Assembly: GCA_963779415.1 (NCBI GenBank) | Contig: CAVZYA010000001.1 | Coordinates: 960,001 to 1,024,000, forward strand | Reading direction: 5' to 3' | DNA length: 64,000 nucleotides | Source: an uncultured Acidobacteriota bacterium | GTDB taxonomy: Bacteria; Acidobacteriota; Thermoanaerobaculia; UBA5066 | Shown here: positions 1 to 64,000 of the stretch, in pieces | How the letters are laid out: every line of letters starts with the position of its first letter | Numbering within the stretch: position 1 is the first letter of the stretch | Notes under the pieces: model-generated | What the model was told of the DNA's origin: nothing | Seen by the model: only the letters and a program-made list of their open reading frames with translations | The model's database searches: none | Made by a program: the position numbers and the translations under genes

Positions 1-1360
1 GAAGCAGCTTCTTCAGCTTCCCGTCGGCGAAGAAGGCGATCCACTCTCCGTCCGGCGAGAAGAACGGGTTGCTCGCCCCCTCGCTTCCGGAGATGACCGC
101 GCCGTGAAGCTCCTCGAGCGACCGGAGCACGAGGTGAGAAATGCCGGTCTTTTCGTCGAGGGCCTGCATGACGAGCCAGCGGCCGTCCGCCGAGAGGGCC
201 ATGTCGGCCACGTCGTCCAGGACGAGCCGCGACCCCTCCGGCAGGGGCACCGTGAAGCGCGTGATCCCCTTCGGCGCGATCTTCGGGGCACGAGCGCGCA
301 GCGCGAGCGCCCCCGTCGCGGCCGCGAATGCGGCCGCAATCGCCCAGGAGAGATAGAGAGACTTTCTGCTCCCTCGCGTTCGACTCGCAGAAGCGTCGCG
401 ACCTACAGTGGAACTTGGCGAGGCGGTCTTTTCTTCGAAGGGTAATGGGCCGGAGGAGCTCGCCGACGCGCCGAGCTCTTCCTCGAGGGCGATCCGCGCG
501 TCCCCGATGTCGCGCAGGCGCTGCTTCACGTCACGCTGAAGGCACCGGTGCAGCAGCTCTCTCACCTTAGAAGAAACCGGCGCGCGAAGCGCGCTCCAGT
601 CCGGCTCCTTCGTCAGCAACGCGGCCAGCGTGTCGCTGACGGTCTCCCCTTCGAAGGCCCGCTTCCCCGTCAGCATCTCGTAGAGGACGCAGCCGAAAGC
701 CCAGACGTCCGTCCGCTTGTCGAGCGGCTTGCCGCGCGCCTGCTCGGGGCTCATGTACGCGGCCGTCCCGAGGATCACCCCCGCCGCCGTGGCGCGAGCC
801 GTGAGCGTCGGCGACTTCGTCTGCCCCCCGCCGCTTCCGCTCTTCTCGTTCGACGAATCGCCTTCGAAGATCTTCGCGAGGCCGAAGTCGAGGAGCTTCA
901 CCCGCCCGTCGGGCGTGACCTTGACGTTCGCCGGTTTCAGGTCCCGATGGACGATCCCCTTCTCGTGCGCCGCTTCCAGCGCCTCGGCGATCTGCTTCGC
1001 GTATGCGAGTGATTCGTCCAGCGGAAGCGGGCCCGGGACGAGTCGCTGCCCGAGGTCTTCTCCCTCGACGAGCTCCATGACGAGAAGGTGGCGGGAGGAA
1101 GAAGACGAGGACCCGGGGATTTCTTCGAAGGAGTAGAGGGTGGCGATCCCCGGATGGTTCAGGCTCGCCAACATGCGAGCCTCTCGCTCGAACCTCTGCC
1201 TTCTCTCTTCACTTTCGAAGAATTCTTCCGGCAGGACTTTCAGCGCAACGTCTCTACCGAGCCGCGTGTCCTTCGCCCGCCAGACCTCCCCCATCCCGCC
1301 CGCACCGAGGGGGCTCTGGATCTCGTACGAGCCGAGGCGGGTGCCGGCGGCGAGCGTCAA
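1..1360 (-). CDS. Receptor-like Ser/Thr protein kinase STK1 (kinase-TM-beta-propeller); 3' end runs off the window
   Basis: Not in the ORF track because it has no stop in the window. Manual translation from TTG at 1360 (GAGGAAG upstream) gives [27 protein letters not shown]...HRDLKPAN...DFGLAK...YMSPEQ, TM LYLSWAIAAAFAAATGALAL, then RFTVPLPEG...NPFFSPDGEWIAFFADGKLKKL. Confidence 0.93.
   Translation of the reverse strand, partial: MTLAAGTRLGSYEIQSPLGAGGMGEVWRAKDTRLGRDVALKVLPEEFFESEERRQRFEREARMLASLNHPGIATLYSFEEIPGSSSSSSRHLLVMELVEGEDLGQRLVPGPLPLDESLAYAKQIAEALEAAHEKGIVHRDLKPANVKVTPDGRVKLLDFGLAKIFEGDSSNEKSGSGGGQTKSPTLTARATAAGVILGTAAYMSPEQARGKPLDKRTDVWAFGCVLYEMLTGKRAFEGETVSDTLAALLTKEPDWSALRAPVSSKVRELLHRCLQRDVKQRLRDIGDARIALEEELGASASSSGPLPFEEKTASPSSTVGRDASASRTRGSRKSLYLSWAIAAAFAAATGALALRARAPKIAPKGITRFTVPLPEGSRLVLDDVADMALSADGRWLVMQALDEKTGISHLVLRSLEELHGAVISGSEGASNPFFSPDGEWIAFFADGKLKKLL
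291..462. repeat. 172-bp direct repeat, copy 1 (linker plus TM of STK1)
   Basis: By eye, identical to 3076..3247 except one C/T difference (gtcgcgacc vs gtcgtgacc). Confidence 0.9.
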
Positions 1361-1370
1361 GCGGTCTTCC

Positions 1371-4139
1371 TCATCGCGTGCACCTCGCGCGGTCGACGCC
1401 GGCAACGCCCTGGGCCGTCATGAGACTCGAGACCTGCTCCCATTCCGCGAGGCAGATCTTCTTCCCGTCGGGCGAGATCGCGAAGGTCTCCGCTACCCAG
1501 TCCGGTTCGAGCCCGGCGAGGGGCCGGCGCGTGGACGCCGTGTCCCGCCCGGGCACGAAATCCTGGGCGAAGATCCCGACGCGCCCCTTCGCGTCGACGG
1601 AGACGAATGCGATCGCCTTGCCGTCGGGCATCCACCGGGCACGGCCCGCGATCTGCTCCACCCGCCGGGTCGTGGCTCCCAGCCGGATCGAGAACGGCAG
1701 GAGCGTTCCATCCGAAATGCGGACGACCTTGACCGCGCTGTCCTCCGTCAGGCGCGCGAACGTGAAGAGCGCGTACTGGCCGTCGGGCGAGACCTCGGGC
1801 CATTCTCCGAGGCCGGAAAAGAGGATCGCCGGCTCGCTGCCGTCGGGCCGGACCTTCCAGATACCGAATTTCTTCCGATCCCCCGAGGCATAGATGACCC
1901 ACTCTCCGCCGGGCGTGGCCGTCGCGTTCTCGGCGTCGACACCGTCGTGCGTGACCTGCCGAGCCCCGCTCCCGTCGGCGTCGGCCATCCAGATCTCGAA
2001 GTTACCGGAGCGGTCCGAGCTGAAGACCAGGTGCTTTCCGTCGGGCGTCAGCGCGGGGTCGTAGTCCACCGAAGGGCTGTCCGTCAGCCGCCGGACGGCG
2101 CCGGTACGCGGCTGGAGACTCCAGACGTCGACGTTTCCGCCGCGAAGGGCCGAATAGACGATCCACTCCCCGTCGGGCGAGTACCGGGGCTGGCGGTTCA
2201 TCCCGAGCCCGCGAGTGAGCCAGACATCCGGCGCCCCGGCGCCAGCGCCCGCCACCTCTCGCAGGTTCACCCGGTTCGAGCTGACGTCGAAGACGAGGTG
2301 TCCGGGGCCCAGCACGTCGACCGCCGAGACGCGGCTCGGACTCTCGAGCACGGGAGACTGCCCTCCCGTCTCGGAGTCCATCCGCTCGATCGTGCAGGCG
2401 GCGGCTTCGAAGAGGCTCAGCACCGGCGAGACCCGCGCGAGCAGGATCTCGCGTCCCGTCCCCATCCAGACGGCCGAGGAGATCTCCGCGGAGCGCCCGG
2501 CCCCGAGGTCGCGCGTCGCGCTTCCGTCGCTCGCCACCAGGACAGGTCCGGCGTAGGCGGCCGCGCCCAGCGAATGCGGAAAGCAGACGATCCATTTCCC
2601 GTCCGGCGACCAGGCGGGCCAGTCGAACGGCACGGTCGTGGACCGGTAGATCTCGCGCGGCTCTCCGCCGTCGGCCGAACCGACCGTGAGCGCCCAGAGC
2701 TGTCGCCCTTCCTCTTTCCCTTCTCGGACCCATGCGAGCCGCCGTCCGTCGCACGACCAGGCGCCGTCGGTCGCGTTGGCGACGAGCCGCCTCGGCTCCC
2801 CTCCGAGGACGCCGACCCGGTAGAGCGAGGAGACCGCGTCTTCGCGCCGGACGAAGAGAAGGGAGGTTCCGTCGGGAGAGAAGCGCGGCCGGTCGTCCGG
2901 TCCCGACGTCAGCGGCCGCTCGTCACCGTCCGGCATCTGCTTGAGCCAGATCCGGTCCCGACCGTCCCGGTCGGAGACGAAGGCGACGAGCTTCCCGTCC
3001 GGCGAGGCGGCGGGAAACCAGTCGTGACCGGAATCGGTCAGCGGCTGCACGACGAGTGGCTGCGGCGCGGGGGCGCGAGCGCGCAGCGCGAGCGCCCCCG
3101 TCGCGGCCGCGAATGCGGCCGCAATCGCCCAGGAGAGATAGAGAGACTTTCTGCTCCCTCGCGTTCGACTCGCAGAAGCGTCGTGACCTACAGTGGAACT
3201 TGGCGAGGCGGTCTTTTCTTCGAAGGGTAATGGGCCGGAGGAGCTCGATGCACCCGCCGCGCTCATTTCCTCCAAGTCGACGCGCGCGTCGCCGATGTCC
3301 CGCAGCCTCAGCTTCGCGTCGCGCCTCAGGCACTTTCGAAGAATCTCTTTGACTTTCTCCGGCGTTTCCGCCGGCAGCGCGCTCCAGTCCGGCTCCTTCG
3401 TCAGCAACGCGGCCAGCGTGTCGCTGACCGTCTCCCCTTCGAAGGCCCTCTTCCCCGTCAGCATCTCGTAGAGGACGCACCCAAAGGCCCAGACGTCGGT
3501 TCGCTTGTCGACGGTCTTCCCCCGGGCCTGCTCCGGCGACATATACGCCGCCGTCCCGAGGATCACCCCCGCCGCCGTCGCGCGGGCCGTGAGCGTCGGT
3601 GAGTGTGTGACAGAAGGGGCAGAGCCGGGCCCGCCGTCCCCCTCGAAGATCTTCGCGAGGCCGAAGTCCAGAAGCTTCACCCTTCCATCCGGCGTCACCT
3701 TGACGTTCCCGGGCTTGAGGTCCCGGTGGACGATCCCCTTCTCGTGCGCCGCTTCCAGCGCCTCGGCGATCTGACGGGAAAGAGAAAGATATTCTTCGAG
3801 GGGGATGGGACCGGAGAGCAGCTTCTGAGCAAGATCCTCACCTTCGACGAGCTCCATCACGAGAAGGTGGCGCGAGGAAGAAGACGAGGATCCGGGGATT
3901 TCTTCGAAGGAATGGATGGCCGCGATCCCCGGATGATTGAGGCTCGCGAGCGTGCGTGCTTCGCGCTCGAAGCGGGCGACGCGGTCTTTGTCTTCGAAGA
4001 ATTCTTCCGGCAGCACCTTGATCGCGACGTCTCTCCCGAGCCGCGTGTCCTTCGCCCGCCAGACCTCCCCCATCCCGCCCGCACCGAGGGGGCTCTGGAT
4101 CTCGTACGAGCCGAGGCGGGTGCCCGCGGCGAGGCTCAT
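1371..4139 (-). CDS. Receptor-like Ser/Thr kinase STK2 with TolB/PD40-type propeller
   Basis: ORF 1371..4166, start reassigned to MSLAAGTRLG. Motifs [22 protein letters not shown], a TM helix and many SPDG/WSPDG repeats. Confidence 0.95.
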   Translation of the reverse strand: MSLAAGTRLGSYEIQSPLGAGGMGEVWRAKDTRLGRDVAIKVLPEEFFEDKDRVARFEREARTLASLNHPGIAAIHSFEEIPGSSSSSSRHLLVMELVEGEDLAQKLLSGPIPLEEYLSLSRQIAEALEAAHEKGIVHRDLKPGNVKVTPDGRVKLLDFGLAKIFEGDGGPGSAPSVTHSPTLTARATAAGVILGTAAYMSPEQARGKTVDKRTDVWAFGCVLYEMLTGKRAFEGETVSDTLAALLTKEPDWSALPAETPEKVKEILRKCLRRDAKLRLRDIGDARVDLEEMSAAGASSSSGPLPFEEKTASPSSTVGHDASASRTRGSRKSLYLSWAIAAAFAAATGALALRARAPAPQPLVVQPLTDSGHDWFPAASPDGKLVAFVSDRDGRDRIWLKQMPDGDERPLTSGPDDRPRFSPDGTSLLFVRREDAVSSLYRVGVLGGEPRRLVANATDGAWSCDGRRLAWVREGKEEGRQLWALTVGSADGGEPREIYRSTTVPFDWPAWSPDGKWIVCFPHSLGAAAYAGPVLVASDGSATRDLGAGRSAEISSAVWMGTGREILLARVSPVLSLFEAAACTIERMDSETGGQSPVLESPSRVSAVDVLGPGHLVFDVSSNRVNLREVAGAGAGAPDVWLTRGLGMNRQPRYSPDGEWIVYSALRGGNVDVWSLQPRTGAVRRLTDSPSVDYDPALTPDGKHLVFSSDRSGNFEIWMADADGSGARQVTHDGVDAENATATPGGEWVIYASGDRKKFGIWKVRPDGSEPAILFSGLGEWPEVSPDGQYALFTFARLTEDSAVKVVRISDGTLLPFSIRLGATTRRVEQIAGRARWMPDGKAIAFVSVDAKGRVGIFAQDFVPGRDTASTRRPLAGLEPDWVAETFAISPDGKKICLAEWEQVSSLMTAQGVAGVDRARCTR
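3076..3247. repeat. 172-bp direct repeat, copy 2 (linker plus TM of STK2)
   Basis: Matches 291..462. Confidence 0.9.
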
Positions 4140-4176
4140 CGAATGCACGACATGTTCATGCAACACGATCGGCCGG

Positions 4177-6870
4177 TCACCGGGCCGTCTCCCCGCGCGC
4201 GCGCCGCTCGAGCTCGCCCCGCCAGCCGAAGACCATGTTGATCCGGGTGATCGGGCTCACCGCCTCGGCATTCCGGATGAAGAAGAAATGTCTGCCGTCC
4301 GGCCCGACCTCGTAATACCTGCCGGACTCGTAGCAACCGCATGAGAGGATCCGCTCGGGCAGCCCAGCCGAAAACGCGTGGGCCGTGTCGACCGGCACGC
4401 GCATGAGTCGGTCGCCGTTCAGGTAGAACAGCTCCCGCCCGTCCCGCGACCATTCCGGACGGACGCCCCCATCCGTCGAAATCTGCCACTTTCCTCCGGG
4501 CCCCGGGAAGGGACGGACGTAGATCTCGCTCCGGCCCGATTCATTGGACTCGTAAGCGAGGAAGCGTCCGTCGCGCGAGAATTCCGCGAACCATTCCCGG
4601 AAGGGGGTCCGCTCGAAAGGGGTGGGCTTGCGATCCCCTTCCATCGGGAGAATCAGGATGTCGAAGCCGGTCGTCGGGTCCAGCTCGCCGAACGCCAGGT
4701 AACGGCCGTCGGGAGACCACGACGTGGGGTAGATCCAGTTTCTGCTCGTGAGCAGCTGCTCCTCCGTACCGCTCCCATCGGCGGCTCGCCAGTAGAGGCC
4801 GTAGAGACCGTTGCGGAGGGACGTGTAGACGAGACGCTTGCCGTCGGGCGTCCAGATGGGGTCGCGGTCGTCATTGTCGAACGTCGACCGCGTCAGGGTC
4901 CCCCGATCGCGGTCGAAAATCCAGATATTCCAGGTTGCACCTTCGACGGTCATGGCGAGCCGTCGCCCGTCGGGAGAAAGAGACATGTCCTCGTAGGCGG
5001 AATCTTCTGCCGCGAGCGTCGCGGCCTCACCCTTCAGATCCAGCATGACAACCCGCCTCTTGACGGCCGCGCGGGTTCGAGGCACGTAGGCGAGCAGGCC
5101 GCTTCTCGAGACGGCGAACTGCTCGATCCCGAAGTCGTCGTCGGGCATGACCTTCTCGACGAACGGGACCGGCTCGCCGAGCAGTTTCAAGCCGTCCGGG
5201 TCAAACGGCGCGGCAAGGATCGCTCCCGAGCGGCCAAAGACGAGGAATCCCGGCTCGACGTAGTGGGGATTCGTGCCCTGGGGGACGATCACCTGCGACT
5301 TGCCGGTCCTGAGGTCGAGCGCCTCAATCTGGCCCTGGCTCGCCTGGAAGCCTCGGACGCTCGTGAAGAGCAGAGCCCGCACCATGGGGAGGGCTTCGGG
5401 CTCGAAGATGTCGCCCCGAGCGGGGTCGGCTTTCACGATCTCCGGACACGCTCCACCCGCGACCGACGCCTGCAGCAATCCTCCGGTCGTCGACGGCAGG
5501 AAAATGCTTCCGTCATCGGCCCACGCGGCCCCTGCGTAGTCGGACACCTGAGCGTCGCAGACCGGCAGGGACGGCCCACCCGACACCGCCACCTTCCGGA
5601 CCCTGTTGCCGGCCGTGTACCCCAGCCACTGGCCGTCCGGAGAGAAGAACGGTCTTGCCGCTCCATCTGTCTCCGCGAGAGGCGTTGCCTCAAACGAACC
5701 GATGGAGCGCACGTAGAGCGAGGAGGCCCCGGACTCGTTCTTCGCGACGTAGGCGACCCGGGCGCCGTCTCGCGAGACGGCGAGATTCGGTACACCGTCG
5801 ACTGGAAGCGCTTGTCCTCGTGGGAGGTCGAGGCTCAGGCGAACGACGGAAACCGCGGCCGGCCGGTGCGAAAGCCGTTCGAACCATCCCGCAACGAGTG
5901 CGCCGCCAAGAACGAGTCCGACGAGGCCCGCCGCCGCCGTCCGACGCATTCGAGAGCGCGAATCGGCCGGCCCGATTGCCTTGCCGCCCGACTCGCCGAC
6001 AGCCGCCGGTGAGTCCATCAGGCTGAGGCGCGCGTCGGCAATGTCGTGGACGCGCAGCCGGACGTCCTTTTCCAGGCAGCGCTTGAGGAGGCCACGGATC
6101 CCCGGCGGAGTTGTCGCGGCGAGAATCGACCAATCCGGCTCGGCACGCAAGACCGCCGCGAGCGTGTCGGAGACGGTCTCCCCTTCGAAGGCCCTCTTCC
6201 CCGTCAGCATCTCGTAGAGCACACAACCCCACGCCCAGATGTCCGCCCGCTTGTCGACCGTCTTCCCACGCGCCTGCTCGGGCGACATGTATGCGGCAGT
6301 TCCGAGAATGACGCCGGCGGCCGTGGCACGCGCCGTCAGCGTCGGCGACTGCGTGACGGCCGCCCCCGAACCGGTCGTCGAGCCCCGGTCTCCTTCGAAC
6401 GCCTTCGCAAGGCCGAAGTCGAGCAGCTTGACCTTCCCGTCTTCGGAGACTTTGACGTTCGCCGGCTTCAGGTCCCGGTGGACGATCCCCTTCTCGTGCG
6501 CCGCCTCCAGGGCCTCGGCGATCTGCTTCGCGACAGAAAGAGATTCGTCGAGTGGAAGGGGACCGGGGACCAGCCGCTGCCCGAGGTCTTCTCCCTCGAC
6601 GAGCTCCATGACGAGGAGATGTCGACCGGAGATTTCTTCGAAGGAATAGACGGCCGCAATGCCGGGATGGTTCAGCGTGGCGAGCGTGCGCGCTTCTCTT
6701 TCGAAGCGGAGCCTTCTCTCTTCATCCTCGAAGAACTCTTCCGGCAGCACCTTGATCGCGACGTCCCGCCCGAGCCGCATGTCCTTCGCCCGGTAGACCT
6801 CGCCCATCCCTCCCGCGCCGAGGGGGGAGAGGATCTCGTAGGCGCCGAGGCGAGTGCCGGCGGTGATCAC
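4177..6870 (-). CDS. Receptor-like Ser/Thr kinase STK3
   Basis: 897-aa ORF with HRDLKPAN, DFGLAK, TM AAAGLVGLVLGGALVAGWF and PD40-like repeats. GTG start overlaps the STK4 stop (GTGA). Confidence 0.95.
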   Translation of the reverse strand: MITAGTRLGAYEILSPLGAGGMGEVYRAKDMRLGRDVAIKVLPEEFFEDEERRLRFEREARTLATLNHPGIAAVYSFEEISGRHLLVMELVEGEDLGQRLVPGPLPLDESLSVAKQIAEALEAAHEKGIVHRDLKPANVKVSEDGKVKLLDFGLAKAFEGDRGSTTGSGAAVTQSPTLTARATAAGVILGTAAYMSPEQARGKTVDKRADIWAWGCVLYEMLTGKRAFEGETVSDTLAAVLRAEPDWSILAATTPPGIRGLLKRCLEKDVRLRVHDIADARLSLMDSPAAVGESGGKAIGPADSRSRMRRTAAAGLVGLVLGGALVAGWFERLSHRPAAVSVVRLSLDLPRGQALPVDGVPNLAVSRDGARVAYVAKNESGASSLYVRSIGSFEATPLAETDGAARPFFSPDGQWLGYTAGNRVRKVAVSGGPSLPVCDAQVSDYAGAAWADDGSIFLPSTTGGLLQASVAGGACPEIVKADPARGDIFEPEALPMVRALLFTSVRGFQASQGQIEALDLRTGKSQVIVPQGTNPHYVEPGFLVFGRSGAILAAPFDPDGLKLLGEPVPFVEKVMPDDDFGIEQFAVSRSGLLAYVPRTRAAVKRRVVMLDLKGEAATLAAEDSAYEDMSLSPDGRRLAMTVEGATWNIWIFDRDRGTLTRSTFDNDDRDPIWTPDGKRLVYTSLRNGLYGLYWRAADGSGTEEQLLTSRNWIYPTSWSPDGRYLAFGELDPTTGFDILILPMEGDRKPTPFERTPFREWFAEFSRDGRFLAYESNESGRSEIYVRPFPGPGGKWQISTDGGVRPEWSRDGRELFYLNGDRLMRVPVDTAHAFSAGLPERILSCGCYESGRYYEVGPDGRHFFFIRNAEAVSPITRINMVFGWRGELERRARGETAR

Positions 6871-9464
6871 TTCAGCCCTTCCGCCAGGTAGAGGTCGGAG
6901 AGGACCCGCGCGCAGATGAAGAGAATCGTCTTTCCGTCATCGGAGAGGGCCGCGGGTGAAAGCAGGGTGATGCCTGCCGGGTCGCCTGGCATGAGCTCTC
7001 TCCAGACCTCCCGGCGCCCGGTAGCGACGTCCAGCCGGAAGACTCGCGCGGGGAAGTCCCTCGCATCGGAGCGAAAGAAGAGAAACCGTCCGTCGGCGGT
7101 GAACCGCAGCGGCCTGTCGCCGGGCTTGAGACCCGGAATCGGGCTTGAGGGTCCGCCGTCCAACGATGAAAGGGCGACGCCCTCCGGCGTCGGGGTCACG
7201 AGCGACTTGCCGTCCGCCGAGAGGAGCCTTGCCACGACTCCCTCCGGGGTGACGGGCCTGGCCGCTCCTCCCGCGAGGTCCTGAACGAAGACGCGCGGCG
7301 GCCGCCCCGGTTCGTGGCCGGCGAAGACGATCCGCTTGCCGTCCGGAAGGAAGGCCCCGAACGGCCCGCTGACATGCTCGATCGCGTCCTTCGGAAACGC
7401 CTTCGGCTCTCCGGCTCCGGTCGGCAGCAGCATCATTTGCGAGGGCGTCGAGCGGAGGAGGGCGGTCAGCACCCATTTTCCGTCCGGGGAGAGCGCCATC
7501 GCGGCCCCCTCGCCGAGCCGCACGGGCGCGGAGCCATCCAGCTTGCGCAGGTAGACGGAGTACCCCGGACCGCCGGCGTCACCCTGCTCCGTGAAGACGA
7601 CCGTCTTCCCGTCCGCGGAGAGGATCGGGCCATACGACCACTCGAGTCCCGAGAGGTCCCGCTCCTTCGTCTGTCCGGGGAGGAGGCCGAGGAATCCGAG
7701 CCGCGCATTGCTCTCGACGAACAACACCCTTCCGTCGCGCGAGATATCCTGCAGCGTCATCCCGGAGGGAGTGGTCGCGACCGGGCGCTGGCGTCCCGAA
7801 AGGGTCACGGCGTAGAGCGCGCGGGCGCTCCCGGCTTGTGCCGCCGTGAACCAGATCTCGTCGCCGGAGACCGACCAGGCAATCCCCTGCGCGCTCTCCC
7901 ATCCGGTCGAGAGAGTCTTCTTCGTTCCCGACCGATCCACGATCGCAACGGAGCCGCGGTCGTCCCCGAAGAGGGGGTGGTCGAAAAACGCCACCGCGTC
8001 TCCCTTCGGAGAGATCCGCGGGTAGCTGATCCAGCCGGTCGTCTCGTAGAGCACCTTTCCGACCGGGAACTCCAGCTGGTAACGCCACCGGGGCGCGCGG
8101 ACGACCGCCATCGCGCTGCCGTCCGGAGACCAGTCCGCGTGACCCACGTCCTCGAGAAGCTCGCGCGGCGCGCTCCCGGAAAGGGACGTCTGGGCGAGCG
8201 TGCCGATCCTCGCGTACCCCGTGGAGAAATGGAGAAGGTCGAGGACGAGCATCTCTCCCTTGCTCGAGATGGACTCGACCTGGCCCGGGGGAAGAGCCAG
8301 TCGGAGCGACTCGGGACTCTCGGCCCGCACGGAGTAGAGCTGGGGTTTCTGGGCGCCTTCCCAGGACGCCGCATAGACGATCATCTGTCCGTCCGGAGCG
8401 AATCGGGCCGACCAGACGGGCCCCCGGCCATAGGTGAGCCTCTTGAAGGAGGGAGGAGCCGCCGGCGCCCTCTTCCAGACCACCCGGCCGGCGAAGAGCC
8501 CGGCCGCGATCGCGATCGCGATCGCGACGATGCCTGCAAGTCGAAGCCTTCCGGCGCGCGGGGAGGCCTTGCCCGTAGCGACCGCCGTGGCGCTCGCGCC
8601 CGTTCCCGAGCTTCCGGACAACGCTTCGAGAGCGAAGGCGACGTCGTGCGCCGAGTGGAAGCGCTGCTCGGGATTCTTCTCGATGCAGTGCCGGACGATC
8701 CGCTCGAGCCCGGGCGAGACGCTCTGGTTCGTGAGGGAGAGATCCGGCGGCTCCTCCCGGAGGATCGCCGAGATCGTCTCGGCCGCCGATTCGCCGTGGA
8801 ACGCTCTCCGTCCCGAGAGCATCTCGTAGAGGATGGCGCCGAAGGAGAAGATGTCCGACCGGGCGTCGGCCGCCTTCCCCTTGACCTGCTCGGGCGACAT
8901 GTACCCGAGCGTCCCCATCACGACGCCGGGCTCCGTCCCGGCGGAGGCCGTCGGCAGGTTGGTCGTAGGGCCCGCCACTTCCTGATGCGTCAGCTTCGCG
9001 AGACCGAAGTCGAGGATCTTGAGACGGCCGTCCCGCGTCACGAAGAGGTTCTCCGGCTTCAGATCGCGATGGACGATCCCTTTCTCGTGCGCCGCGGAGA
9101 GCCCATGGGCGATCTGCAACGCGTAGTCGAAAGCCTTTCGATGCGGCAGCTTCCCGCCCGAGAGGGCCGAGCGGAGCGTCTCGCCCTCGAGGAGCTCCTG
9201 GACCACGTAGGGCGCGCCGCCGTGCTGGCCGATGTCGTAGACGGCCGTGATGTTCGGGTGATTCAGGATCCCCGCCGACCGGGCCTCCTGCTCGAAGCGC
9301 CGCAGGCGATCGGCGTCCTGGGAGAGTGAGGCCGGGAGCACCTTGATGGCCACCTCGCGGCCGAGCCGCGGATCCTTCGCCCGGTAGACCTCCCCCATCC
9401 CCCCCGCGCCGATCTGGCCGAGGATTTCGTACGGGCCGAGACGCGTCCCCGGGGCGAGAGTCAC
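6867..9464 (-). CDS. Receptor-like Ser/Thr kinase STK4
   Basis: ORF 6867..9485, start reassigned to GTG at 9464 (MTLAPGTRLG). [34 protein letters not shown], propeller begins PSFKRLTYGRG. Confidence 0.95.
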   Translation of the reverse strand: MTLAPGTRLGPYEILGQIGAGGMGEVYRAKDPRLGREVAIKVLPASLSQDADRLRRFEQEARSAGILNHPNITAVYDIGQHGGAPYVVQELLEGETLRSALSGGKLPHRKAFDYALQIAHGLSAAHEKGIVHRDLKPENLFVTRDGRLKILDFGLAKLTHQEVAGPTTNLPTASAGTEPGVVMGTLGYMSPEQVKGKAADARSDIFSFGAILYEMLSGRRAFHGESAAETISAILREEPPDLSLTNQSVSPGLERIVRHCIEKNPEQRFHSAHDVAFALEALSGSSGTGASATAVATGKASPRAGRLRLAGIVAIAIAIAAGLFAGRVVWKRAPAAPPSFKRLTYGRGPVWSARFAPDGQMIVYAASWEGAQKPQLYSVRAESPESLRLALPPGQVESISSKGEMLVLDLLHFSTGYARIGTLAQTSLSGSAPRELLEDVGHADWSPDGSAMAVVRAPRWRYQLEFPVGKVLYETTGWISYPRISPKGDAVAFFDHPLFGDDRGSVAIVDRSGTKKTLSTGWESAQGIAWSVSGDEIWFTAAQAGSARALYAVTLSGRQRPVATTPSGMTLQDISRDGRVLFVESNARLGFLGLLPGQTKERDLSGLEWSYGPILSADGKTVVFTEQGDAGGPGYSVYLRKLDGSAPVRLGEGAAMALSPDGKWVLTALLRSTPSQMMLLPTGAGEPKAFPKDAIEHVSGPFGAFLPDGKRIVFAGHEPGRPPRVFVQDLAGGAARPVTPEGVVARLLSADGKSLVTPTPEGVALSSLDGGPSSPIPGLKPGDRPLRFTADGRFLFFRSDARDFPARVFRLDVATGRREVWRELMPGDPAGITLLSPAALSDDGKTILFICARVLSDLYLAEGLK

Positions 9465-9465
9465 G

Positions 9466-12117
9466 TCAGCGCCCTTCCTCCGCAAACCAGTTCAGAACGA
9501 CCGTCGTGGGAGTCATGGCCTCGCGCCCGAGCGGGGCGGCGGTGAGAAAGCGGCGCCCGTCGGCCGTGGGCAAATAGCGGCTGCGCATCACTCCCGTCAC
9601 GAACCGTCCCGAGAAGAGCGGCTGCGGGACGCCGGCCGCAAAGCCGCCGGCTGTCTGGATGGCGACGGCCATGACCTTCTGGTCGGGCGCGCGGTAGTAG
9701 AGCTCTTTTCCGTCGGCCCGCCAATGGGGCTCCACCCCTCCCGACGTGGAGATCTGCCACTTCCCTCCCGGCCCGGGGAAGTTCTGGACATAGACTTCGG
9801 CCCGGCCTGACTCGTTCGACGTGTACGCGAGAAAACGGCCGTCGGGCGAAAGGACGGGCAGGACTTCGGCGAACTGGGTCGCCAGGAATGGAACCGGCTT
9901 CCGATCGCCGGACAGGGGGAGCGCCCAGATGTCCCAGCCGGTCTCTTTCGACTGCTTCATGAAAATCACGGTCTTCCCGTCACGAGACCAGTCGCACGGA
10001 ATCTTCAGCTCGTCCGACTTCAGCAGGAGCTTCTCTTCTCCCTGTCCATCGGCCCCCTTCTCGAAGAGGTCCTGGTTGCGCGTGAAGGCGATCGTCCGGC
10101 CGTCCGGAGACCAGATGGGGCAGAACGAGTCGCCGGCGCCGAAAGTGAGGCGGGAGCTGACCCCGCGCTTCAGGTCGCGGACCCAGACGTCGAGCCTGCC
10201 GCCGCGCGGATCGGCAAGGTCGAAGGCGAGCCGGTCGCCTTCCAGAGAGAGGGCCGGATTGTGATATTCGCCCGGATCGCCAACGTTCTCCGCTTCGTGG
10301 CCGGAGCGGTCCACCCAGACCAGCCGGTTCCCCGACTCGCCCGTCCGGTAGACGAGGGTCCCGTCCCGCGAGACCGAGAATCGCGCGAGACCGACGGCGT
10401 CGGTTCCGATGTGCTCGGCCAGGGGGACCGGCTCGCCAGTCGTCTTCAGCGCCTTCGCGTCGAAGGGTTGGGCGACGAGCGTCCGGTCGCGGACGAAGAG
10501 AAGATAGCCGGGTGGCGCGTACGCGACGAGCGTCTGCGCCGGCGCGAGCGACTTCGTTTCCGTCGAGTCGAGGGAGCCGATCCGGTACTCGTTCTCCTCC
10601 GGCTTCTGCCCGGTCGCCATGTAGAGGAAGTGCCGGCCGTCGGGCAGGAACTCCGGCCATGCGACCGTCACCTCCTTGAGGGCCGGTTCGGGCTTGACCG
10701 CGACGACCGGCGTCCCCCCGGCGGCCGAGACGCGGTGGATCGGATCGGTGGCGGTGCCGTCGTACAGAATGACGCCTTCGGGGCTCCAGGTGCCGTCCGA
10801 GCCGGTCGGGGCGTCGCAGATCTTCTGGGCCGGCCCGCCGGTGGCCTCGACCTTCTTCAGCTTCCCTTCGGCCACGAAGCCGAGGAACCGGCTGTCCGGG
10901 GACCAGAAGGGGCGCGTCGTCCCCTCGGTGCCTTCGAGCGGATGCGCCGCCAGCGCGTTCAGCGCCCGCACCCAGATTCGCGTCTTCCCGGAGGAGTCCG
11001 TCGCGTTGAACGCCAGAGTGCGCCCGTCGGGCGAGATGCGGGGCGCGCCGACCGACGTGACCCCTTCCGGCATGGGAATCTCGAACCGGACGGCGCGGCG
11101 TGGCGCCGGAGCGCGGCGGACGAAGCCGATGCCGAGAGCCAGGGCCGCGAGCGCGGCGACGCCGGCGACCGCCCAGGCGAGCTTCTCGCGGTTCTTCCTC
11201 CGCGCCACCACCGGCGCGGGGAGGCCGGCCTGCGAGCCCCCCTCCGCGATCCACTGAAGCTGCAGCCGGATGTCGTGAGCCGTCTGGAAGCGGTCCTCGG
11301 GATCCTTCGCAAGACAGGTCTTCACGACGCGGTCCAGCGCCGGCGGCGTCATCGGAGCGACCGCGGCGACCGAGGCCGGTTCGTCCTTCAGTATTGCCGA
11401 GATGAGCGCGGCCTGGCTCTTTCCGTCGAACGCCTTTCGGCCCGTCGCCATCTCGTAGAGCACGGCGCCGAACGAGAAGATGTCGCTCCGGGCGTCGGCG
11501 TCCTTCCCCTCGAGCTGCTCGGGCGCCATGTACTGGAAGGTGCCGAGGATCGTCCCCTGCTGCGTGATCGCCCTCGGCATCTCGGTCGGAAGCGACGTGG
11601 CCGAGGACGACTTCACCGGCGGCAGCGCCGTCTTGGCGAGGCCGAAGTCGAGGAGCTTCACGCCGGACTTCGTCAGCATGACGTTCCCCGGCTTCAGATC
11701 GCGGTGAATGATGCCGGCGTGGTGCGCCGCGTCGAGGGCCGCCGCGATCTCGATCGAGACCTTCAGGAGCTGTTCCGGTGGGAGCGGTCCGTTCGCCAGC
11801 CGTTCCATGAGCGTCTGTCCATCGGCCAGCTCCATGACGAGCAGATGCCGCTCCGGCTGCCCAGGCGCACCGGGAATCTCCTCGAAGGAATAGAGATGGG
11901 CGATGTTGGGATGGTTCAGGCTCGCGAGCATGCGCGCCTCGCGCTCGAAGCGCGCGATGCTCTCCCTGTTCTCGAAGAACTCTTCCGGCAGGACCTTCAG
12001 CGCGACCGTCCGCTCGACGCGGGTGTCTTTCGCTCTGTAAACCTCTCCCATCCCGCCTCTCCCGAGCGGCGAGAGGACCTCGTAAGGGCCGAGCTGGGTT
12101 CCGGTCGTGATCGTCAT
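9466..12117 (-). CDS. Receptor-like Ser/Thr kinase STK5
   Basis: C-terminal half of the 1904-aa ORF, with its own start MTITTGTQLGPYE at 12117 overlapping the STK6 stop (ATGA). HRDLKPGN, DFGLAK, TM LAWAVAGVAALAALALGIGFV. Confidence 0.93.
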   Translation of the reverse strand: MTITTGTQLGPYEVLSPLGRGGMGEVYRAKDTRVERTVALKVLPEEFFENRESIARFEREARMLASLNHPNIAHLYSFEEIPGAPGQPERHLLVMELADGQTLMERLANGPLPPEQLLKVSIEIAAALDAAHHAGIIHRDLKPGNVMLTKSGVKLLDFGLAKTALPPVKSSSATSLPTEMPRAITQQGTILGTFQYMAPEQLEGKDADARSDIFSFGAVLYEMATGRKAFDGKSQAALISAILKDEPASVAAVAPMTPPALDRVVKTCLAKDPEDRFQTAHDIRLQLQWIAEGGSQAGLPAPVVARRKNREKLAWAVAGVAALAALALGIGFVRRAPAPRRAVRFEIPMPEGVTSVGAPRISPDGRTLAFNATDSSGKTRIWVRALNALAAHPLEGTEGTTRPFWSPDSRFLGFVAEGKLKKVEATGGPAQKICDAPTGSDGTWSPEGVILYDGTATDPIHRVSAAGGTPVVAVKPEPALKEVTVAWPEFLPDGRHFLYMATGQKPEENEYRIGSLDSTETKSLAPAQTLVAYAPPGYLLFVRDRTLVAQPFDAKALKTTGEPVPLAEHIGTDAVGLARFSVSRDGTLVYRTGESGNRLVWVDRSGHEAENVGDPGEYHNPALSLEGDRLAFDLADPRGGRLDVWVRDLKRGVSSRLTFGAGDSFCPIWSPDGRTIAFTRNQDLFEKGADGQGEEKLLLKSDELKIPCDWSRDGKTVIFMKQSKETGWDIWALPLSGDRKPVPFLATQFAEVLPVLSPDGRFLAYTSNESGRAEVYVQNFPGPGGKWQISTSGGVEPHWRADGKELYYRAPDQKVMAVAIQTAGGFAAGVPQPLFSGRFVTGVMRSRYLPTADGRRFLTAAPLGREAMTPTTVVLNWFAEEGR

Positions 12118-14691
12118 CGCGCCCCCTCCACGAGAAAAAGATGCGACACCATCCGTCGACAGGCGTACGCGTAGTTCCTGCCGTCGTCGGTGAAGACGAA
12201 CGGTCCGACGCTCAGGACCCCGGTCAGGTCCGCGGGACCGATCTTCATCAGCGGCCCGCGCTTCCCCGTCGCGACCTCCAGCCGCTCGATGCGCGCCGGG
12301 ACTTCGCCGCTTCGGGTGACGAGAAGGGAGCGGCCCTCCGGGCTCCATCGGATGACGGAGTCGTCGGAAGCCGATCCGGGCACGGGCCGAGGCTCGCCCT
12401 CTTCGGACGGATAGAGCATGAGGGCGCCGCCGTTCGCCGTGACGAGGATCTGCCGACCGTCCGGCGAGACGAAAGCCTGATTCGTCCCTTCCGGAGTCAC
12501 GGGGCGGGGCTTGCCGCCCGCGATCTCCTGCACGTAGCAGCGGACGCCCTTGCCCTCCTCGTGGCCGCAGACGACGATCCTCTTGCCGTCCGGGAAGAAC
12601 TGCCCCGACTCGTAGCTGACGAGGCCGCCGCGCTCGAGTCGGCGCGGCTCGCCGGCACCCGTCGGGTAGAGCATGAGTTGCGGAGGGCGTCGTCGGAACG
12701 GCCGCCAGCGCCCACTTCCCGTCGCGGGAAAGGTCCAGGGCAGCCCCTTCGCCGAGACGCACGACGGGCGACCCGTCCGTCTGTCGCAGGCAGACCGCAT
12801 AGTTCACCCCGACACTCCCGCTCTCTTCCATGAAGAGAAGCGTCCTGCCGTCCGGGGTCAGCGCCACGGGGTCGGAGAGGTCGAGCCAGGAGAGGTCCCG
12901 CTCGCGCGCCTGCCCGGGCGCGAGGGCCGGCATCTCCCGGAAGAAATCGTCCCGTGTCGCGAGCCAGCGCCCGTCACCGCGAATGTCGTGAATCGTCAGG
13001 CCGCCGGCGCTTTCGAGCGCTGTCCGGCGCTTGCCCGAGAGGCTGACCGCATAGACACGGAAGTTGTTGTAGGCGGTCCCCGCGGAAAACATGACCTCGT
13101 CCCCCTCCGGCGACCAGGCCAGACCCTCCTCGCCCCAGTAACCCTCCGAAAGGATGGTCTTCTTTCCCGCGAGGTCCACGACGGCGACCTCGCCGCGATC
13201 GTCGTACTTGAAAGGGTGCTCGAAGAACGCGATCCGGTCCCCGCGCGGCGAAAAACGCGGGTCGCTGAAGTAGCCGCCCGTCTCGCAGAGAACCTTCCCG
13301 GCAGGGAACTCCAGCCGGTCCTTCCCGCCGACGTCGCGAATCACGGCGAGGTCCGCCCCGTCCGGAGACCAGTCGGCCTCGCGCACCCCGTCGCGCATCT
13401 CCCGGGGGGCGCCTCCTTCCAACGGCATCCGCGCGAGCGTCCCTTCGAAGAGGCTGTGCGCCCTGTAATGCGCGCGGATGAGGACGGCCAGCTCCCCCCG
13501 GGACGAGATGGAGAGCAGATGGCCGCCGGGCAGCAGCCCGCGGGGGCTCGCACCCGGATAGTCCGAGCGAATCGAGAAAATCTCCGGCGTGTTGCCGGAC
13601 GACGCCGCGCTGTAGACGACGGTCTTTCCGTCCGGGGCGAGCCGGGCGTTGAAGATCGGCTCCTGCCGGAACGTGAGCTGCCCGAAGGACGGGACGGCTG
13701 CGATCGATCTCTTCCCCCGCCACTGCCCGACGGCATACGAGAGGGCGGCGGCGAGGAGAGCCAGGGCGACGGCGGCCGCCGGCAACCACCGCCGGCCGCC
13801 ACGGGGCGACGCCGGTGTGGCCGCGCGGCCGGTAGAGGAGCTTCCCGCGAGCGCCTCGAGGTCGAACGCGAGGTCGCGAGCCGACTGGAAGCGCTCCTCC
13901 GGCTTCTTCTCCAGACAGTGCCGCAGGAGCCGGTCGAGCTCGGGGGAGATCTTCGCGCCCGAGACGTCCGGCTCCGCCGGCTCCTCCTTCAGGATCGCGC
14001 TCATCGTCTCGACCGCCGACCCGCCCTTGAATGCCCGCCGGCCGGTCAGCATCTCGTAGAGGACGCATCCGAATGCGAAGATGTCCGACCGCGCGTCGGC
14101 CGCCTCCCCTTCACCTGCTCGGGCGCCATGTAACCGAGGGTCCCGAGGAGAGTCCCGGCGTCCGTGGCCTTCGCGAGCGTCGGCGAGTTCGTGTCGTCCG
14201 CCCTCCGCGACCAGCCGCTGCTTGGCGAGCCCGAAGTCGAGGATCTTCACGCGCCCGTCCGTCGTGACGAAGAGGTTCTCGGGCTTGAGGTCCCGGTGGA
14301 CGATCCCCTTCTCGTGCGCCGCCGCGAGGCCGCGGGCCATCTGCACGGACCAGTCGAGGGCCTTGCGCGTCGCGGGACGCCCCGCCGCCAGGGCCTGCCG
14401 CAGCGTCTCGCCTTCGAGGAGCTCCATGACGAGGATGTGCCGCCCCCCGCTTTCTTCGAAGGAATAGATCGCCGCGATGTTGGGATGGTTCAGCGCGGCC
14501 AGCAGCTTCGCCTCTCTCTCGAGCCGCTGCCTCTTCTCTTCACTTTCGAAGAACTCTTCGGGCAGCACCTTGACCGCGACGTCGCGGTCGAGACGGGTGT
14601 CCTTGGCCCTGTAAACCTCTCCCATTCCCCCCGCGCCGATCGGGGCGAGGACTTCGTAGGCGCCGAGGCGCGTGCCGGGAGCGAGCGTCAC
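12114..14691 (-). CDS. Receptor-like Ser/Thr kinase STK6, frameshifted in this sequence (about 3 indels)
   Basis: GTG start MTLAPGTRLGAYE. The activation segment GTLLGTLGYMAPEQ lies out of frame between compensating indels near 14200 and 14108. The C-terminus QLMLYPTGAGEP...LVEGAR is in another frame after about 12685. Confidence 0.88.
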
Positions 14692-17286
14692 CGCAGTCCC
14701 TCGACGACGTAGAGGTCGGACAGTTTCCGGCCGTACGAGAACGCCCAGCTCCTTCCGTCCCGCGTGACGTGCGTACCGAAGACGTCGACGATGCCCGTCG
14801 GGTCGGCGGGGACGAGATCCTTGTAGGGCTCCGCCTGGCCGGTCGCAAGGTCGAGCCGAAAGATCCTCGCCGGGAGGTCTCTTCCCCGCCGCACCCAGAT
14901 CGTCCCGTCCTTCGCGGCCGAACCCAGAACGATGTCGTCCGCCAGGATCCCCGGCACGGGCATGGGCTCGCCGCCGTCGAGCGACTGAAGGAAGGCCTTT
15001 CGCTCCGGCCCGATCGTGAGGAATCGCAGACCGTCGACCAGGCCCGTTCCGTTCGGCACCCGGTGGCCCTCGGGCGTCAGCGGCTTCGGCGCCCCCCCTT
15101 CGGAGTCGAGGAGGTAGGCGCGGTTGTCGTGCCCCGGCTCGGACGCCGTCATCAGGATTCGGCGGTTGTCGCCCAGCCACGCCGCCCCACGAACCCGGAG
15201 ATTCCCGAGCGGGAGCACCTTCGGCTCCCCGGGACCGGTCGGATAGATCGCGAGCTGCTGGTCGCCCGTCGGATGCACGATTGCGAGGACGCGCTTGCCG
15301 TCCGGGGAGAGCGCGAGCGCCTCGCCCTCCCCGAGACGGACGGCCGGCGAGCCGTCCGTGCCCCGGAGGAAGACCGAGTAGCCCGGCCCTCCCCCCTCGC
15401 CCGACTCGGTGAAGAGCACCGACCGGCCGTCCTGGGACAGGTCAGCGAGGAGGCTCCAGTCGAACCACGAGAGGTCGCGTTCGGCCGGATCCGCCGGCCC
15501 GCGCGTGACGACGCCGACCCGGATGAGGTCGTGCGTCATCAGGACGCGACCGTCCCGGGAGACGTCCTGAAGGGTCATGGAGCCCGCCCCGACGAGGAGG
15601 ACCCGGCTTCGCCCCGACGGCGCCACGGCACGAAGCACGCGGTTGCCGCCCGTCTCTGCCGCCGTGAACCAGATCTCCGAGCCGTCGGGCGACCACGCCA
15701 GCCCATCGGCGCTCGCGTACATGGGTGTCAGGATCGACTTCCTTCCCGACAGGTCGACGACGGCAACGGCGCCCCCGTCGTCGTTGCCGACGGGGTGGTC
15801 CAGGAAGGCGATCCGGTCTCCGCGCGGCGAGAAGCGCGGGTCGCCGATCCAGCCCGTCGTCTCGTACGAGGACCTTTCCGATCGGGTACTCGAGCCGCCG
15901 CCGGCCCGAGGCCCGGCGGACGACGGCGAGGTCCTTGCCGTCCGGCGCGAAATCCGCGAACTCGACCTCCTCGAGGATCTCGCGCGGCGCGCCGCCGCCC
16001 GTCGACGGCCGTGCGCGCGAGCGTTCCGACCCGCGTGAAGGCTCCGGAGAACCTCGAGTCGAGCGCGACGGCCATGTCGCCCGACGACGACGACGGAGAG
16101 GACGTCCGCGCCCTTGAGCCCGAACGGACGCGAGTCCGGCCCGTCGGACCGCCCGACGAAGATCTCCTCGGCGCCTCCGTCCCAGGCGGCGGAGTAGAGG
16201 ACCGACTGGCCGTCCGACCCGAAGCGGGCGTACCAGATGACGCCGCGTCGAAACGTGAGCTGGCGGAAGGAGGGCGGCGGCCGATGACCCGACCTCAGCG
16301 ACGGCGACGTAGGCGAGCGCCGGCCCCGGCGAGCGCCGCGACGACCAGAGCGCCGGCGAAGAGGCGCCTCGACGGCCGCGGCCGCGGCGCGACGCTCGTC
16401 GCCGCCGCCTCGGCCGCGCCGGAGAGACCGGAGAGCGCCTCGAGGTCGAACGCGAGGTCGCGCGCCGAGTAGAAGCGCTCCTCCGGGTTCTTCTCGAGGC
16501 AGTGCCGCACGATCCGCTCGAGCCCGGGCTGGACGTTCTTGTTCGTCGCGGAAAGGTCCGGCGGCTCCTCGCGCAGGATCGCCGAGATCGTCTCGGCCGC
16601 CGAGTCGCGGTGGAACGCGCGCTGTCCCGACAGCATCTCGTAGAGGATCGCGCCGAACGAGAAGAGGTCCGAGCGCTGGTCGGCGGGCTTGCCCTTCACC
16701 TGCTCGGGCGACATGTAGCCCAGCGTCCCCATCACGACGCCGGGCTCCGGTGCCGGCCGTCGCCGTCGGCAGGTTCGTCTGCGGACCGCCGCGCGCGCTC
16801 GGCCTGCGTCAGCTTCGCGAGGCCGAAGTCGAGGATCTTGACCCGCCCGTCGTTCGTCAGGAACAGGTTCTCGGGCTTCAGATCCCGGTGGACGATCCCC
16901 TTCTCGTGCGCGGCGGCGAGGCCCCTGCGCGATCTGCACCGCGTAGTCGATCGCCTTGCGCACCGGCGAGCGCGCCGCCCGACGATCCGCGCGCGCAGCG
17001 TCTCGCCCTCGAGCAGCTCGGTCACGATGTAGGGCGCGCCGTCGTGCGTGCCGAGGTCGTAGACCGCCGTGATGTTCGGGTGGTTCAGCGCGCCCGCCGC
17101 CTGCGCCTCCTGCTCGAAGCGCCGCAGACGGTCCGCGTCCTGCGAGTACGACGCCGGCAGGACCTTGATCGCGACGTCGCGCTTCAGCCGCTCGTCGCGC
17201 GCGCGGTAGACCTCGCCCATCCCGCCCGCGCCGATCGGCGCGAGGATTTCGTAGGGGCCGAGGCGGGTGCCGGAGGCGAGCGTCAT
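14688..17286 (-). pseudogene. Receptor-like Ser/Thr kinase STK7, multiply frameshifted (pseudogene or sequencing errors)
   Basis: Start [13 protein letters not shown] at 17286. Kinase, TM and propeller pieces are spread across ORFs 16732..19392 (end), 16295..16963, 15728..16075 and 14688..15722. Many single-base indels between about 15720 and 17000. Confidence 0.8.
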
Positions 17287-19874
17287 CTCAGCCCTTCGAC
17301 GACGTAGAGCGTGCTGCGCTGGAGGATGTAGCGTGCGGCCATGCGCTTGCCGTCGTCGCTGAACCGGATCGACGAGCAGTCGACGCCCACGTAGCCCGCG
17401 GGGCTGGCCGTCTTCCACGGCTGCCTCTTCCCGCTCGCGGCGTCGAGGGTCCACACATCGACCGGGAAGGCTCCGGGCCGCGTCACTAGGAACCGGCCGT
17501 CGGGGCGCCATTGGGTCAGGACCTCGCCGTCCTCGAGGCCGGCGACGCGCCGCACCGGCGCGTCCGGCTTTGCGAAGTCGAAGATCGCCCACCCACCCTT
17601 CTCGCGCGCGAGGAAGCTCCGGCCATTCGGGCTCAGGAGCGGCCAGGTCTCGAGGCCCGTGACGCCTTCCAGCGTGAGGGGCTTCGGGGCGTTCCCGTCG
17701 AGGCCCAGCGACCAGACCCGGTCCTCCTTCTCCCCTTCCTGGCCGATGAAGACCAGGCTCTGGCCGTCTTTCGCGAACGAGACGGACTTGATGCTGCGGA
17801 TCCCGTGCGCCGGAAGCTCGCGCGGAACGCCGGTCCCGGTCGGATAGAGCACCCAGCGCGGCGCCGGCTTGTCGAGCCAGGCCGCCGCGAGCGTTCCATC
17901 CGGCGAGAGCGCGCCGTATCCGGCGCTCTTGCCGAGAGGCGTCGCGTGCCCTCCGGAGGACGGGCGCAGGAACAGGTCGTAGCCGCCGGGATCGCCCTCT
18001 TCCTCCTCGAAGAGCAGCGTCTTCCCGTCGGAAGAGGTGTCGAGAAGGTAGCTCCACGTCCGCCAGGAAAGGTCGAGCGGCTGAACCTGCCCCTCGGCCA
18101 ACGAGAGCAGCCCGCCACGCATCTCCTCGCGGCTCATGAGGACCCGGCCGTCCGGCGCGACGTCGTGGAGGTGGAGACCGCCCGCCTGGGTGAAGACGCC
18201 GCGCTCCTTTCCCGAGAGGTCCACGGCGTAGAGGGCGCGGTTCAGGATATGCGTTCCGGCGGTGAACCAGATCTCCTGCCCCCGCCACGCCAGGCCCCGG
18301 AGAGTTCCGTAGTCCTTCGACACGAACCGCGTCTTGCCGGAGGCGACGTCGAGGACCGCGATGCGGCCCGCATCGTCGCCCGCCGCCGGATGATCGACGT
18401 ACGCGAGGAGCGACCCGTCGGGAGAGAACCGGAGATCCCCGATCCACCCGGCCGACTCGACGCGGACCCTGCCGGGTGGGTAGTCGAGAAGGGACCGTCC
18501 GCCCGCGGCACGCACGACGGCGAACTCGGACTTCGGCGCCCACGCCGCCTGGAGAACGCCGCCGAGGATCGCCTTCGGAGCGAGGTCGCCGCCGAGGGCC
18601 GACCGGGCGAGCGTCCCCTCGAACTGCCACGTGTCCGCCACCTTGCTCTTGAGCCGCAGGACGAGCTCTCCCGCACGGGACAGATCGAGCAACTGGACGT
18701 CGGTCTGGCCGAGTGGCCTTTCCTTGGGATCGACGATCGGCGTCGCGAAGAGCTGCCACGGCTCTCCCTGCCAGCTCGCGTCGTAGATGACGTCCTGGCC
18801 GCCGGGCGCGAAGCGCGCCTTCGCGATGCGTCCCTGGCGAAACGAAACCTGGTGGAAGACGGGCTGCTCGTGGCGGCCCAGGTGAACGGCTCCCGCCAGC
18901 CATGCGGCCAGAGCGGCGACGAGGACGGCGGCCGCGCCCAGGCCGGACCACGTCCAGCGGTCTCCTCTCGGACGAACCTTCTGCTTCCCTCCGTCGACGC
19001 CGGAGATCGTCGAGATGGCCTGAAGGTCGAAGGCGACGTCCTTCATCGACTGGAAGCGGTTCTCGGGCGACTTTTCGAGGCAGTGGAGAACGACGCGCTC
19101 CAGCGCCGGCGGCATCTGGCCCTTCGTGACGACGAGCGCTGCGGGATCGTCGTGAAGGATGGCGTTCATCGTCTCGACGGCCGACTCCCTTCCGAACGCC
19201 TTCCGCCCGCTCAGCATTTCGTAGAGGACGGCCCCGAAGCCGAAGATGTCGCTGCGGGGATCCGCGCTCTCGCCCCGCACCTGCTCCGGGCTCATGTAGC
19301 CGACGGTCCCCATGACGACGCCGGCCTCGGTGTGTAGGCTTCCCCCGGCCTCCGTCGGGACGCTCGTCTGCGAGCCGCTCGGACCGGACCACTTCGGCAC
19401 CTGTTTCGCGAGTCCGAAATCCAGCAGCTTTACCCGACCGTCCCGGCCAAGGAAGATGTTCTCCGGCTTCACGTCCCGGTGGACGATTCCCCGATGATGG
19501 GCCGCGGCGAGACCCTCGGCCATCTGCGACGCGAGTTCTGCGGCCTTCTTCGGCGCGAGGGCGCCCGCCCGCAGGCGGTCGCGAAGCGATTCGCCCTCGA
19601 GTAGCTCCATCACGGCGTAGGTGTGCTCCCCCTCCCTCCCGAAATCGTAGATACCGAGAATGTTCGGGTGGTTGAGGGCGGCCACGGCCTTGGCCTCGCG
19701 CTCGAACCGTGTCAGGAGATCCCCGTTCTCCGCCAGGGAGGGAGGCAGCACCTTGATGGCGACGAAGCGGTCGAGCTTCGGGTCGCGGGCCTTGTAGACC
19801 TCGCCCATGCCCCCCGCACCAACCAGTGAGTTTATTTCGTACGGCCCAAGCCTCGCACCGGCTGTCAACGTCAT
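17283..19874 (-). CDS. Receptor-like Ser/Thr kinase STK8, first gene of the array
   Basis: 863-aa ORF with [38 protein letters not shown]. Propeller begins [11 protein letters not shown]. Confidence 0.95.
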
Positions 19875-20021
19875 TTTGAGCCCACCACCCTGAGACTGAG
19901 TCTAACCGGCAAACCTGCTTGTCCCTATGCGGTACGAACTCCAGACCGGGATCCCGGGGGGCATTGCGGCGGAGGGCGAGATGAGGGAGGCTCTCCGGGC
20001 CCGAAGACGAGGAGGCACCCT

Positions 20022-21155
20022 ATGTCGAGGACTCTCTCCCGGCGCTCTTTCGCCGGAACGCTCGGCCTGGCCGCCGGCGCCGCGTTGATCGACTCACCGT
20101 TCGGACGTGTCGCTGACGCAGCCAGCCGGGCGCCGAGGCCCGCGGGCGCCATCCTCCTGAACTCGAACGAGAACCCTTACGGCCCGTCGCCGAAAGCGGT
20201 CGGCGCCTATGTGCAGGCGGGGAGCATGGCGAACCGCTACCCCGACGCCCTCGAGGACGAGGTGCGCGGGGCGCTCGCGAGGCACCACGGCCTGGGAGAG
20301 GATCAGGTCGTCCTCGGCTGCGGCTCCTCTCAGATCCTCCAGATGGCGGACGAGGCGTTCGCAGGGCCGGATCGCCGCGTCGTCGCCGCCGAGCCGACCT
20401 TCGAGGCCGTCCTTCGCTATGCGAAGGCGATCCGGGCGGAGGGGATCACGGTGCCGCTGACGAGAGACTTCCGGCACGATCTGCCGAAAATGGCCGCGGC
20501 CGCAGCGGGAGGGGCCGGCCTGGTCTACGTCTGCAATCCGAACAATCCGACGGGGACGATCGTCACGGGGGACGAGCTCGCTGCATTCGTCGCGGCCGTG
20601 CCGCCGACCGTCATGATCCTCGTGGACGAGGCGTACCACCACTTCGTCGAGGACCCGCGCTACCGGAGCGCCGCGGAGATCATCGGGAAGGCCCCGAACG
20701 TCGTCGTGGCCCGGACCTTCTCGAAGATCTACGGAATGGCGGGCCTGAGGCTCGGCTACGCCGTCGGATCGAAGGAAAGAATCGCCGAGCTGGCGAAGTT
20801 CGCCTCCTTCTCCAACGCAAATGCCGGCGTTCTCGCGGCCGCCCTCGCGAGCCTCGCCGACCCGGACCTCGTCCCCCGGCAGCGGAAGGTGATGAACGAC
20901 ACCCGCCGCGGACTCGTGGCCGAGATGGAGAAGCAGGGGCGAAGGACGATCCCGTCGGAGGCGAACTTCGTGATGATCGACGTCGGGGGCGACGTCGCAC
21001 CCGTCATCGCGGCTTTCCGGAAAAGGAACATCCTCGTCGGCCGGAAGTTCGCGTCGCTCCCGAACTGGCTCCGGATCACGATCGGGACACCCGACGAGAT
21101 GCGGGCTTTTTCGGCCGCTCTCGCCGAGATCGTGCCGGCGAAGGTGGCGGCCTGA
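20022..21155 (+). CDS. HisC-family PLP aminotransferase with Tat signal peptide
   Basis: NSNENPYGP, NPNNPTG, DEAY, RTFSKIYGMAGLRLGY. N-terminal SRRSF plus hydrophobic stretch and ADA. RBS GGAGG. Confidence 0.85.
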   Translation: MSRTLSRRSFAGTLGLAAGAALIDSPFGRVADAASRAPRPAGAILLNSNENPYGPSPKAVGAYVQAGSMANRYPDALEDEVRGALARHHGLGEDQVVLGCGSSQILQMADEAFAGPDRRVVAAEPTFEAVLRYAKAIRAEGITVPLTRDFRHDLPKMAAAAAGGAGLVYVCNPNNPTGTIVTGDELAAFVAAVPPTVMILVDEAYHHFVEDPRYRSAAEIIGKAPNVVVARTFSKIYGMAGLRLGYAVGSKERIAELAKFASFSNANAGVLAAALASLADPDLVPRQRKVMNDTRRGLVAEMEKQGRRTIPSEANFVMIDVGGDVAPVIAAFRKRNILVGRKFASLPNWLRITIGTPDEMRAFSAALAEIVPAKVAA

Positions 21156-21169
21156 CGCGCCGCCCTTCC

Positions 21170-22363
21170 ATGAGCCCGTCCCTCCTCGTCCTGAACGCCG
21201 GATCGTCGTCGATCAAGTTCGCCGTCTACCGGACCGAAGGCGGGACGCCCGAGCGGCTCGTCGGGGGGAAGCTCGACGGGATCGGCGTCCGGCCGGAGTT
21301 CTCGGCGAAGGGAGCGTCCGGCGAGACGCTGGAACAGCGATCGTTCTCCGCCGAAGAAATCCCGGATCACGGAGAAGCCCTCGTTCCGGTCGACGAATTC
21401 CTTCGCAGACGACTTCCCGGGGAGAGGCCCGCGGCGGTCGGCCACCGGGTCGTCCACGGAGGCTCGCGCTTTCTGGCGCCCACCCGCGTGGACGAAGCGA
21501 CGCTTGCCGAGCTGGAAACGCTCGTTTCCATCGATCCGCTTCACCAGCTTCCCAGCCTGACCGCTCTCAAGGCCGCCCGGGCCCGGTACCCCGGCGCGAC
21601 CCACGTCGCCTGCTTCGACACGGCGTTCCACCGGAGCCACCCGGAGATCGCCGACACCCTCGCGCTCCCCCGGGCGCTCCGGGAGGCGGGCCTCCGCCGT
21701 TACGGCTTCCACGGCCTCTCGTACGAGTACATCGCCGGTCGGCTCCGCGAGATCGACCCCGCGGCGGCCCGTGGTCGGGTCGTCGTCGCGCATCTCGGAA
21801 ACGGCGCGAGCCTCTGCGCTCTCGAGGACGGGCGGAGCGTCGACTCGACGATGACCTTCACGGCCCTCGACGGTCTCGTCATGGGGACGCGGCCGGGCGC
21901 CCTCGACGCCGGGGCCGTCCTCTGGCTTCTGGGCCGCGGATGGGACCGGGAGCGCCTGACGCGCCTTCTCTGGCACGAGTCGGGCCTTCTCGCCCTCTCG
22001 GAGACGAGCCCGGACCTTCGGGACCTGCTCGGAAGCGAGGCTCCCTCCGCGCGCCTCGCAGTCGGTGTCTTCGTCTACGCGGCCGTCAAGCAGGCGGCGG
22101 GGATGGCGGCCGCCCTCGGCGGCCTCGACGCGCTCGTTTTCACGGCCGGAATCGGCGAGAACCAGCCGGAGACCCGGTCGCGGATCTCGGCCGGACTCCG
22201 GTTCCTCGGGGTCGAGCTGGACGAGGAGGCGAACCGGCGCGGAGATGTCCGGATCTCGAAGGAGGGAGCGTCCGTCTCGACGTACGTCATCCCGACCGAC
22301 GAGGAGAGCGTCATCGCCCGTCATACGCTCCTCCTGTCGTCGCGACCGTCTTTTCCTTCCTGA
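21170..22363 (+). CDS. ackA: Acetate/propionate kinase
   Basis: VLNAGSSSIKF, GHRVVHGG, RRYGFHGLSY, HLGNGAS, FTAGIGEN, PTDEE. Confidence 0.93.
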   Translation: MSPSLLVLNAGSSSIKFAVYRTEGGTPERLVGGKLDGIGVRPEFSAKGASGETLEQRSFSAEEIPDHGEALVPVDEFLRRRLPGERPAAVGHRVVHGGSRFLAPTRVDEATLAELETLVSIDPLHQLPSLTALKAARARYPGATHVACFDTAFHRSHPEIADTLALPRALREAGLRRYGFHGLSYEYIAGRLREIDPAAARGRVVVAHLGNGASLCALEDGRSVDSTMTFTALDGLVMGTRPGALDAGAVLWLLGRGWDRERLTRLLWHESGLLALSETSPDLRDLLGSEAPSARLAVGVFVYAAVKQAAGMAAALGGLDALVFTAGIGENQPETRSRISAGLRFLGVELDEEANRRGDVRISKEGASVSTYVIPTDEESVIARHTLLLSSRPSFPS

Positions 22364-22405
22364 ACCGTCCGGACCTACGATCCTGTTCCGGAAAGGGAGG
22401 CCCCC

Positions 22406-24874
22406 ATGCCGAAGACGTCCGGACCGAAGGCTACCGTTCCCAAGCCCGCCCCCTCGAGGAACCCGCGCGGCCCTCTCTCGCGGGACGAGGTTCGCCGGAT
22501 CCACGGCTACTGGCGCGCCGCGAACTACCTGTCGGTCGGGCAGATCTATCTCTACGACAACCCGCTCCTGAAGAAGCCGCTCTCCCTCGAGCACGTGAAG
22601 CCGCGCCTGCTCGGGCACTGGGGAACGACGCCCGGGCTCAACTTCACCTACGCGCACCTCAACCGCGTCATCAAGCTCCGCGACCTCGACATGATCTACG
22701 TCATCGGGCCGGGGCACGGCGGGCCGGCCCTCGTGGCGAACGCGTACCTCGAAGGGACGTACAGCGAGGTCTACCCGCAGATCGGCCGGGACGAGGAGGG
22801 GCTGAAGCGCCTCTTTACGCAGTTCTCGTTCCCGGGGGGGATTCCGAGCCACGTCGCACCCGAGACGCCCGGCTCCATCCACGAAGGGGGCGAGCTGGGC
22901 TATGCCCTGTCGCACGCCTACGGAGCCGCCTTCGACAACCCCGGACTGATCGTGGCCTGCATCGTCGGGGACGGCGAGGCGGAGACCGGGCCGCTCGCCA
23001 CGAGCTGGCACTCGAACAAGTTCCTCGACCCGGTGGGCGACGGGGCGGTCCTCCCGATCCTGCACCTCAACGGCTACAAGATCGCGAACCCCTGCGTCCT
23101 GGCCCGCATCCCCCGCGAGGAGCTGGAGCAGCTCTTCCGCGGCTACGGCTACGACCCCGCCTTCGTCGAGGGGGAGGAGCCGGAGGCGATGCACCAGCTC
23201 ATGGCCGCCGCCCTCGACGACGCGATCGAGAAGATCCATGGCATCCAGAGAGCCGCCCGCAAGGAGGGACGGGCAGAGAGGCCTCGCTGGCCGATGATCG
23301 TCCTTCGCTCTCCCAAGGGGTGGACGGGGCCGAAGGAAGTCGACGGGAAGAAGACCGAGGGGTCGTGGCGCTCGCACCAGGTGCCGATGGGCGACATGGC
23401 GAAGCCGGGACACGTGAAGATCCTCGAGAACTGGCTCCGAAGCTACAGGCCGGAGGAGCTCTTCGACGCCAGCGGCGTTCTCGCTCCGGAGCTGGCCGCG
23501 CTTCCCCCCGGCGGGACACGCCGCATGAGCGCCAACCCGCACGCCAACGGCGGCCTCCTCCTCCGGGATCTCCGGATGCCCGACTTCCGCGACTACGCCG
23601 TCGAAGTGCCGAAGCCGGGGGCGACGGACGCCGAGGCGACGCGGGTCATGGGCGCCTTCCTCCGCGACGTGATGAAGCAGAATCTCGATTCGCGGAATCT
23701 CCGCCTCTTCAGCCCGGACGAGAACAACTCGAACCGGTGGGGGGACGTCCTTTCGGTCACGAACCGCGCCTGGGTCGCCGAGACGCTGCCCGACGACGAC
23801 CACCTCGCCCGCGGCGGGCGCGTCATGGAGATGCTGTCGGAGCACCAGTGCCAGGGGTGGCTGGAGGGATACCTCCTGACGGGACGCCACGGCTTCTTCT
23901 CGTGCTACGAGGCCTTCATCCACATCATCGACTCGATGTTCAACCAGCACGCCAAGTGGCTGAAGGTCTGCAACGATATTCCGTGGCGGAGGCCGATCGC
24001 CTCGCTGAACTACCTACTGAGCTCGCACGTCTGGCGGCAGGACCACAACGGCTTCTCGCACCAGGACCCGGGCTTCATCGACCACGTGGTGAACAAGAAG
24101 GCTGGGATCGTCCGCGTCTATCTCCCCCCGGACGCCAACTGCCTCCTCAGCGTGACCGACCACTGTCTCAGGAGCCGCAACTACATCAACGTGGTCGTGG
24201 CTGGCAAGCAGCCCGCCCCGCAGTGGCTCACGATGGACCAGGCCATCAAGCACTGCACGGCCGGTATCGGGATCTGGGACTGGGCGAGCAACGATCGGGA
24301 CGGCGAACCGGACGTCGTCATGGCCTGCGCGGGAGACGTCCCGACGCTCGAGACGCTCGCGGCGGTGTCGATTCTCCGCAAGCACGTCCCGGCCCTCCGG
24401 ATCCGCGTGATCAACGTCGTGAACCTGATGAAGCTGCAGCCGCAGAGCGAGCATCCGCACGGGCTCTCCGACCCGGACTTCGACGCCCTCTTCACCAGGG
24501 ACAAGCCGATCGTCTTCGCCTTCCACGGCTACCCGTGGCTCATCCACCGCCTCACCTACCGCCGGACGAACCACGCGAACCTGCACGTCCGCGGCTACAA
24601 GGAGGAGGGGACGACGACGACGCCGTTCGACATGGCGGTGCTGAACGAGATGGACCGCTTCCATCTCGCCCAGGACGTCATCGACCGGCTGCCGCAGCTC
24701 GGCTCGCGGAGGGCCTACGCCAAGCAGGCCATCCGCGACCGGCTCCTCGACCACAAGAACTACATCGGCCGCTTCGGCGACGACATGCCCGGGATCCACG
24801 ACTGGAGGTGGGGCGCCGACGCTCCCGCCGCCCCGCACCGCGGCCGGCCGGACACCTCAGCGGACAACGTCTGA
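22406..24874 (+). CDS. xfp: Phosphoketolase (xylulose-5-P/fructose-6-P)
   Basis: [39 protein letters not shown]. Confidence 0.96.
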
Positions 24875-24938
24875 AGGGCGCACTCCCCAAAGAGCAGCGC
24901 GCGGGCCTCCGTCGGCGGGTATCGCCGGGACCGTCCGT

Positions 24939-25394
24939 TCACTCCTCATGGCCTCCGGGATCCTTGCTTCGGTCCTCCGGCGTCTTGCCATAGTTCCCGC
25001 AGAGGTACTGAATGCCGACCATCATGACCGCCTCCCACGCCTTTCCGACCTCGGGGTCGTACTCCGGGTCGCACTCCCGCACGGTCACGAGGAGGCTGTC
25101 GAGCCAGAGGTCGTAGAGTTCGGCGCCGATGTCGAGCTGCCCGGCGCCGTGCTGGGCGGCGATGTCGGCGAGATACGGGTCCGGGCCGCGCGCCTCGTCC
25201 TCAGCGGCGAGGACGAGATGGTGGAACGAGGCCCGAAGGGCCCGCTTCTGCCGGACGAAGTTCGTCCCTTTGAACTTCTCCCCGACAACGGGCGAGGAGG
25301 CGAGGAACTTCTCGTAGAAGAGATCGAGGAAGCCCGGCCGGGCCTCGCAGCGCCGGAGGCTCTCCTCGAAGACGTCCAGCGTATGGGAATCCAT
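24939..25394 (-). CDS. Single-domain globin
   Basis: FYEKFLASSP...F..T.F.RQK, proximal H (AQHG), YDLWLDSLL...AW globin pattern. Confidence 0.8.
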   Translation of the reverse strand: MDSHTLDVFEESLRRCEARPGFLDLFYEKFLASSPVVGEKFKGTNFVRQKRALRASFHHLVLAAEDEARGPDPYLADIAAQHGAGQLDIGAELYDLWLDSLLVTVRECDPEYDPEVGKAWEAVMMVGIQYLCGNYGKTPEDRSKDPGGHEE

Positions 25395-25408
25395 CTTTCC
25401 GGGCGGGG

Positions 25409-25414
25409 ATTATA
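25409..25414 (-). promoter_or_regulatory. Putative -10 box (TATAAT) of the globin gene
   Basis: Exact TATAAT on the minus strand 14 nt upstream of ATG, in a GC-rich background. Confidence 0.5.
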
Positions 25415-25424
25415 AGACCGGGTC

Positions 25425-25976
25425 TCAGGAACGGGCCGGAAGCCCCCCCAGCATCGAACGGACGGCTCTTTGGATCTTCTCCTGGTCCGGCTCGCCGTGC
25501 AGGCCGATCACGCCGGAAGCGACCCCGCGATAGAGGACCGTCTTGCTCTTCGCGCTCACGACGTCGACGACGACGGTGCCGGTCCTGTAGTCCTGCGAGT
25601 AGCCGTAGACGCCCGTCCCCCACCAGGGCCCCCAGATCTCCCAGCCGCTGGTGGAGTAGCCCCAGCGCACCGCGTCCACCTGGCCCGTCTGGCTGACGAA
25701 GACGGCGACGAGAAGATCGGCCGACTCCTTCGGGGCCGCGACGTATCCCTTCCCGGCCATGGCCCTGCCGACTTCGGGGGCCACGCGGTTCTCGATGAAG
25801 TCGACCCCCGCTTCGGTCCTCTCGCCGACGCCTTTCGGCGCGGCGAGGATCGTGTACGAGGAGAACCCGGACATCGAGACGCCCGGCCCGAGTTTTCCGT
25901 CGACCTTGGGACCCGTGGAGCAGGCGGCGACGAGGAGCGCGGCGACGAGGACCGCGAATCGGCGAAGTGAACTCAT
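25425..25976 (-). CDS. DUF4136-like lipoprotein
   Basis: Lipobox VAAC, G/W/Y-rich middle, YRTGTVVVDVV...YRGVA pattern. Confidence 0.7.
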   Translation of the reverse strand: MSSLRRFAVLVAALLVAACSTGPKVDGKLGPGVSMSGFSSYTILAAPKGVGERTEAGVDFIENRVAPEVGRAMAGKGYVAAPKESADLLVAVFVSQTGQVDAVRWGYSTSGWEIWGPWWGTGVYGYSQDYRTGTVVVDVVSAKSKTVLYRGVASGVIGLHGEPDQEKIQRAVRSMLGGLPARS

Positions 25977-26003
25977 GGGCGGATCGTCTCACGAGCTCCG
26001 GCG

Positions 26004-29000
26004 TCAGCCGCGTCCCGGATCCCAGTCGCCGTCCTCGTCGTCCTCCTCGGCCTTCGGGGCGGGACGCGGCTTCTCCGGCTCCTTGACGATCATCAGCGGC
26101 GGGAAGCCCTTCGTGCGAACCGTGTCGTTGAAGGCCGGGATCGTCTTCGCATAGAGCTCCTCGAAGTCGCGGCGGACCTCCGCGAGCTGCCCCGAGAGGA
26201 GCCGGTAGACCTCCAGCTCGGCAGCCGTCGGCGCGAAGTCCGCGTTGCCCGAGACGTCGCCGCCGCCGGTCCCGGACTCGGCCTGCAGCCAGACGAGCTT
26301 CAGGTAGAGCTGCAGGGGGCCGCGAAACGACTTGACGTCGGCCTCGGCCAGCGTCGGCTGGAGAAGCCGGTCCTCGACGGAGCGGATCTTCGTCTCGACC
26401 TCGTCCACGGCCGCCACGTCCGCGGCCGCAGCCTCGGAGGCCTTCATCATCTTCCGGATCGCTTCGATCTGCTTCCGGCTCCACTCGATCCGGTTGATCA
26501 TCCCCGCCGCGGCGTTGATGTCGTCGTAGAGCGAGAGCGAGAGCGTCGAAGCCGCCGCGATGTCCGCCGGCGTCCCTGCCGAATTCGGGTCCTTCCGCAC
26601 CTCGACCGTCCGCGACAGCTCCTTCCCCTCCACGGAGAGCTTCACCGTGTAGGTTCCGGGTGGGACGAGCGGCCCCTTTCTCGGCGTCTCGATGCCGTAA
26701 TAGAAGATCCCCCGCGCCTCTTTCCCCCGGAACCGCTTCTCTTCCCAGACGTGCCGGTTCCCCGCGGGCGTCGTCCGGAGCCGCACGTCGAGCGTCGGCT
26801 CGTGACGGAGATCCCAGGTGACGCGGTTCATGCCCGCCTTGCCGGTCCCTTTCAGCGTCCGGATCGTCTTCCCCGCCGCGTCGAGGATCGTGACCTCGAT
26901 CTTCTTCCCGTCGGGCGGCTCCGTGACGTCCTCTTCGCCGGGCTTCTCCTCCGCCGCGACCTTCACCGGATCCTTCAGCCAGTAATTGAAGATCGCGCCA
27001 TAGGGCGGGTTCTTGCCCCGGGAGGTGCCTGACGGGGCGAGGTTCGGCTGCGAGACCGGCAGGAAGCGGTAGGCCGGCCGCGGCTCGAACAGGTGGACCG
27101 CGGAGCCGCGCACGGCATCCGTCAGCTGCTCGAGCGGCCCGACGTCATCCAGAATGTAGAAGCCGCGGCCGTAGGTACCGACGACGAGGTCGTGGAAGTG
27201 CTCCTGCACCGTCAGCCAGTAGACCGGCGCCTGCGGCATCTTTCCCTGAAGACTCTCCCAGCTCCCCCCGTCGTTGAACGAGACGTAGAGCGCGTTCTCG
27301 GTCCCGGCGTAGAGGAGCCCCCTGCGGAACGGGTCCTCCCGGACGACGTGGACGTAGCTGAGCGGGCTCTTCGGGATGTTCGACGCGATCGCCGTCCAGC
27401 TCTTCCCGTAGTCGGCCGTCCGGTAGATGTAGGGGTCGCGGCCGTCGACCTGGTGGAAGTCGACCGAGACGTAGCAGGTGCCCGCGTCGAAGCGCGAGGG
27501 CTCGACGCTTCCGACCGTCCCCTTCGGCGGAAGCCCCCGGATGTTCGGCGTGACGTTCGTCCAGCTCTTCCCGCCGTCCCGCGTCACCTGGACGAGGCCG
27601 TCGTTCGTTCCGGCCCAGATCAGCCCCTTTTCGATCGGCGACTCGGCGATCGAGAAGACGACGCCCGCGTACTCGACCGAGAGGTTGTCGACGGTGAGCC
27701 CTCCGGAGTCCCCCATCATCGACCGGTCGTTGAGCGTCAGGTCCGGGCTGATCGTCTTCCAGGTCTGGCCCCCGTCCGACGTCGCGTGGACGTACTGGCT
27801 TCCGACGTAGACCGTGTCGTGGTCGTGCGGAGAGATGGCGATCGGGAAGGTCCAGTTCATCCGGAGCTTGATCTCGCCCGCGCTCGCCCCCATCGTCCGC
27901 TCGGGCCAGACGCTGACGGTCCGCGTCTCGCCCGTCTTCGCGTCGAACCGCTCGACGACTCCGGCGTAGCAGCCCCCCCAGACGACGTCGGCGTTGACCG
28001 GATCGGGGGTGGCCCACCCGGTCTCGCAGCCGGCCGTGGAGGTCCAGAGCGCCGGCGGGATGCCGTATCCCCCCGGGTTGTTGCTCGGCCCGCGCATCGA
28101 GCCGTCGTCCTGCATCTGTCCATAGACGCGGTACGGGATCCGGTTGTCCGTCGTGACGTGATACATCTGCCCGATGGGCAGGCGGACGAAGCTCCACTGC
28201 CTCCCGCGGGTCGTCGAGATCTGAACGCCGCCGTCGTTGCCGATCATCATCCTCGAGGGGATCTTCGGGTCGGCCCAGATGTCGTGGTTGTCGCCTCCCC
28301 ATCCGATCTCCGTGGTCGTCTCGCCGCCGTCGAAGGTCGCCCCCATCCCGTTCGAGGGAAAGTAGACCTCCCGGTCGTTGTCGGGCATGACGAGCATCCG
28401 CGTGTAGTAGTGCGGGCGCTCGTTCAGGAGGCGGCTGTGGTTCACGAGCTTCCACTCCGCGCCGCCGTCGTTCGACCGCCAGAGCGACCCGCGCGCGCCC
28501 GTCTCGATCAGGGCGTAGACGCGCCGGGGATTCGACTCCGCGACCGCCACGGCGATCTTCCCGAGCGGCGGCTCCGGAAGGCCGTGCCCATTCAGCCGCT
28601 TCCACGTCGTCCCGCCGTCCCGCGAGACGAAGATCCCGCTGCCGGGCCCGCCGCTCTTTCGCCCCCACGTCTTGATGTCGACCTGCCACATCCCGGCGAA
28701 GAGGGTCCGGGGATTCGTCGGATCCATCGCGAGATCGGACGCTCCCGTGTTCTCGTCGACGAAGAGAACGCGTTCCCAGCTCTTCCCGCCGTCCGTGGTC
28801 CGGTAGACGCCCCGCTCGGGCTGCGGGCCGTAGCAGGTCCCGAGCGCGGCCGCGAAGACGACGTCGGAGTTCCGGGGGTCGATCACGACGCGGCCGATGC
28901 GCCCCGTCTTCTCGAGCCCCATCCGGGTCCAGCTCTTCCCCGCGTCGGTCGAACGGTAGATGCCGTTTCCGAGCGAGACGTCGCTCCGGATGAACGTCTC

Positions 29001-29378
29001 CCCCGTCCCGACCCAGACGACGTTCGGGTCCGACGGGGCGATCGCGATCGAGCCGATCGACTGCGCCGGCTGGTCGTCGAAGACCGGCATCCAGTGGACG
29101 CCTCCGTCCGTCGTCTTCCAGACGCCCCCGGAGGCGGCTCCGGCGTAGGCGACGTTGGGATCGCCCGGAACGCCCGCGACGGCGCTGACGCGGTTGCCGG
29201 GGGGGCCGATGAAACGGTACGCGAGCGCCGCGAACGGATCGGCTGCTTTCGCGGACGCCGTGTCCGGTTTCGACGGCTCGGTCGCGGCCGCCGCTCCCGT
29301 CGCAAGAGCCGCCGAGAGGATCAACGAAAACATCGCGGGGAGCGGACGGACGGCTTTCACTGTCTTTCTCACTTTCAT
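26004..29378 (-). CDS. Secreted VPS10/sortilin-like BNR-repeat protein (putative glycosyl hydrolase)
   Basis: Signal peptide and many Asp-box motifs (TTDGGVHW, STDAGKSW, SRDGGTTW, SFNDGGSW). Confidence 0.85.
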   Translation of the reverse strand: MKVRKTVKAVRPLPAMFSLILSAALATGAAAATEPSKPDTASAKAADPFAALAYRFIGPPGNRVSAVAGVPGDPNVAYAGAASGGVWKTTDGGVHWMPVFDDQPAQSIGSIAIAPSDPNVVWVGTGETFIRSDVSLGNGIYRSTDAGKSWTRMGLEKTGRIGRVVIDPRNSDVVFAAALGTCYGPQPERGVYRTTDGGKSWERVLFVDENTGASDLAMDPTNPRTLFAGMWQVDIKTWGRKSGGPGSGIFVSRDGGTTWKRLNGHGLPEPPLGKIAVAVAESNPRRVYALIETGARGSLWRSNDGGAEWKLVNHSRLLNERPHYYTRMLVMPDNDREVYFPSNGMGATFDGGETTTEIGWGGDNHDIWADPKIPSRMMIGNDGGVQISTTRGRQWSFVRLPIGQMYHVTTDNRIPYRVYGQMQDDGSMRGPSNNPGGYGIPPALWTSTAGCETGWATPDPVNADVVWGGCYAGVVERFDAKTGETRTVSVWPERTMGASAGEIKLRMNWTFPIAISPHDHDTVYVGSQYVHATSDGGQTWKTISPDLTLNDRSMMGDSGGLTVDNLSVEYAGVVFSIAESPIEKGLIWAGTNDGLVQVTRDGGKSWTNVTPNIRGLPPKGTVGSVEPSRFDAGTCYVSVDFHQVDGRDPYIYRTADYGKSWTAIASNIPKSPLSYVHVVREDPFRRGLLYAGTENALYVSFNDGGSWESLQGKMPQAPVYWLTVQEHFHDLVVGTYGRGFYILDDVGPLEQLTDAVRGSAVHLFEPRPAYRFLPVSQPNLAPSGTSRGKNPPYGAIFNYWLKDPVKVAAEEKPGEEDVTEPPDGKKIEVTILDAAGKTIRTLKGTGKAGMNRVTWDLRHEPTLDVRLRTTPAGNRHVWEEKRFRGKEARGIFYYGIETPRKGPLVPPGTYTVKLSVEGKELSRTVEVRKDPNSAGTPADIAAASTLSLSLYDDINAAAGMINRIEWSRKQIEAIRKMMKASEAAAADVAAVDEVETKIRSVEDRLLQPTLAEADVKSFRGPLQLYLKLVWLQAESGTGGGDVSGNADFAPTAAELEVYRLLSGQLAEVRRDFEELYAKTIPAFNDTVRTKGFPPLMIVKEPEKPRPAPKAEEDDEDGDWDPGRG

Positions 29379-29400
29379 GGAAATCCCCGGACGGCCGCGG

Positions 29401-30972
29401 TCACCGCTTCGACGTCCGGTCGATGAACTCCGCGACGTCGGCCTTGAACCGCGTCAGGGAGGAGTCCTGCACGTACATCATGTGGCCTGCCGGGTAGTAC
29501 TTCATCTCGACGTGTCCGCGAAGGTCCTTCGGCAGCTCGAGGTGAGAGACCATGTACTCGGTCGCGAGAAACGGCGTCGCGAGGTCGAAATACCCGTTCA
29601 GGACGAGGACGCGGAGGTCCGGGTTCGTCTTCATCGCGTGGGCGAGGTCGAGCCCGGTGTTCGGAAGGCCCGGCCAGGAGAACATCTGCGGCGCTCCGGG
29701 CGTCTTGTGCTTCGGGTCCCAGGATCTCGCGATCTCGAAGTTCGTGATCGTGTAGGTCTTCTCGGACGGGGCCTTCAGCTCGCCGGTGTAGTACTGGAGG
29801 AACGCCGCCGTGTACGCGTGCGTGATCGCGGCGCTCTGCGGGTCGTAGCCCGCATTCTCGGCGAGGGCGTCGAGAGTCGGCCCGGTGAACCGGGAGTCGA
29901 GCCGCCCGACGACGTCCTTGTGCGCCCGGAGCAACTCCTGCGTGAACTGCGCCTCCCGGACCCGGAGGTCCGCCTTGTCGAGGTAGTCCTCGGAGAGGCC
30001 GGTGTATTCGTGGAGCTTCTTGATGACCGCCGCCCGCTCGGCCGGGCCGAGCGCGTCCCCCTTCATCAGCGCCGAGGTGTAGGGACCGAGCGCGAAGGCA
30101 CGGACCTCGTCGAGAAACGGCTCCAGCTTCTCGGGACGGCTCGGGAGCAGCTTGTGGTACCACGCCGTCGCCGCGTACGTCGGGAGGAAGAGCGGGAAGG
30201 GACGGTCGTTTCCCGGACCGTTGAAAATCGCCTCGAGATCGAGGGCGACCGAGACGAGGATGACGCCGTTGAACGACATCCCGTACCGTGACTGGAGGGC
30301 CTCCACGACTCCCGCCGAGCGGGTCGTGCCGTAGCTCTCGCCGAGGAGGTACTTGGGCGAGTTCCAGCGCCCGTTCTCCGTCACCCACTGCCGGATGAAC
30401 CGCGCCACCGAGTCGATGTCGGGGTCGACGCCCCAGAAGTCCTTCTCCTTCGCCCCTCCCACGGCGCGCGAGATCCCGGTCCCGACAGGGTCGATCATGA
30501 CGATGTCCGTCTTGTCGAGAATGCTCGACGCGTTGTCGACGAGCCGGTACGGCGGAGGCGGCGTCGGCTCGGCGTCCGAGACGACGATCCGCTTCGGCCC
30601 GAGGGCGCCCATGTGGAGCCAGATCGAGGAGGAGCCCGGACCGCCGTTGTAGGCGAAGGTCACCGGGCGCCTCCCGGCGTCCGCCGAGTCCTTCCGGACG
30701 TAGGCAACGTACCCCATCGAGGCCCAGGGCTCGTCCTTCTCGTTCCGGACGATCAGGGTCCCCGCCGTTGCCGTGTACGCGACCGTGACTCCGCCGATGA
30801 CGGCGCTGTGCGACGACACGGACTTCTCCGCCCGGGGCGGCTCGGCCTTTTCGGCTCTTTCTGGCTTTTCGGACCTCTTCGGCGCCTCGGCGGCCGGACT
30901 CTCCTGGGCCCGCGCGGCGGCGGAGAGGAGCGGGATCAGGGCGGAGAGCAGGGAAACGGCGATTCGTCTCAC
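29401..30972 (-). CDS. Secreted S10-family serine carboxypeptidase
   Basis: GTG start at 30972 after AGGAGG, signal peptide, YNGGPGSSS, GESYG, D-LATP, AGHMMY. Confidence 0.88.
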   Translation of the reverse strand: MRRIAVSLLSALIPLLSAAARAQESPAAEAPKRSEKPERAEKAEPPRAEKSVSSHSAVIGGVTVAYTATAGTLIVRNEKDEPWASMGYVAYVRKDSADAGRRPVTFAYNGGPGSSSIWLHMGALGPKRIVVSDAEPTPPPPYRLVDNASSILDKTDIVMIDPVGTGISRAVGGAKEKDFWGVDPDIDSVARFIRQWVTENGRWNSPKYLLGESYGTTRSAGVVEALQSRYGMSFNGVILVSVALDLEAIFNGPGNDRPFPLFLPTYAATAWYHKLLPSRPEKLEPFLDEVRAFALGPYTSALMKGDALGPAERAAVIKKLHEYTGLSEDYLDKADLRVREAQFTQELLRAHKDVVGRLDSRFTGPTLDALAENAGYDPQSAAITHAYTAAFLQYYTGELKAPSEKTYTITNFEIARSWDPKHKTPGAPQMFSWPGLPNTGLDLAHAMKTNPDLRVLVLNGYFDLATPFLATEYMVSHLELPKDLRGHVEMKYYPAGHMMYVQDSSLTRFKADVAEFIDRTSKR

Positions 30973-31019
30973 GTTCTTCCTCCTTGGAGATGCGATTGTC
31001 CGGCAGGGTTGGGGTCTCG

Positions 31020-32243
31020 TCACCGCGGGAGCGCCGCCCTGGAAAGGGCGACCTTTCCGGCCACGACGAGCGCCTGCGTCAGGTCGGCGATCAGATCGCG
31101 CACGTCCTCGCAGCCGACGGCGATCCGGACGAGATCGTCCGTGATTCCGGCCGACTCGCGCTCCTCCCTCGACATGCCCCGGTGCGTCATCGAGGCCGGA
31201 TGCTCGATCAAGGTCTCGACTCCTCCGAGGCTCACGGCCAGGGTGGCGAGCGTCACGCTGTCGATCAGCGCCCGGCCCCCTTCGAGTCCCCCTTTCACGC
31301 CGAACGAGATGACGGCGCCGGGTCCGGCCATCTGCCGAAGGGCGAGGGCGTGCTGCGGGTGGCTCGGAAGGCCGGGGAAGCGGACCCAGGCCACGCCGGG
31401 GTGCCCCTCGAGAAATCGGGCGATCTCGAGCGCGTTGGCCTGGGCGCGCTCCATCCGGAGCCCGAGAGTCTTGATTCCCCGCAGGATGAGCCAGGCCTGG
31501 TGCGGGTCCATCGTTCCTCCGAAGAGTTGATGGACCTTCCGGAGACGCTCGAGATGCTCCGGCCGCTTCGCCACGACGGCGCCGCCGACGACGTCCGTGT
31601 GGCCGTTCATGTACTTCGTGAGGCTGTGCACGACGACGTCGGCGCCGAGAGCGAGCGGCTGCTGGAGAACCGGCGACGCGAACGTGTTGTCGACGACGAG
31701 AAGCGCCCCCCCGGAGTGCGCGATCTCCGCGCACTCCGCGAGATCGGTGAGCTTCATCGTCGGATTCGCCGGCGATTCGATGTAGACCATCCTCGTCCCG
31801 GGCCGCATCGCCGAAGCGACGTTCCCGGTGTTCGAGGAGTCGACCCAGGACGACACGACGCCGAACCGGCGGTACTCGTGCTCGAGGACGAGGCGCGACG
31901 GACCGTAGACCGAGTCCGTGCCGACGACGTGCGCTCCGGCCTCGAGGAAGGTGAGGTAGACCATGTTGATCGCGGCCATCCCGGTGGCGGCGCCGAGGGC
32001 TCCGCAGCCCCCTTCGAGCGTCGCCACGCAATCCTCGAGGGCCGCGACCGTGGGGTTTCCGAGGCGCGTGTACTTGTAGCCGGGATCCTCTCCGAGGAAC
32101 CGGGCCGCGCCTTCGTCGGCATTGCGGAACGCGAAGGTCGACGTCTGGTAGATCGGCGTCGAGACGGCTCCGGTGGCCGGGTCGCGGTGCTGTCCTGCGT
32201 GAATGAGCCGGGTAGCCATCTTCATCGGCCGGTCGTCCTTCAT
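31020..32243 (-). CDS. Cys/Met metabolism PLP enzyme (methionine gamma-lyase / cystathionine gamma-lyase family)
   Basis: PIYQTSTF, YTRLGNPT, DNTFASP, HSLTKYMNGHTD, AVSLGGVETL. ATGA overlap with the upstream gene. Confidence 0.88.
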   Translation of the reverse strand: MKDDRPMKMATRLIHAGQHRDPATGAVSTPIYQTSTFAFRNADEGAARFLGEDPGYKYTRLGNPTVAALEDCVATLEGGCGALGAATGMAAINMVYLTFLEAGAHVVGTDSVYGPSRLVLEHEYRRFGVVSSWVDSSNTGNVASAMRPGTRMVYIESPANPTMKLTDLAECAEIAHSGGALLVVDNTFASPVLQQPLALGADVVVHSLTKYMNGHTDVVGGAVVAKRPEHLERLRKVHQLFGGTMDPHQAWLILRGIKTLGLRMERAQANALEIARFLEGHPGVAWVRFPGLPSHPQHALALRQMAGPGAVISFGVKGGLEGGRALIDSVTLATLAVSLGGVETLIEHPASMTHRGMSREERESAGITDDLVRIAVGCEDVRDLIADLTQALVVAGKVALSRAALPR

Positions 32244-33775
32244 GTCGCTTCTTTCCCGACGCCCGGGACGGAGGTCCGCCTCGCCCACTCGCCCGTCGCG
32301 TCGTTCAACTCGTATTCGTCCGCGTGCTCATGGCCGCGCCGGGCCACGTAGTCGACCGCCTCGAGAAGCGCCTGGAACTCCTCCTCGCTGACGGTGGGGG
32401 CGAGGCTGATCCGGACCCAGCCCGGCTTCTCGCCGATGTGCCCCTCGTCCAGACGGTGACGAATGGCCTTCGACCGCTCTTCGTCTATGTGAAGGAGAAG
32501 GTGTCCGTAGGGTCCCGCGCACATGCAGCCCGCGCGGACCTGAACGCCGAAGAGATCGTTCAGGAGCCGGGCGGCGAGATTGTGATGGAGATCGCGGAAG
32601 ATCACCGAGAGCACCCCGAGCCGGTGCGTCGTGAGGTTCCCGAGGATGACGAGATCGTGGCGCTCGCGCCACTCCCGGAGCGCCCGCCCGAGGTAGTCCT
32701 GCTCGATCCGCCCGATCCGGTCGGCGCCCATCGCCGCTTTCAGGTCGAAGGCGAGGCCGGCCTGGATCGACTGGACGATCGGCGGCGTCCCTCCCGTCTC
32801 CCGGAGCGCGATGGACGAGAGATATCGGTGGTCCCACGGCGACGTGTAGAGAACGGTCCCGCCCCCCGGCTCCGCCGGAACGCGGTTCGTGAAGAGGCGC
32901 CGGTTCGCGACAAGGAGTCCCGGCGTCCGTGGCCCTCCAAGGAACTTGTGGACGGAAAAGAAGACGGCGTCGAGGCCGCCGTCGGGGTCCGCCGCGGGGT
33001 GCATGTCGACGTCGACGTAGGGACCCGCGGCCGCGAAGTCGAAGAACGCCCACGCGCCGTGACGGTGAAGAACGCGGGCGAGGAGGTGAACGTCGTTCAG
33101 GATGCCGGTGACGTTCGAGGCCGCGCTGAAAGTCCCGATCTTCCAGGGTCGGGCGACGAATGCGGAGAGCTTCCGGTCCAGATCCTCGGCGCTGATCCGC
33201 CCGTCCGCGTCGAAATCGACGTAGACCGACTCTCCGATCGTCTCCCTCCAGGCGATGTCGTTCGAGTGGTGCTCCATCAGCGACCGGAAGACGACCGGGC
33301 GGTCCGCTTCGGGAATCTGCCGGAGGAGGTGATGCCTCTCCTCGAGCTGGTCCGGAATCCGGAGGCCGAGGACGAGGATCAGCCGGTTGATGGCTCCCGT
33401 GGAACCGGAGCCGACGGGGATCAGAACGTCCTCGCCCGACGCCTCGACATAGGCGCCGATCCTGGAGAACGCCTTCTCGTAGCACTCCGTCATGTAACGG
33501 CCGCAGGTGCTGCTTTCGGTGTGTGTGTTGGCCATGAACGGGAGAACCCGCTCGGCCAGCTCCTCCTCGACGTCGCGGTGAAATCGTCCGGAGGCGATGT
33601 AGTCGAAATAGCGGAGCTTCTTCGGACCGAAGGGCCCGGGGATCGACGTGTCGGCGCCGAGGACGCGGCTTCGAAGGCGCCCGAGAAAGGCGGCTTCTTC
33701 CGCCGGCGACGCGGTCGCGAACGGCTCCCGGGGCGTTGAGGAGGTCACGTCGACGAGTCGGTGGAAATCGATCAT
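32240..33775 (-). CDS. Class V PLP aminotransferase / cysteine-desulfurase-like protein
   Basis: YFDYIASG, EHHSN, SNVTG, DFAAAGPY, SVHKFLGGP, RAGCMCAGPY. Confidence 0.82.
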   Translation of the reverse strand: MIDFHRLVDVTSSTPREPFATASPAEEAAFLGRLRSRVLGADTSIPGPFGPKKLRYFDYIASGRFHRDVEEELAERVLPFMANTHTESSTCGRYMTECYEKAFSRIGAYVEASGEDVLIPVGSGSTGAINRLILVLGLRIPDQLEERHHLLRQIPEADRPVVFRSLMEHHSNDIAWRETIGESVYVDFDADGRISAEDLDRKLSAFVARPWKIGTFSAASNVTGILNDVHLLARVLHRHGAWAFFDFAAAGPYVDVDMHPAADPDGGLDAVFFSVHKFLGGPRTPGLLVANRRLFTNRVPAEPGGGTVLYTSPWDHRYLSSIALRETGGTPPIVQSIQAGLAFDLKAAMGADRIGRIEQDYLGRALREWRERHDLVILGNLTTHRLGVLSVIFRDLHHNLAARLLNDLFGVQVRAGCMCAGPYGHLLLHIDEERSKAIRHRLDEGHIGEKPGWVRISLAPTVSEEEFQALLEAVDYVARRGHEHADEYELNDATGEWARRTSVPGVGKEAT

Positions 33776-33832
33776 CGGAACAGTTCGCCACGAAGGACGC
33801 CGGGAAGGCGTGTCCTCAAGCGGCCGCGAGTC

Positions 33833-34321
33833 TCATCTCCCCGAGGCGTTCCCGTTTCCGGGGGCGCGCTTGATCATGTGGATCTCGGTCCCGCCCTTCT
33901 CGAAACGGACTTCGTCCATGAGCTGGTTGATCAGGAAGATCCCCCGTCCATGGGTCGAGAAGAGGTTCGTTCCCTGGACAGGGCTCGGAAGCTCCTTCGG
34001 GTCGAATCCCCGGCCCGGGTCGCGGACGACGATCAGCATCCCCCGCTCCCGGTCGCAGGCCACGCAGCATTCGATCTGCTTCGAAGGGTCGCTCCCGCCC
34101 CCGTGCTTGATGGCGTTTGCCAGCGCCTCCCGGAGGGCCAGCTCGATGTCGAACTCCTGCCCGGCCGCGCAGCCCAGATCCCGAGCGACCCTCATGACCT
34201 CTTCCACGACGGGCGAGATGAGGTTGACGTCGGCCGGGAGCCGGTGGAGAACCCGGACGACCAGCTGGTCGCTGTCGAATTCCTGGGTCGGCGGTGGATT
34301 GCAGGACACGGGCGGGCGCAT
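33833..34321 (-). CDS. RsbW-like anti-sigma factor / HATPase Ser kinase (in frame with deoB in this sequence)
   Basis: ELALREALANAIKHG, VRDPGRGFD, GRGIFLINQLMDEV. Confidence 0.82.
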   Translation of the reverse strand: MRPPVSCNPPPTQEFDSDQLVVRVLHRLPADVNLISPVVEEVMRVARDLGCAAGQEFDIELALREALANAIKHGGGSDPSKQIECCVACDRERGMLIVVRDPGRGFDPKELPSPVQGTNLFSTHGRGIFLINQLMDEVRFEKGGTEIHMIKRAPGNGNASGR

Positions 34322-35527
34322 TGTAGTGGAGGACCCGGCATCACGACAGAGGCTCCAGCGCGCACCGGCCAGCTCGCGGAGAAAGCTGGATCCGCCGGGC
34401 GAGGGGACGCCGAGGTGCTCGGCCACCGTGGCCCCGACGTCCGCGAAGCTCGAACGCGTCCCGACGTCGGATCCGGCCGCGACGTCCCGGCCGGCCGCCA
34501 CGACGGGGACGTATTCGCGGGTGTGGTCCGTCGAGATGTCGGACGGGTCTCCTCCGTGGTCGGCCGTGATGAGGAGAAGATCCCTCTCGCGCATCGTTCC
34601 GAGGAGCGCCGGGACGAAGGAGTCGAATTCCTCGAGGGCGCGGGCGTAGCCATGCGGGTCGTTCCGGTGGCCGTACTTCGTGTCGAAGTCGACGAGATTC
34701 GTGAAGACGAAGTCGTCGCCGCCGTCGCGGAGGGAGGCGACGGTCTTCTCGAGCCCGTCCCGGTTCGACTCCGTGTGGACGGCGCTCGAGAGCCCCCGTC
34801 CGACGAAGAGGTCCTCGATCTTCCCGATGCCGTGGACCGCGAGGCCTCGCCCGCGACAGGAGTCGAGGACCGTGGGGCCGGTCGGCGGAACGGAATAGTC
34901 GCGTCGGCGGTGCGTCCGCGTGAAGCTCCCCGGCGCGCCGACGAACGGCCGCGCGATGACGCGCCCGACGCGGTGAGGCGGGACGAGGAGCTCCCGGGCG
35001 ATCTCGCACCAGCGGTAAAGCGTCGCGACCGGAATGATCTCCTCGTGCGCGGCGATCTGGAAGACCGAGTCCCCCGAGGTGTAGACGATGGGCCGGCCGG
35101 AGCGGAGGTGCTCCTCTCCGTACTCCCGGATCACCTCCGTGCCGGAGGCGGGCCGGTTGTGGAGGACCTTCTTCCCGACCGCCTTCTCGAACGGCTCGAT
35201 GACCTCGGGCGGAAAGCCGTCGGGATAGAGCGGAAATGCCGTGTCGAGAGTCAGCCCCATCAGCTCCCAGTGACCCGTCGTCGAGTCCTTCCCCGGCGAG
35301 GCCTCGGCGCAGCGTCCGAAGGCCCCCGTCGGAGCCGGAAGGCCGGCGGGAGCGTCGGCATAGAGCGTGTGCAGGAGGCCGAGGCGCGAAAGGTGCGGCA
35401 GCGAAGGCCGCCCGTCGCGCAGGACGTGCTGGAGGGTACGCGTCCCTTCGTCCCCGTAAGGGCCGGCGTCGGGCGTGGCGCCCACGCCCAGCCCGTCACA
35501 GACGATCACGACGGCCCGAGGCTTCAT
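34322..35527 (-). CDS. deoB: Phosphopentomutase; no stop before the RsbW-like domain, so the 3' boundary is approximate
   Basis: DGLGVGATPDA, GKDSTTGHWE, YTSGDSVFQIAAHE, NLVDFDTKYGHRND, TADHG.DP, TDHTREYVP. Confidence 0.92.
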
Positions 35528-35535
35528 CCGCCGGT

Positions 35536-36246
35536 CTAGAGGCCTTGTGAGCGCTGCTGTGCTTCGGCGCGCATCGGAGAGTCGGGATAGTCCGACAGGA
35601 CGCGCTGGTAGTAGCTCTTCGCCTCGGAGGGCTTCCCGTTCTTCTCGGAGAGTCGGCCGAGCTCCACGAGGAGAACGTCCTTCGGCACCGGGGCATCGCC
35701 GGAGTCGAGTGCCTTCTTCGCCACCTCCAGCGCGTCGCTGGCGCGCCCGGTCGCGGCCTCGGCGTCGAGCATCGAGACGAAAGCGACGCCGGCGGAGAGG
35801 CCCCCCGATTCACCCTTCGCGAGACCTTTCGCCGCGTCGAGAGCGCCGCCGGTGACCCCTTTCGGCCCGTCGAGCCCCATGACCAGGAGCGCCGCGGCCC
35901 TTCCGGCGAGAGACGTCGGTGCGTCTGCCGCGAGCTTCTTGAGCTCGTCCTTCGCGGCCGCGTTCCTCTCGGCCGCGTCCTTGAAGACGCGCTGGCCGGC
36001 CGGGGCCGTCCCTTCCGAGGCGAGCGGGGCGTCGAGGAGGGCGATGGCCGCGGAGAGGCGGGTCCCGCGCCGGCTCTGCCGCCAGGCGATCCCGCCCCAG
36101 AACGCGCCGGCCACGACGAGCACCGCGACGACGAGGGCCGTCGTACGGACGCTCTGACTCTGGTGCGAGGTCAGGTAGTCGCGGGCGGAGAGGAGCACCT
36201 CGCGGAGGTCGTTCTTCTGCAGATCGTGTCGATGTTTCTTGTCCAT
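35536..36246 (-). CDS. Membrane-anchored TPR protein (YfgM-like)
   Basis: N-terminal RHDLQKN, single TM, C-terminal TPR (EAKSYYQRVLSDYPDS). Confidence 0.7.
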   Translation of the reverse strand: MDKKHRHDLQKNDLREVLLSARDYLTSHQSQSVRTTALVVAVLVVAGAFWGGIAWRQSRRGTRLSAAIALLDAPLASEGTAPAGQRVFKDAAERNAAAKDELKKLAADAPTSLAGRAAALLVMGLDGPKGVTGGALDAAKGLAKGESGGLSAGVAFVSMLDAEAATGRASDALEVAKKALDSGDAPVPKDVLLVELGRLSEKNGKPSEAKSYYQRVLSDYPDSPMRAEAQQRSQGL

Positions 36247-36270
36247 GAGTGGGTACCGGCGATCCCGCCC

Positions 36271-36430
36271 TCAGCAGAACACGGCGGACGCCGTGTCCGG
36301 GTCGTCGAGCAGGAAGCCTTCGGTCTCCTTTTCGGGGTCGTCGTCGATGGCCGCGCCCTCGAGGCGCGAGAAGGAGAGAACGTCCGGAAGGACGACGAGG
36401 CCGCCGCCCACCTCGCGGCTCTTCCTCGAA
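36271..36430 (-). pseudogene. Possible degenerate HesB/IscA C-terminal fragment
   Basis: Translation GLVVLPDVLSFSRLEGAAIDDDPEKETEGFLLDDPD resembles the IscA pattern VxVDxxSxxYLxGxxIDY...GFxxxNP. The CGC motif is missing. Confidence 0.35.
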
Positions 36431-36440
36431 CGTGCTCCGG

Positions 36441-37277
36441 TTACTTCCGCCGGGCGGCCTTCTTCTTCGGCGCCGCCTTCTTGGCGGCTTTCCTCGTCTT
36501 CTTCTTCGGCGCCGCCTTCTTCGCGACCTTCTTCGTCTTCTTCTTCGGCGCCGCTTTCTTCTTCTTCGGAGCGGCCTTCCAGGTCGCCTTCTTGACGGCC
36601 TTCTTCACGGCCTTCTTCGCCGTCTCCGCCTTCGCGGCGACGACCTTGGCGGCCTTCTCGACGGCCTTCCGGGCGTCCTTGGCGGCCTCGCTCATCGTGG
36701 CCTGCACGGCTTGAGCGGCCTTCTCGACGGCCTCCACGACGGGGGCGGTCGGGGCCGGCGCCGCAGGCTTCGGCTCGGGAGCGGGGGGCTGGGAGCCACC
36801 GGGCGGGTTGGAGCTTTGCATGGCTTTCAGAACCTCCTCTGCGTGGTGTTCGGTATCGACGTTGTGGAAGACGTGCAGGACGTGACCGTCCTTTCCGACG
36901 AGAAACGACATTCGAAGCGGCCCGACGCCCCACTTACTCTCGCCCCACGCGCCGTACGCCTCGTGGATCGCGTGATCCACGTCCGACAGGAGCTCGAATG
37001 GAAGGGCGAATTTCGCGGCGAACGCCTCGTGCGTCGCGACGGAGTCCCGAGAGATGCCGAGGACTTCCACGTCGAGCGAGGAGAGCGCCCTCCATCCGTC
37101 GCGCAGGCTGCAGGCCTCGCGCGTGCAGCCCGGCGTGTCGTCCTTCGGATAGAAGTAGACGAGGACGTTCTTGACGCCACGATAGCCGGCGAGCGAGACG
37201 ATCCGCCCCGATCGCCCGGCGAGCGCGAAATCCGGCGCGGCGCTGCCGACCGCCGGTGACGTCCTCTTTTCGACCAT
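36441..37277 (-). CDS. bcp: BCP/PrxQ peroxiredoxin with Lys/Ala-rich histone-H1-like C-terminal tail
   Basis: YFYPKDDTPGCTREAC, a Pro-rich linker, then repeated KKAAPKKK units. Confidence 0.88.
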   Translation of the reverse strand: MVEKRTSPAVGSAAPDFALAGRSGRIVSLAGYRGVKNVLVYFYPKDDTPGCTREACSLRDGWRALSSLDVEVLGISRDSVATHEAFAAKFALPFELLSDVDHAIHEAYGAWGESKWGVGPLRMSFLVGKDGHVLHVFHNVDTEHHAEEVLKAMQSSNPPGGSQPPAPEPKPAAPAPTAPVVEAVEKAAQAVQATMSEAAKDARKAVEKAAKVVAAKAETAKKAVKKAVKKATWKAAPKKKKAAPKKKTKKVAKKAAPKKKTRKAAKKAAPKKKAARRK

Positions 37278-37354
37278 CGTTCGGGATGCTCCCGGGCGCG
37301 AAGAATAGCAGCATTGCACGACGATGGGACGCGTGTGGAGATAATCTCGGGGGG

Positions 37355-38146
37355 ATGGGACGAGCCGCCGTTCTCGCCGCCGGCGCCCTCGAAACGGGGG
37401 GCGGAGGAGGTCTCGCAGCCGACCTCCTCACCCTCGATTCCCTGGGCCTCGCCGGCACCCCGGTCGTTACCGCCATCACCGTGCAGGAGGGGGCTTCCCT
37501 CTCGGTCGTCCACGACCTCCCTCTTGCGGCCGTCCGGGAGCAGCTCCGGGGAGCCCGCGAATCCTATCCACCCCGTGCGGTCAAGGTCGGCCTCCTCACG
37601 ACGGTTCCGGTCGTCCGGCTCCTCGCGGAAGAAATCTGGAGCCTCAGGGTGCCGGCGGTGGTCGATCCGGAGATGACGGATGGCGTGGCGCCCCGGCTTC
37701 TCCGCCGCACCACTCTCGAAGCCCTCGTCCGCGAACTCCTTCCGGTCACGACCCTCGTTACGCCGAACCTTGCGGAAGCGGTCCTGATAGCCGGCTTCCC
37801 CATTCACGGGGAGTCCGATGCCAAGCGGGCCGCCCGGGCCATCCAGCAGCTCGGTCCGCAGGCGGTTCTGATCAAGGGAGGGGCGGCCGGGGGAGAGATC
37901 GTCGTGGACGGACTTCTCGACGGACGCACCTGGACGACATTCCGCCGTCCCCGGCTCGGGACGCGCCACCACCACGGCGTCGGTGCGACGCTCTCGTCGG
38001 CGCTTGCTGCCTATCTTGCTTTGGGAGAAACACTTCCGGATGCCGTAGGAAAGGCCCTCGACTACACCCACCGCGCTCTCGCCGCCGCTCCCGGCCTGGC
38101 CGCGGGCCGGGGACCGCTCGGACACCGGGAGGCGGCGCCTTCCTAA
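37355..38146 (+). CDS. thiD: Hydroxymethylpyrimidine/phosphomethylpyrimidine kinase family
   Basis: GGGGLAADL, TAITVQ, VKVG, VVDP, TPNLAEA, HGVGATLSSA. Confidence 0.75.
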   Translation: MGRAAVLAAGALETGGGGGLAADLLTLDSLGLAGTPVVTAITVQEGASLSVVHDLPLAAVREQLRGARESYPPRAVKVGLLTTVPVVRLLAEEIWSLRVPAVVDPEMTDGVAPRLLRRTTLEALVRELLPVTTLVTPNLAEAVLIAGFPIHGESDAKRAARAIQQLGPQAVLIKGGAAGGEIVVDGLLDGRTWTTFRRPRLGTRHHHGVGATLSSALAAYLALGETLPDAVGKALDYTHRALAAAPGLAAGRGPLGHREAAPS

Positions 38147-39110
38147 CGGGGGACGAGACGGTAACGGTCGCGGAGCCGTCCCGCGATCCGCTCCACCCGC
38201 CCTTTGTCCTCGAGGTACATCAGGAAGCCCAGGACCTCGGAGTAGGCGAGGAAGACGTTCACGGCGGTGACCTTCGGGAAGAGGGCCACGACCAGATCGC
38301 GCACCGTCTTCGGGCCCGGGGCGAGGAAGCGCTCGATATGGTGGATCCGGAGGGCGTACTTCCGCTTCATCCTCTCGTGGTGCTTCGGGTAGTCGGGGAT
38401 GGGGCGCCCGTGCCCGGTCAGGAGGCAGGAGCCCGCGCTCGAGGCCTCGATCGCGTCGAGCGTCTCGAAGTAACGGGAAACGCTCCGGAACGGGGCGCCC
38501 GGATGCTCCGGGTCCTCGTCGACGATGGCGTTCGGCGTGATGTCCCGAAGGACCGTGTCGCCGGTGAAGAGGATGCCGGCCTCGGGGACCTCGAAGGTGA
38601 GGCTTCCGGGCGTGTGTCCCGGGGTCGAGCGGACGACGACCGACCAGCCGTCGCCCAAAAGAGTCTCCCCCCGTCCAGCTCCTCCCACGCCGAGAGAGGC
38701 GAGGCGAAATGATCCACGTGGCTGACGGAGAGCATCATCGCGAAGCGGGGGAGGATGCCGAAATCGGCTCGCGCGAGGTTGTCGAGGAGAAGCTTCGAAT
38801 TCCGGCGCATCCGGAACTGCTGACGATCGAGCCTTCCGCCCCAGAGCGCCGCGCCCGAGCGATCGGCCACCCTCCGCGCGAGGCCGAAGTGATCCTGATG
38901 GCCGTGCGTCAGGAGGACGCGGCGGATCCCGGCGACCTTCGGTCCCGCGGCCGAGAGGCCGGCGGTGAGGACGTCCCAGGCGTCCTCCGTGAGGGGTCCC
39001 GTGTCGATCAGGGTGACGGGATCGCGGAGGACGAGATAGACGTTCACCGGCCCCACCGGAAAAGGGGTGGGGAGGGTGATCGTCCGGATGAAGTCAGGGC
39101 CTACGCCCAC
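38143..39110 (-). CDS. MBL-fold metallo-hydrolase, frameshift at a G run near 38670
   Basis: LTHGHQDHFG in ORF 38418..39110. TPGHTPG, FTGD and TGHG in ORF 38143..38688. One extra G in the run at 38667-38672 would join the frames. Confidence 0.82.
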
Positions 39111-40903
39111 AGATCGTAGGGATAGCCTCCCGCCTCGTAGACGCGCTCGCTGATGGAGGTCGTCAGGCGATCGCGATTCCGCTCGAGCGCCTTCAGGTTT
39201 CCGACCATCCGGTGGAGCGCCTCGTGGCAGAACCAGCGCGCGATCTCGACCTCCCCCGCCGCCTTTTCCTCCCCCTTCTTCGAGATCGAGGAGGTGACGC
39301 GCGAAAGGACCGCGATCTGCGCGAAGAGATCGATCACGACGTCGGCGAGCCGCTCGTGCTGGTACTCCCGGTCGACGACCTTCTTCCCGTGCCGGCGGAG
39401 GATGGTTTCGGCCGCGTTCGCGAAGACGCCCGCGTACTTCCCGACCTGGTCGCCCTCGGGAGCGAGGGACGGGTGGACCTTCGTCAGCTTGTCGCGGGTG
39501 ATGACCCCCTTCATCCTCTTCTTGCCGTACTCCGCCAGGATGCCGCGCTCCTTGAGCGGGCTCTTCAGGGCGTGCGCGACCTCCTTGAGGCTGTCCCCGA
39601 GCTCCTTGAACCCGGAAAGGGCGATCAGCATCCGGAGGATCTCGTTCGTCCCCTCGAAGATCATGTTGATCCGGCTGTCACGAAGGGCGCGCCCGTACGG
39701 ATACTCGTTCATGAAGCCGTTGCCGCCGGCGATCTGGAGCGCGTCGTTGATGTTCTGCCAGAGCACCTCGGTGCCGAAGACCTTGCAGCAGGCCCCCTCC
39801 AGCGAGTAGTCGATCCCCCCCCGGTCGATGAGCCCTGCCGTGAGGTAGCTCATCGCCTCGAGCGCGTAGGTCTTCGCCGTCATCCGGGCGATCTTGTGGC
39901 GGATCATCTCGAACTCGGCGATGGGGGTCTTGAACTGGCGGCGCTGCCTGGCGTGCTCGATCGCGAGATTGATCATCATCTTCGAGCCGCCGGCGGCGCC
40001 GGCGCCGAGCGACGTCCGCCCCGTGTTGAGCGTCTCGAGGGCGACCTTCAGGCCACGTCCCTTGCCGCCGATGATGTTGAAGGCGGGGACGCGGCAGTTC
40101 TCCAGGATGATCTGACAGGTCGAGGAGGCGCAGAGCCCCAGCTTCTTCTCCTCGGGGCCGCGCGAGAGGCCGGGCAGGGTGCCGTCGGGGTTCGTCACGA
40201 CGGCGAAGCAGACGATCTCCTTGTGCGGGTCCTTTCCTTCGGCGCTCCCCGGGATCCGGGCGAGGACGGTGAGGAAGCTCGCGAAGCCGCCGTTCGAGAT
40301 CCACTGCTTCGTCCCGTTCAGGACGTACTCGTCGGTCTTCTCGTCGTAAACGGCGGTCGTCTTGAGGGAGCCGGCGTCCGAGCCCGCCTCGGGCTCGGTG
40401 AGGCAGAAGGCGCCGATCAGCTTTCCCGTCGCGAGGTCCGGCAGCCATTTCTTCTTCTGCTCGTCCGTCCCGAACAGGAGGAGCGGCTTGATGCCGATCG
40501 ACTGGTGCGCGCCGACGACGATGGAGGCGGAAGCATCGAGGACGCCGATCACCTCCATCATCCGGCAGTAGGCGGCTGAGGAGAAGTCGCTTCCGCCGTA
40601 CTCCTCCGGGATCGTCATGCCGAGGACGCCCAGCTCTCCCATCGCCTTGACGGCCTCACGGGGGAAGAAGTGGTCCCGATCGATCTTGTCCGAGTCGATG
40701 TGCGCGGCGTCGAAGTCCTTGTAGGCCTCGCTGAAGGCCGCCACGGTCTCCTTGACGTCCGGAGGGATCTCGGGGAAGGGAAAGACCAATTCTTCCTGGA
40801 AATCGCCCTGGAAAAGCGACTTCAGGAACGAAGGGGCCTCGGTGGCGGCGGGCGCTTCGGCGACGGAGGGCTTGGCGCTGTCCATCTCATTCTCCTTCGG
40901 CAT
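39101..40903 (-). CDS. Acyl-CoA dehydrogenase (VLCAD-like)
   Basis: FCLTEPEAGSD, NGTKQWISNGG, RRQF, QIAGGNG, IFEGTNEILR. Confidence 0.92.
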   Translation of the reverse strand: MPKENEMDSAKPSVAEAPAATEAPSFLKSLFQGDFQEELVFPFPEIPPDVKETVAAFSEAYKDFDAAHIDSDKIDRDHFFPREAVKAMGELGVLGMTIPEEYGGSDFSSAAYCRMMEVIGVLDASASIVVGAHQSIGIKPLLLFGTDEQKKKWLPDLATGKLIGAFCLTEPEAGSDAGSLKTTAVYDEKTDEYVLNGTKQWISNGGFASFLTVLARIPGSAEGKDPHKEIVCFAVVTNPDGTLPGLSRGPEEKKLGLCASSTCQIILENCRVPAFNIIGGKGRGLKVALETLNTGRTSLGAGAAGGSKMMINLAIEHARQRRQFKTPIAEFEMIRHKIARMTAKTYALEAMSYLTAGLIDRGGIDYSLEGACCKVFGTEVLWQNINDALQIAGGNGFMNEYPYGRALRDSRINMIFEGTNEILRMLIALSGFKELGDSLKEVAHALKSPLKERGILAEYGKKRMKGVITRDKLTKVHPSLAPEGDQVGKYAGVFANAAETILRRHGKKVVDREYQHERLADVVIDLFAQIAVLSRVTSSISKKGEEKAAGEVEIARWFCHEALHRMVGNLKALERNRDRLTTSISERVYEAGGYPYDLWA

Positions 40904-43103
40904 CTCGGGCGTTGAAGAACTTCTTGCCCGTGCGGGCGAGGTCTGAAAGGAGCGGGGCGGGGGCGAAGCGCGGCCCCTTCTCGGCCACGAGCTTCAGGAG
41001 CCCGTCGACGATCGCGCTCGCGCCGACCGAGTCGGCGTACGCGCAGAGCCCGCCGCGAAACGGCGGGAACCCGGTCCCGAAGATCATCGCGAGGTCAAGC
41101 TTCGCCGGGCTCTCGACGACTCCCTCGGCGAGGCAGAAGGCCGCCTCGTTCACCATCGGGAAGAGAAGACGTCGTTCGATCTCCGAAGAGGAGGGACTCC
41201 TGGAAGGCGAAGAAAGGCCCAGCTCGCCGTAGAGCGCGGGATCGGGGCCGCTCCGTTTCTCTCCCTCGTAGGAATAGAAGCCCTTTCCCGACTTGCGGCC
41301 GAGCCTCCTGGCGGCGACCATCTTCTCGAAGGCCGGGTCGATCGGCATCCGATCCGAAAAGGCGCCGGAGAGCGTTTCGGCTCCCTTCGTGGCCACGTCG
41401 ATCCCCACGTCGTCCAGGAGCTCGAAGGGGCCGACCGGCATGCCGAACGCGCGCATCGCCCTGTCGACGGCGGCCGGGTCGGCGCCTTCCAGAAGGAGCC
41501 GTACGGCCTCCCCCAGATAGGGCGCGAGAATCCGGTTCACGAGGAAGCCCGGGGCGTCCTTCACGACGACCGGTGTCTTCCCCATCCGCTTGGCGAGCTC
41601 GAAGATCGTGGCGGTGACCTCCGGGTCGGTCTTCGCCCCGTAGATCACCTCGACGAGCGGCATCTTGTGGACGGGATTGAAGAAGTGCATCCCGACGACT
41701 CGCTCCGGGTGCGCCGCATCCGCCGCGATCTGAGTGATCGGAAGCGTCGAGGTGTTGGAGGCGAAGATCGCCGAGGGGGGGACGACCGCTTCCCACTCCT
41801 TCAGCACGGCCTTCTTGACGGCCATCTTCTCGAGGACCGCCTCGATCGTGACGTCGCAGCTCTCGAAGCCGGCGTAGTCGAGCGACCCGGAGAGGAGGGA
41901 CATCTTCCCGGCGAACTCCGCGCGCGTCATCCGACGCTTCCGGAGCTTCTCCTTCCAGATCTTCGCGGCCTGGGCGTAGCCGCCGGCGAGGGGCTCGGGC
42001 CTGATGTCCTTCATCCGGGCCGGATGGCCCTTGTCCGCCGCGAGCTGGGCGATGCCGCCCCCCATGACACCCGCGCCGAGGACGCCGATCCTCCGAACGG
42101 GTCGCGGCTTGACGCCCTCACGAACGCCCGTCTCCTTCTTCACCTCTTCCATCCGGAAGAAGAGATTCACGAGGTTCCTCATCGTGGGAGTTCCGGCGAG
42201 CGCCAGGACCCCGGCGACCTCCTCCTCGAGCGCCTGCGCGAGCGGGGCGCCGAAGCCCTTCCGGATCGCCTCGAGCGCCGCGAGCGGAGCCGGATAGTGC
42301 CCCCGGGTCTCCTTGAGGACGGACGCCTTCGCCCTGGAGAAGACGATCCCCTTCCCGACGCCTTCGAGCAGCTTCTCCTGAAGCGTCGCGGCCCGCGCGC
42401 GGACCGGCCCACCGTCCGGGGCGGCGTTCGAGCGCTTGGGCGTTCCGAACTTTCCACGGGCGAACTTCTTTGCTTCCTCGAGGAGGATCGGCCGCGGGAC
42501 GACCTCGTCCACGAGGCCCATCCGCCGGGCGCGCTTTCCGTCGACGCTCTTCCCCGCGAGGATGATGTCGAGGGCCCCCGCCAGTCCGATGACGCGCGGG
42601 AGCCGCGAGCAGCCTCCCCACGCCGGCAGGATTCCGAGCCGGATCTCGGGAAGGCCGATCTGGGTCTTCTTCGAGTCGGACGCGAGGCGCCAGTCCATGG
42701 CGAGGGTCGTCTCGCACCCTCCTCCGAGGCAGGCGCCGTCGACGGCCGCGACCGTCGGGTAGGGGAGGCGCGCGAGCTTTCCGAAGACCTTCTGGCCGAA
42801 CCGGACTCCTTCGGCGACGAGGCTCGCCTCCGCTTTCGCGATCTCGTTCACGTCCGCCCCCGCGATGAAGATGTCGGGCTTGGACGAAACGAGGAGGAGC
42901 GCCTTGATCTCCGTCCGCTTCGCGAGGTCGTCGAGGAAGGCGTCGAACTCGCGGATGACGCCCGCCGAATACTTGTTCACTTTCTCGCCGGGCGTGTCGA
43001 AGAAGACGATTCCCAGCCCGTCGGGCTCGACCGCGAGCCGGAACGAGGGGCCGGCGGCATGGGGGGCGGCGGCCAGCTTCTCTTCGAGGAGCGTCGTCGA
43101 CAT
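40887..43103 (-). CDS. fadJ: Fatty acid oxidation complex alpha subunit (enoyl-CoA hydratase / 3-hydroxyacyl-CoA dehydrogenase)
   Basis: FIAGAD, CLGGG.E, GLPEIRLG, GAGVMGGG, SNTSTL, GMHFFNP. Confidence 0.9.
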   Translation of the reverse strand: MSTTLLEEKLAAAPHAAGPSFRLAVEPDGLGIVFFDTPGEKVNKYSAGVIREFDAFLDDLAKRTEIKALLLVSSKPDIFIAGADVNEIAKAEASLVAEGVRFGQKVFGKLARLPYPTVAAVDGACLGGGCETTLAMDWRLASDSKKTQIGLPEIRLGILPAWGGCSRLPRVIGLAGALDIILAGKSVDGKRARRMGLVDEVVPRPILLEEAKKFARGKFGTPKRSNAAPDGGPVRARAATLQEKLLEGVGKGIVFSRAKASVLKETRGHYPAPLAALEAIRKGFGAPLAQALEEEVAGVLALAGTPTMRNLVNLFFRMEEVKKETGVREGVKPRPVRRIGVLGAGVMGGGIAQLAADKGHPARMKDIRPEPLAGGYAQAAKIWKEKLRKRRMTRAEFAGKMSLLSGSLDYAGFESCDVTIEAVLEKMAVKKAVLKEWEAVVPPSAIFASNTSTLPITQIAADAAHPERVVGMHFFNPVHKMPLVEVIYGAKTDPEVTATIFELAKRMGKTPVVVKDAPGFLVNRILAPYLGEAVRLLLEGADPAAVDRAMRAFGMPVGPFELLDDVGIDVATKGAETLSGAFSDRMPIDPAFEKMVAARRLGRKSGKGFYSYEGEKRSGPDPALYGELGLSSPSRSPSSSEIERRLLFPMVNEAAFCLAEGVVESPAKLDLAMIFGTGFPPFRGGLCAYADSVGASAIVDGLLKLVAEKGPRFAPAPLLSDLARTGKKFFNARDAEGE

Positions 43104-43104
43104 G

Positions 43105-44361
43105 TCAGGCTTTCTCCAGAAGGATCGAGGCTCCCTGCCCTCCCCCGACGCAGAGCGTGGCGAGGCCGCGGGAGACGTTGCGGCGGCGCATCTCGAGGAG
43201 CAGCGTCAGGATGAGGCGCGTCCCCGAGGCGCCGACGGGGTGGCCGAGTGCGATGGCGCCGCCGTTCACGTTCAGGAGGCTCTCGTCGAGGGCGCCGAGG
43301 GCGGCATCCGTCTCGAACGCCCTGAGGTTCGCGAGAACCTGCGCCGCGAAGGCCTCGTTGATCTCGACGAGGCCGATCTCCTTCATCGTCCAGCCCGCCT
43401 TCCGGAGCGCGAAGGGCGTGGAGCGCGAGGGCCCGAGTCCCATCCGTTCCGGCTCGAGCCCGGCGAAGCCCCACCCCGCGATTCGGCCGAGCGGTTTCAG
43501 ACCTCTTTTCGTCACGAAGCTCTCGGAGGCGACGATGACGGCTGCCGCGCCGTCGGTGATCTGCGAGGAGTTGCCCGGGGTAACGCTCCCGTACTTCCGG
43601 TCGAAGAAGGGCTTCAGCCTCGCGAGCGCCTCCATCGTCTGGCCCTCGCGGATGCCGTTGTCGAGCATGGAGACCTTGTCGTAGTTCGGGGGGAGCGGCA
43701 CGGCCACCAGCTCCTCCGCGAGCCGCGCACGCCCCGCCGTCGCGCGCTGGTGCGACCGGAGGGCGAAGGCGTCCTGGCTTTCGCGGGTGATCCCCCCTTC
43801 CTTGGCGAGAATCTCGGCGGTCTCCCCCATGTTCAGGCCGCAGACGGGGTCCGTGAGCCCCTCCTTCAGGCCGATGACGGGGTTGAACAACTGGCCCCAC
43901 GGCATCTTCGTGAAAGCGCCGATCCGCTTCCCGGCGCTCTTCGCCGTCCCCGCCTTCGTGAAGACCGCCTTCACTCCGTCGCGGTAGAGGAACGGGATCT
44001 GCGACATGCTTTCGGTCCCGCCGGCGAGGACGACGTCGGCCTCTCCCGTCTGGATGAGCCGGGCCGCATGGACGACCGAATCGACGCCGGACGCGCAGTT
44101 GCGCGAGACCGAATACGCCGGACGCTCCTTCGGGACCCCGGCGCGAAGGGCGATGACACGGCCGATGTTGGCGGCGTCGACCGGCGTCGCGATGTTGCCG
44201 AAGATCGTCTGCTCGATGTCGGCCGGCTCGAGGCCGGCGCGCGCCATCGCTTCCACCGAGGCCGATCGCCCGAGGTCGACGGCGCTAACGTCCGAAAAGT
44301 CGGTGCCGGCCCGCGTGAACGGGGTGCGGGCGCCGTGGATGACGAAAGCGGAACGGGTCAT
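43105..44361 (-). CDS. fadI: 3-ketoacyl-CoA thiolase
   Basis: Start MTRSAFVIHGARTPF, RNCASG, NEAFAAQ, GHPVGASG, LCVGGGQG. Confidence 0.88.
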   Translation of the reverse strand: MTRSAFVIHGARTPFTRAGTDFSDVSAVDLGRSASVEAMARAGLEPADIEQTIFGNIATPVDAANIGRVIALRAGVPKERPAYSVSRNCASGVDSVVHAARLIQTGEADVVLAGGTESMSQIPFLYRDGVKAVFTKAGTAKSAGKRIGAFTKMPWGQLFNPVIGLKEGLTDPVCGLNMGETAEILAKEGGITRESQDAFALRSHQRATAGRARLAEELVAVPLPPNYDKVSMLDNGIREGQTMEALARLKPFFDRKYGSVTPGNSSQITDGAAAVIVASESFVTKRGLKPLGRIAGWGFAGLEPERMGLGPSRSTPFALRKAGWTMKEIGLVEINEAFAAQVLANLRAFETDAALGALDESLLNVNGGAIALGHPVGASGTRLILTLLLEMRRRNVSRGLATLCVGGGQGASILLEKA

Positions 44362-45130
44362 GCGCGCTTTCTCCTCTCGCGGCCCGGCGGGGCACGGCCG
44401 CGCTTCTTCCTTTTCTTCCGCGCGGGAGGGCGACGGTGGGGGGCCCCGTTGCCCGGGGGAACCGCCGATCGGGTTCCCCCTGTTCATCCTCGGGGGCGAA
44501 GCCCGAAAGGAGCATCCCGACGACCTTTCGCGCGTCCGTCAGGAGAGTCGGCTCTCCCGAGAAGAGCCATTCGGAGACGATCTCGTCGGCCGCGCCGAAG
44601 AGGACCCGGACGGCGAGACGGGGCGAGAGCTGGGCGCGGAACTCGCCGCTCTCGATCCCGTCCTTGAGGACGCCGCCGAGAAGCCGGAAGTAATCGACCA
44701 GCTTCGAGCGGATGACGCGCTGGAGCATCCGCGCGCTCCGCCGGAGCTCGATCTGGAAAAGCGACGCGAGGTCGCGGTCCGACGCGAGGAACGTCAGGTG
44801 GAGGTCGACGAGGCGCGTCAGCCGTTCGGCAGCGGGATCTCCGCTCGCGGCGATCTCCCGCCCCCTCGCAAGGAGCAGGTCCATCTTCTCGTCGAAGACC
44901 GTCGCGAAGAGATGCTCCTTGTTGCGGAAGTAGAGGTAAACCGTCCCCTCCGCCACGTGGGCCTCGGAGGCGATCTCGGCGATCTTGGCGTCGTGGTAGC
45001 CGCGGCGGCCGAAGGTCCGGACGGCGGCATCGAGGATCCGTTGCCGCTTCACCGGGTCCGCGCCGGAGGGCGACATCTCTCGAAGGGAGCCCGCCGAGCT
45101 CTCGTGCGCGACCCCCTGCGGTTCAGGCAT
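44285..45130 (-). CDS. TetR-family fatty acid degradation regulator (B. subtilis FadR/YsiA-like); start and C-terminal tail uncertain
   Basis: RQRILDAAVRTFG...IAEIASEAHVAEGTVYLYFRNKE HTH, FQIELR C-domain. Heads the beta-oxidation operon. Confidence 0.85.
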   Translation of the reverse strand: MPEPQGVAHESSAGSLREMSPSGADPVKRQRILDAAVRTFGRRGYHDAKIAEIASEAHVAEGTVYLYFRNKEHLFATVFDEKMDLLLARGREIAASGDPAAERLTRLVDLHLTFLASDRDLASLFQIELRRSARMLQRVIRSKLVDYFRLLGGVLKDGIESGEFRAQLSPRLAVRVLFGAADEIVSEWLFSGEPTLLTDARKVVGMLLSGFAPEDEQGEPDRRFPRATGPPTVALPRGRKGRSAAVPRRAARGESAHDPFRFRHPRRPHPVHAGRHRLFGR

Positions 45131-45162
45131 ACCGACCCCTGCCATCCGACCCCCTCGGCCCA

Positions 45163-45182
45163 CTGAATGAGCCGTCATTCAG
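45163..45182. promoter_or_regulatory. FadR(YsiA)-type operator palindrome
   Basis: CTGAATGA-gccg-TCATTCAG with perfect 8-bp arms upstream of tetR. Matches the TGAATGA-N4-TCATTCA core known for B. subtilis FadR boxes. Confidence 0.8.
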
Positions 45183-45210
45183 CGTATGCCCCCACGGAGG
45201 CCGATGTCAA
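45181..45210 (-). promoter_or_regulatory. Sigma70-type promoter of the tetR-fadI-fadJ-acyl-CoA dehydrogenase operon
   Basis: TTGACA (45210-45205), N18, TACGCT (45186-45181). The operator abuts the -10 box. Confidence 0.7.
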
Positions 45211-45257
45211 GGCCTCGGACGCTTCACCCCGGAGGGCGCGAGAGGGAAACCGGGCGC

Positions 45258-47049
45258 TCAGCCCGCTTTTTCGACGTACAGGCCGTCGATGATCGCCTTG
45301 TACTTCTGGTCGATGATCCGCCGCTTCACCTTGAGCGTCGGGGTCAGCTCGCCCCCCTCGATCGACAGGTCGGCCGGAAGAACCGCGAACTTGACGATCT
45401 GCTGCTCGTGCGGCTTCTCGGCGTTCCACTCGTCGATCGCCTTCTGGTAGAGATCCCTCACGCGCGGCTCCTCGGCCAGAGACTCGAACGACAGGGATCC
45501 GAGCCCGTTCTGCCCCGCCCAGTCCTTCAGCTTCTCGAAGTTCGGGATGATGAGGCAGGAGAGGTATCGGCGGCGGTCGCCGAGGATGACGGGCAGGGAG
45601 ATGAACGGGTTCCCCTTCAGGAAGCCCTCGATGGGAGCCGGGGCGATGTTCTTGCCGTTGGCGTTGACGATGATCTCCTTCTTCCGGTCCGTGATGGAGA
45701 GGAAGCCGTCCTCGTCGATCCTGCCGATGTCCCCCGTATGGAACCATCCGTCGGCATCGATCGCCTCCTTCGTGGCTTCGGGCTTGTTGAAGTACCCCCT
45801 CATGACGTGCGGTCCGCGCGTCAGGATCTCGCCGTCGGGGGCGATCTTGCACTCGACGCCCGGGAGGATCCGGCCCACCGTGCCGAGCCGCCACGCTGCC
45901 GGATAGTTCACCGCGATGACCGGGCTCGTCTCGGTGAGGCCGTACCCCTCGTAAACCTCTACCCCTGCTGCCCAGAAGAACTCGGCCAGCTCCTTCGAAA
46001 GCGGCGCGCCGCCCGAGATGCAGTAGCGGAACCGCGAGCCGAGCAGGGCCCGGATCTTGTGGAGGACGAGCCGGTCGAGGACGAAGTGCTGGAGAGCGAG
46101 GACGACGTCGGGGGTCTTCTTCTGCGCCCGGAAGGAGAGGACCTGCTTGCCGACGTCGAGCGCCTTCCAGAAGAGCTTCTGGCGGGCCGCCGGCGCCTTC
46201 GAGACGTTGTCCATGACGCGGCCGTAGACCTTCTCGTAGACCCGCGGCACCGCGGCGAAGATGTGCGGGTTCACCTCGCCGAGGTTGTCCCGGAGCTTGT
46301 CGATCGACTCGGCGAAGGCGATCGTCGCGCCGAAGTGGTAGTAGAGGTACTCCGACCATCCGCTCGAGGACGTGCGAGAGCGGCAGGAACGAGAGCGCGA
46401 CGGTCGTGGGGGGAAGCGGCAGCAGCTCCGCGCAGGCGAGGACGTTCGAGACGAAGTTGCTCTGGAGGAGCATGGCCCCCTTCGGCTCCCCCGTCGTTCC
46501 CGACGTGTAGATCAGCGTCGCGAGATCGTCGGGTTTCCGCGCATCGGCCCGCCGGTCGAACGCGGCCGGATCGGCCGCGTGAGCCTTGCGTCCCTCCACG
46601 AGCACCCCTTCGAACGGCTCGGTCCCCTTGACGAACACCTCGTCGAACAGAACGACTCTCTTCAGGGAGGGGCAGGTGCGCCGGGCGTCCAGCACCTTCT
46701 GCGCCTGAACGGCGTTCGAGCAGAAGGCAACGACGGAGCCCGAGTCTCGCAGGAGATACTCCGCCTGCTCCGAGACCATCGTCGGGAAGATCGGGACGAG
46801 GATCGCGCCGTAACACTGACATGCGAAATCGACGATCGCCCACTCCGGCCGGTTCTCCGAAAGAAGCGCGACGCGGTCGCCCGTCTTCGCGCCGAGCCCT
46901 TCCAGCGCCGCGGCGAGCGTCTGCACGCGCTCGATGAACTCCTTCGTCGAGATCGGGTGCCAGGCCCCGTCTTTCTTGTAGAGGAGGAGGTCCGGCTTCT
47001 GGAAGCCCGAGAGATTCCGGAAGATATCGACGAGAGTTCGAGGTGCCAT
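45258..47049 (-). CDS. fadD: Long-chain fatty acid-CoA ligase, one frameshift near 46352
   Basis: YTSGTTGEPKG, LPLSH in ORF 45175..47049. YGLTET, FHTGDIG, DRKKE in ORF 45258..46274. An extra G in ATG GTC G GAG TAC breaks the frame. Confidence 0.87.
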
Positions 47050-47087
47050 AAGTCCCCTCCGACGCGTTCGGGCGTAGCTCTTCTGCG

Positions 47088-47093
47088 ATTATA
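47088..47093 (-). promoter_or_regulatory. Putative -10 box (TATAAT) of fadD
   Basis: Exact TATAAT in the divergent intergenic region. Confidence 0.45.
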
Positions 47094-47133
47094 GGCACGC
47101 CCGAAGCAGCGGGGCGGGAAGGAGATACGTCCG

Positions 47134-47891
47134 ATGACGAGGCGCCTGACACGGCAAAGGGACGCGGAAGCCCGACCGGTCGCGCTTGTGACCGGCAGTG
47201 CGCACCGCCTCGGCCGGGAACTCGCTCTCGGCTTCGGAAGAGCCGGCTACGACGTCGCCGTCCATTTCAGAAGCCAGCAGGAGGACGCCCGAGGAGACCG
47301 GGAGATTGCTCCGAAAGGAGGGGGCGAAGGCAGCCTCTTTCAGAGCGGACCTTGCGCGGGACGGTGCCCCTCTCCTGCTCGTGGAAAAGGTGCTCTGCCT
47401 TCTTCGGCCGTCTCGACGTCCTCGTCCACGCCGCCTCCCCATGGGTGACGAAGGCCATCGCGGACGTCACCGTTGCCGACTGGGAGGCGGCCTTCCGGGT
47501 CGGGCCGAAGGCGGCGTTCTTTCTCGCCCAGGCGGCCGCGCCCTATCTCGCGAAGAGCCTTGGGGCGATCCTCCTGATCTCCGACGTCGCCGCGACGAAA
47601 GCCTGGCCGAACCACGTCCCGCACGCCGCCGCGAAGGCCGCCGTCGACGCGCTCGTCCGGAACCTCGCCGTCGCGCTCGGGCCCTCGATTCGAGTGAACG
47701 GCCTCGCACCAGGCATCGTCCTGCCACCGGCTCAGCTCCCCTCCGACGTCGTGCGGCGCCTCGTCGTCCGAACGCCCCTTCGCCGCCGCGTCGCCGTGGA
47801 AGACCTCGTCTCGATGGCCGTCGCCATGGCGTCGAACCGGTCGATGACCGGACAGGTCGTGGCCGTCGACGCCGGGCGGTCGTGCGTCTGA
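47134..47891 (+). CDS. SDR oxidoreductase, pteridine reductase/FolM-like; two frameshifts (about 47290 and 47392)
   Basis: ALVTGSAHRLG, VAVHF, RLDVLVHAAS, HAAAKAA, RVNGLAPG, TGQVVAVDAG spread across three frames. Confidence 0.75.
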
Positions 47892-47942
47892 AACGGAATG
47901 CTCTTCGTAGAATGGGAAGAGCGCGGGGGGATTCTTCAGAAG

Positions 47943-48951
47943 GTGGGAGAAAAGACGTCGAAGCGCCCGGGAGCCGTTTCTGTCCTTCTTGCGGCTGCCC
48001 TCGGCGTCGCCTCCGGGAGCTGCGGCAGAAAAGCGCTCGACCTCCTCCGCCCGTCCGGCATTCCGAGTCGCGCTCCTGACCCCGGGCCCGATCTCCGACG
48101 CCGGCTGGAATGCCGGCGCGTACGACGGGCTCATGGCCATCGAGAAGGAGCTGGGGGCGAAGGTCTCCCACGTGCAGGTCAGGTCCCCCTCGGAATTCGA
48201 GGAGCAGTTCCGCGCTTACGCGGCCGAAGGCTACGACCTCTGTTTCGGGCACGGCTTCGAGTTCCAGGACGCGGCTGCCCGCGTCGCGGCCGACTACCCG
48301 CGGACCGTCTTCGTGACGACCTCGGGCTCGCGGACGGCCCCGAACCTCGCGCCGATCGTCTTCGAGCTGGAACAGGCGACCTACCTCTGCGGCCTCGTCT
48401 CCGGACGCCTCTCGAAGACCGGTCGCGCCGGAATGGTGGGCGGCGTCGAGCTTCCGTCGATCAAGTCGACGTTCCTCGCGTTCGAGGCGGGAATGAAGGC
48501 CGTGAGGCCCTCGGCCGAGGTCCGCACCGTCTTCACGGGCTCGTTCGAGGACGTCGCTGCGGCCAAGGCGGCCGCGCTCGCGCTCGCCGACCAGAAGTGC
48601 GACTTCCTCTTCCAGAACGCGGACAGCGCCGCCGTCGGCGTCTTCGCGGCGGCGGAGGAGCGGGGGATCCGCGCCTTCGGGTCGAACCGGGATCAGAACG
48701 CCCTCTCCCCCGCCATCCTCGCGTCGGCGGTCATCGACATGCCGCGGGCCTTCGTGGAGACCGCGCGCCGCGTGAAAGAGGGGCGCTTCGATGGCACGCC
48801 GCTCCGATACGGCCTCGCTTCGGGGGTCATCTCCTTCGTCTGGAGCCCGTCGCAGAAGGCGACGGTTCCGGTCGCCGTCCTCGACGAAGTCGCGCGCGTC
48901 GAGGGCGAGATCGCATCCGGGACGAGGAGGGTGCCGCGGGGGAATTTCTGA
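47943..48951 (+). CDS. BMP-family ABC substrate-binding lipoprotein (nucleoside type); frameshift near 48030
   Basis: Lipobox-like SGSC in frame 47898. GPISDAGWN, GHGFEF, TGSFED in frame 47989. Confidence 0.82.
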
Positions 48952-48987
48952 GAGGATGACGGGAGCGGCGGCCACGGTGCCTCTGGC

Positions 48988-50603
<1,616 letters not shown>

Positions 50604-50607
<4 letters not shown>

Positions 50608-51623
50608 GCCTCGCCTCGCCCCGACGCGCCGTCCGGGCCGCGGCTCTCGGCGCAGGGCTCCTCGCGCTCCTCGCAGCCCTCGTCCTGATCGCCGGCGCAT
50701 CGCCCGCAGCGGCTCTCGCCGCCCTCGTCCGGGGATCGGCCGGCTCTCCGGCGGCGCTCGGAGAGACGTTGACGCGCGCAACGTCACTCGTCCTTTGCGC
50801 CTCCGGGGCGGTCCTCGCCCTCCGCGCCGGCGTCCTGAACATCGGGCTCGACGGGCAGCTCCTCGCGGGGGCCGCTGCGGCCGCGGCGGCAGGATCGCTC
50901 TTCCCGGAGGCGCCTGCCACCGCCCGTCTGACGATTCTCGTCGCGGCCGCAACCGCCGGGGCTCTCTTCGCCGCCCCCGCGGCGTGGCTCGCGGAGCGAC
51001 GGGGCGTTCCGCCCGTCCTGTCGACGCTTCTCCTCAATCTCATCGCGGCCGCGGCCGTGACCTGGCTCGTACGGGGTCCACTTCAGGATCCGTCGGCCGA
51101 CTACCCGCAGAGCCGCCCGCTCCCGGCCGCGGTGCGCCTCGCCCCTCTCGCTCCCGGCTTCCGGACGACGGCGGCGTTCCCCCTCTCCCTTCTCGCCGCG
51201 GCGGGTGTGGGCGTCTTCCTTTCCCGTACACCCGCGGGGCTGAAGCTCCGGGCCGCCGGCGCCGCGCCGGCGGCGGCGCGCGCCATCGGCATCTCGGACG
51301 TCCCTCTTCGTGCGGGGGCCTTCCTCGGATCGGCCGCTCTTGCGGGCCTCGCGGGAGGCCTCGAAGTGGCAGCCGTGACGGGACGGCTCTTCGATCCGTT
51401 CGGCTCGGGAGTCGGCTATCTCGGCATCGCGGCCGCGCTCCTCGGCGGATCGGGCGCGGGGGGAGCCGTCGTCGCGGCTCTCTTCTTTGCCGCGCTCGGC
51501 GCCGGCTCCGGCGCGCTCCAGCGGGACATCGGCGTCCCCGCGGCCGTCGCCACCGTCGTCCCGGGTCTTCTGGTCCTCGCCGTCCTGCTCCTCGGGCGGC
51601 GGAGCCCCGGAGAGGCCGGATGA
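50604..51623 (+). CDS. ABC transporter permease
   Basis: RAGVLNIGLDGQ, GYLGIAAALLG, highly hydrophobic. GTGA coupling. Confidence 0.88.
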
Positions 51624-52483
51624 GCGGGTTTCTAGAGATCGCCCTTCTCTTCTCGGCGCCGCTCCTTCTCGCGGCCTGCGGAGAGCTGGTCCTCGAGCGC
51701 GCCGGGTCGATTCAGATCGGCATCGAGGGGACGATGCTGATCGGCGCCTTCTCGGCCTTCGCCGTCGGGTTCCGGACCGGGAGCCCGGCGCTTTCCCTCG
51801 CGGCGGGGGCCGCCGCGGGGCTCCTCGGAGGAGCCGCCTTCGCCGCCGTGGCGGTCGCGGGGCGGGCCGATCCGATCCTCACCGGGACGGCGTGGAACCT
51901 CGTCGCATTCGGCGGCACCGCGTTCGGCTACCAGCTCCTCGCCGGCACGACGGGCGCGGTCCTTCAGGTCGCGACGCTCTCCCGAGGGTTCCTCGGGCTC
52001 GACGGGGCCCTTCTCGCGGTCTTCGCGCTTCCGGTCGCCGTCCAGCTCGGTCTCCGCGTCACGCGGCCGGGCCTGCGCCTCGCCGCCGCCGGAGAGAATC
52101 CGGCCGCCCTCCACTCGCAGGGAATCTCGGTCGTCGCGGTCCGGACGGGGGCGTCGCTCTTTTCGGGAGTGACGGCGGGGCTCGCCGGGGCGCTCCTCGT
52201 CGTGACCGTTTCGCCGACGTTCGTCGAAGGGATGACCGCGGGCCGCGGCTTCCTCGCGCTCGCCGTCGTGGTCTTCGCGCGGTGGAAGCCGCTCCGCCTC
52301 CTTCCGACCTCTCTCCTGATCGGCGCCGCGTCGGCCCTTCAGGTACGCCTGCAGGCCGCGGGGTCGTCGGCCATCCCGTACGCGTTCTTCGTCGCGCTTC
52401 CCGCCCTTCTCGCGCTCTCTGCTCTCGCGATCTCGCCCGGGCGGGGCGGGGCGCCGAAGGCCCTGGGAGCCCCGGCGCCCTGA
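51620..52483 (+). CDS. ABC transporter permease 2
   Basis: MSGFLE...ERAGSIQIGIEG, AGENP, AGRGFLALA. ATGA coupling. Confidence 0.88.
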   Translation: MSGFLEIALLFSAPLLLAACGELVLERAGSIQIGIEGTMLIGAFSAFAVGFRTGSPALSLAAGAAAGLLGGAAFAAVAVAGRADPILTGTAWNLVAFGGTAFGYQLLAGTTGAVLQVATLSRGFLGLDGALLAVFALPVAVQLGLRVTRPGLRLAAAGENPAALHSQGISVVAVRTGASLFSGVTAGLAGALLVVTVSPTFVEGMTAGRGFLALAVVVFARWKPLRLLPTSLLIGAASALQVRLQAAGSSAIPYAFFVALPALLALSALAISPGRGGAPKALGAPAP

Positions 52484-52492
52484 CCTCCCGCC

Positions 52493-52996
52493 CTATTCGT
52501 CAGAGCCGGGCGGGGGCTGGGGGGCCGGGGGACGCGGGTCAGGCCCTCCGCGATACTCCCCGCGCACCCGGTCGCGCCTCTCCTGCCGCCACTGATCGCG
52601 GCGCTCGAGCAGCTGTTTCCATTGCGCATCGGTCAGGACGCCGCGCATGTCGAGCACCATCATCGACACGGCCTTCCGGAGCTTCGAGCGGGACTGCCCG
52701 AGGGCGTCGACGGCGGCCTCGACTTTCTTCGGGTCGCTGTTCTTCTTCGCCATCAGATCATCCACGTCGAGCTGCTTCTTCTCGATGTCGGCCTTCAGGT
52801 CGACGAATTCGCGCCGGTTCTTCTGGAGGATCTGGTCCAGCTTGTCCTGCTGCTCGGCCGTGAGGTCGAGCGTTTTGACGACCGCCGGGCGCTTCCACCA
52901 CTTCCCGATCGGGACGTCGGACATCTGGGCCATCGCCAGGCCGGAGGTCAGGGCCGCTGCCGAAAGGAGGGAGAGAACCGGAATTCCTGCGCGCAT
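52493..52996 (-). CDS. Spy/CpxP/ZraP-like periplasmic protein
   Basis: Signal peptide, LDLTAEQ and VLTDAQ motifs, coiled coil. Confidence 0.72.
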   Translation of the reverse strand: MRAGIPVLSLLSAAALTSGLAMAQMSDVPIGKWWKRPAVVKTLDLTAEQQDKLDQILQKNRREFVDLKADIEKKQLDVDDLMAKKNSDPKKVEAAVDALGQSRSKLRKAVSMMVLDMRGVLTDAQWKQLLERRDQWRQERRDRVRGEYRGGPDPRPPAPQPPPGSDE

Positions 52997-53014
52997 CGAA
53001 ATCTCCTCGGGCTT

Positions 53015-53572
53015 CTAGGTTGTCTCGTCCGGGACGAGGCTGGCAAAGGCGGGCTCGTCGTGAAGGACCTGCTCGATCGAAAGGAGGAAGTCGTCGTCGG
53101 CCTGGTCGGCGGCCGGAACGCCCGCCGCCGTCGGCGTCGCCATCGCCTGCGGGGCCGGGGTCGGCACGGCACGCGATCCGAAACGGGCCACGGAGAGCCC
53201 CGCCATGAGAGCCACGGCGGCGGCGAGGCTCCCGAGGGCGAGGAACGGATGGCGGAAGAGACGCCGGCCCCGGACGGCCGCCGGGAACGGGAGGATGCCG
53301 CTCGTCACGGGACGCTCCGGCACCGCACGTCCCTCGACGGCCGCGAGAATGGCCGTTCGCTCGGATTCCCAGAACGACTCCGGAAGGCCGTCGACGAATC
53401 CGTCCACGGCGCCGCGGTCGAGAAGCCACGCCTCGCGAAGGCGCGCCACCTTCGCCTGGCACTCCTCGCAGCCGGCGAGGTGCTCCGGGACGGCGGAGGG
53501 CCGGTCGTCTCCGGGAAAGACCCGCGCGACGATTTCATCCGTGGTGAGGTGGCGATCCTCGGAGAGCTTCAT
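53015..53572 (-). CDS. Zinc-finger anti-sigma factor
   Basis: HLAGCEEC (HxxxCxxC) plus TM helix, coupled to the ECF sigma gene. Confidence 0.78.
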   Translation of the reverse strand: MKLSEDRHLTTDEIVARVFPGDDRPSAVPEHLAGCEECQAKVARLREAWLLDRGAVDGFVDGLPESFWESERTAILAAVEGRAVPERPVTSGILPFPAAVRGRRLFRHPFLALGSLAAAVALMAGLSVARFGSRAVPTPAPQAMATPTAAGVPAADQADDDFLLSIEQVLHDEPAFASLVPDETT

Positions 53573-54264
53573 CGGAGATCCTCCAGCCGCTCGCGCAGCT
53601 TCCGCGCCGCGCGGAAGAGGTGGGATTTGATCGTCCCCTCGTCCAGGCCGGTGGCCACGCCAATCTCCGCGATCGAGCGCTCCTCGTAATGCTTCATGAC
53701 GAAGACGGTCCGCTGGCGGGGCGAGAGGGCGACGAGCGCATCGGCGATCCGGCGTCGGATCTCGCGCGACATCAGGTCCCGCTCGGGAGACGTTCCGTCC
53801 GCAGGATCGAGGCGGTCCGGAATCTCCGGCCCGCCCTCCTCGTCGGCGCCCCGGAGATCGCTGAAGGAGACGACCGGCCGCCGCCGCCGGACGAGGTCGC
53901 GCACCGCGTTGATGGCGATCCGCGTCACCCAGGTCTCGAACGCGGCGCCGCCCTTGAAGTCCCGGAGCGCCCGGTAGGCCTTCACGAAGACGTCCTGCGT
54001 CAGCCCGTCCGCCTCCGCGGGATCACGGAGGAGCGTGTAGGCGAGCCGGTAGATCCGCTTCTGATACGTCCGGACGAAGTACTCGTAGCGGTCCGTCTCG
54101 CCCGCAAGGATTCTCTCGATCTCGGCCCGCTCGAGCTCCTGCCGCTCGGCGGCCGAATGGTCCGGGGCACGGTCTACCGGCTTCAACTCGGCCGCTCCGG
54201 TCCGGTTCCCGAACCGTGCCACGCCGGGAAAGCCGAAGACCTCCGCGAGACCTGTCGCACCCAT
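53569..54264 (-). CDS. ECF RNA polymerase sigma factor
   Basis: ADGLTQDVFVKAY, FETWVTRIAIN, SIAEIG...GTIKSHLFRA. Confidence 0.92.
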   Translation of the reverse strand: MGATGLAEVFGFPGVARFGNRTGAAELKPVDRAPDHSAAERQELERAEIERILAGETDRYEYFVRTYQKRIYRLAYTLLRDPAEADGLTQDVFVKAYRALRDFKGGAAFETWVTRIAINAVRDLVRRRRPVVSFSDLRGADEEGGPEIPDRLDPADGTSPERDLMSREIRRRIADALVALSPRQRTVFVMKHYEERSIAEIGVATGLDEGTIKSHLFRAARKLRERLEDLR

Positions 54265-54271
54265 GCTTCAT

Positions 54272-54300
54272 GAGACGGTTCGAACACGCTGCCGGTTTAC
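54272..54300 (-). promoter_or_regulatory. Putative ECF-dependent (autoregulatory) promoter
   Basis: GTAAAC-N17-CGTCTC just upstream of the sigma start, with the typical ECF AAC/CGT cores. Confidence 0.55.
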
Positions 54301-54332
54301 CTTCTAAGACGCTCGGCTCCGGAAGGATAGCT

Positions 54333-55058
54333 TCAGACTTCCTCCCGCCGCTTCCAGGGCCGCAGCCACGCTTTCGAGTCGTCCCACAGCACGATCCGCT
54401 TCCGGAAGAGCGAGAGCGCCCACTCGACGCCGCCCGGCGAAGTTTCGGGCTCGAAGTAGCTCGAGAGAAGGAGCTTCCGGTCCTCGGGCCGGTTCAGACC
54501 GAGACGGGAGAGATCCCGAAGCCGGTTCCAGAGAGAGACCGGGCTCTCCCCAAGGCGTGCCCGGGTCAGGTCGACGAGCCAGATCGAGAAGCCCGCACCT
54601 TCGCGCGTGACGAGAACGTTTCCGTCAGAGAGGTCCCGGAAGAAGACGCCGGAGTCGTGCATCCTCCTCGCGAGCCGGCCGAGGGCCGCGAGCAGCGGTT
54701 CGAGGGGAATCCCGAGCCGCGGCTCGCCGCGTGCCGGATCGTCGCGCCGGAGGAACCACTCGCGGACCTGAACCGCCCCTTCGAGACGCCGGCTCACGTA
54801 CCAGCTCTCCCCACCCCGTCGGACGACGCCGAGCGGCTCGGGCGTCGGGATGCCGCGCGCGATCAGCTCCTTCGCCACCGAAGCGGAGCGCTCGGCGCGC
54901 GTCCGACCGGGCTTGTCGAAGAGGCTCGCCGGCGTCTTCTTGACGACCACCGGGATTCGGCCCTCGCTTCCAACCAGCGTCGCCTCCACCACCTCGTATC
55001 GCCCCGGATGGCGGACGGGGCTCTCGTCGAATTCGAGGTCCGATTCGCGGAGAATCAC
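54333..55058 (-). CDS. Lipopolysaccharide kinase (Kdo/WaaP/InaA) family protein
   Basis: GIPTPEPLG, RMHDSGVFFRDLSDGNVL, LVDL, DLSRL. GTG start overlaps the ArnT stop. Confidence 0.78.
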   Translation of the reverse strand: MILRESDLEFDESPVRHPGRYEVVEATLVGSEGRIPVVVKKTPASLFDKPGRTRAERSASVAKELIARGIPTPEPLGVVRRGGESWYVSRRLEGAVQVREWFLRRDDPARGEPRLGIPLEPLLAALGRLARRMHDSGVFFRDLSDGNVLVTREGAGFSIWLVDLTRARLGESPVSLWNRLRDLSRLGLNRPEDRKLLLSSYFEPETSPGGVEWALSLFRKRIVLWDDSKAWLRPWKRREEV

Positions 55059-56689
55059 GGGAGCCCCATCAGGACGACCTTCCCCTGACCCACCGGCGAC
55101 CGGTCGACCACGACGAGAGACTTCAGAAGGGGATCCTCCCACCTTCCGAGATGATCCTCGGTCACGAGAACCATCCCCCGCGGCTCGGAGCGGAGCCAGG
55201 TCGCGAGCTCCTCCTCGCTCCTCGGGTGCGCGGTCTTCCGGCGGAGGACGAGAATGGGGTAGCAGCGGTAGGGATCCCCGTAATACGCGAGCGGCTCGCC
55301 ATGCGCGAACGAGGGCGCGATCCGTTCGTAGAAGGCGCGCCCCGTCTTCCTCGCGTCGACGGCGGGAAAGACTGCCGCCGCCACCGACGCCTCCCCGGCC
55401 GCCACCGCCGCCGCGAGGGCGAGGAGGACCGGGATCGCCTCGCGACGCCTCGCGAGCGCCACGGCCGCCACGCCGAGCCCTCCGATCGCGAGCGGGGCCG
55501 CGACCCACGGAGCGAGGCCGGCGTACGCCGGGAACCGGCCGGCCACCCGGGTCGGGAAGAGAGCTGCCGATGCGACGAGCAAGACGCCTACGAAGAGCGC
55601 GTAGCCCCGGAAGAGCCGGGCCCGGAGCGGGGAGCCGGAGACGCGCGCCTCGCGATCCGCGGCCCCCGCCGCGGCGGCGAGAAGGACCGCCGCGAACGGG
55701 TAGGCCATCAGGAGGTACTTACCCTGCTTCGCCTGCGAGATCGAGAGGAAGACGAACGAGGTGGCGAAGACCGCCGCGGCGAGCCGCAGCTCCGACCGCT
55801 CGCGGAAGAGCCCGGCGCGCGCCGCGACGAACGGAGCCGCGAGTGCGGGAAGCGTCCAGGGCTCGAAGTCGATGGAGATCGACTCGAAATAGAACCACCA
55901 GGGCTGGATGTGGTCGAAGGCTCGGAAAAAGCGGTTCCAGTTCTGGTTGACGACGAGGTCGTACGCATACTCCCGCCCGCCGTGGAGCGAGGCCGCCACG
56001 TACCACGGGACGACGAGGAGGCCGACGACGAGCGCTCCGCGGGCCGGGGCGAGGTCGAGAAGCGGGCGGGCCGATCGCGCCCGCACGCATTCCACGACGA
56101 CGACGAGACCGAGAAGGACGAGCGTGAGCGGACCCTTGGCGAGGATCCCCGCCGCGATCAAGAGGTGCAGCGCCGTCCGCCACCGCCCCGCGCGCTTCGG
56201 GTCGTTCCAGACGCCCCACTCGGCGACGTATCCCCAGACGACGAGCGCCGAGAAGAGCGCGTCGATCTGAAGGAACTGTCCCTGCCACCAGACGACCGGC
56301 ACCGTGGCCGTCACCGCCCCCGCGAGGAGCGCTTCGCTCCGGCTCCCGCGTCGCCCGGCGAGCCACGCGGAGGCGAAGACGATTGCCCCCGCGGCCAAAG
56401 CCGACGGCAGGCGCGTGGCGGCGGGGTGGACGTCTCCCCCCGAGAGAAGCGTCGTGGCGGCGATCGCCCAGTAGAAGAGCGGCGGCTTTTCCGAGTAGGG
56501 GACGCCGTTCTGGTACGGGATCAGGAGGTCCCGGCGCTCGAGCATCTCGCGTGTCTGCTCGGCGAAATCGGGCTCGTCCGGCGCCCAGAAGTCGCGCCAC
56601 GCCCCGGCGAGGAAGAAGAGCGCCGCCGCGGCGAGGGCGAGGGCCAGGGGGACGCGGGAGCGGGCCGAGCCCGCCGTCGGGTCGATCAA
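55055..56689 (-). CDS. ArnT/GT83-family membrane glycosyltransferase; start approximate
   Basis: PDEPDFAE, YSEKPPLFYW, RLPSALA, LAKGP, HIQPWWFY. Confidence 0.85.
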   Translation of the reverse strand: MIDPTAGSARSRVPLALALAAAALFFLAGAWRDFWAPDEPDFAEQTREMLERRDLLIPYQNGVPYSEKPPLFYWAIAATTLLSGGDVHPAATRLPSALAAGAIVFASAWLAGRRGSRSEALLAGAVTATVPVVWWQGQFLQIDALFSALVVWGYVAEWGVWNDPKRAGRWRTALHLLIAAGILAKGPLTLVLLGLVVVVECVRARSARPLLDLAPARGALVVGLLVVPWYVAASLHGGREYAYDLVVNQNWNRFFRAFDHIQPWWFYFESISIDFEPWTLPALAAPFVAARAGLFRERSELRLAAAVFATSFVFLSISQAKQGKYLLMAYPFAAVLLAAAAGAADREARVSGSPLRARLFRGYALFVGVLLVASAALFPTRVAGRFPAYAGLAPWVAAPLAIGGLGVAAVALARRREAIPVLLALAAAVAAGEASVAAAVFPAVDARKTGRAFYERIAPSFAHGEPLAYYGDPYRCYPILVLRRKTAHPRSEEELATWLRSEPRGMVLVTEDHLGRWEDPLLKSLVVVDRSPVGQGKVVLMGLP

Positions 56690-56717
56690 CGCCGGATACG
56701 ATACGCGACCCGGAGGC

Positions 56718-56957
56718 ATGCCGATGGCCCAGCAGTTCCTGCACCTCTTCCGCCTCACCGTCGATGGGCTCCCCGAGACGGTCGAGTTCCGGATGTTCCA
56801 CGAGCTCGACGACGTGACCGAAGTGACGGACGCCTTCTCCAAGTACGTCGCCCGGCAGGAAGACGATTTTCTCCCGCTCGGCCCCGCGGCGGCCGTCCGC
56901 GCGAACCGGATTCTCCACATCGCCCATGTCCGCGTGGAGAGAGCGCCGACGACGTGA
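56718..56957 (+). CDS. Small hypothetical protein (79 aa)
   Basis: GGAGG RBS, protein-like composition, GC-rich third positions, fills the intergenic gap. Confidence 0.65.
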   Translation: MPMAQQFLHLFRLTVDGLPETVEFRMFHELDDVTEVTDAFSKYVARQEDDFLPLGPAAAVRANRILHIAHVRVERAPTT

Positions 56958-56962
56958 GGAGA

Positions 56963-57039
56963 TGGTGGGCCCGGGGAGACTCGAACTCCCGGCACGCAGT
57001 TTAGGAAACTGCTGCTCTATCCACCTGAGCTACGGGCCC
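56963..57039 (-). tRNA. tRNA-Arg(CCT)
   Basis: GGGCCCG acceptor stem, TAGCTCAG D-arm, anticodon loop TTCCTAA, GTTCGAG T-loop, 3' CCA. TACAAT upstream at 57054-57049. Confidence 0.95.
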
Positions 57040-57068
57040 CGGACTAGGATTGTAGCCGGGGGGAATCC

Positions 57069-58598
57069 ATGGGAAACGAAAGCGAAAAGCCCGGAGGACC
57101 CGACTTCGAGGCCGGAGTCGCCCTCGAGGACATTCCTGACGGCGGGATGCTGTCGGGCCACGTCGGGAACGACGCGGTCCTGATCGCGCGAATCGGGGAC
57201 AAGGTCTTCGCCGTCGGGGCGACGTGCACCCATTACGGAGGGCCACTCGCCGAAGGGATTCTCGTGGGCCAGACGGTCCGGTGTCCCTGGCACCACGCGG
57301 CCTTCGACCTCGAGACCGGCGACGCGATCCGGCCTCCGGCGCGGGATCGGGTCCCCTGCTGGCACGTCGAGCGCCGCGGCGGAAGAGTCATCGTGACCCG
57401 CCGGGCGGAGCCTCCCGCCCGCTCGCCCGCCGCGGGTGGGCACCCGGCCCGGATCGTCATCGTCGGCGGCGGCGCGGCCGGGAACGCCGCGGCGGAGACC
57501 CTGCGGGCGGAGGGCTTCGGTGGGACCCTGACGCTCGTCAGTTCCGATCCCGACCTCCCCTACGACCGGCCGAATCTCTCGAAGGACTATCTCGCGGGAC
57601 ATGCGCCCGAGGAGTGGCTTCCGCTCAGGGACCGCGAGTTCTACGACAGATCGAAGATCGATCTCCGCCTTGGCGTCGCCGCCACGGCCCTCGACCGCAC
57701 GAGCCGACGGCTTCTCCTCTCGGACGGATCGGCGCTCGGGTACGACGCGCTCCTTCTGGCGACCGGCGCCGAGGCGATCCGCCTGCCGATCGACGGTGCG
57801 GATCGTCCCCACGTCCGGACGCTGCGGACGCTGGCCGACAGCCGCGCCCTCATCGCGGCCTCGGGGGGCGCCCGGCGCGCCGTCGTCATCGGAGCCAGCT
57901 TCATCGCGCTCGAGACGGCGGCCTCCCTCAGGTCCCGCGGACTCTCCGTCGACGTCGTGGCGCCGGAGGCCGTCCCTCTCGAGAAGGTGATGGGGAGCGA
58001 GGTCGGTACATTCGTCAGGCGGCTCCACGAAGAGCACGGCGTCGTCTTCCACCTCGGGAGGACGCCGAAAGAGATCGGCCCGTCCGCCGTCACCCTCGAC
58101 GACGACGCCAGACTTCCCGCCGATCTCGTCGTCATGGGTGTCGGCGTGAGGCCGTCCACGGCTCTCGCCGAGAGTGCCGGCCTCGCCACCGAGCGAGGCG
58201 TCCTCGTCGACGAGCGGCTGCGGACGAACGATCCCGCCGTCTTCGCTGCCGGCGACATCGCGCGTTATCCGGACAGGCGCTTCGGCGGGAGAATCCGGAT
58301 CGAGCACTGGATCGTGGCTCAGCGCCAGGGGCGGACCGCCGGGCGCAACATGCTCGGCCTCGGCGAGCGGTTCGACGCCGTCCCGTTCTTCTGGAGCGCC
58401 CACTACGACGTGACGATCTCCTACGTCGGGCACGCGGAGGCGTGGGACTCCGTCGAGATCGACGGAAGCCTGGACAGGCGCGACGCAAAGGTCACCTATC
58501 GGAAATCGGGCCGGACGCTGGCGGTGGCGACGGTCGGTCGGGACCGGGACAGTCTTTCGGCCGAAGTTGCAATGGAGGGGGGACCGAAAACGGCCTGA
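57069..58598 (+). CDS. Rieske [2Fe-2S] plus FAD-dependent ferredoxin reductase (AIF-like)
   Basis: CTHYG...CPWH, GGGAAG, YDRPNLSK, ATG, FAAGDIA, PFFWS. Confidence 0.9.
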   Translation: MGNESEKPGGPDFEAGVALEDIPDGGMLSGHVGNDAVLIARIGDKVFAVGATCTHYGGPLAEGILVGQTVRCPWHHAAFDLETGDAIRPPARDRVPCWHVERRGGRVIVTRRAEPPARSPAAGGHPARIVIVGGGAAGNAAAETLRAEGFGGTLTLVSSDPDLPYDRPNLSKDYLAGHAPEEWLPLRDREFYDRSKIDLRLGVAATALDRTSRRLLLSDGSALGYDALLLATGAEAIRLPIDGADRPHVRTLRTLADSRALIAASGGARRAVVIGASFIALETAASLRSRGLSVDVVAPEAVPLEKVMGSEVGTFVRRLHEEHGVVFHLGRTPKEIGPSAVTLDDDARLPADLVVMGVGVRPSTALAESAGLATERGVLVDERLRTNDPAVFAAGDIARYPDRRFGGRIRIEHWIVAQRQGRTAGRNMLGLGERFDAVPFFWSAHYDVTISYVGHAEAWDSVEIDGSLDRRDAKVTYRKSGRTLAVATVGRDRDSLSAEVAMEGGPKTA

Positions 58599-58675
58599 CC
58601 ACCTCTACGCCGGCCGCAGAACCTCGTGCGAGACGTGGAACCCGGGCTACATGGCAGGGAGCCGGGCCTCCGGAT

Positions 58676-58957
58676 TCACCGATCGCACTCCAACTTCTCG
58701 CCCCAGAAGAAGAGCGTGCCACCCGTCTCCTCTCTCTTCTTCTTCTCCTCGACGAACTGCCAGAGGAAGGCCTTGGCGGTAGCCCGCTGGCACCCCTTCT
58801 GGACCATCAGGTCGAGGACGGTGCCCGGCAGGTCCTCGGGGAGGCTCGCTTCGATCCCGAGGTAGTCACACTTCCCCGCGAGATCATCGTCGACCCAGAG
58901 CTGGTACCGGGTTACGTCCCCGGCGTCCCGGACCTGAAACCGGCGCGTCACCTTCAT
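58676..58957 (-). CDS. Hypothetical protein (93 aa)
   Basis: GGAGG RBS before ATG, protein-like composition, downstream of uvrB. Confidence 0.6.
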   Translation of the reverse strand: MKVTRRFQVRDAGDVTRYQLWVDDDLAGKCDYLGIEASLPEDLPGTVLDLMVQKGCQRATAKAFLWQFVEEKKKREETGGTLFFWGEKLECDR

Positions 58958-59003
58958 CCGGGCCTCCGCTTGCGACTCCTCTCAGGACCTTTCCCCCGTA
59001 TCT

Positions 59004-60989
59004 TCACCCGAAAAGCCTCTGCGAACGAAGCTCGCGGATCCGGTCGCGGAGGGAGGCCGCCGTCTCGAACTCGAGGGCACGCGCGGCTTCTTTCATCTTC
59101 TTCTCGAGATCCCCGATCTCGGCTTCGAGCGCGGCGGCGCCGCGCGGCTCCTTCCGCTCCCCCAGCCGCTGCGGCTCTAAGTAGTCGAGGTTCGCCATGG
59201 CGAGGAGAGGCGAGTCGACGGCCTTGACGATCGACTCGGGGACGATCCCGTGCTCGTCGTTGAAGGCTTTCTGCGTCGTTCGCCGGCGCTCCGTCTCGGC
59301 CAGGGCCCGCCGGATCGAGTCGGTGACCTTCCCGGCATAGAAGATCACGAGGCCGTTCAGGTTCCGCGCCGCGCGCCCGGCCGTCTGGATGAGCGACGTC
59401 TCCGACCGGAGAAACCCTTCCTTGTCGGCGTCGAGAACCGCGACGAGCGACACTTCCGGCAGGTCGAGCCCTTCCCTCAGGAGGTTGACTCCCACGAGCA
59501 CATCGAAGACGCCGCGGCGGAAATCGCCAATGATCTGGACCCGCTCCAGCGTCTGGATGTCCGAGTGGAGATAGCGGACGCGGACCCCCAGCTCGAGAAA
59601 GTAGTTCGTCAGGTCCTCGGCCATCCGCTTCGTCAGGGTCGTCACGAGCGTCCTCTCCCCGCGAGCTGTCCGTTCGCGGACGCGCGAGAGGAGATCGTCC
59701 ACCTGCCCCTTCACCGGCCGGATCTCGATCGGCGGGTCGAGGAGCCCCGTCGGGCGGATCACCTGCTCGACGACCTCGCCACCCGTCTGCGAAAGCTCCC
59801 ACGGGCCTGGCGTCGCGGAAACGTAGAGCCGCTCCCCCACCCGCTCCATCCACTCCTCGAACGTGAGCGGCCGGTTGTCGAGGGCGGACGGGAGGCGGAA
59901 GCCGTACTCCACGAGCGTCGCCTTCCGCGACCGGTCGCCGTGGAACATGGCGCGAACCTGCGGGAGCGTCTGGTGGCTCTCGTCGACGATCGTGAGGTAT
60001 CCCTCCGGGAAGTAGTCGAGGAGGGTCGGGGGCGGCTCGCCCGCCTTACGCCCCGAGAGGTGCCGCGAGTAGTTCTCGATCCCCGGGCAGTACCCCAGCT
60101 CGCGGATCATCTCGAGGTCGAAGCGGGTCCGCTGTTCCAGCCGCTGCGCCTCGAGAAGCTTCCCCTGCTCCTTCAGCTCCTCGACGCGGACGACCATTTC
60201 CGCCTCGATGGAGCCGAGGGCGCGCGTCCGGATCTCCTCCGGAGTGACGTAGTGAGAGGTCGGGAAGAGCTCGAAGCGCGGGATCGCCCCGAGCGTCTTT
60301 CCCGTCACAACCTCGAAGCGCGAGATCCGGTCGATCTCCTCGCCAAAGAACTCCACGCGGAGCCCCGTCTCCTCGTACGCCGGCAGGATCTCGAGAAGGT
60401 CCCCCCGGACGCGGAAGCTCCCGCGCGAAAGGTCCAGCGCCGTCCGCTCGTACTGCGCCTCGACGAGCCGCTTCAGGTACCAGGTGAGGCCGAAGCGGGC
60501 CCCCTTCTCGAACTCGATCGCCATCTTCCCGAACGACTCCGGGCTCCCGAGGCCGTAGATGCACGAGACCGAGGCCACGATCAGGACGTCGCGGCGCTCG
60601 AAGAGGGCGGCCGTCGCCGAGATCCGGAGCTTGTCGATCTCCTCGTTGATGTCCGTCTCCTTCTCGATGTACGTGTCCGACTGCGGCACGTACGCCTCGG
60701 GCTGGTAGTAGTCGTAGTAGGAGACGAAATATTCCACCCGGTTCTTCGGGAAGAACCCCCGGAACTCCTGGTAAAGCTGCGCGGCGAGCGTCTTGTTGTG
60801 CGAGAGGACGAGCGTCGGTCGGTCCAGCGCCTCGACCACCTTCGCCATCGTGAAGGTCTTTCCGGAGCCGGTGACGCCGAGGAGGACCTGCGTCCTTCGC
60901 CCCTCGCGAAATCCGCGGACGAGCGCCTCGATGGCCTGCGGCTGGTCGCCGGAGGGCGTCAGCGGGGAGACGACCTCGAACGGAGGCAC
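59004..60989 (-). CDS. uvrB: Excinuclease ABC subunit B
   Basis: [34 protein letters not shown]-terminal UVR domain. Confidence 0.98.
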
Positions 60990-60990
60990 G

Positions 60991-61422
60991 CTAGGGGGCG
61001 GCCTTCTTCAGCGCGGCGGTCAGATCCCGGATCTCCTCCGGCGTCACTTTGCCGTCCGCCGCCACCGCCGTCGCCTTCTCCTGGATCTCCTTCACCTTCG
61101 TCGGGGGGACTTTGCTCGCCGTCGCCTCGTCGCGGAAGCGCTCGAACGCCGAGCGGAACTCGGCTCGCTCGGCGGGCGTCACGTCGGCTGTGCACCCCAT
61201 CAGGACGGCGTCCTCGAGCCTCGTCAGGGCCCAGCCCATCATCTGCCGCGCGTTCGACATCAGGAAGACGAGCCCGACGATGACGATCACCGACGCCGCC
61301 GCGCAGCCGACGAGCCCCCACGAGAGGCATCCGCTCCTCTTCGCGTCGACCGGCGGCGGCAGGGGCGGCAGGACGAGGGGCGGAATCGCCGGTGGCGGGT
61401 TCGGAGGGACCTCTTCAGACAT
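60991..61422 (-). CDS. Hypothetical membrane protein
   Basis: Pro-rich N-terminus, single TM ([20 protein letters not shown]), helical C-terminus. Confidence 0.65.
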
Positions 61423-61465
61423 GCCGTGCCTCGGGCCCGAAAGTTACCACGTGCGAAAATGATCC

Positions 61466-63868
61466 GTGGGCCGCCGCGCCGCCGCGATCGCCGTCCTGCT
61501 CCTTCCCGTCGTCGTCACGGCGGGGCTCGGCGTCGGGGCCGGCTGGGCGCTTTCGAACGCCATCACGGTCCCGCGCGTCTCGGAGCTGGCGACGTACCGC
61601 CCGGACGTCGTGACGGAGCTGCGCGGGTGCGACGGGAGCGTTCTCGCCCGCTTCGCCCTCGAAAAGCGGACCCTCGTCGAGCGGAAGGACATTCCGGACG
61701 TCATGGTGAAGGCGCTCCTCGCCGCCGAGGACGCACGTTTCTACGAGCACAGCGGCATCGACATGATCCGGATCGGCGGCGCGCTCGTGAAGGACCTCGT
61801 CCGGCATCGGATGGCGCAGGGGGCCTCGACCCTGACGCAGCAGCTCGCGCGATCGATCTTCCTGACGCCCGAGAAGACGATCGCCCGGAAGGTGAACGAG
61901 GCGTTCCTCACGGTCGAGATCGAGAAGCGGTTCTCGAAGGACCAGATCCTCACCTTCTACCTGAACAAGATCCCGTTCGGGCACGGCGCCTACGGCGTCG
62001 AAGCCGCCTCGCAGCTCTATTTCGGCCACACCGAAAGGACGCTCTCCCTCCCCGAAGCCGCCCTCCTCGCCGGCCTCGTCCAGCGTCCCGCCGCCTACTC
62101 CCCGTACCGGGACCCGACCGCCGCGAAGCGCCGGCGCGACTTCGTCCTCCGGCGGATGGCCGAGGAGGGCTTCATCACGGAGAGGGAGCGCGCGGCGGCC
62201 GCCGGGAAGCCGGTTTCCGTCACCCGGACGTCACGAGAGGCGACCGTAGGACCGTACTTCTGCGAGGAGGTGCGCCAGTACGTCGAAAAGGAGTACGGCG
62301 AGTCGGCGCTCTACCGCAGCGGCCTCCGGATCGACACGACGCTCGACCCGAAGCTCCAGGCGGCTTCGGAGGAGGCGCTCCGGTGGGGCCTTCGCCGCGC
62401 CGACCGGCGCGCCGGCTTCCGCAAGCCCCGAAACCTCGTCTCCGAGGGGATCGACCCGCTGACATGGCGCGACCCGTCGTGGGACGACCCAAACGCTCCC
62501 ACCGACGCCGTGACCGGCGTCGTCCTCTCCGCGACGAAGACTATGGCGGAGGTTCGGGTCGGGGAGAGACGGCTCGCCCTTCCCGCGTCGGCCATGCGCT
62601 GGACGAGGGCCGAAAGCCCGGCCCGGCTCCTCGCCCGCGGGGACGTGATCCAGATCGAGTCGACGAGGGACGAGAGTGGAAAGCCCGACACGTTCCTTTC
62701 CCAGGAGCCGCAGGTGGAGGGAGCCGCGATCATCCTCGAGAACGCCACCGGCGCGGTCCGGGCGCTCGTGGGCGGCTACGATTTCGGCCGGTCCAAGTTC
62801 GATCGCGCGGTACAGGCCGTCCGGCAGGTCGGCTCGTCCTTCAAGCCGTTCGTCTACCTGACCGCCATAGAGGCGGGCTTCACGCCGGCCGACACCGTCC
62901 TCGACGCGCCGATCACGATCGTCATCGACGCCGCGCAGGAGCCGTACCGGCCGCAGAACTACGAGCGGAAGTTTTCCGGAATCGTGACGTACGAGTACGC
63001 GCTCGAGCACTCGATCAACGTCCCGGCCGTCCGCGTGGGGCTCCTCGTCGGAACGCAGAAGGTCCTGGAGACCGCGCGCCGGCTCGGCATCCGGCAGAAC
63101 CTCCTCGCCTATCCCTCGCTCCACCTCGGCGCCTTCGAGGTGACGCCGATGGAGATGGCCTCCGCGTACGCCGCCTTCGCCTCGGGCGGTCTCCTCTACA
63201 GGCCGCGGATGGTGGAGCGGATCCGGAGCTTCGACGGGCGCCTCCTCGAGCAGAGCCTCCCCGAAGGCACGGAAGCTGCCTCGCCGCAGGCGACGTACGT
63301 CCTCCTCGGGATGCTGCGGGGGGTCACGCAGCGCGGGACGGCCGCCGCCGCCGCGCGCCTCAAGCTCAACATCGCCGGAAAGACGGGGACGACGAACGAC
63401 TTCACGGATGCCTGGTTCATCGGCATGACGCCGAAGCAGACGATCGCCGTCTGGGTGGGGCACGACACGAAGAAGACGCTGGGACCGAAGTCGGCGGGCG
63501 CCGACGTTGCCCTGCCGATCTGGATGCGGATCGTCGCGCGGATGAAGGAGCTGGGGTACGTTTCCGAGACGGACGACTTCGAGATGCCGGGAAACATCGT
63601 CCTCGTGCCGGTGGACGAGGCGACGGGCTACCGGGCGACGCCGGCCTGCAGGAACACCGTCCTGATGGCCTTCGTGAACGGCACCCAGCCGACCGAACTC
63701 TGCGGCGAGGCGCCGCACGCGGTCACGAACCTCCCGCAGTACCTCCAGCGCGCCCTCTACGCGCCGAAGCGCGGCGAGCCCGCCGGGGGCGAGTACCACG
63801 TCACCGACGCCCCGAAGCTCGCCCCGCCGCTGCCGAAGGCGGGACCTGACGGGGGACCGCCGGGCTAG
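61466..63868 (+). CDS. mrcA: Penicillin-binding protein 1A
   Basis: AEDARFYEH, GASTLTQQ, GSSFKP (SxxK), SIN, KTG. Confidence 0.93.
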   Translation: MGRRAAAIAVLLLPVVVTAGLGVGAGWALSNAITVPRVSELATYRPDVVTELRGCDGSVLARFALEKRTLVERKDIPDVMVKALLAAEDARFYEHSGIDMIRIGGALVKDLVRHRMAQGASTLTQQLARSIFLTPEKTIARKVNEAFLTVEIEKRFSKDQILTFYLNKIPFGHGAYGVEAASQLYFGHTERTLSLPEAALLAGLVQRPAAYSPYRDPTAAKRRRDFVLRRMAEEGFITERERAAAAGKPVSVTRTSREATVGPYFCEEVRQYVEKEYGESALYRSGLRIDTTLDPKLQAASEEALRWGLRRADRRAGFRKPRNLVSEGIDPLTWRDPSWDDPNAPTDAVTGVVLSATKTMAEVRVGERRLALPASAMRWTRAESPARLLARGDVIQIESTRDESGKPDTFLSQEPQVEGAAIILENATGAVRALVGGYDFGRSKFDRAVQAVRQVGSSFKPFVYLTAIEAGFTPADTVLDAPITIVIDAAQEPYRPQNYERKFSGIVTYEYALEHSINVPAVRVGLLVGTQKVLETARRLGIRQNLLAYPSLHLGAFEVTPMEMASAYAAFASGGLLYRPRMVERIRSFDGRLLEQSLPEGTEAASPQATYVLLGMLRGVTQRGTAAAAARLKLNIAGKTGTTNDFTDAWFIGMTPKQTIAVWVGHDTKKTLGPKSAGADVALPIWMRIVARMKELGYVSETDDFEMPGNIVLVPVDEATGYRATPACRNTVLMAFVNGTQPTELCGEAPHAVTNLPQYLQRALYAPKRGEPAGGEYHVTDAPKLAPPLPKAGPDGGPPG

Positions 63869-64000
63869 GTTTCGTCGGGCGGTCCGCCCTTGCGCTTCAC
63901 CGCGAGAATCGCAACGTCGTCCGTCGGGTCGAGTCCCGCGCTGTGGGCCCGAACGGCTTCGGAGATCGAGGAGACCGTCGCCGCGGCCGGCCCGCCGTCG
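63865..64000 (-). CDS. C-terminus of a SpoIIE/PP2C-family phosphatase (partial)
   Basis: Manual translation ...AVRAHSAGLDPTDDVAILAVKRK...stop. DDxxxxxV motif. Confidence 0.6.
   Translation of the reverse strand, partial: DGGPAAATVSSISEAVRAHSAGLDPTDDVAILAVKRKGGPPDET

Follow-up and report, generated by a model that had tools for sequence, protein, structure and literature searches.

A tandem array of receptor-type Hanks kinases with propeller ectodomains in a Thermoanaerobaculia genome

Among described receptor kinases, PknD of Mycobacterium tuberculosis has the same domain order as the proteins analyzed here: an N-terminal Hanks kinase, one transmembrane (TM) helix, and an extracytoplasmic six-bladed propeller. 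PknB and PknD are activated via dimerization (PMC6213207). Membrane Ser/Thr kinases with periplasmic repeat domains are expanded in the Planctomycetota ("Ca. Uabimicrobium amorphum" and Gemmataceae, with periplasmic propellers), in Myxobacteria, and in "Ca. Solibacter usitatus"; such expansions are ascribed to duplication and/or recombination, with some of the duplicates adjacent (PMC11032199, PMC3174227, PMC2877116). For Myxobacteria, tandem kinase duplicates were reported by Perez 2008, as cited in PMC11032199. PD40-tethered bacterial kinases and expansions of kinase paralogues in Acidobacteria are also in print (PMC2877116, PMC3174227, PMC11032199). Literature searches found no description of an array of this kind in Thermoanaerobaculia, although tandem arrangements might appear in the supplementary kinase trees and tables of PMC3174227 and PMC11032199. 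Among the uncharacterized receptor families of soil bacteria, that of the kinase-TM-PD40 proteins is one of the largest. Here, we describe a locus at which many of them lie side by side.

Layout of the array and its proteins

The window, a stretch of 64,000 nucleotides, comes from the 4.36-Mb genome of a soil bacterium of the Thermoanaerobaculia (Acidobacteriota). As the original prediction stated, eight consecutive and co-oriented kinase genes (A to H, minus strand) occupy positions 1 to 19874 of the window, with no other gene between them and a length of about 2.6 to 2.8 kb each. The features are given below; classes I to III are those of the ectodomains.

1..1360, minus strand: gene A, class I; TTG start 10 nt past the B stop; exits the window
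1371..4139, minus strand: gene B, A-like module of kinase, linker, and TM joined to a class III ectodomain (canonical PD40, four copies)
4177..6870, minus strand: gene C, class I; GTGA overlap with D; kinase in the A/B/C/K5 clade
6867..9464, minus strand: gene D, class II; GTG start 1 nt past the E stop; alternative TTG at 9485
9466..12117, minus strand: gene E, class I; ATGA overlap with F; intact
12114..14691, minus strand: gene F, class II; GTGA overlap with G; frame-broken as assembled
14688..17286, minus strand: gene G, class II; ATG overlaps the H stop (ATGA); frame-broken as assembled
17283..19874, minus strand: gene H, first array gene, 863 aa; class II double-propeller ectodomain
19875..20021, no strand: intergenic region of 147 nt, divergent, between H and the aminotransferase gene

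The array was expected to continue off the window, and gene A indeed extends to C1:958577, encoding 928 aa if counted from the TTG start at 1360 (942 aa in the listed open reading frame, which starts from the upstream TTG at 1405). The predicted minimum of eight members was correct for the window itself and proved to be an undercount for the locus, since ten kinase-propeller genes lie on one strand and 14 lie within 48 kb (C1:931664-979901). The prediction needs a correction for F and G, which are not single open reading frames in this assembly. The genome (4.36 Mb) contains about 70 kinase loci, and about 14 of its ~24 kinase-propeller genes are packed into 1.1% of its length, a clustering beyond chance.

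The flanking genes encode a PDZ lipoprotein, a Sel1-repeat protein, a formate-THF ligase (fhs, named from its translation alone), an aminotransferase, and a phosphoketolase. The PDZ lipoprotein and Sel1 genes lie downstream of A, whose stop codon overlaps the start of the PDZ gene; both were considered as conserved accessories and rejected, as neither had a counterpart in any relative locus compared. No FHA or PP2C gene was present in or adjoining the array, and the 10 FHA matches and one PP2C_2 match of the genome are all located elsewhere. Rfam and tRNA scans of the array gave no match.

All seven junctions between A and H are tight (37 nt or less). Four of them (H/G, G/F, F/E, and D/C) are 4-nt ATGA or GTGA stop/start overlaps, and the remaining spacers are 1 nt (E/D), 37 nt (C/B), and 10 nt (B/A). 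The 147-nt gap at 19875 to 20021 offers the only room for an array promoter, and no sigma-70-like site was found in it. When the array was scanned for promoters and terminators, nothing rose above chance (no promoter-like sites; nine terminator-like sites versus 9.5 expected). Because the stop and start codons overlap and neither terminators nor promoters are in excess, we infer that A to H form a co-expressed operon. The genes would then share a transcript that begins upstream of H and would be translationally coupled.

Each gene had been predicted to encode a kinase, one TM helix, and a propeller, and Pfam, hydropathy, and AF2 modeling agreed. Pkinase and PD40 matches exceeded the cutoffs in all six proteins scanned (A in part, B, C, D, E, and H), with 159 to 174 bits for Pkinase (cutoff, 31.7) and 29 to 169 bits for PD40 (cutoff, 20.9); H gave 5.5e-50 for Pkinase and B gave 1.2e-50 for PD40. 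F and G were assigned through tblastn comparison with D, H, and P0121, the last an intact 862-aa homologue from another species. With GxGGMGxV as the anchor for locating each kinase start, HRD[LV]KPxN, DFGLA[KR], the VAxK lysine, and S/APEQ were found in all 12 intact cluster members (the search window for VAxK missed K5, which reads VAIKV), and the catalytic motifs were also readable in the translations of F and G. The claim that all members keep HRD(L/V)KPxN was therefore borne out, while for the claimed DFGLAK only DFGLA is constant and the last residue is K or R. Of the kinases with a solved structure, those matching best in sequence were PknB (1.7e-55, the closest to H), PknA (1.6e-46), StkP (9e-45), and PknE (9.5e-43). 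The kinases are PknB-like and, judged by their motifs, should be catalytically competent.

One hydrophobic 19-mer (mean Kyte-Doolittle value, 1.6 to 2.7) follows the kinase at aa 304 to 354 in 12/12 intact members, none of which has a second hydrophobic helix, and R/K-rich segments are located on the N-terminal side of the TM helix. In H, the kinase spans aa 12 to 275 and the TM helix about aa 313 to 331. This hydropathy and positive-inside pattern suggests bitopic proteins with the kinase inside and the propellers in the periplasm.

The ectodomains are all-beta, about 530 to 570 aa long, and fall into three classes, each with 100% support in the tree. Identities are 16 to 45%, with the exception of the recent pair K3/K4 at 69%. 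PD40, DPPIV_N, and WD40-type Pfam matches occurred in 6/6 proteins scanned, none of which had an NHL match; the protein database attaches PF26549 and PF26550 to the array ectodomains, and relatives carry the database name "Tol biopolymer transport system component." The class I ectodomain family is large (24,341 clusters at 50% identity, E<=1e-30). AF2 models were made for two ectodomains, H and E, and both were all-beta (pLDDT, 92.8 and 94.0, respectively). The H model matched six-bladed propellers, with the PknD sensor 1rwi (Z 21.0; rmsd, 2.7 A; 229 residues aligned) among the tied top matches and TolB at Z 20.6. Residues 258 to 530 of E matched TolB propellers (Z 27.8, 26.3, and 24.8; 17 to 19% identity), ~4 to 7 Z above the next fold, with 2ojh giving the highest value (rmsd, 2.7 A; 253 aligned), and 1rwi matched E at Z 19.9. 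Foldseek further returned tandem double propellers. From these models, each ectodomain is predicted to contain two six-bladed propellers, one nested in the other, at least one of which is TolB/PD40-like.

Module exchange and variation among relatives

Among A, K5, B, and C, identity is 77 to 89% in the kinase versus 21 to 34% in the ectodomain. Gene B is the clearest case, its kinase being 84% identical to that of A and its ectodomain 24% identical to that of A and 44% to that of K2. The DNA identity between A and B is 67 to 97% over 1.1 kb and then drops to ~45% just past the TM segment, and dS is 0.074 in the linker plus TM segment versus 0.66 in the kinase. The recombination breakpoint falls exactly at the TM/ectodomain boundary, and B is a mosaic gene. 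In the kinase tree, the clade A+K5+B+C received 100/100 support and a forced B+K2 grouping was rejected (p-AU 2.6e-43), and in the ectodomain tree a forced A+B+C+K5 grouping was rejected (p-AU 2.7e-50); these AU values are post hoc, as the groups were chosen with the identity matrices already in view. Because the two trees conflict so strongly, kinase and sensor modules have, on the sequence evidence, demonstrably recombined. Besides, on one metagenome contig an E-type kinase (83%) is joined to a different ectodomain (39%), and exact words of 14 to 66 nt are common to the gene junctions. The original prediction of a conserved output and a variable input is well supported by the motifs kept in all kinases, the three divergent ectodomain classes, and the recombined modules.

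The array content was compared across relatives, as had been proposed, and was found to vary. Ectodomain orthologues of H were present in three of seven same-genus genomes, those of A in two, and those of B in one; a C orthologue with >40% identity was found in none of the seven. The aminotransferase gene is a conserved locus anchor in G002, G003, and G004, and the kinase sets that come after it differ from genome to genome. Thus, the same locus holds different members in same-genus genomes, in support of the dynamic repertoire that had been postulated. Of 20 relatives from the order, at least 9 have arrays of three to five such genes. Each of nine distant loci scanned held one propeller kinase, with a second kinase lacking a propeller match at one of them. 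Among orthologues, dN/dS was 0.11 to 0.29 in the kinase and ectodomain alike (eight comparisons) and 0.11 to 0.28 in the ectodomain, which points to purifying selection and retained function.

Frame breaks and alternative explanations

Compared with an intact 866-aa orthologue in G005 (83% DNA identity, six gaps), F contains indels at ~14199 (+1), ~14105 (-1), and ~12687 (+1). All are single bases adjoining G/C runs, and no stop interrupts the shifted tail, whose GC3 is 0.85. In G, at least eight frame switches occur between about 16975 and 15858. The DNA alignment of G with its G001 neighbor was too divergent (63%) for placing indels, so protein-guided mapping onto P0121 was used instead; nine in-frame pieces, 74 to 93% identical to P0121, cover aa 1 to 862, save for brief gaps in the alignment where the breaks fall. 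A GC3 frame map in 90-nt windows, noisy even in intact genes, served as support only. Six long housekeeping genes (~6,500 codons in total) were unbroken; this rules out a high uniform assembly error rate and is compatible with both local consensus errors and real mutations. The frame breaks in F and G are probably consensus errors, given the single-base indels by G/C runs in F and the lack of substitutional decay in G, in a repeat-rich stretch of 70 to 72% GC. If they were true mutations, F and G would make no full-length receptor.

The explanation we favor, and consider fairly probable, is a genuine array of receptor-type Hanks kinases, built up through tandem duplication at a recombination hot spot, with module exchange. 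Homologous exchange would move the kinase (with linker and TM segment) and ectodomain modules independently and keep the array modular. In each protein, a short basic juxtamembrane linker joins the PknB-like kinase to one TM helix, and the ectodomain beyond it is predicted to be periplasmic and to contain two propellers. Every ectodomain may bind a different periplasmic or envelope ligand; by analogy with PknB and PknD, binding would lead to dimerization and trans-autophosphorylation, and the signals may converge on shared cytoplasmic substrates. A bolder version, which we regard as unlikely, treats the locus as a dedicated cassette for receptor diversity, a single polycistronic unit of 8 to 10 translationally coupled receptor kinases in which the conserved 5' kinase/TM module and the conserved gene junctions serve as recombination handles; populations would keep re-assorting ectodomains on a common signaling module, and mixed dimers of the co-expressed receptors would integrate many envelope ligands. 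If true, it would be a bacterial counterpart of plant receptor-like kinase (RLK) clusters.

The frame breaks bear most directly on the rather doubtful alternative that the array is debris of neutral birth and death, with redundant, decaying members, true pseudogenes in F and G, and no coordinated repertoire function. Outside the array, at least six more of the kinase loci are likewise split over frames, so that breaks concentrate in the kinase family while the housekeeping genes are spared, and membership turns over rapidly within the genus. However, decay would not be expected to leave low orthologue dN/dS in both domains and every catalytic motif in the 12 intact members. Furthermore, the pieces of G match P0121 over its full length with no substitutional decay beside eight indels, and the F indels fit consensus errors better. 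An assembly artefact, with dispersed paralogues joined or collapsed and expanded, is barely credible. The assembly is of metagenome type (three contigs, 92% completeness), G holds an indel-dense stretch of 1.1 kb, and no independent contig supports the adjacencies H-G, G-F, C-B, and B-A. On the other hand, H-F-E(-D) is reproduced in G005 and in metagenome contigs L013 and L014, H-D occurs in G001, D lies within an array in L012, and a G orthologue is located at the same anchor in G003. The clean stop/start geometry at all seven junctions and the arrays in relatives also argue against misjoining.

It is highly unlikely that the array is a conflict or immune-type repertoire of non-self or phage sensors, similar to plant RLK clusters or to single-gene kinase defense systems like PD-T4-6. 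Fast gene turnover and module shuffling at one locus would suit such a role, and the PADLOC models PD-T4-6, mad6, and MkoA matched all four kinases scanned, with E values down to 1e-89. However, nearly all of these matches lie within the kinase domain (about residues 1 to 365) and none reaches the ectodomain; as generic kinase-domain matches, they were not taken as evidence of defense. The ectodomain orthologues are conserved rather than diversifying, the array contains no effector, nuclease, toxin, or mobile-element gene, no defense-island context was seen among its neighbors, and elsewhere most members of this very large family stand alone. Non-self sensing, one of the functions originally suggested, found no support in the purifying selection on the ectodomains or in PADLOC matches almost wholly confined to the kinase. 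The heteromers suggested in the original prediction gained no support either.

Comparison with known systems

The array kinases have Hanks motifs in common with PknB, PknA, and PknE of M. tuberculosis and StkP of Streptococcus pneumoniae. PASTA repeats serve PknB and StkP as muropeptide sensors; the array proteins have no PASTA domain. PknD is encoded by a single gene and has one NHL-repeat propeller, while the array comprises many genes whose products are modeled with two nested propellers matching Pfam PD40, with a sensor identity of ~10%. The array sensors thus appear, from the models, to share the fold and logic of PknD in a different sequence family. TolB has the PD40 repeats and the six-bladed propeller fold in common with the array ectodomains. 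However, TolB contains an N-terminal domain, which is absent from the array proteins; these are all-beta from the TM helix on, kinase-fused, and membrane-anchored, and have a second propeller. Moreover, the gene context is not that of Tol-Pal, as the array neighbors are other kinases, the PDZ lipoprotein, the Sel1 protein, and fhs. The array ectodomains are relatives of TolB in fold and repeats, not TolB orthologues.

Plant RLK clusters likewise consist of tandem single-pass kinases with conserved kinase domains, divergent ectodomains, and presence/absence variation. The likeness is an analogy only, as the ectodomain folds differ and the array genes sit in a polycistronic arrangement, and the orthologue dN/dS values gave no sign of diversifying selection. 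The known bacterial expansions involve another phylum and WD40 or TPR arrays, in contrast to the PD40/TolB-like double propellers found here; compared with them, overlapping stop/start codons extend through an unusually long series of genes, and module swapping at the TM boundary is documented. As a compact natural experiment, with 14 paralogues at one hot spot, three sensor classes, and differing sets at one anchor, the locus is a useful start for studying how diverse sensors arise and are kept in bacteria that have large kinomes, as well as for picking ectodomains for ligand screens. The suggestion that it is the best candidate for an undescribed system was overstated, given that the kind is in print and such arrays recur within the order. 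In general, the array is a real and fairly ordinary lineage-specific gene-family expansion, not a new kind of system; new here are the three ectodomain classes, the kinase/ectodomain tree conflict, the purifying selection among orthologues, and the sharply differing array content within one genus.

Layout of the array and its surroundings

Hanks kinase loci number about 70 in the source genome (4.36 Mb in 3 contigs, 68% GC), and about 24 of its genes are of the kinase-propeller type. Eight of the kinase-propeller genes, A to H, with H as the first gene, occupy positions 1-19874 on the minus strand of the window.

Kinase-propeller genes of the array (window coordinates)
17283-19874, minus strand, H: ORF
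14688-17286, minus strand, G: tblastn placement; not a continuous ORF
12114-14691, minus strand, F: tblastn placement; not a continuous ORF
9466-12117, minus strand, E: ORF
6867-9464, minus strand, D: ORF
4177-6870, minus strand, C: ORF
1371-4139, minus strand, B: ORF
1-1360, minus strand, A: ORF; runs off the window and continues to C1:958577

When the junctions were inspected base by base, H/G, G/F, F/E, and D/C proved to be ATGA or GTGA stop/start overlaps, and the others had spacers of 1 nt (E/D), 37 nt (C/B), and 10 nt (B/A), leaving no room for a further gene at any junction. Judging from these junctions, the genes may be transcribed together, starting in the 147-nt region upstream of H, and be translationally coupled. 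The array is a real feature. The original prediction of eight co-oriented genes with nothing between them held, but "at least eight" was an undercount, as the cluster includes 14 kinase-propeller genes in 48 kb. As predicted, it extends beyond position 1: A is followed on the same strand by a PDZ lipoprotein gene, a Sel1-repeat gene, the kinase-propeller genes K6 and K5, and a formate-THF ligase gene (named from its translation, without a Pfam scan). K4 and K3 come next on the opposite strand, and another two, K2 and K1, are located upstream.

The small PDZ lipoprotein gene (PDZ_2, 7e-7) lies on the minus strand at L002:15089-16580 (window -2911 to -1420; C1:957089-958580), and its ATG overlaps the stop codon of A. 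Its frame stays open for about 400 nt into the Sel1-repeat gene (Sel1, 6e-38), which uses another frame; the pair represents one PDZ-Sel1 fusion that carries a frameshift, or else two genes that overlap. Homologues of the PDZ lipoprotein and Sel1 proteins were absent from the relatives' loci compared.

Other features of the window
22406-24874, plus strand: phosphoketolase (XFP domains, 5e-177), flanking the array on the H side
26004-29453, minus strand: Sortilin/BNR-repeat protein, 1149 aa, also flanking the H side
33833-35809, minus strand: Metalloenzyme superfamily and HATPase_c_2 fusion (5e-36 and 4e-27)
39101-45178, minus strand: fatty-acid beta-oxidation cluster
45258-46511, minus strand: AMP-binding (acyl-CoA synthetase-like) ORF, covering profile positions 222-384 only
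47989-52483, plus strand: putative ABC transporter operon, from translations only, without Pfam
56963-57039, strand not given: tRNA-Arg(CCT)

The 33833-35809 fusion is unusual in joining a phosphopentomutase/alkaline-phosphatase-like domain to a following anti-sigma-factor-kinase-type domain. The beta-oxidation cluster includes a TetR regulator, a thiolase, a FadB-type enoyl-CoA hydratase/3-hydroxyacyl-CoA dehydrogenase, and a long ACAD9/VLCAD-type acyl-CoA dehydrogenase. The AMP-binding gene may be truncated or broken; its missing N-terminal half gave no Pfam match in the three upstream minus-strand frames. The ABC transporter operon reads as a lipoprotein binding protein, a double ATPase, and two Ala/Gly/Leu-rich permeases. 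It coincides with the 50- to 52-kb stretch of 74% GC and strongly negative AT skew, a composition that thus looks due to membrane-protein coding.

Frame breaks in F and G

The eight kinase genes were present and contiguous as assembled, but F and G were not continuous ORFs. Compared with an intact 866-aa orthologue in the same-genus genome G005 (83% DNA identity), F carries +1, -1, and +1 changes at about 14199, 14105, and 12687, which garble 31 activation-loop residues and shift the last ~190 codons. The shifted tail remains open, with a GC3 of 0.85. Mapping onto an intact 862-aa homologue from another species (P0121) divided G into nine in-frame pieces, and the frame switches at least eight times from about 16975 to about 15858. 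These pieces are 74 to 93% identical to the homologue and together span aa 1-862, and so show no substitutional decay. No break was seen in six long housekeeping genes (RpoB, RpoC, and four aminoacyl-tRNA synthetase frames; ~6,500 codons), and at least six other kinase loci of the genome were also frame-split; the breaks seem concentrated in the kinase paralogue family. We consider consensus errors, arising locally where the DNA is rich in GC and in paralogues, the probable cause of the breaks in F and G, and true pseudogenes the less likely reading. The split loci elsewhere could be due to repeats that hampered assembly or to genuine decay.

Other split Hanks kinase loci (two to four reading frames each)
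C1:1040629-1042143
C2:66218-68660
C2:1025289-1027340
C2:1318529-1320326
C2:1610770-1611493
C2:1683219-1685344
C2:77312-79899

Module exchange and turnover of members

Pkinase and PD40 scored above the Pfam cut-off in all six proteins scanned. As expected from the original prediction, catalytic motifs were retained throughout: all 12 unbroken members across the wider cluster have intact Hanks motifs, which are also readable in the F and G translations. The closest solved kinase domain was that of Mycobacterium tuberculosis PknB (1.7e-55), followed by PknA, StkP, and PknE. In each protein, a single hydrophobic helix lies ~20 to 60 residues past the kinase, with Arg/Lys-rich sequence ahead of it; a second such helix was found in none of the cluster proteins examined.

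Identity matrices and trees divided the ectodomains into class I (A, C, E, K1, and K3 to K6), class II (D, F, G, and H), and class III (B and K2), with identities of 27 to 45% within a class (K3/K4, 69%) and ~16 to 25% between classes. AlphaFold, run on alignments to homologues from databases, gave confident ectodomain models that were all-beta with ~41 to 48 strands (H: pLDDT 92.8, pTM 0.88; E: 94.0, 0.89). The best Foldseek matches were tandem double-propeller proteins, and VIA-align matched single six-bladed propellers; thus, each sensor is predicted to comprise two six-bladed propellers, one nested in the other. E residues 258-530 fitted TolB propellers (Z of 27.8, 26.3, and 24.8, ~4 to 7 units over the next fold), and the remaining N- and C-terminal strands fitted sialidase-, NHL-, and PknD-type propellers (Z of ~20). 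TolB and the PknD sensor 1rwi were both among the tied best matches of H (Z of 20.6 to 21.6). The family is very large: a search with the class I ectodomain gave 24,341 clusters (50% identity) at E<=1e-30 and, at the looser E<=1e-3, 142,266; most are ~880-aa proteins sharing this layout. Database names of relatives are generic ("protein kinase" or [quoted passage not shown]).

The anticipated pairing of a conserved kinase with a variable sensor was borne out in A, K5, B, and C, whose kinases are 77 to 89% identical, whereas their ectodomains, from two different classes, are only 21 to 34% identical. Between A and B, DNA identity is a patchwork of 67 to 97% through the initial 1.1 kb, then drops to ~45% right after the TM helix; dS is 0.074 for the linker plus TM versus 0.66 for the kinase. 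The maximum-likelihood trees conflict: A, K5, B, and C form a kinase clade (100/100), and B groups with K2 by ectodomain (100/100). For groups chosen after the identity matrices had been seen, forcing B with K2 in the kinase tree cost 79 lnL units (p-AU 2.6e-43) and forcing A, B, C, and K5 together in the ectodomain tree cost 276 (p-AU 2.7e-50). Kinase and ectodomain are decoupled in relatives too. On metagenome contig L012, a gene at 16528-19659 combines an E-type kinase (83% identity) with a class I ectodomain that shares only 39% identity with E's, a second, independent swap outside the source genome; the H orthologue on this contig has an ectodomain 90% and a kinase 74 to 75% identical. 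The evidence for module exchange at the TM boundary is clean, and the locus is a conserved hot spot. Gene junctions and 5' ends have exact words of 14 to 66 nt in common, on which unequal crossing-over could plausibly act. Orthologues, where present, are under purifying selection (dN/dS of 0.11 to 0.28 for ectodomains and 0.13 to 0.29 for kinases; eight comparisons).

Array content and order also differed among relatives, with differing sets at one locus rather than an invariant array, and membership turns over. G005 and two metagenome contigs have H-F-E with G missing, relative G001 has E-H-D followed by a B-like kinase bearing a non-orthologous ectodomain, and L012 has two other members between H and D. 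Same-genus genome G003, which is 99% complete, has six kinases after its aminotransferase anchor (84% identical), and just two of the six are orthologous to members here (G, 84%; K1, 81%). Ectodomain orthologues occurred in 3 (H), 2 (A), 1 (B), and 0 (C) of seven same-genus genomes; completeness ranges from 65 to 99%, and an absence from one of the less complete genomes counts for little. Such arrays are a lineage trait. Among the best 150 of 939 matches, at least 9 of 20 relatives, belonging to three families, have arrays of 3 to 5 such genes within ~20 kb (at least 7 of 18 when the unpublished G013 and G018 are set aside). Nine distant soil-metagenome loci had one propeller kinase each, one of them (L033) with a second kinase without a propeller match.

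Proposed signaling and relation to known systems

The anatomy, intact catalytic motifs, predicted fold, and packing are established. A working scheme can be drawn by analogy with PknB and PknD (PMC6213207). Ligand-dependent dimerization of the ectodomain or TM would lead to trans-autophosphorylation of the activation loop, and the activated kinases would phosphorylate shared cytoplasmic targets. As speculation, the TolB likeness hints at peptides or envelope proteins as ligands. The FHA-domain (10) and PP2C_2 (1) matches of the genome all lie away from the array; output is thus probably funneled into a common network. The boldest reading, that the locus is a recombination-driven receptor cassette operating through mixed dimers, seems to us quite improbable.

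The proposal of an undescribed system did not survive comparison with the literature, in which this kind of system is already established. Among domains tethered to Ser/Thr kinases of prokaryotes, PD40 repeats are listed as one of the most common (PMC2877116). In 'Ca. Solibacter usitatus', Ser/Thr kinases stand out as a paralogue family, for which positive selection was reportedly not found (PMC3174227). Myxobacteria have adjacent, tandemly duplicated kinase genes (Perez et al. 2008, as cited in PMC11032199), and Planctomycetota show lineage-specific expansions of single-pass kinases, ascribed to duplication and/or recombination (PMC11032199). Full-text literature searches, covering main texts, found no description of such arrays in Thermoanaerobaculia. 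Planctomycetota kinases carry periplasmic WD40 or TPR arrays, whereas those here carry double TolB-like propellers. Three things are particular here: how long the run of stop/start overlaps is, the sensors with double TolB-like propellers, and the clean evidence for module swapping at the TM boundary within a conserved hot spot.
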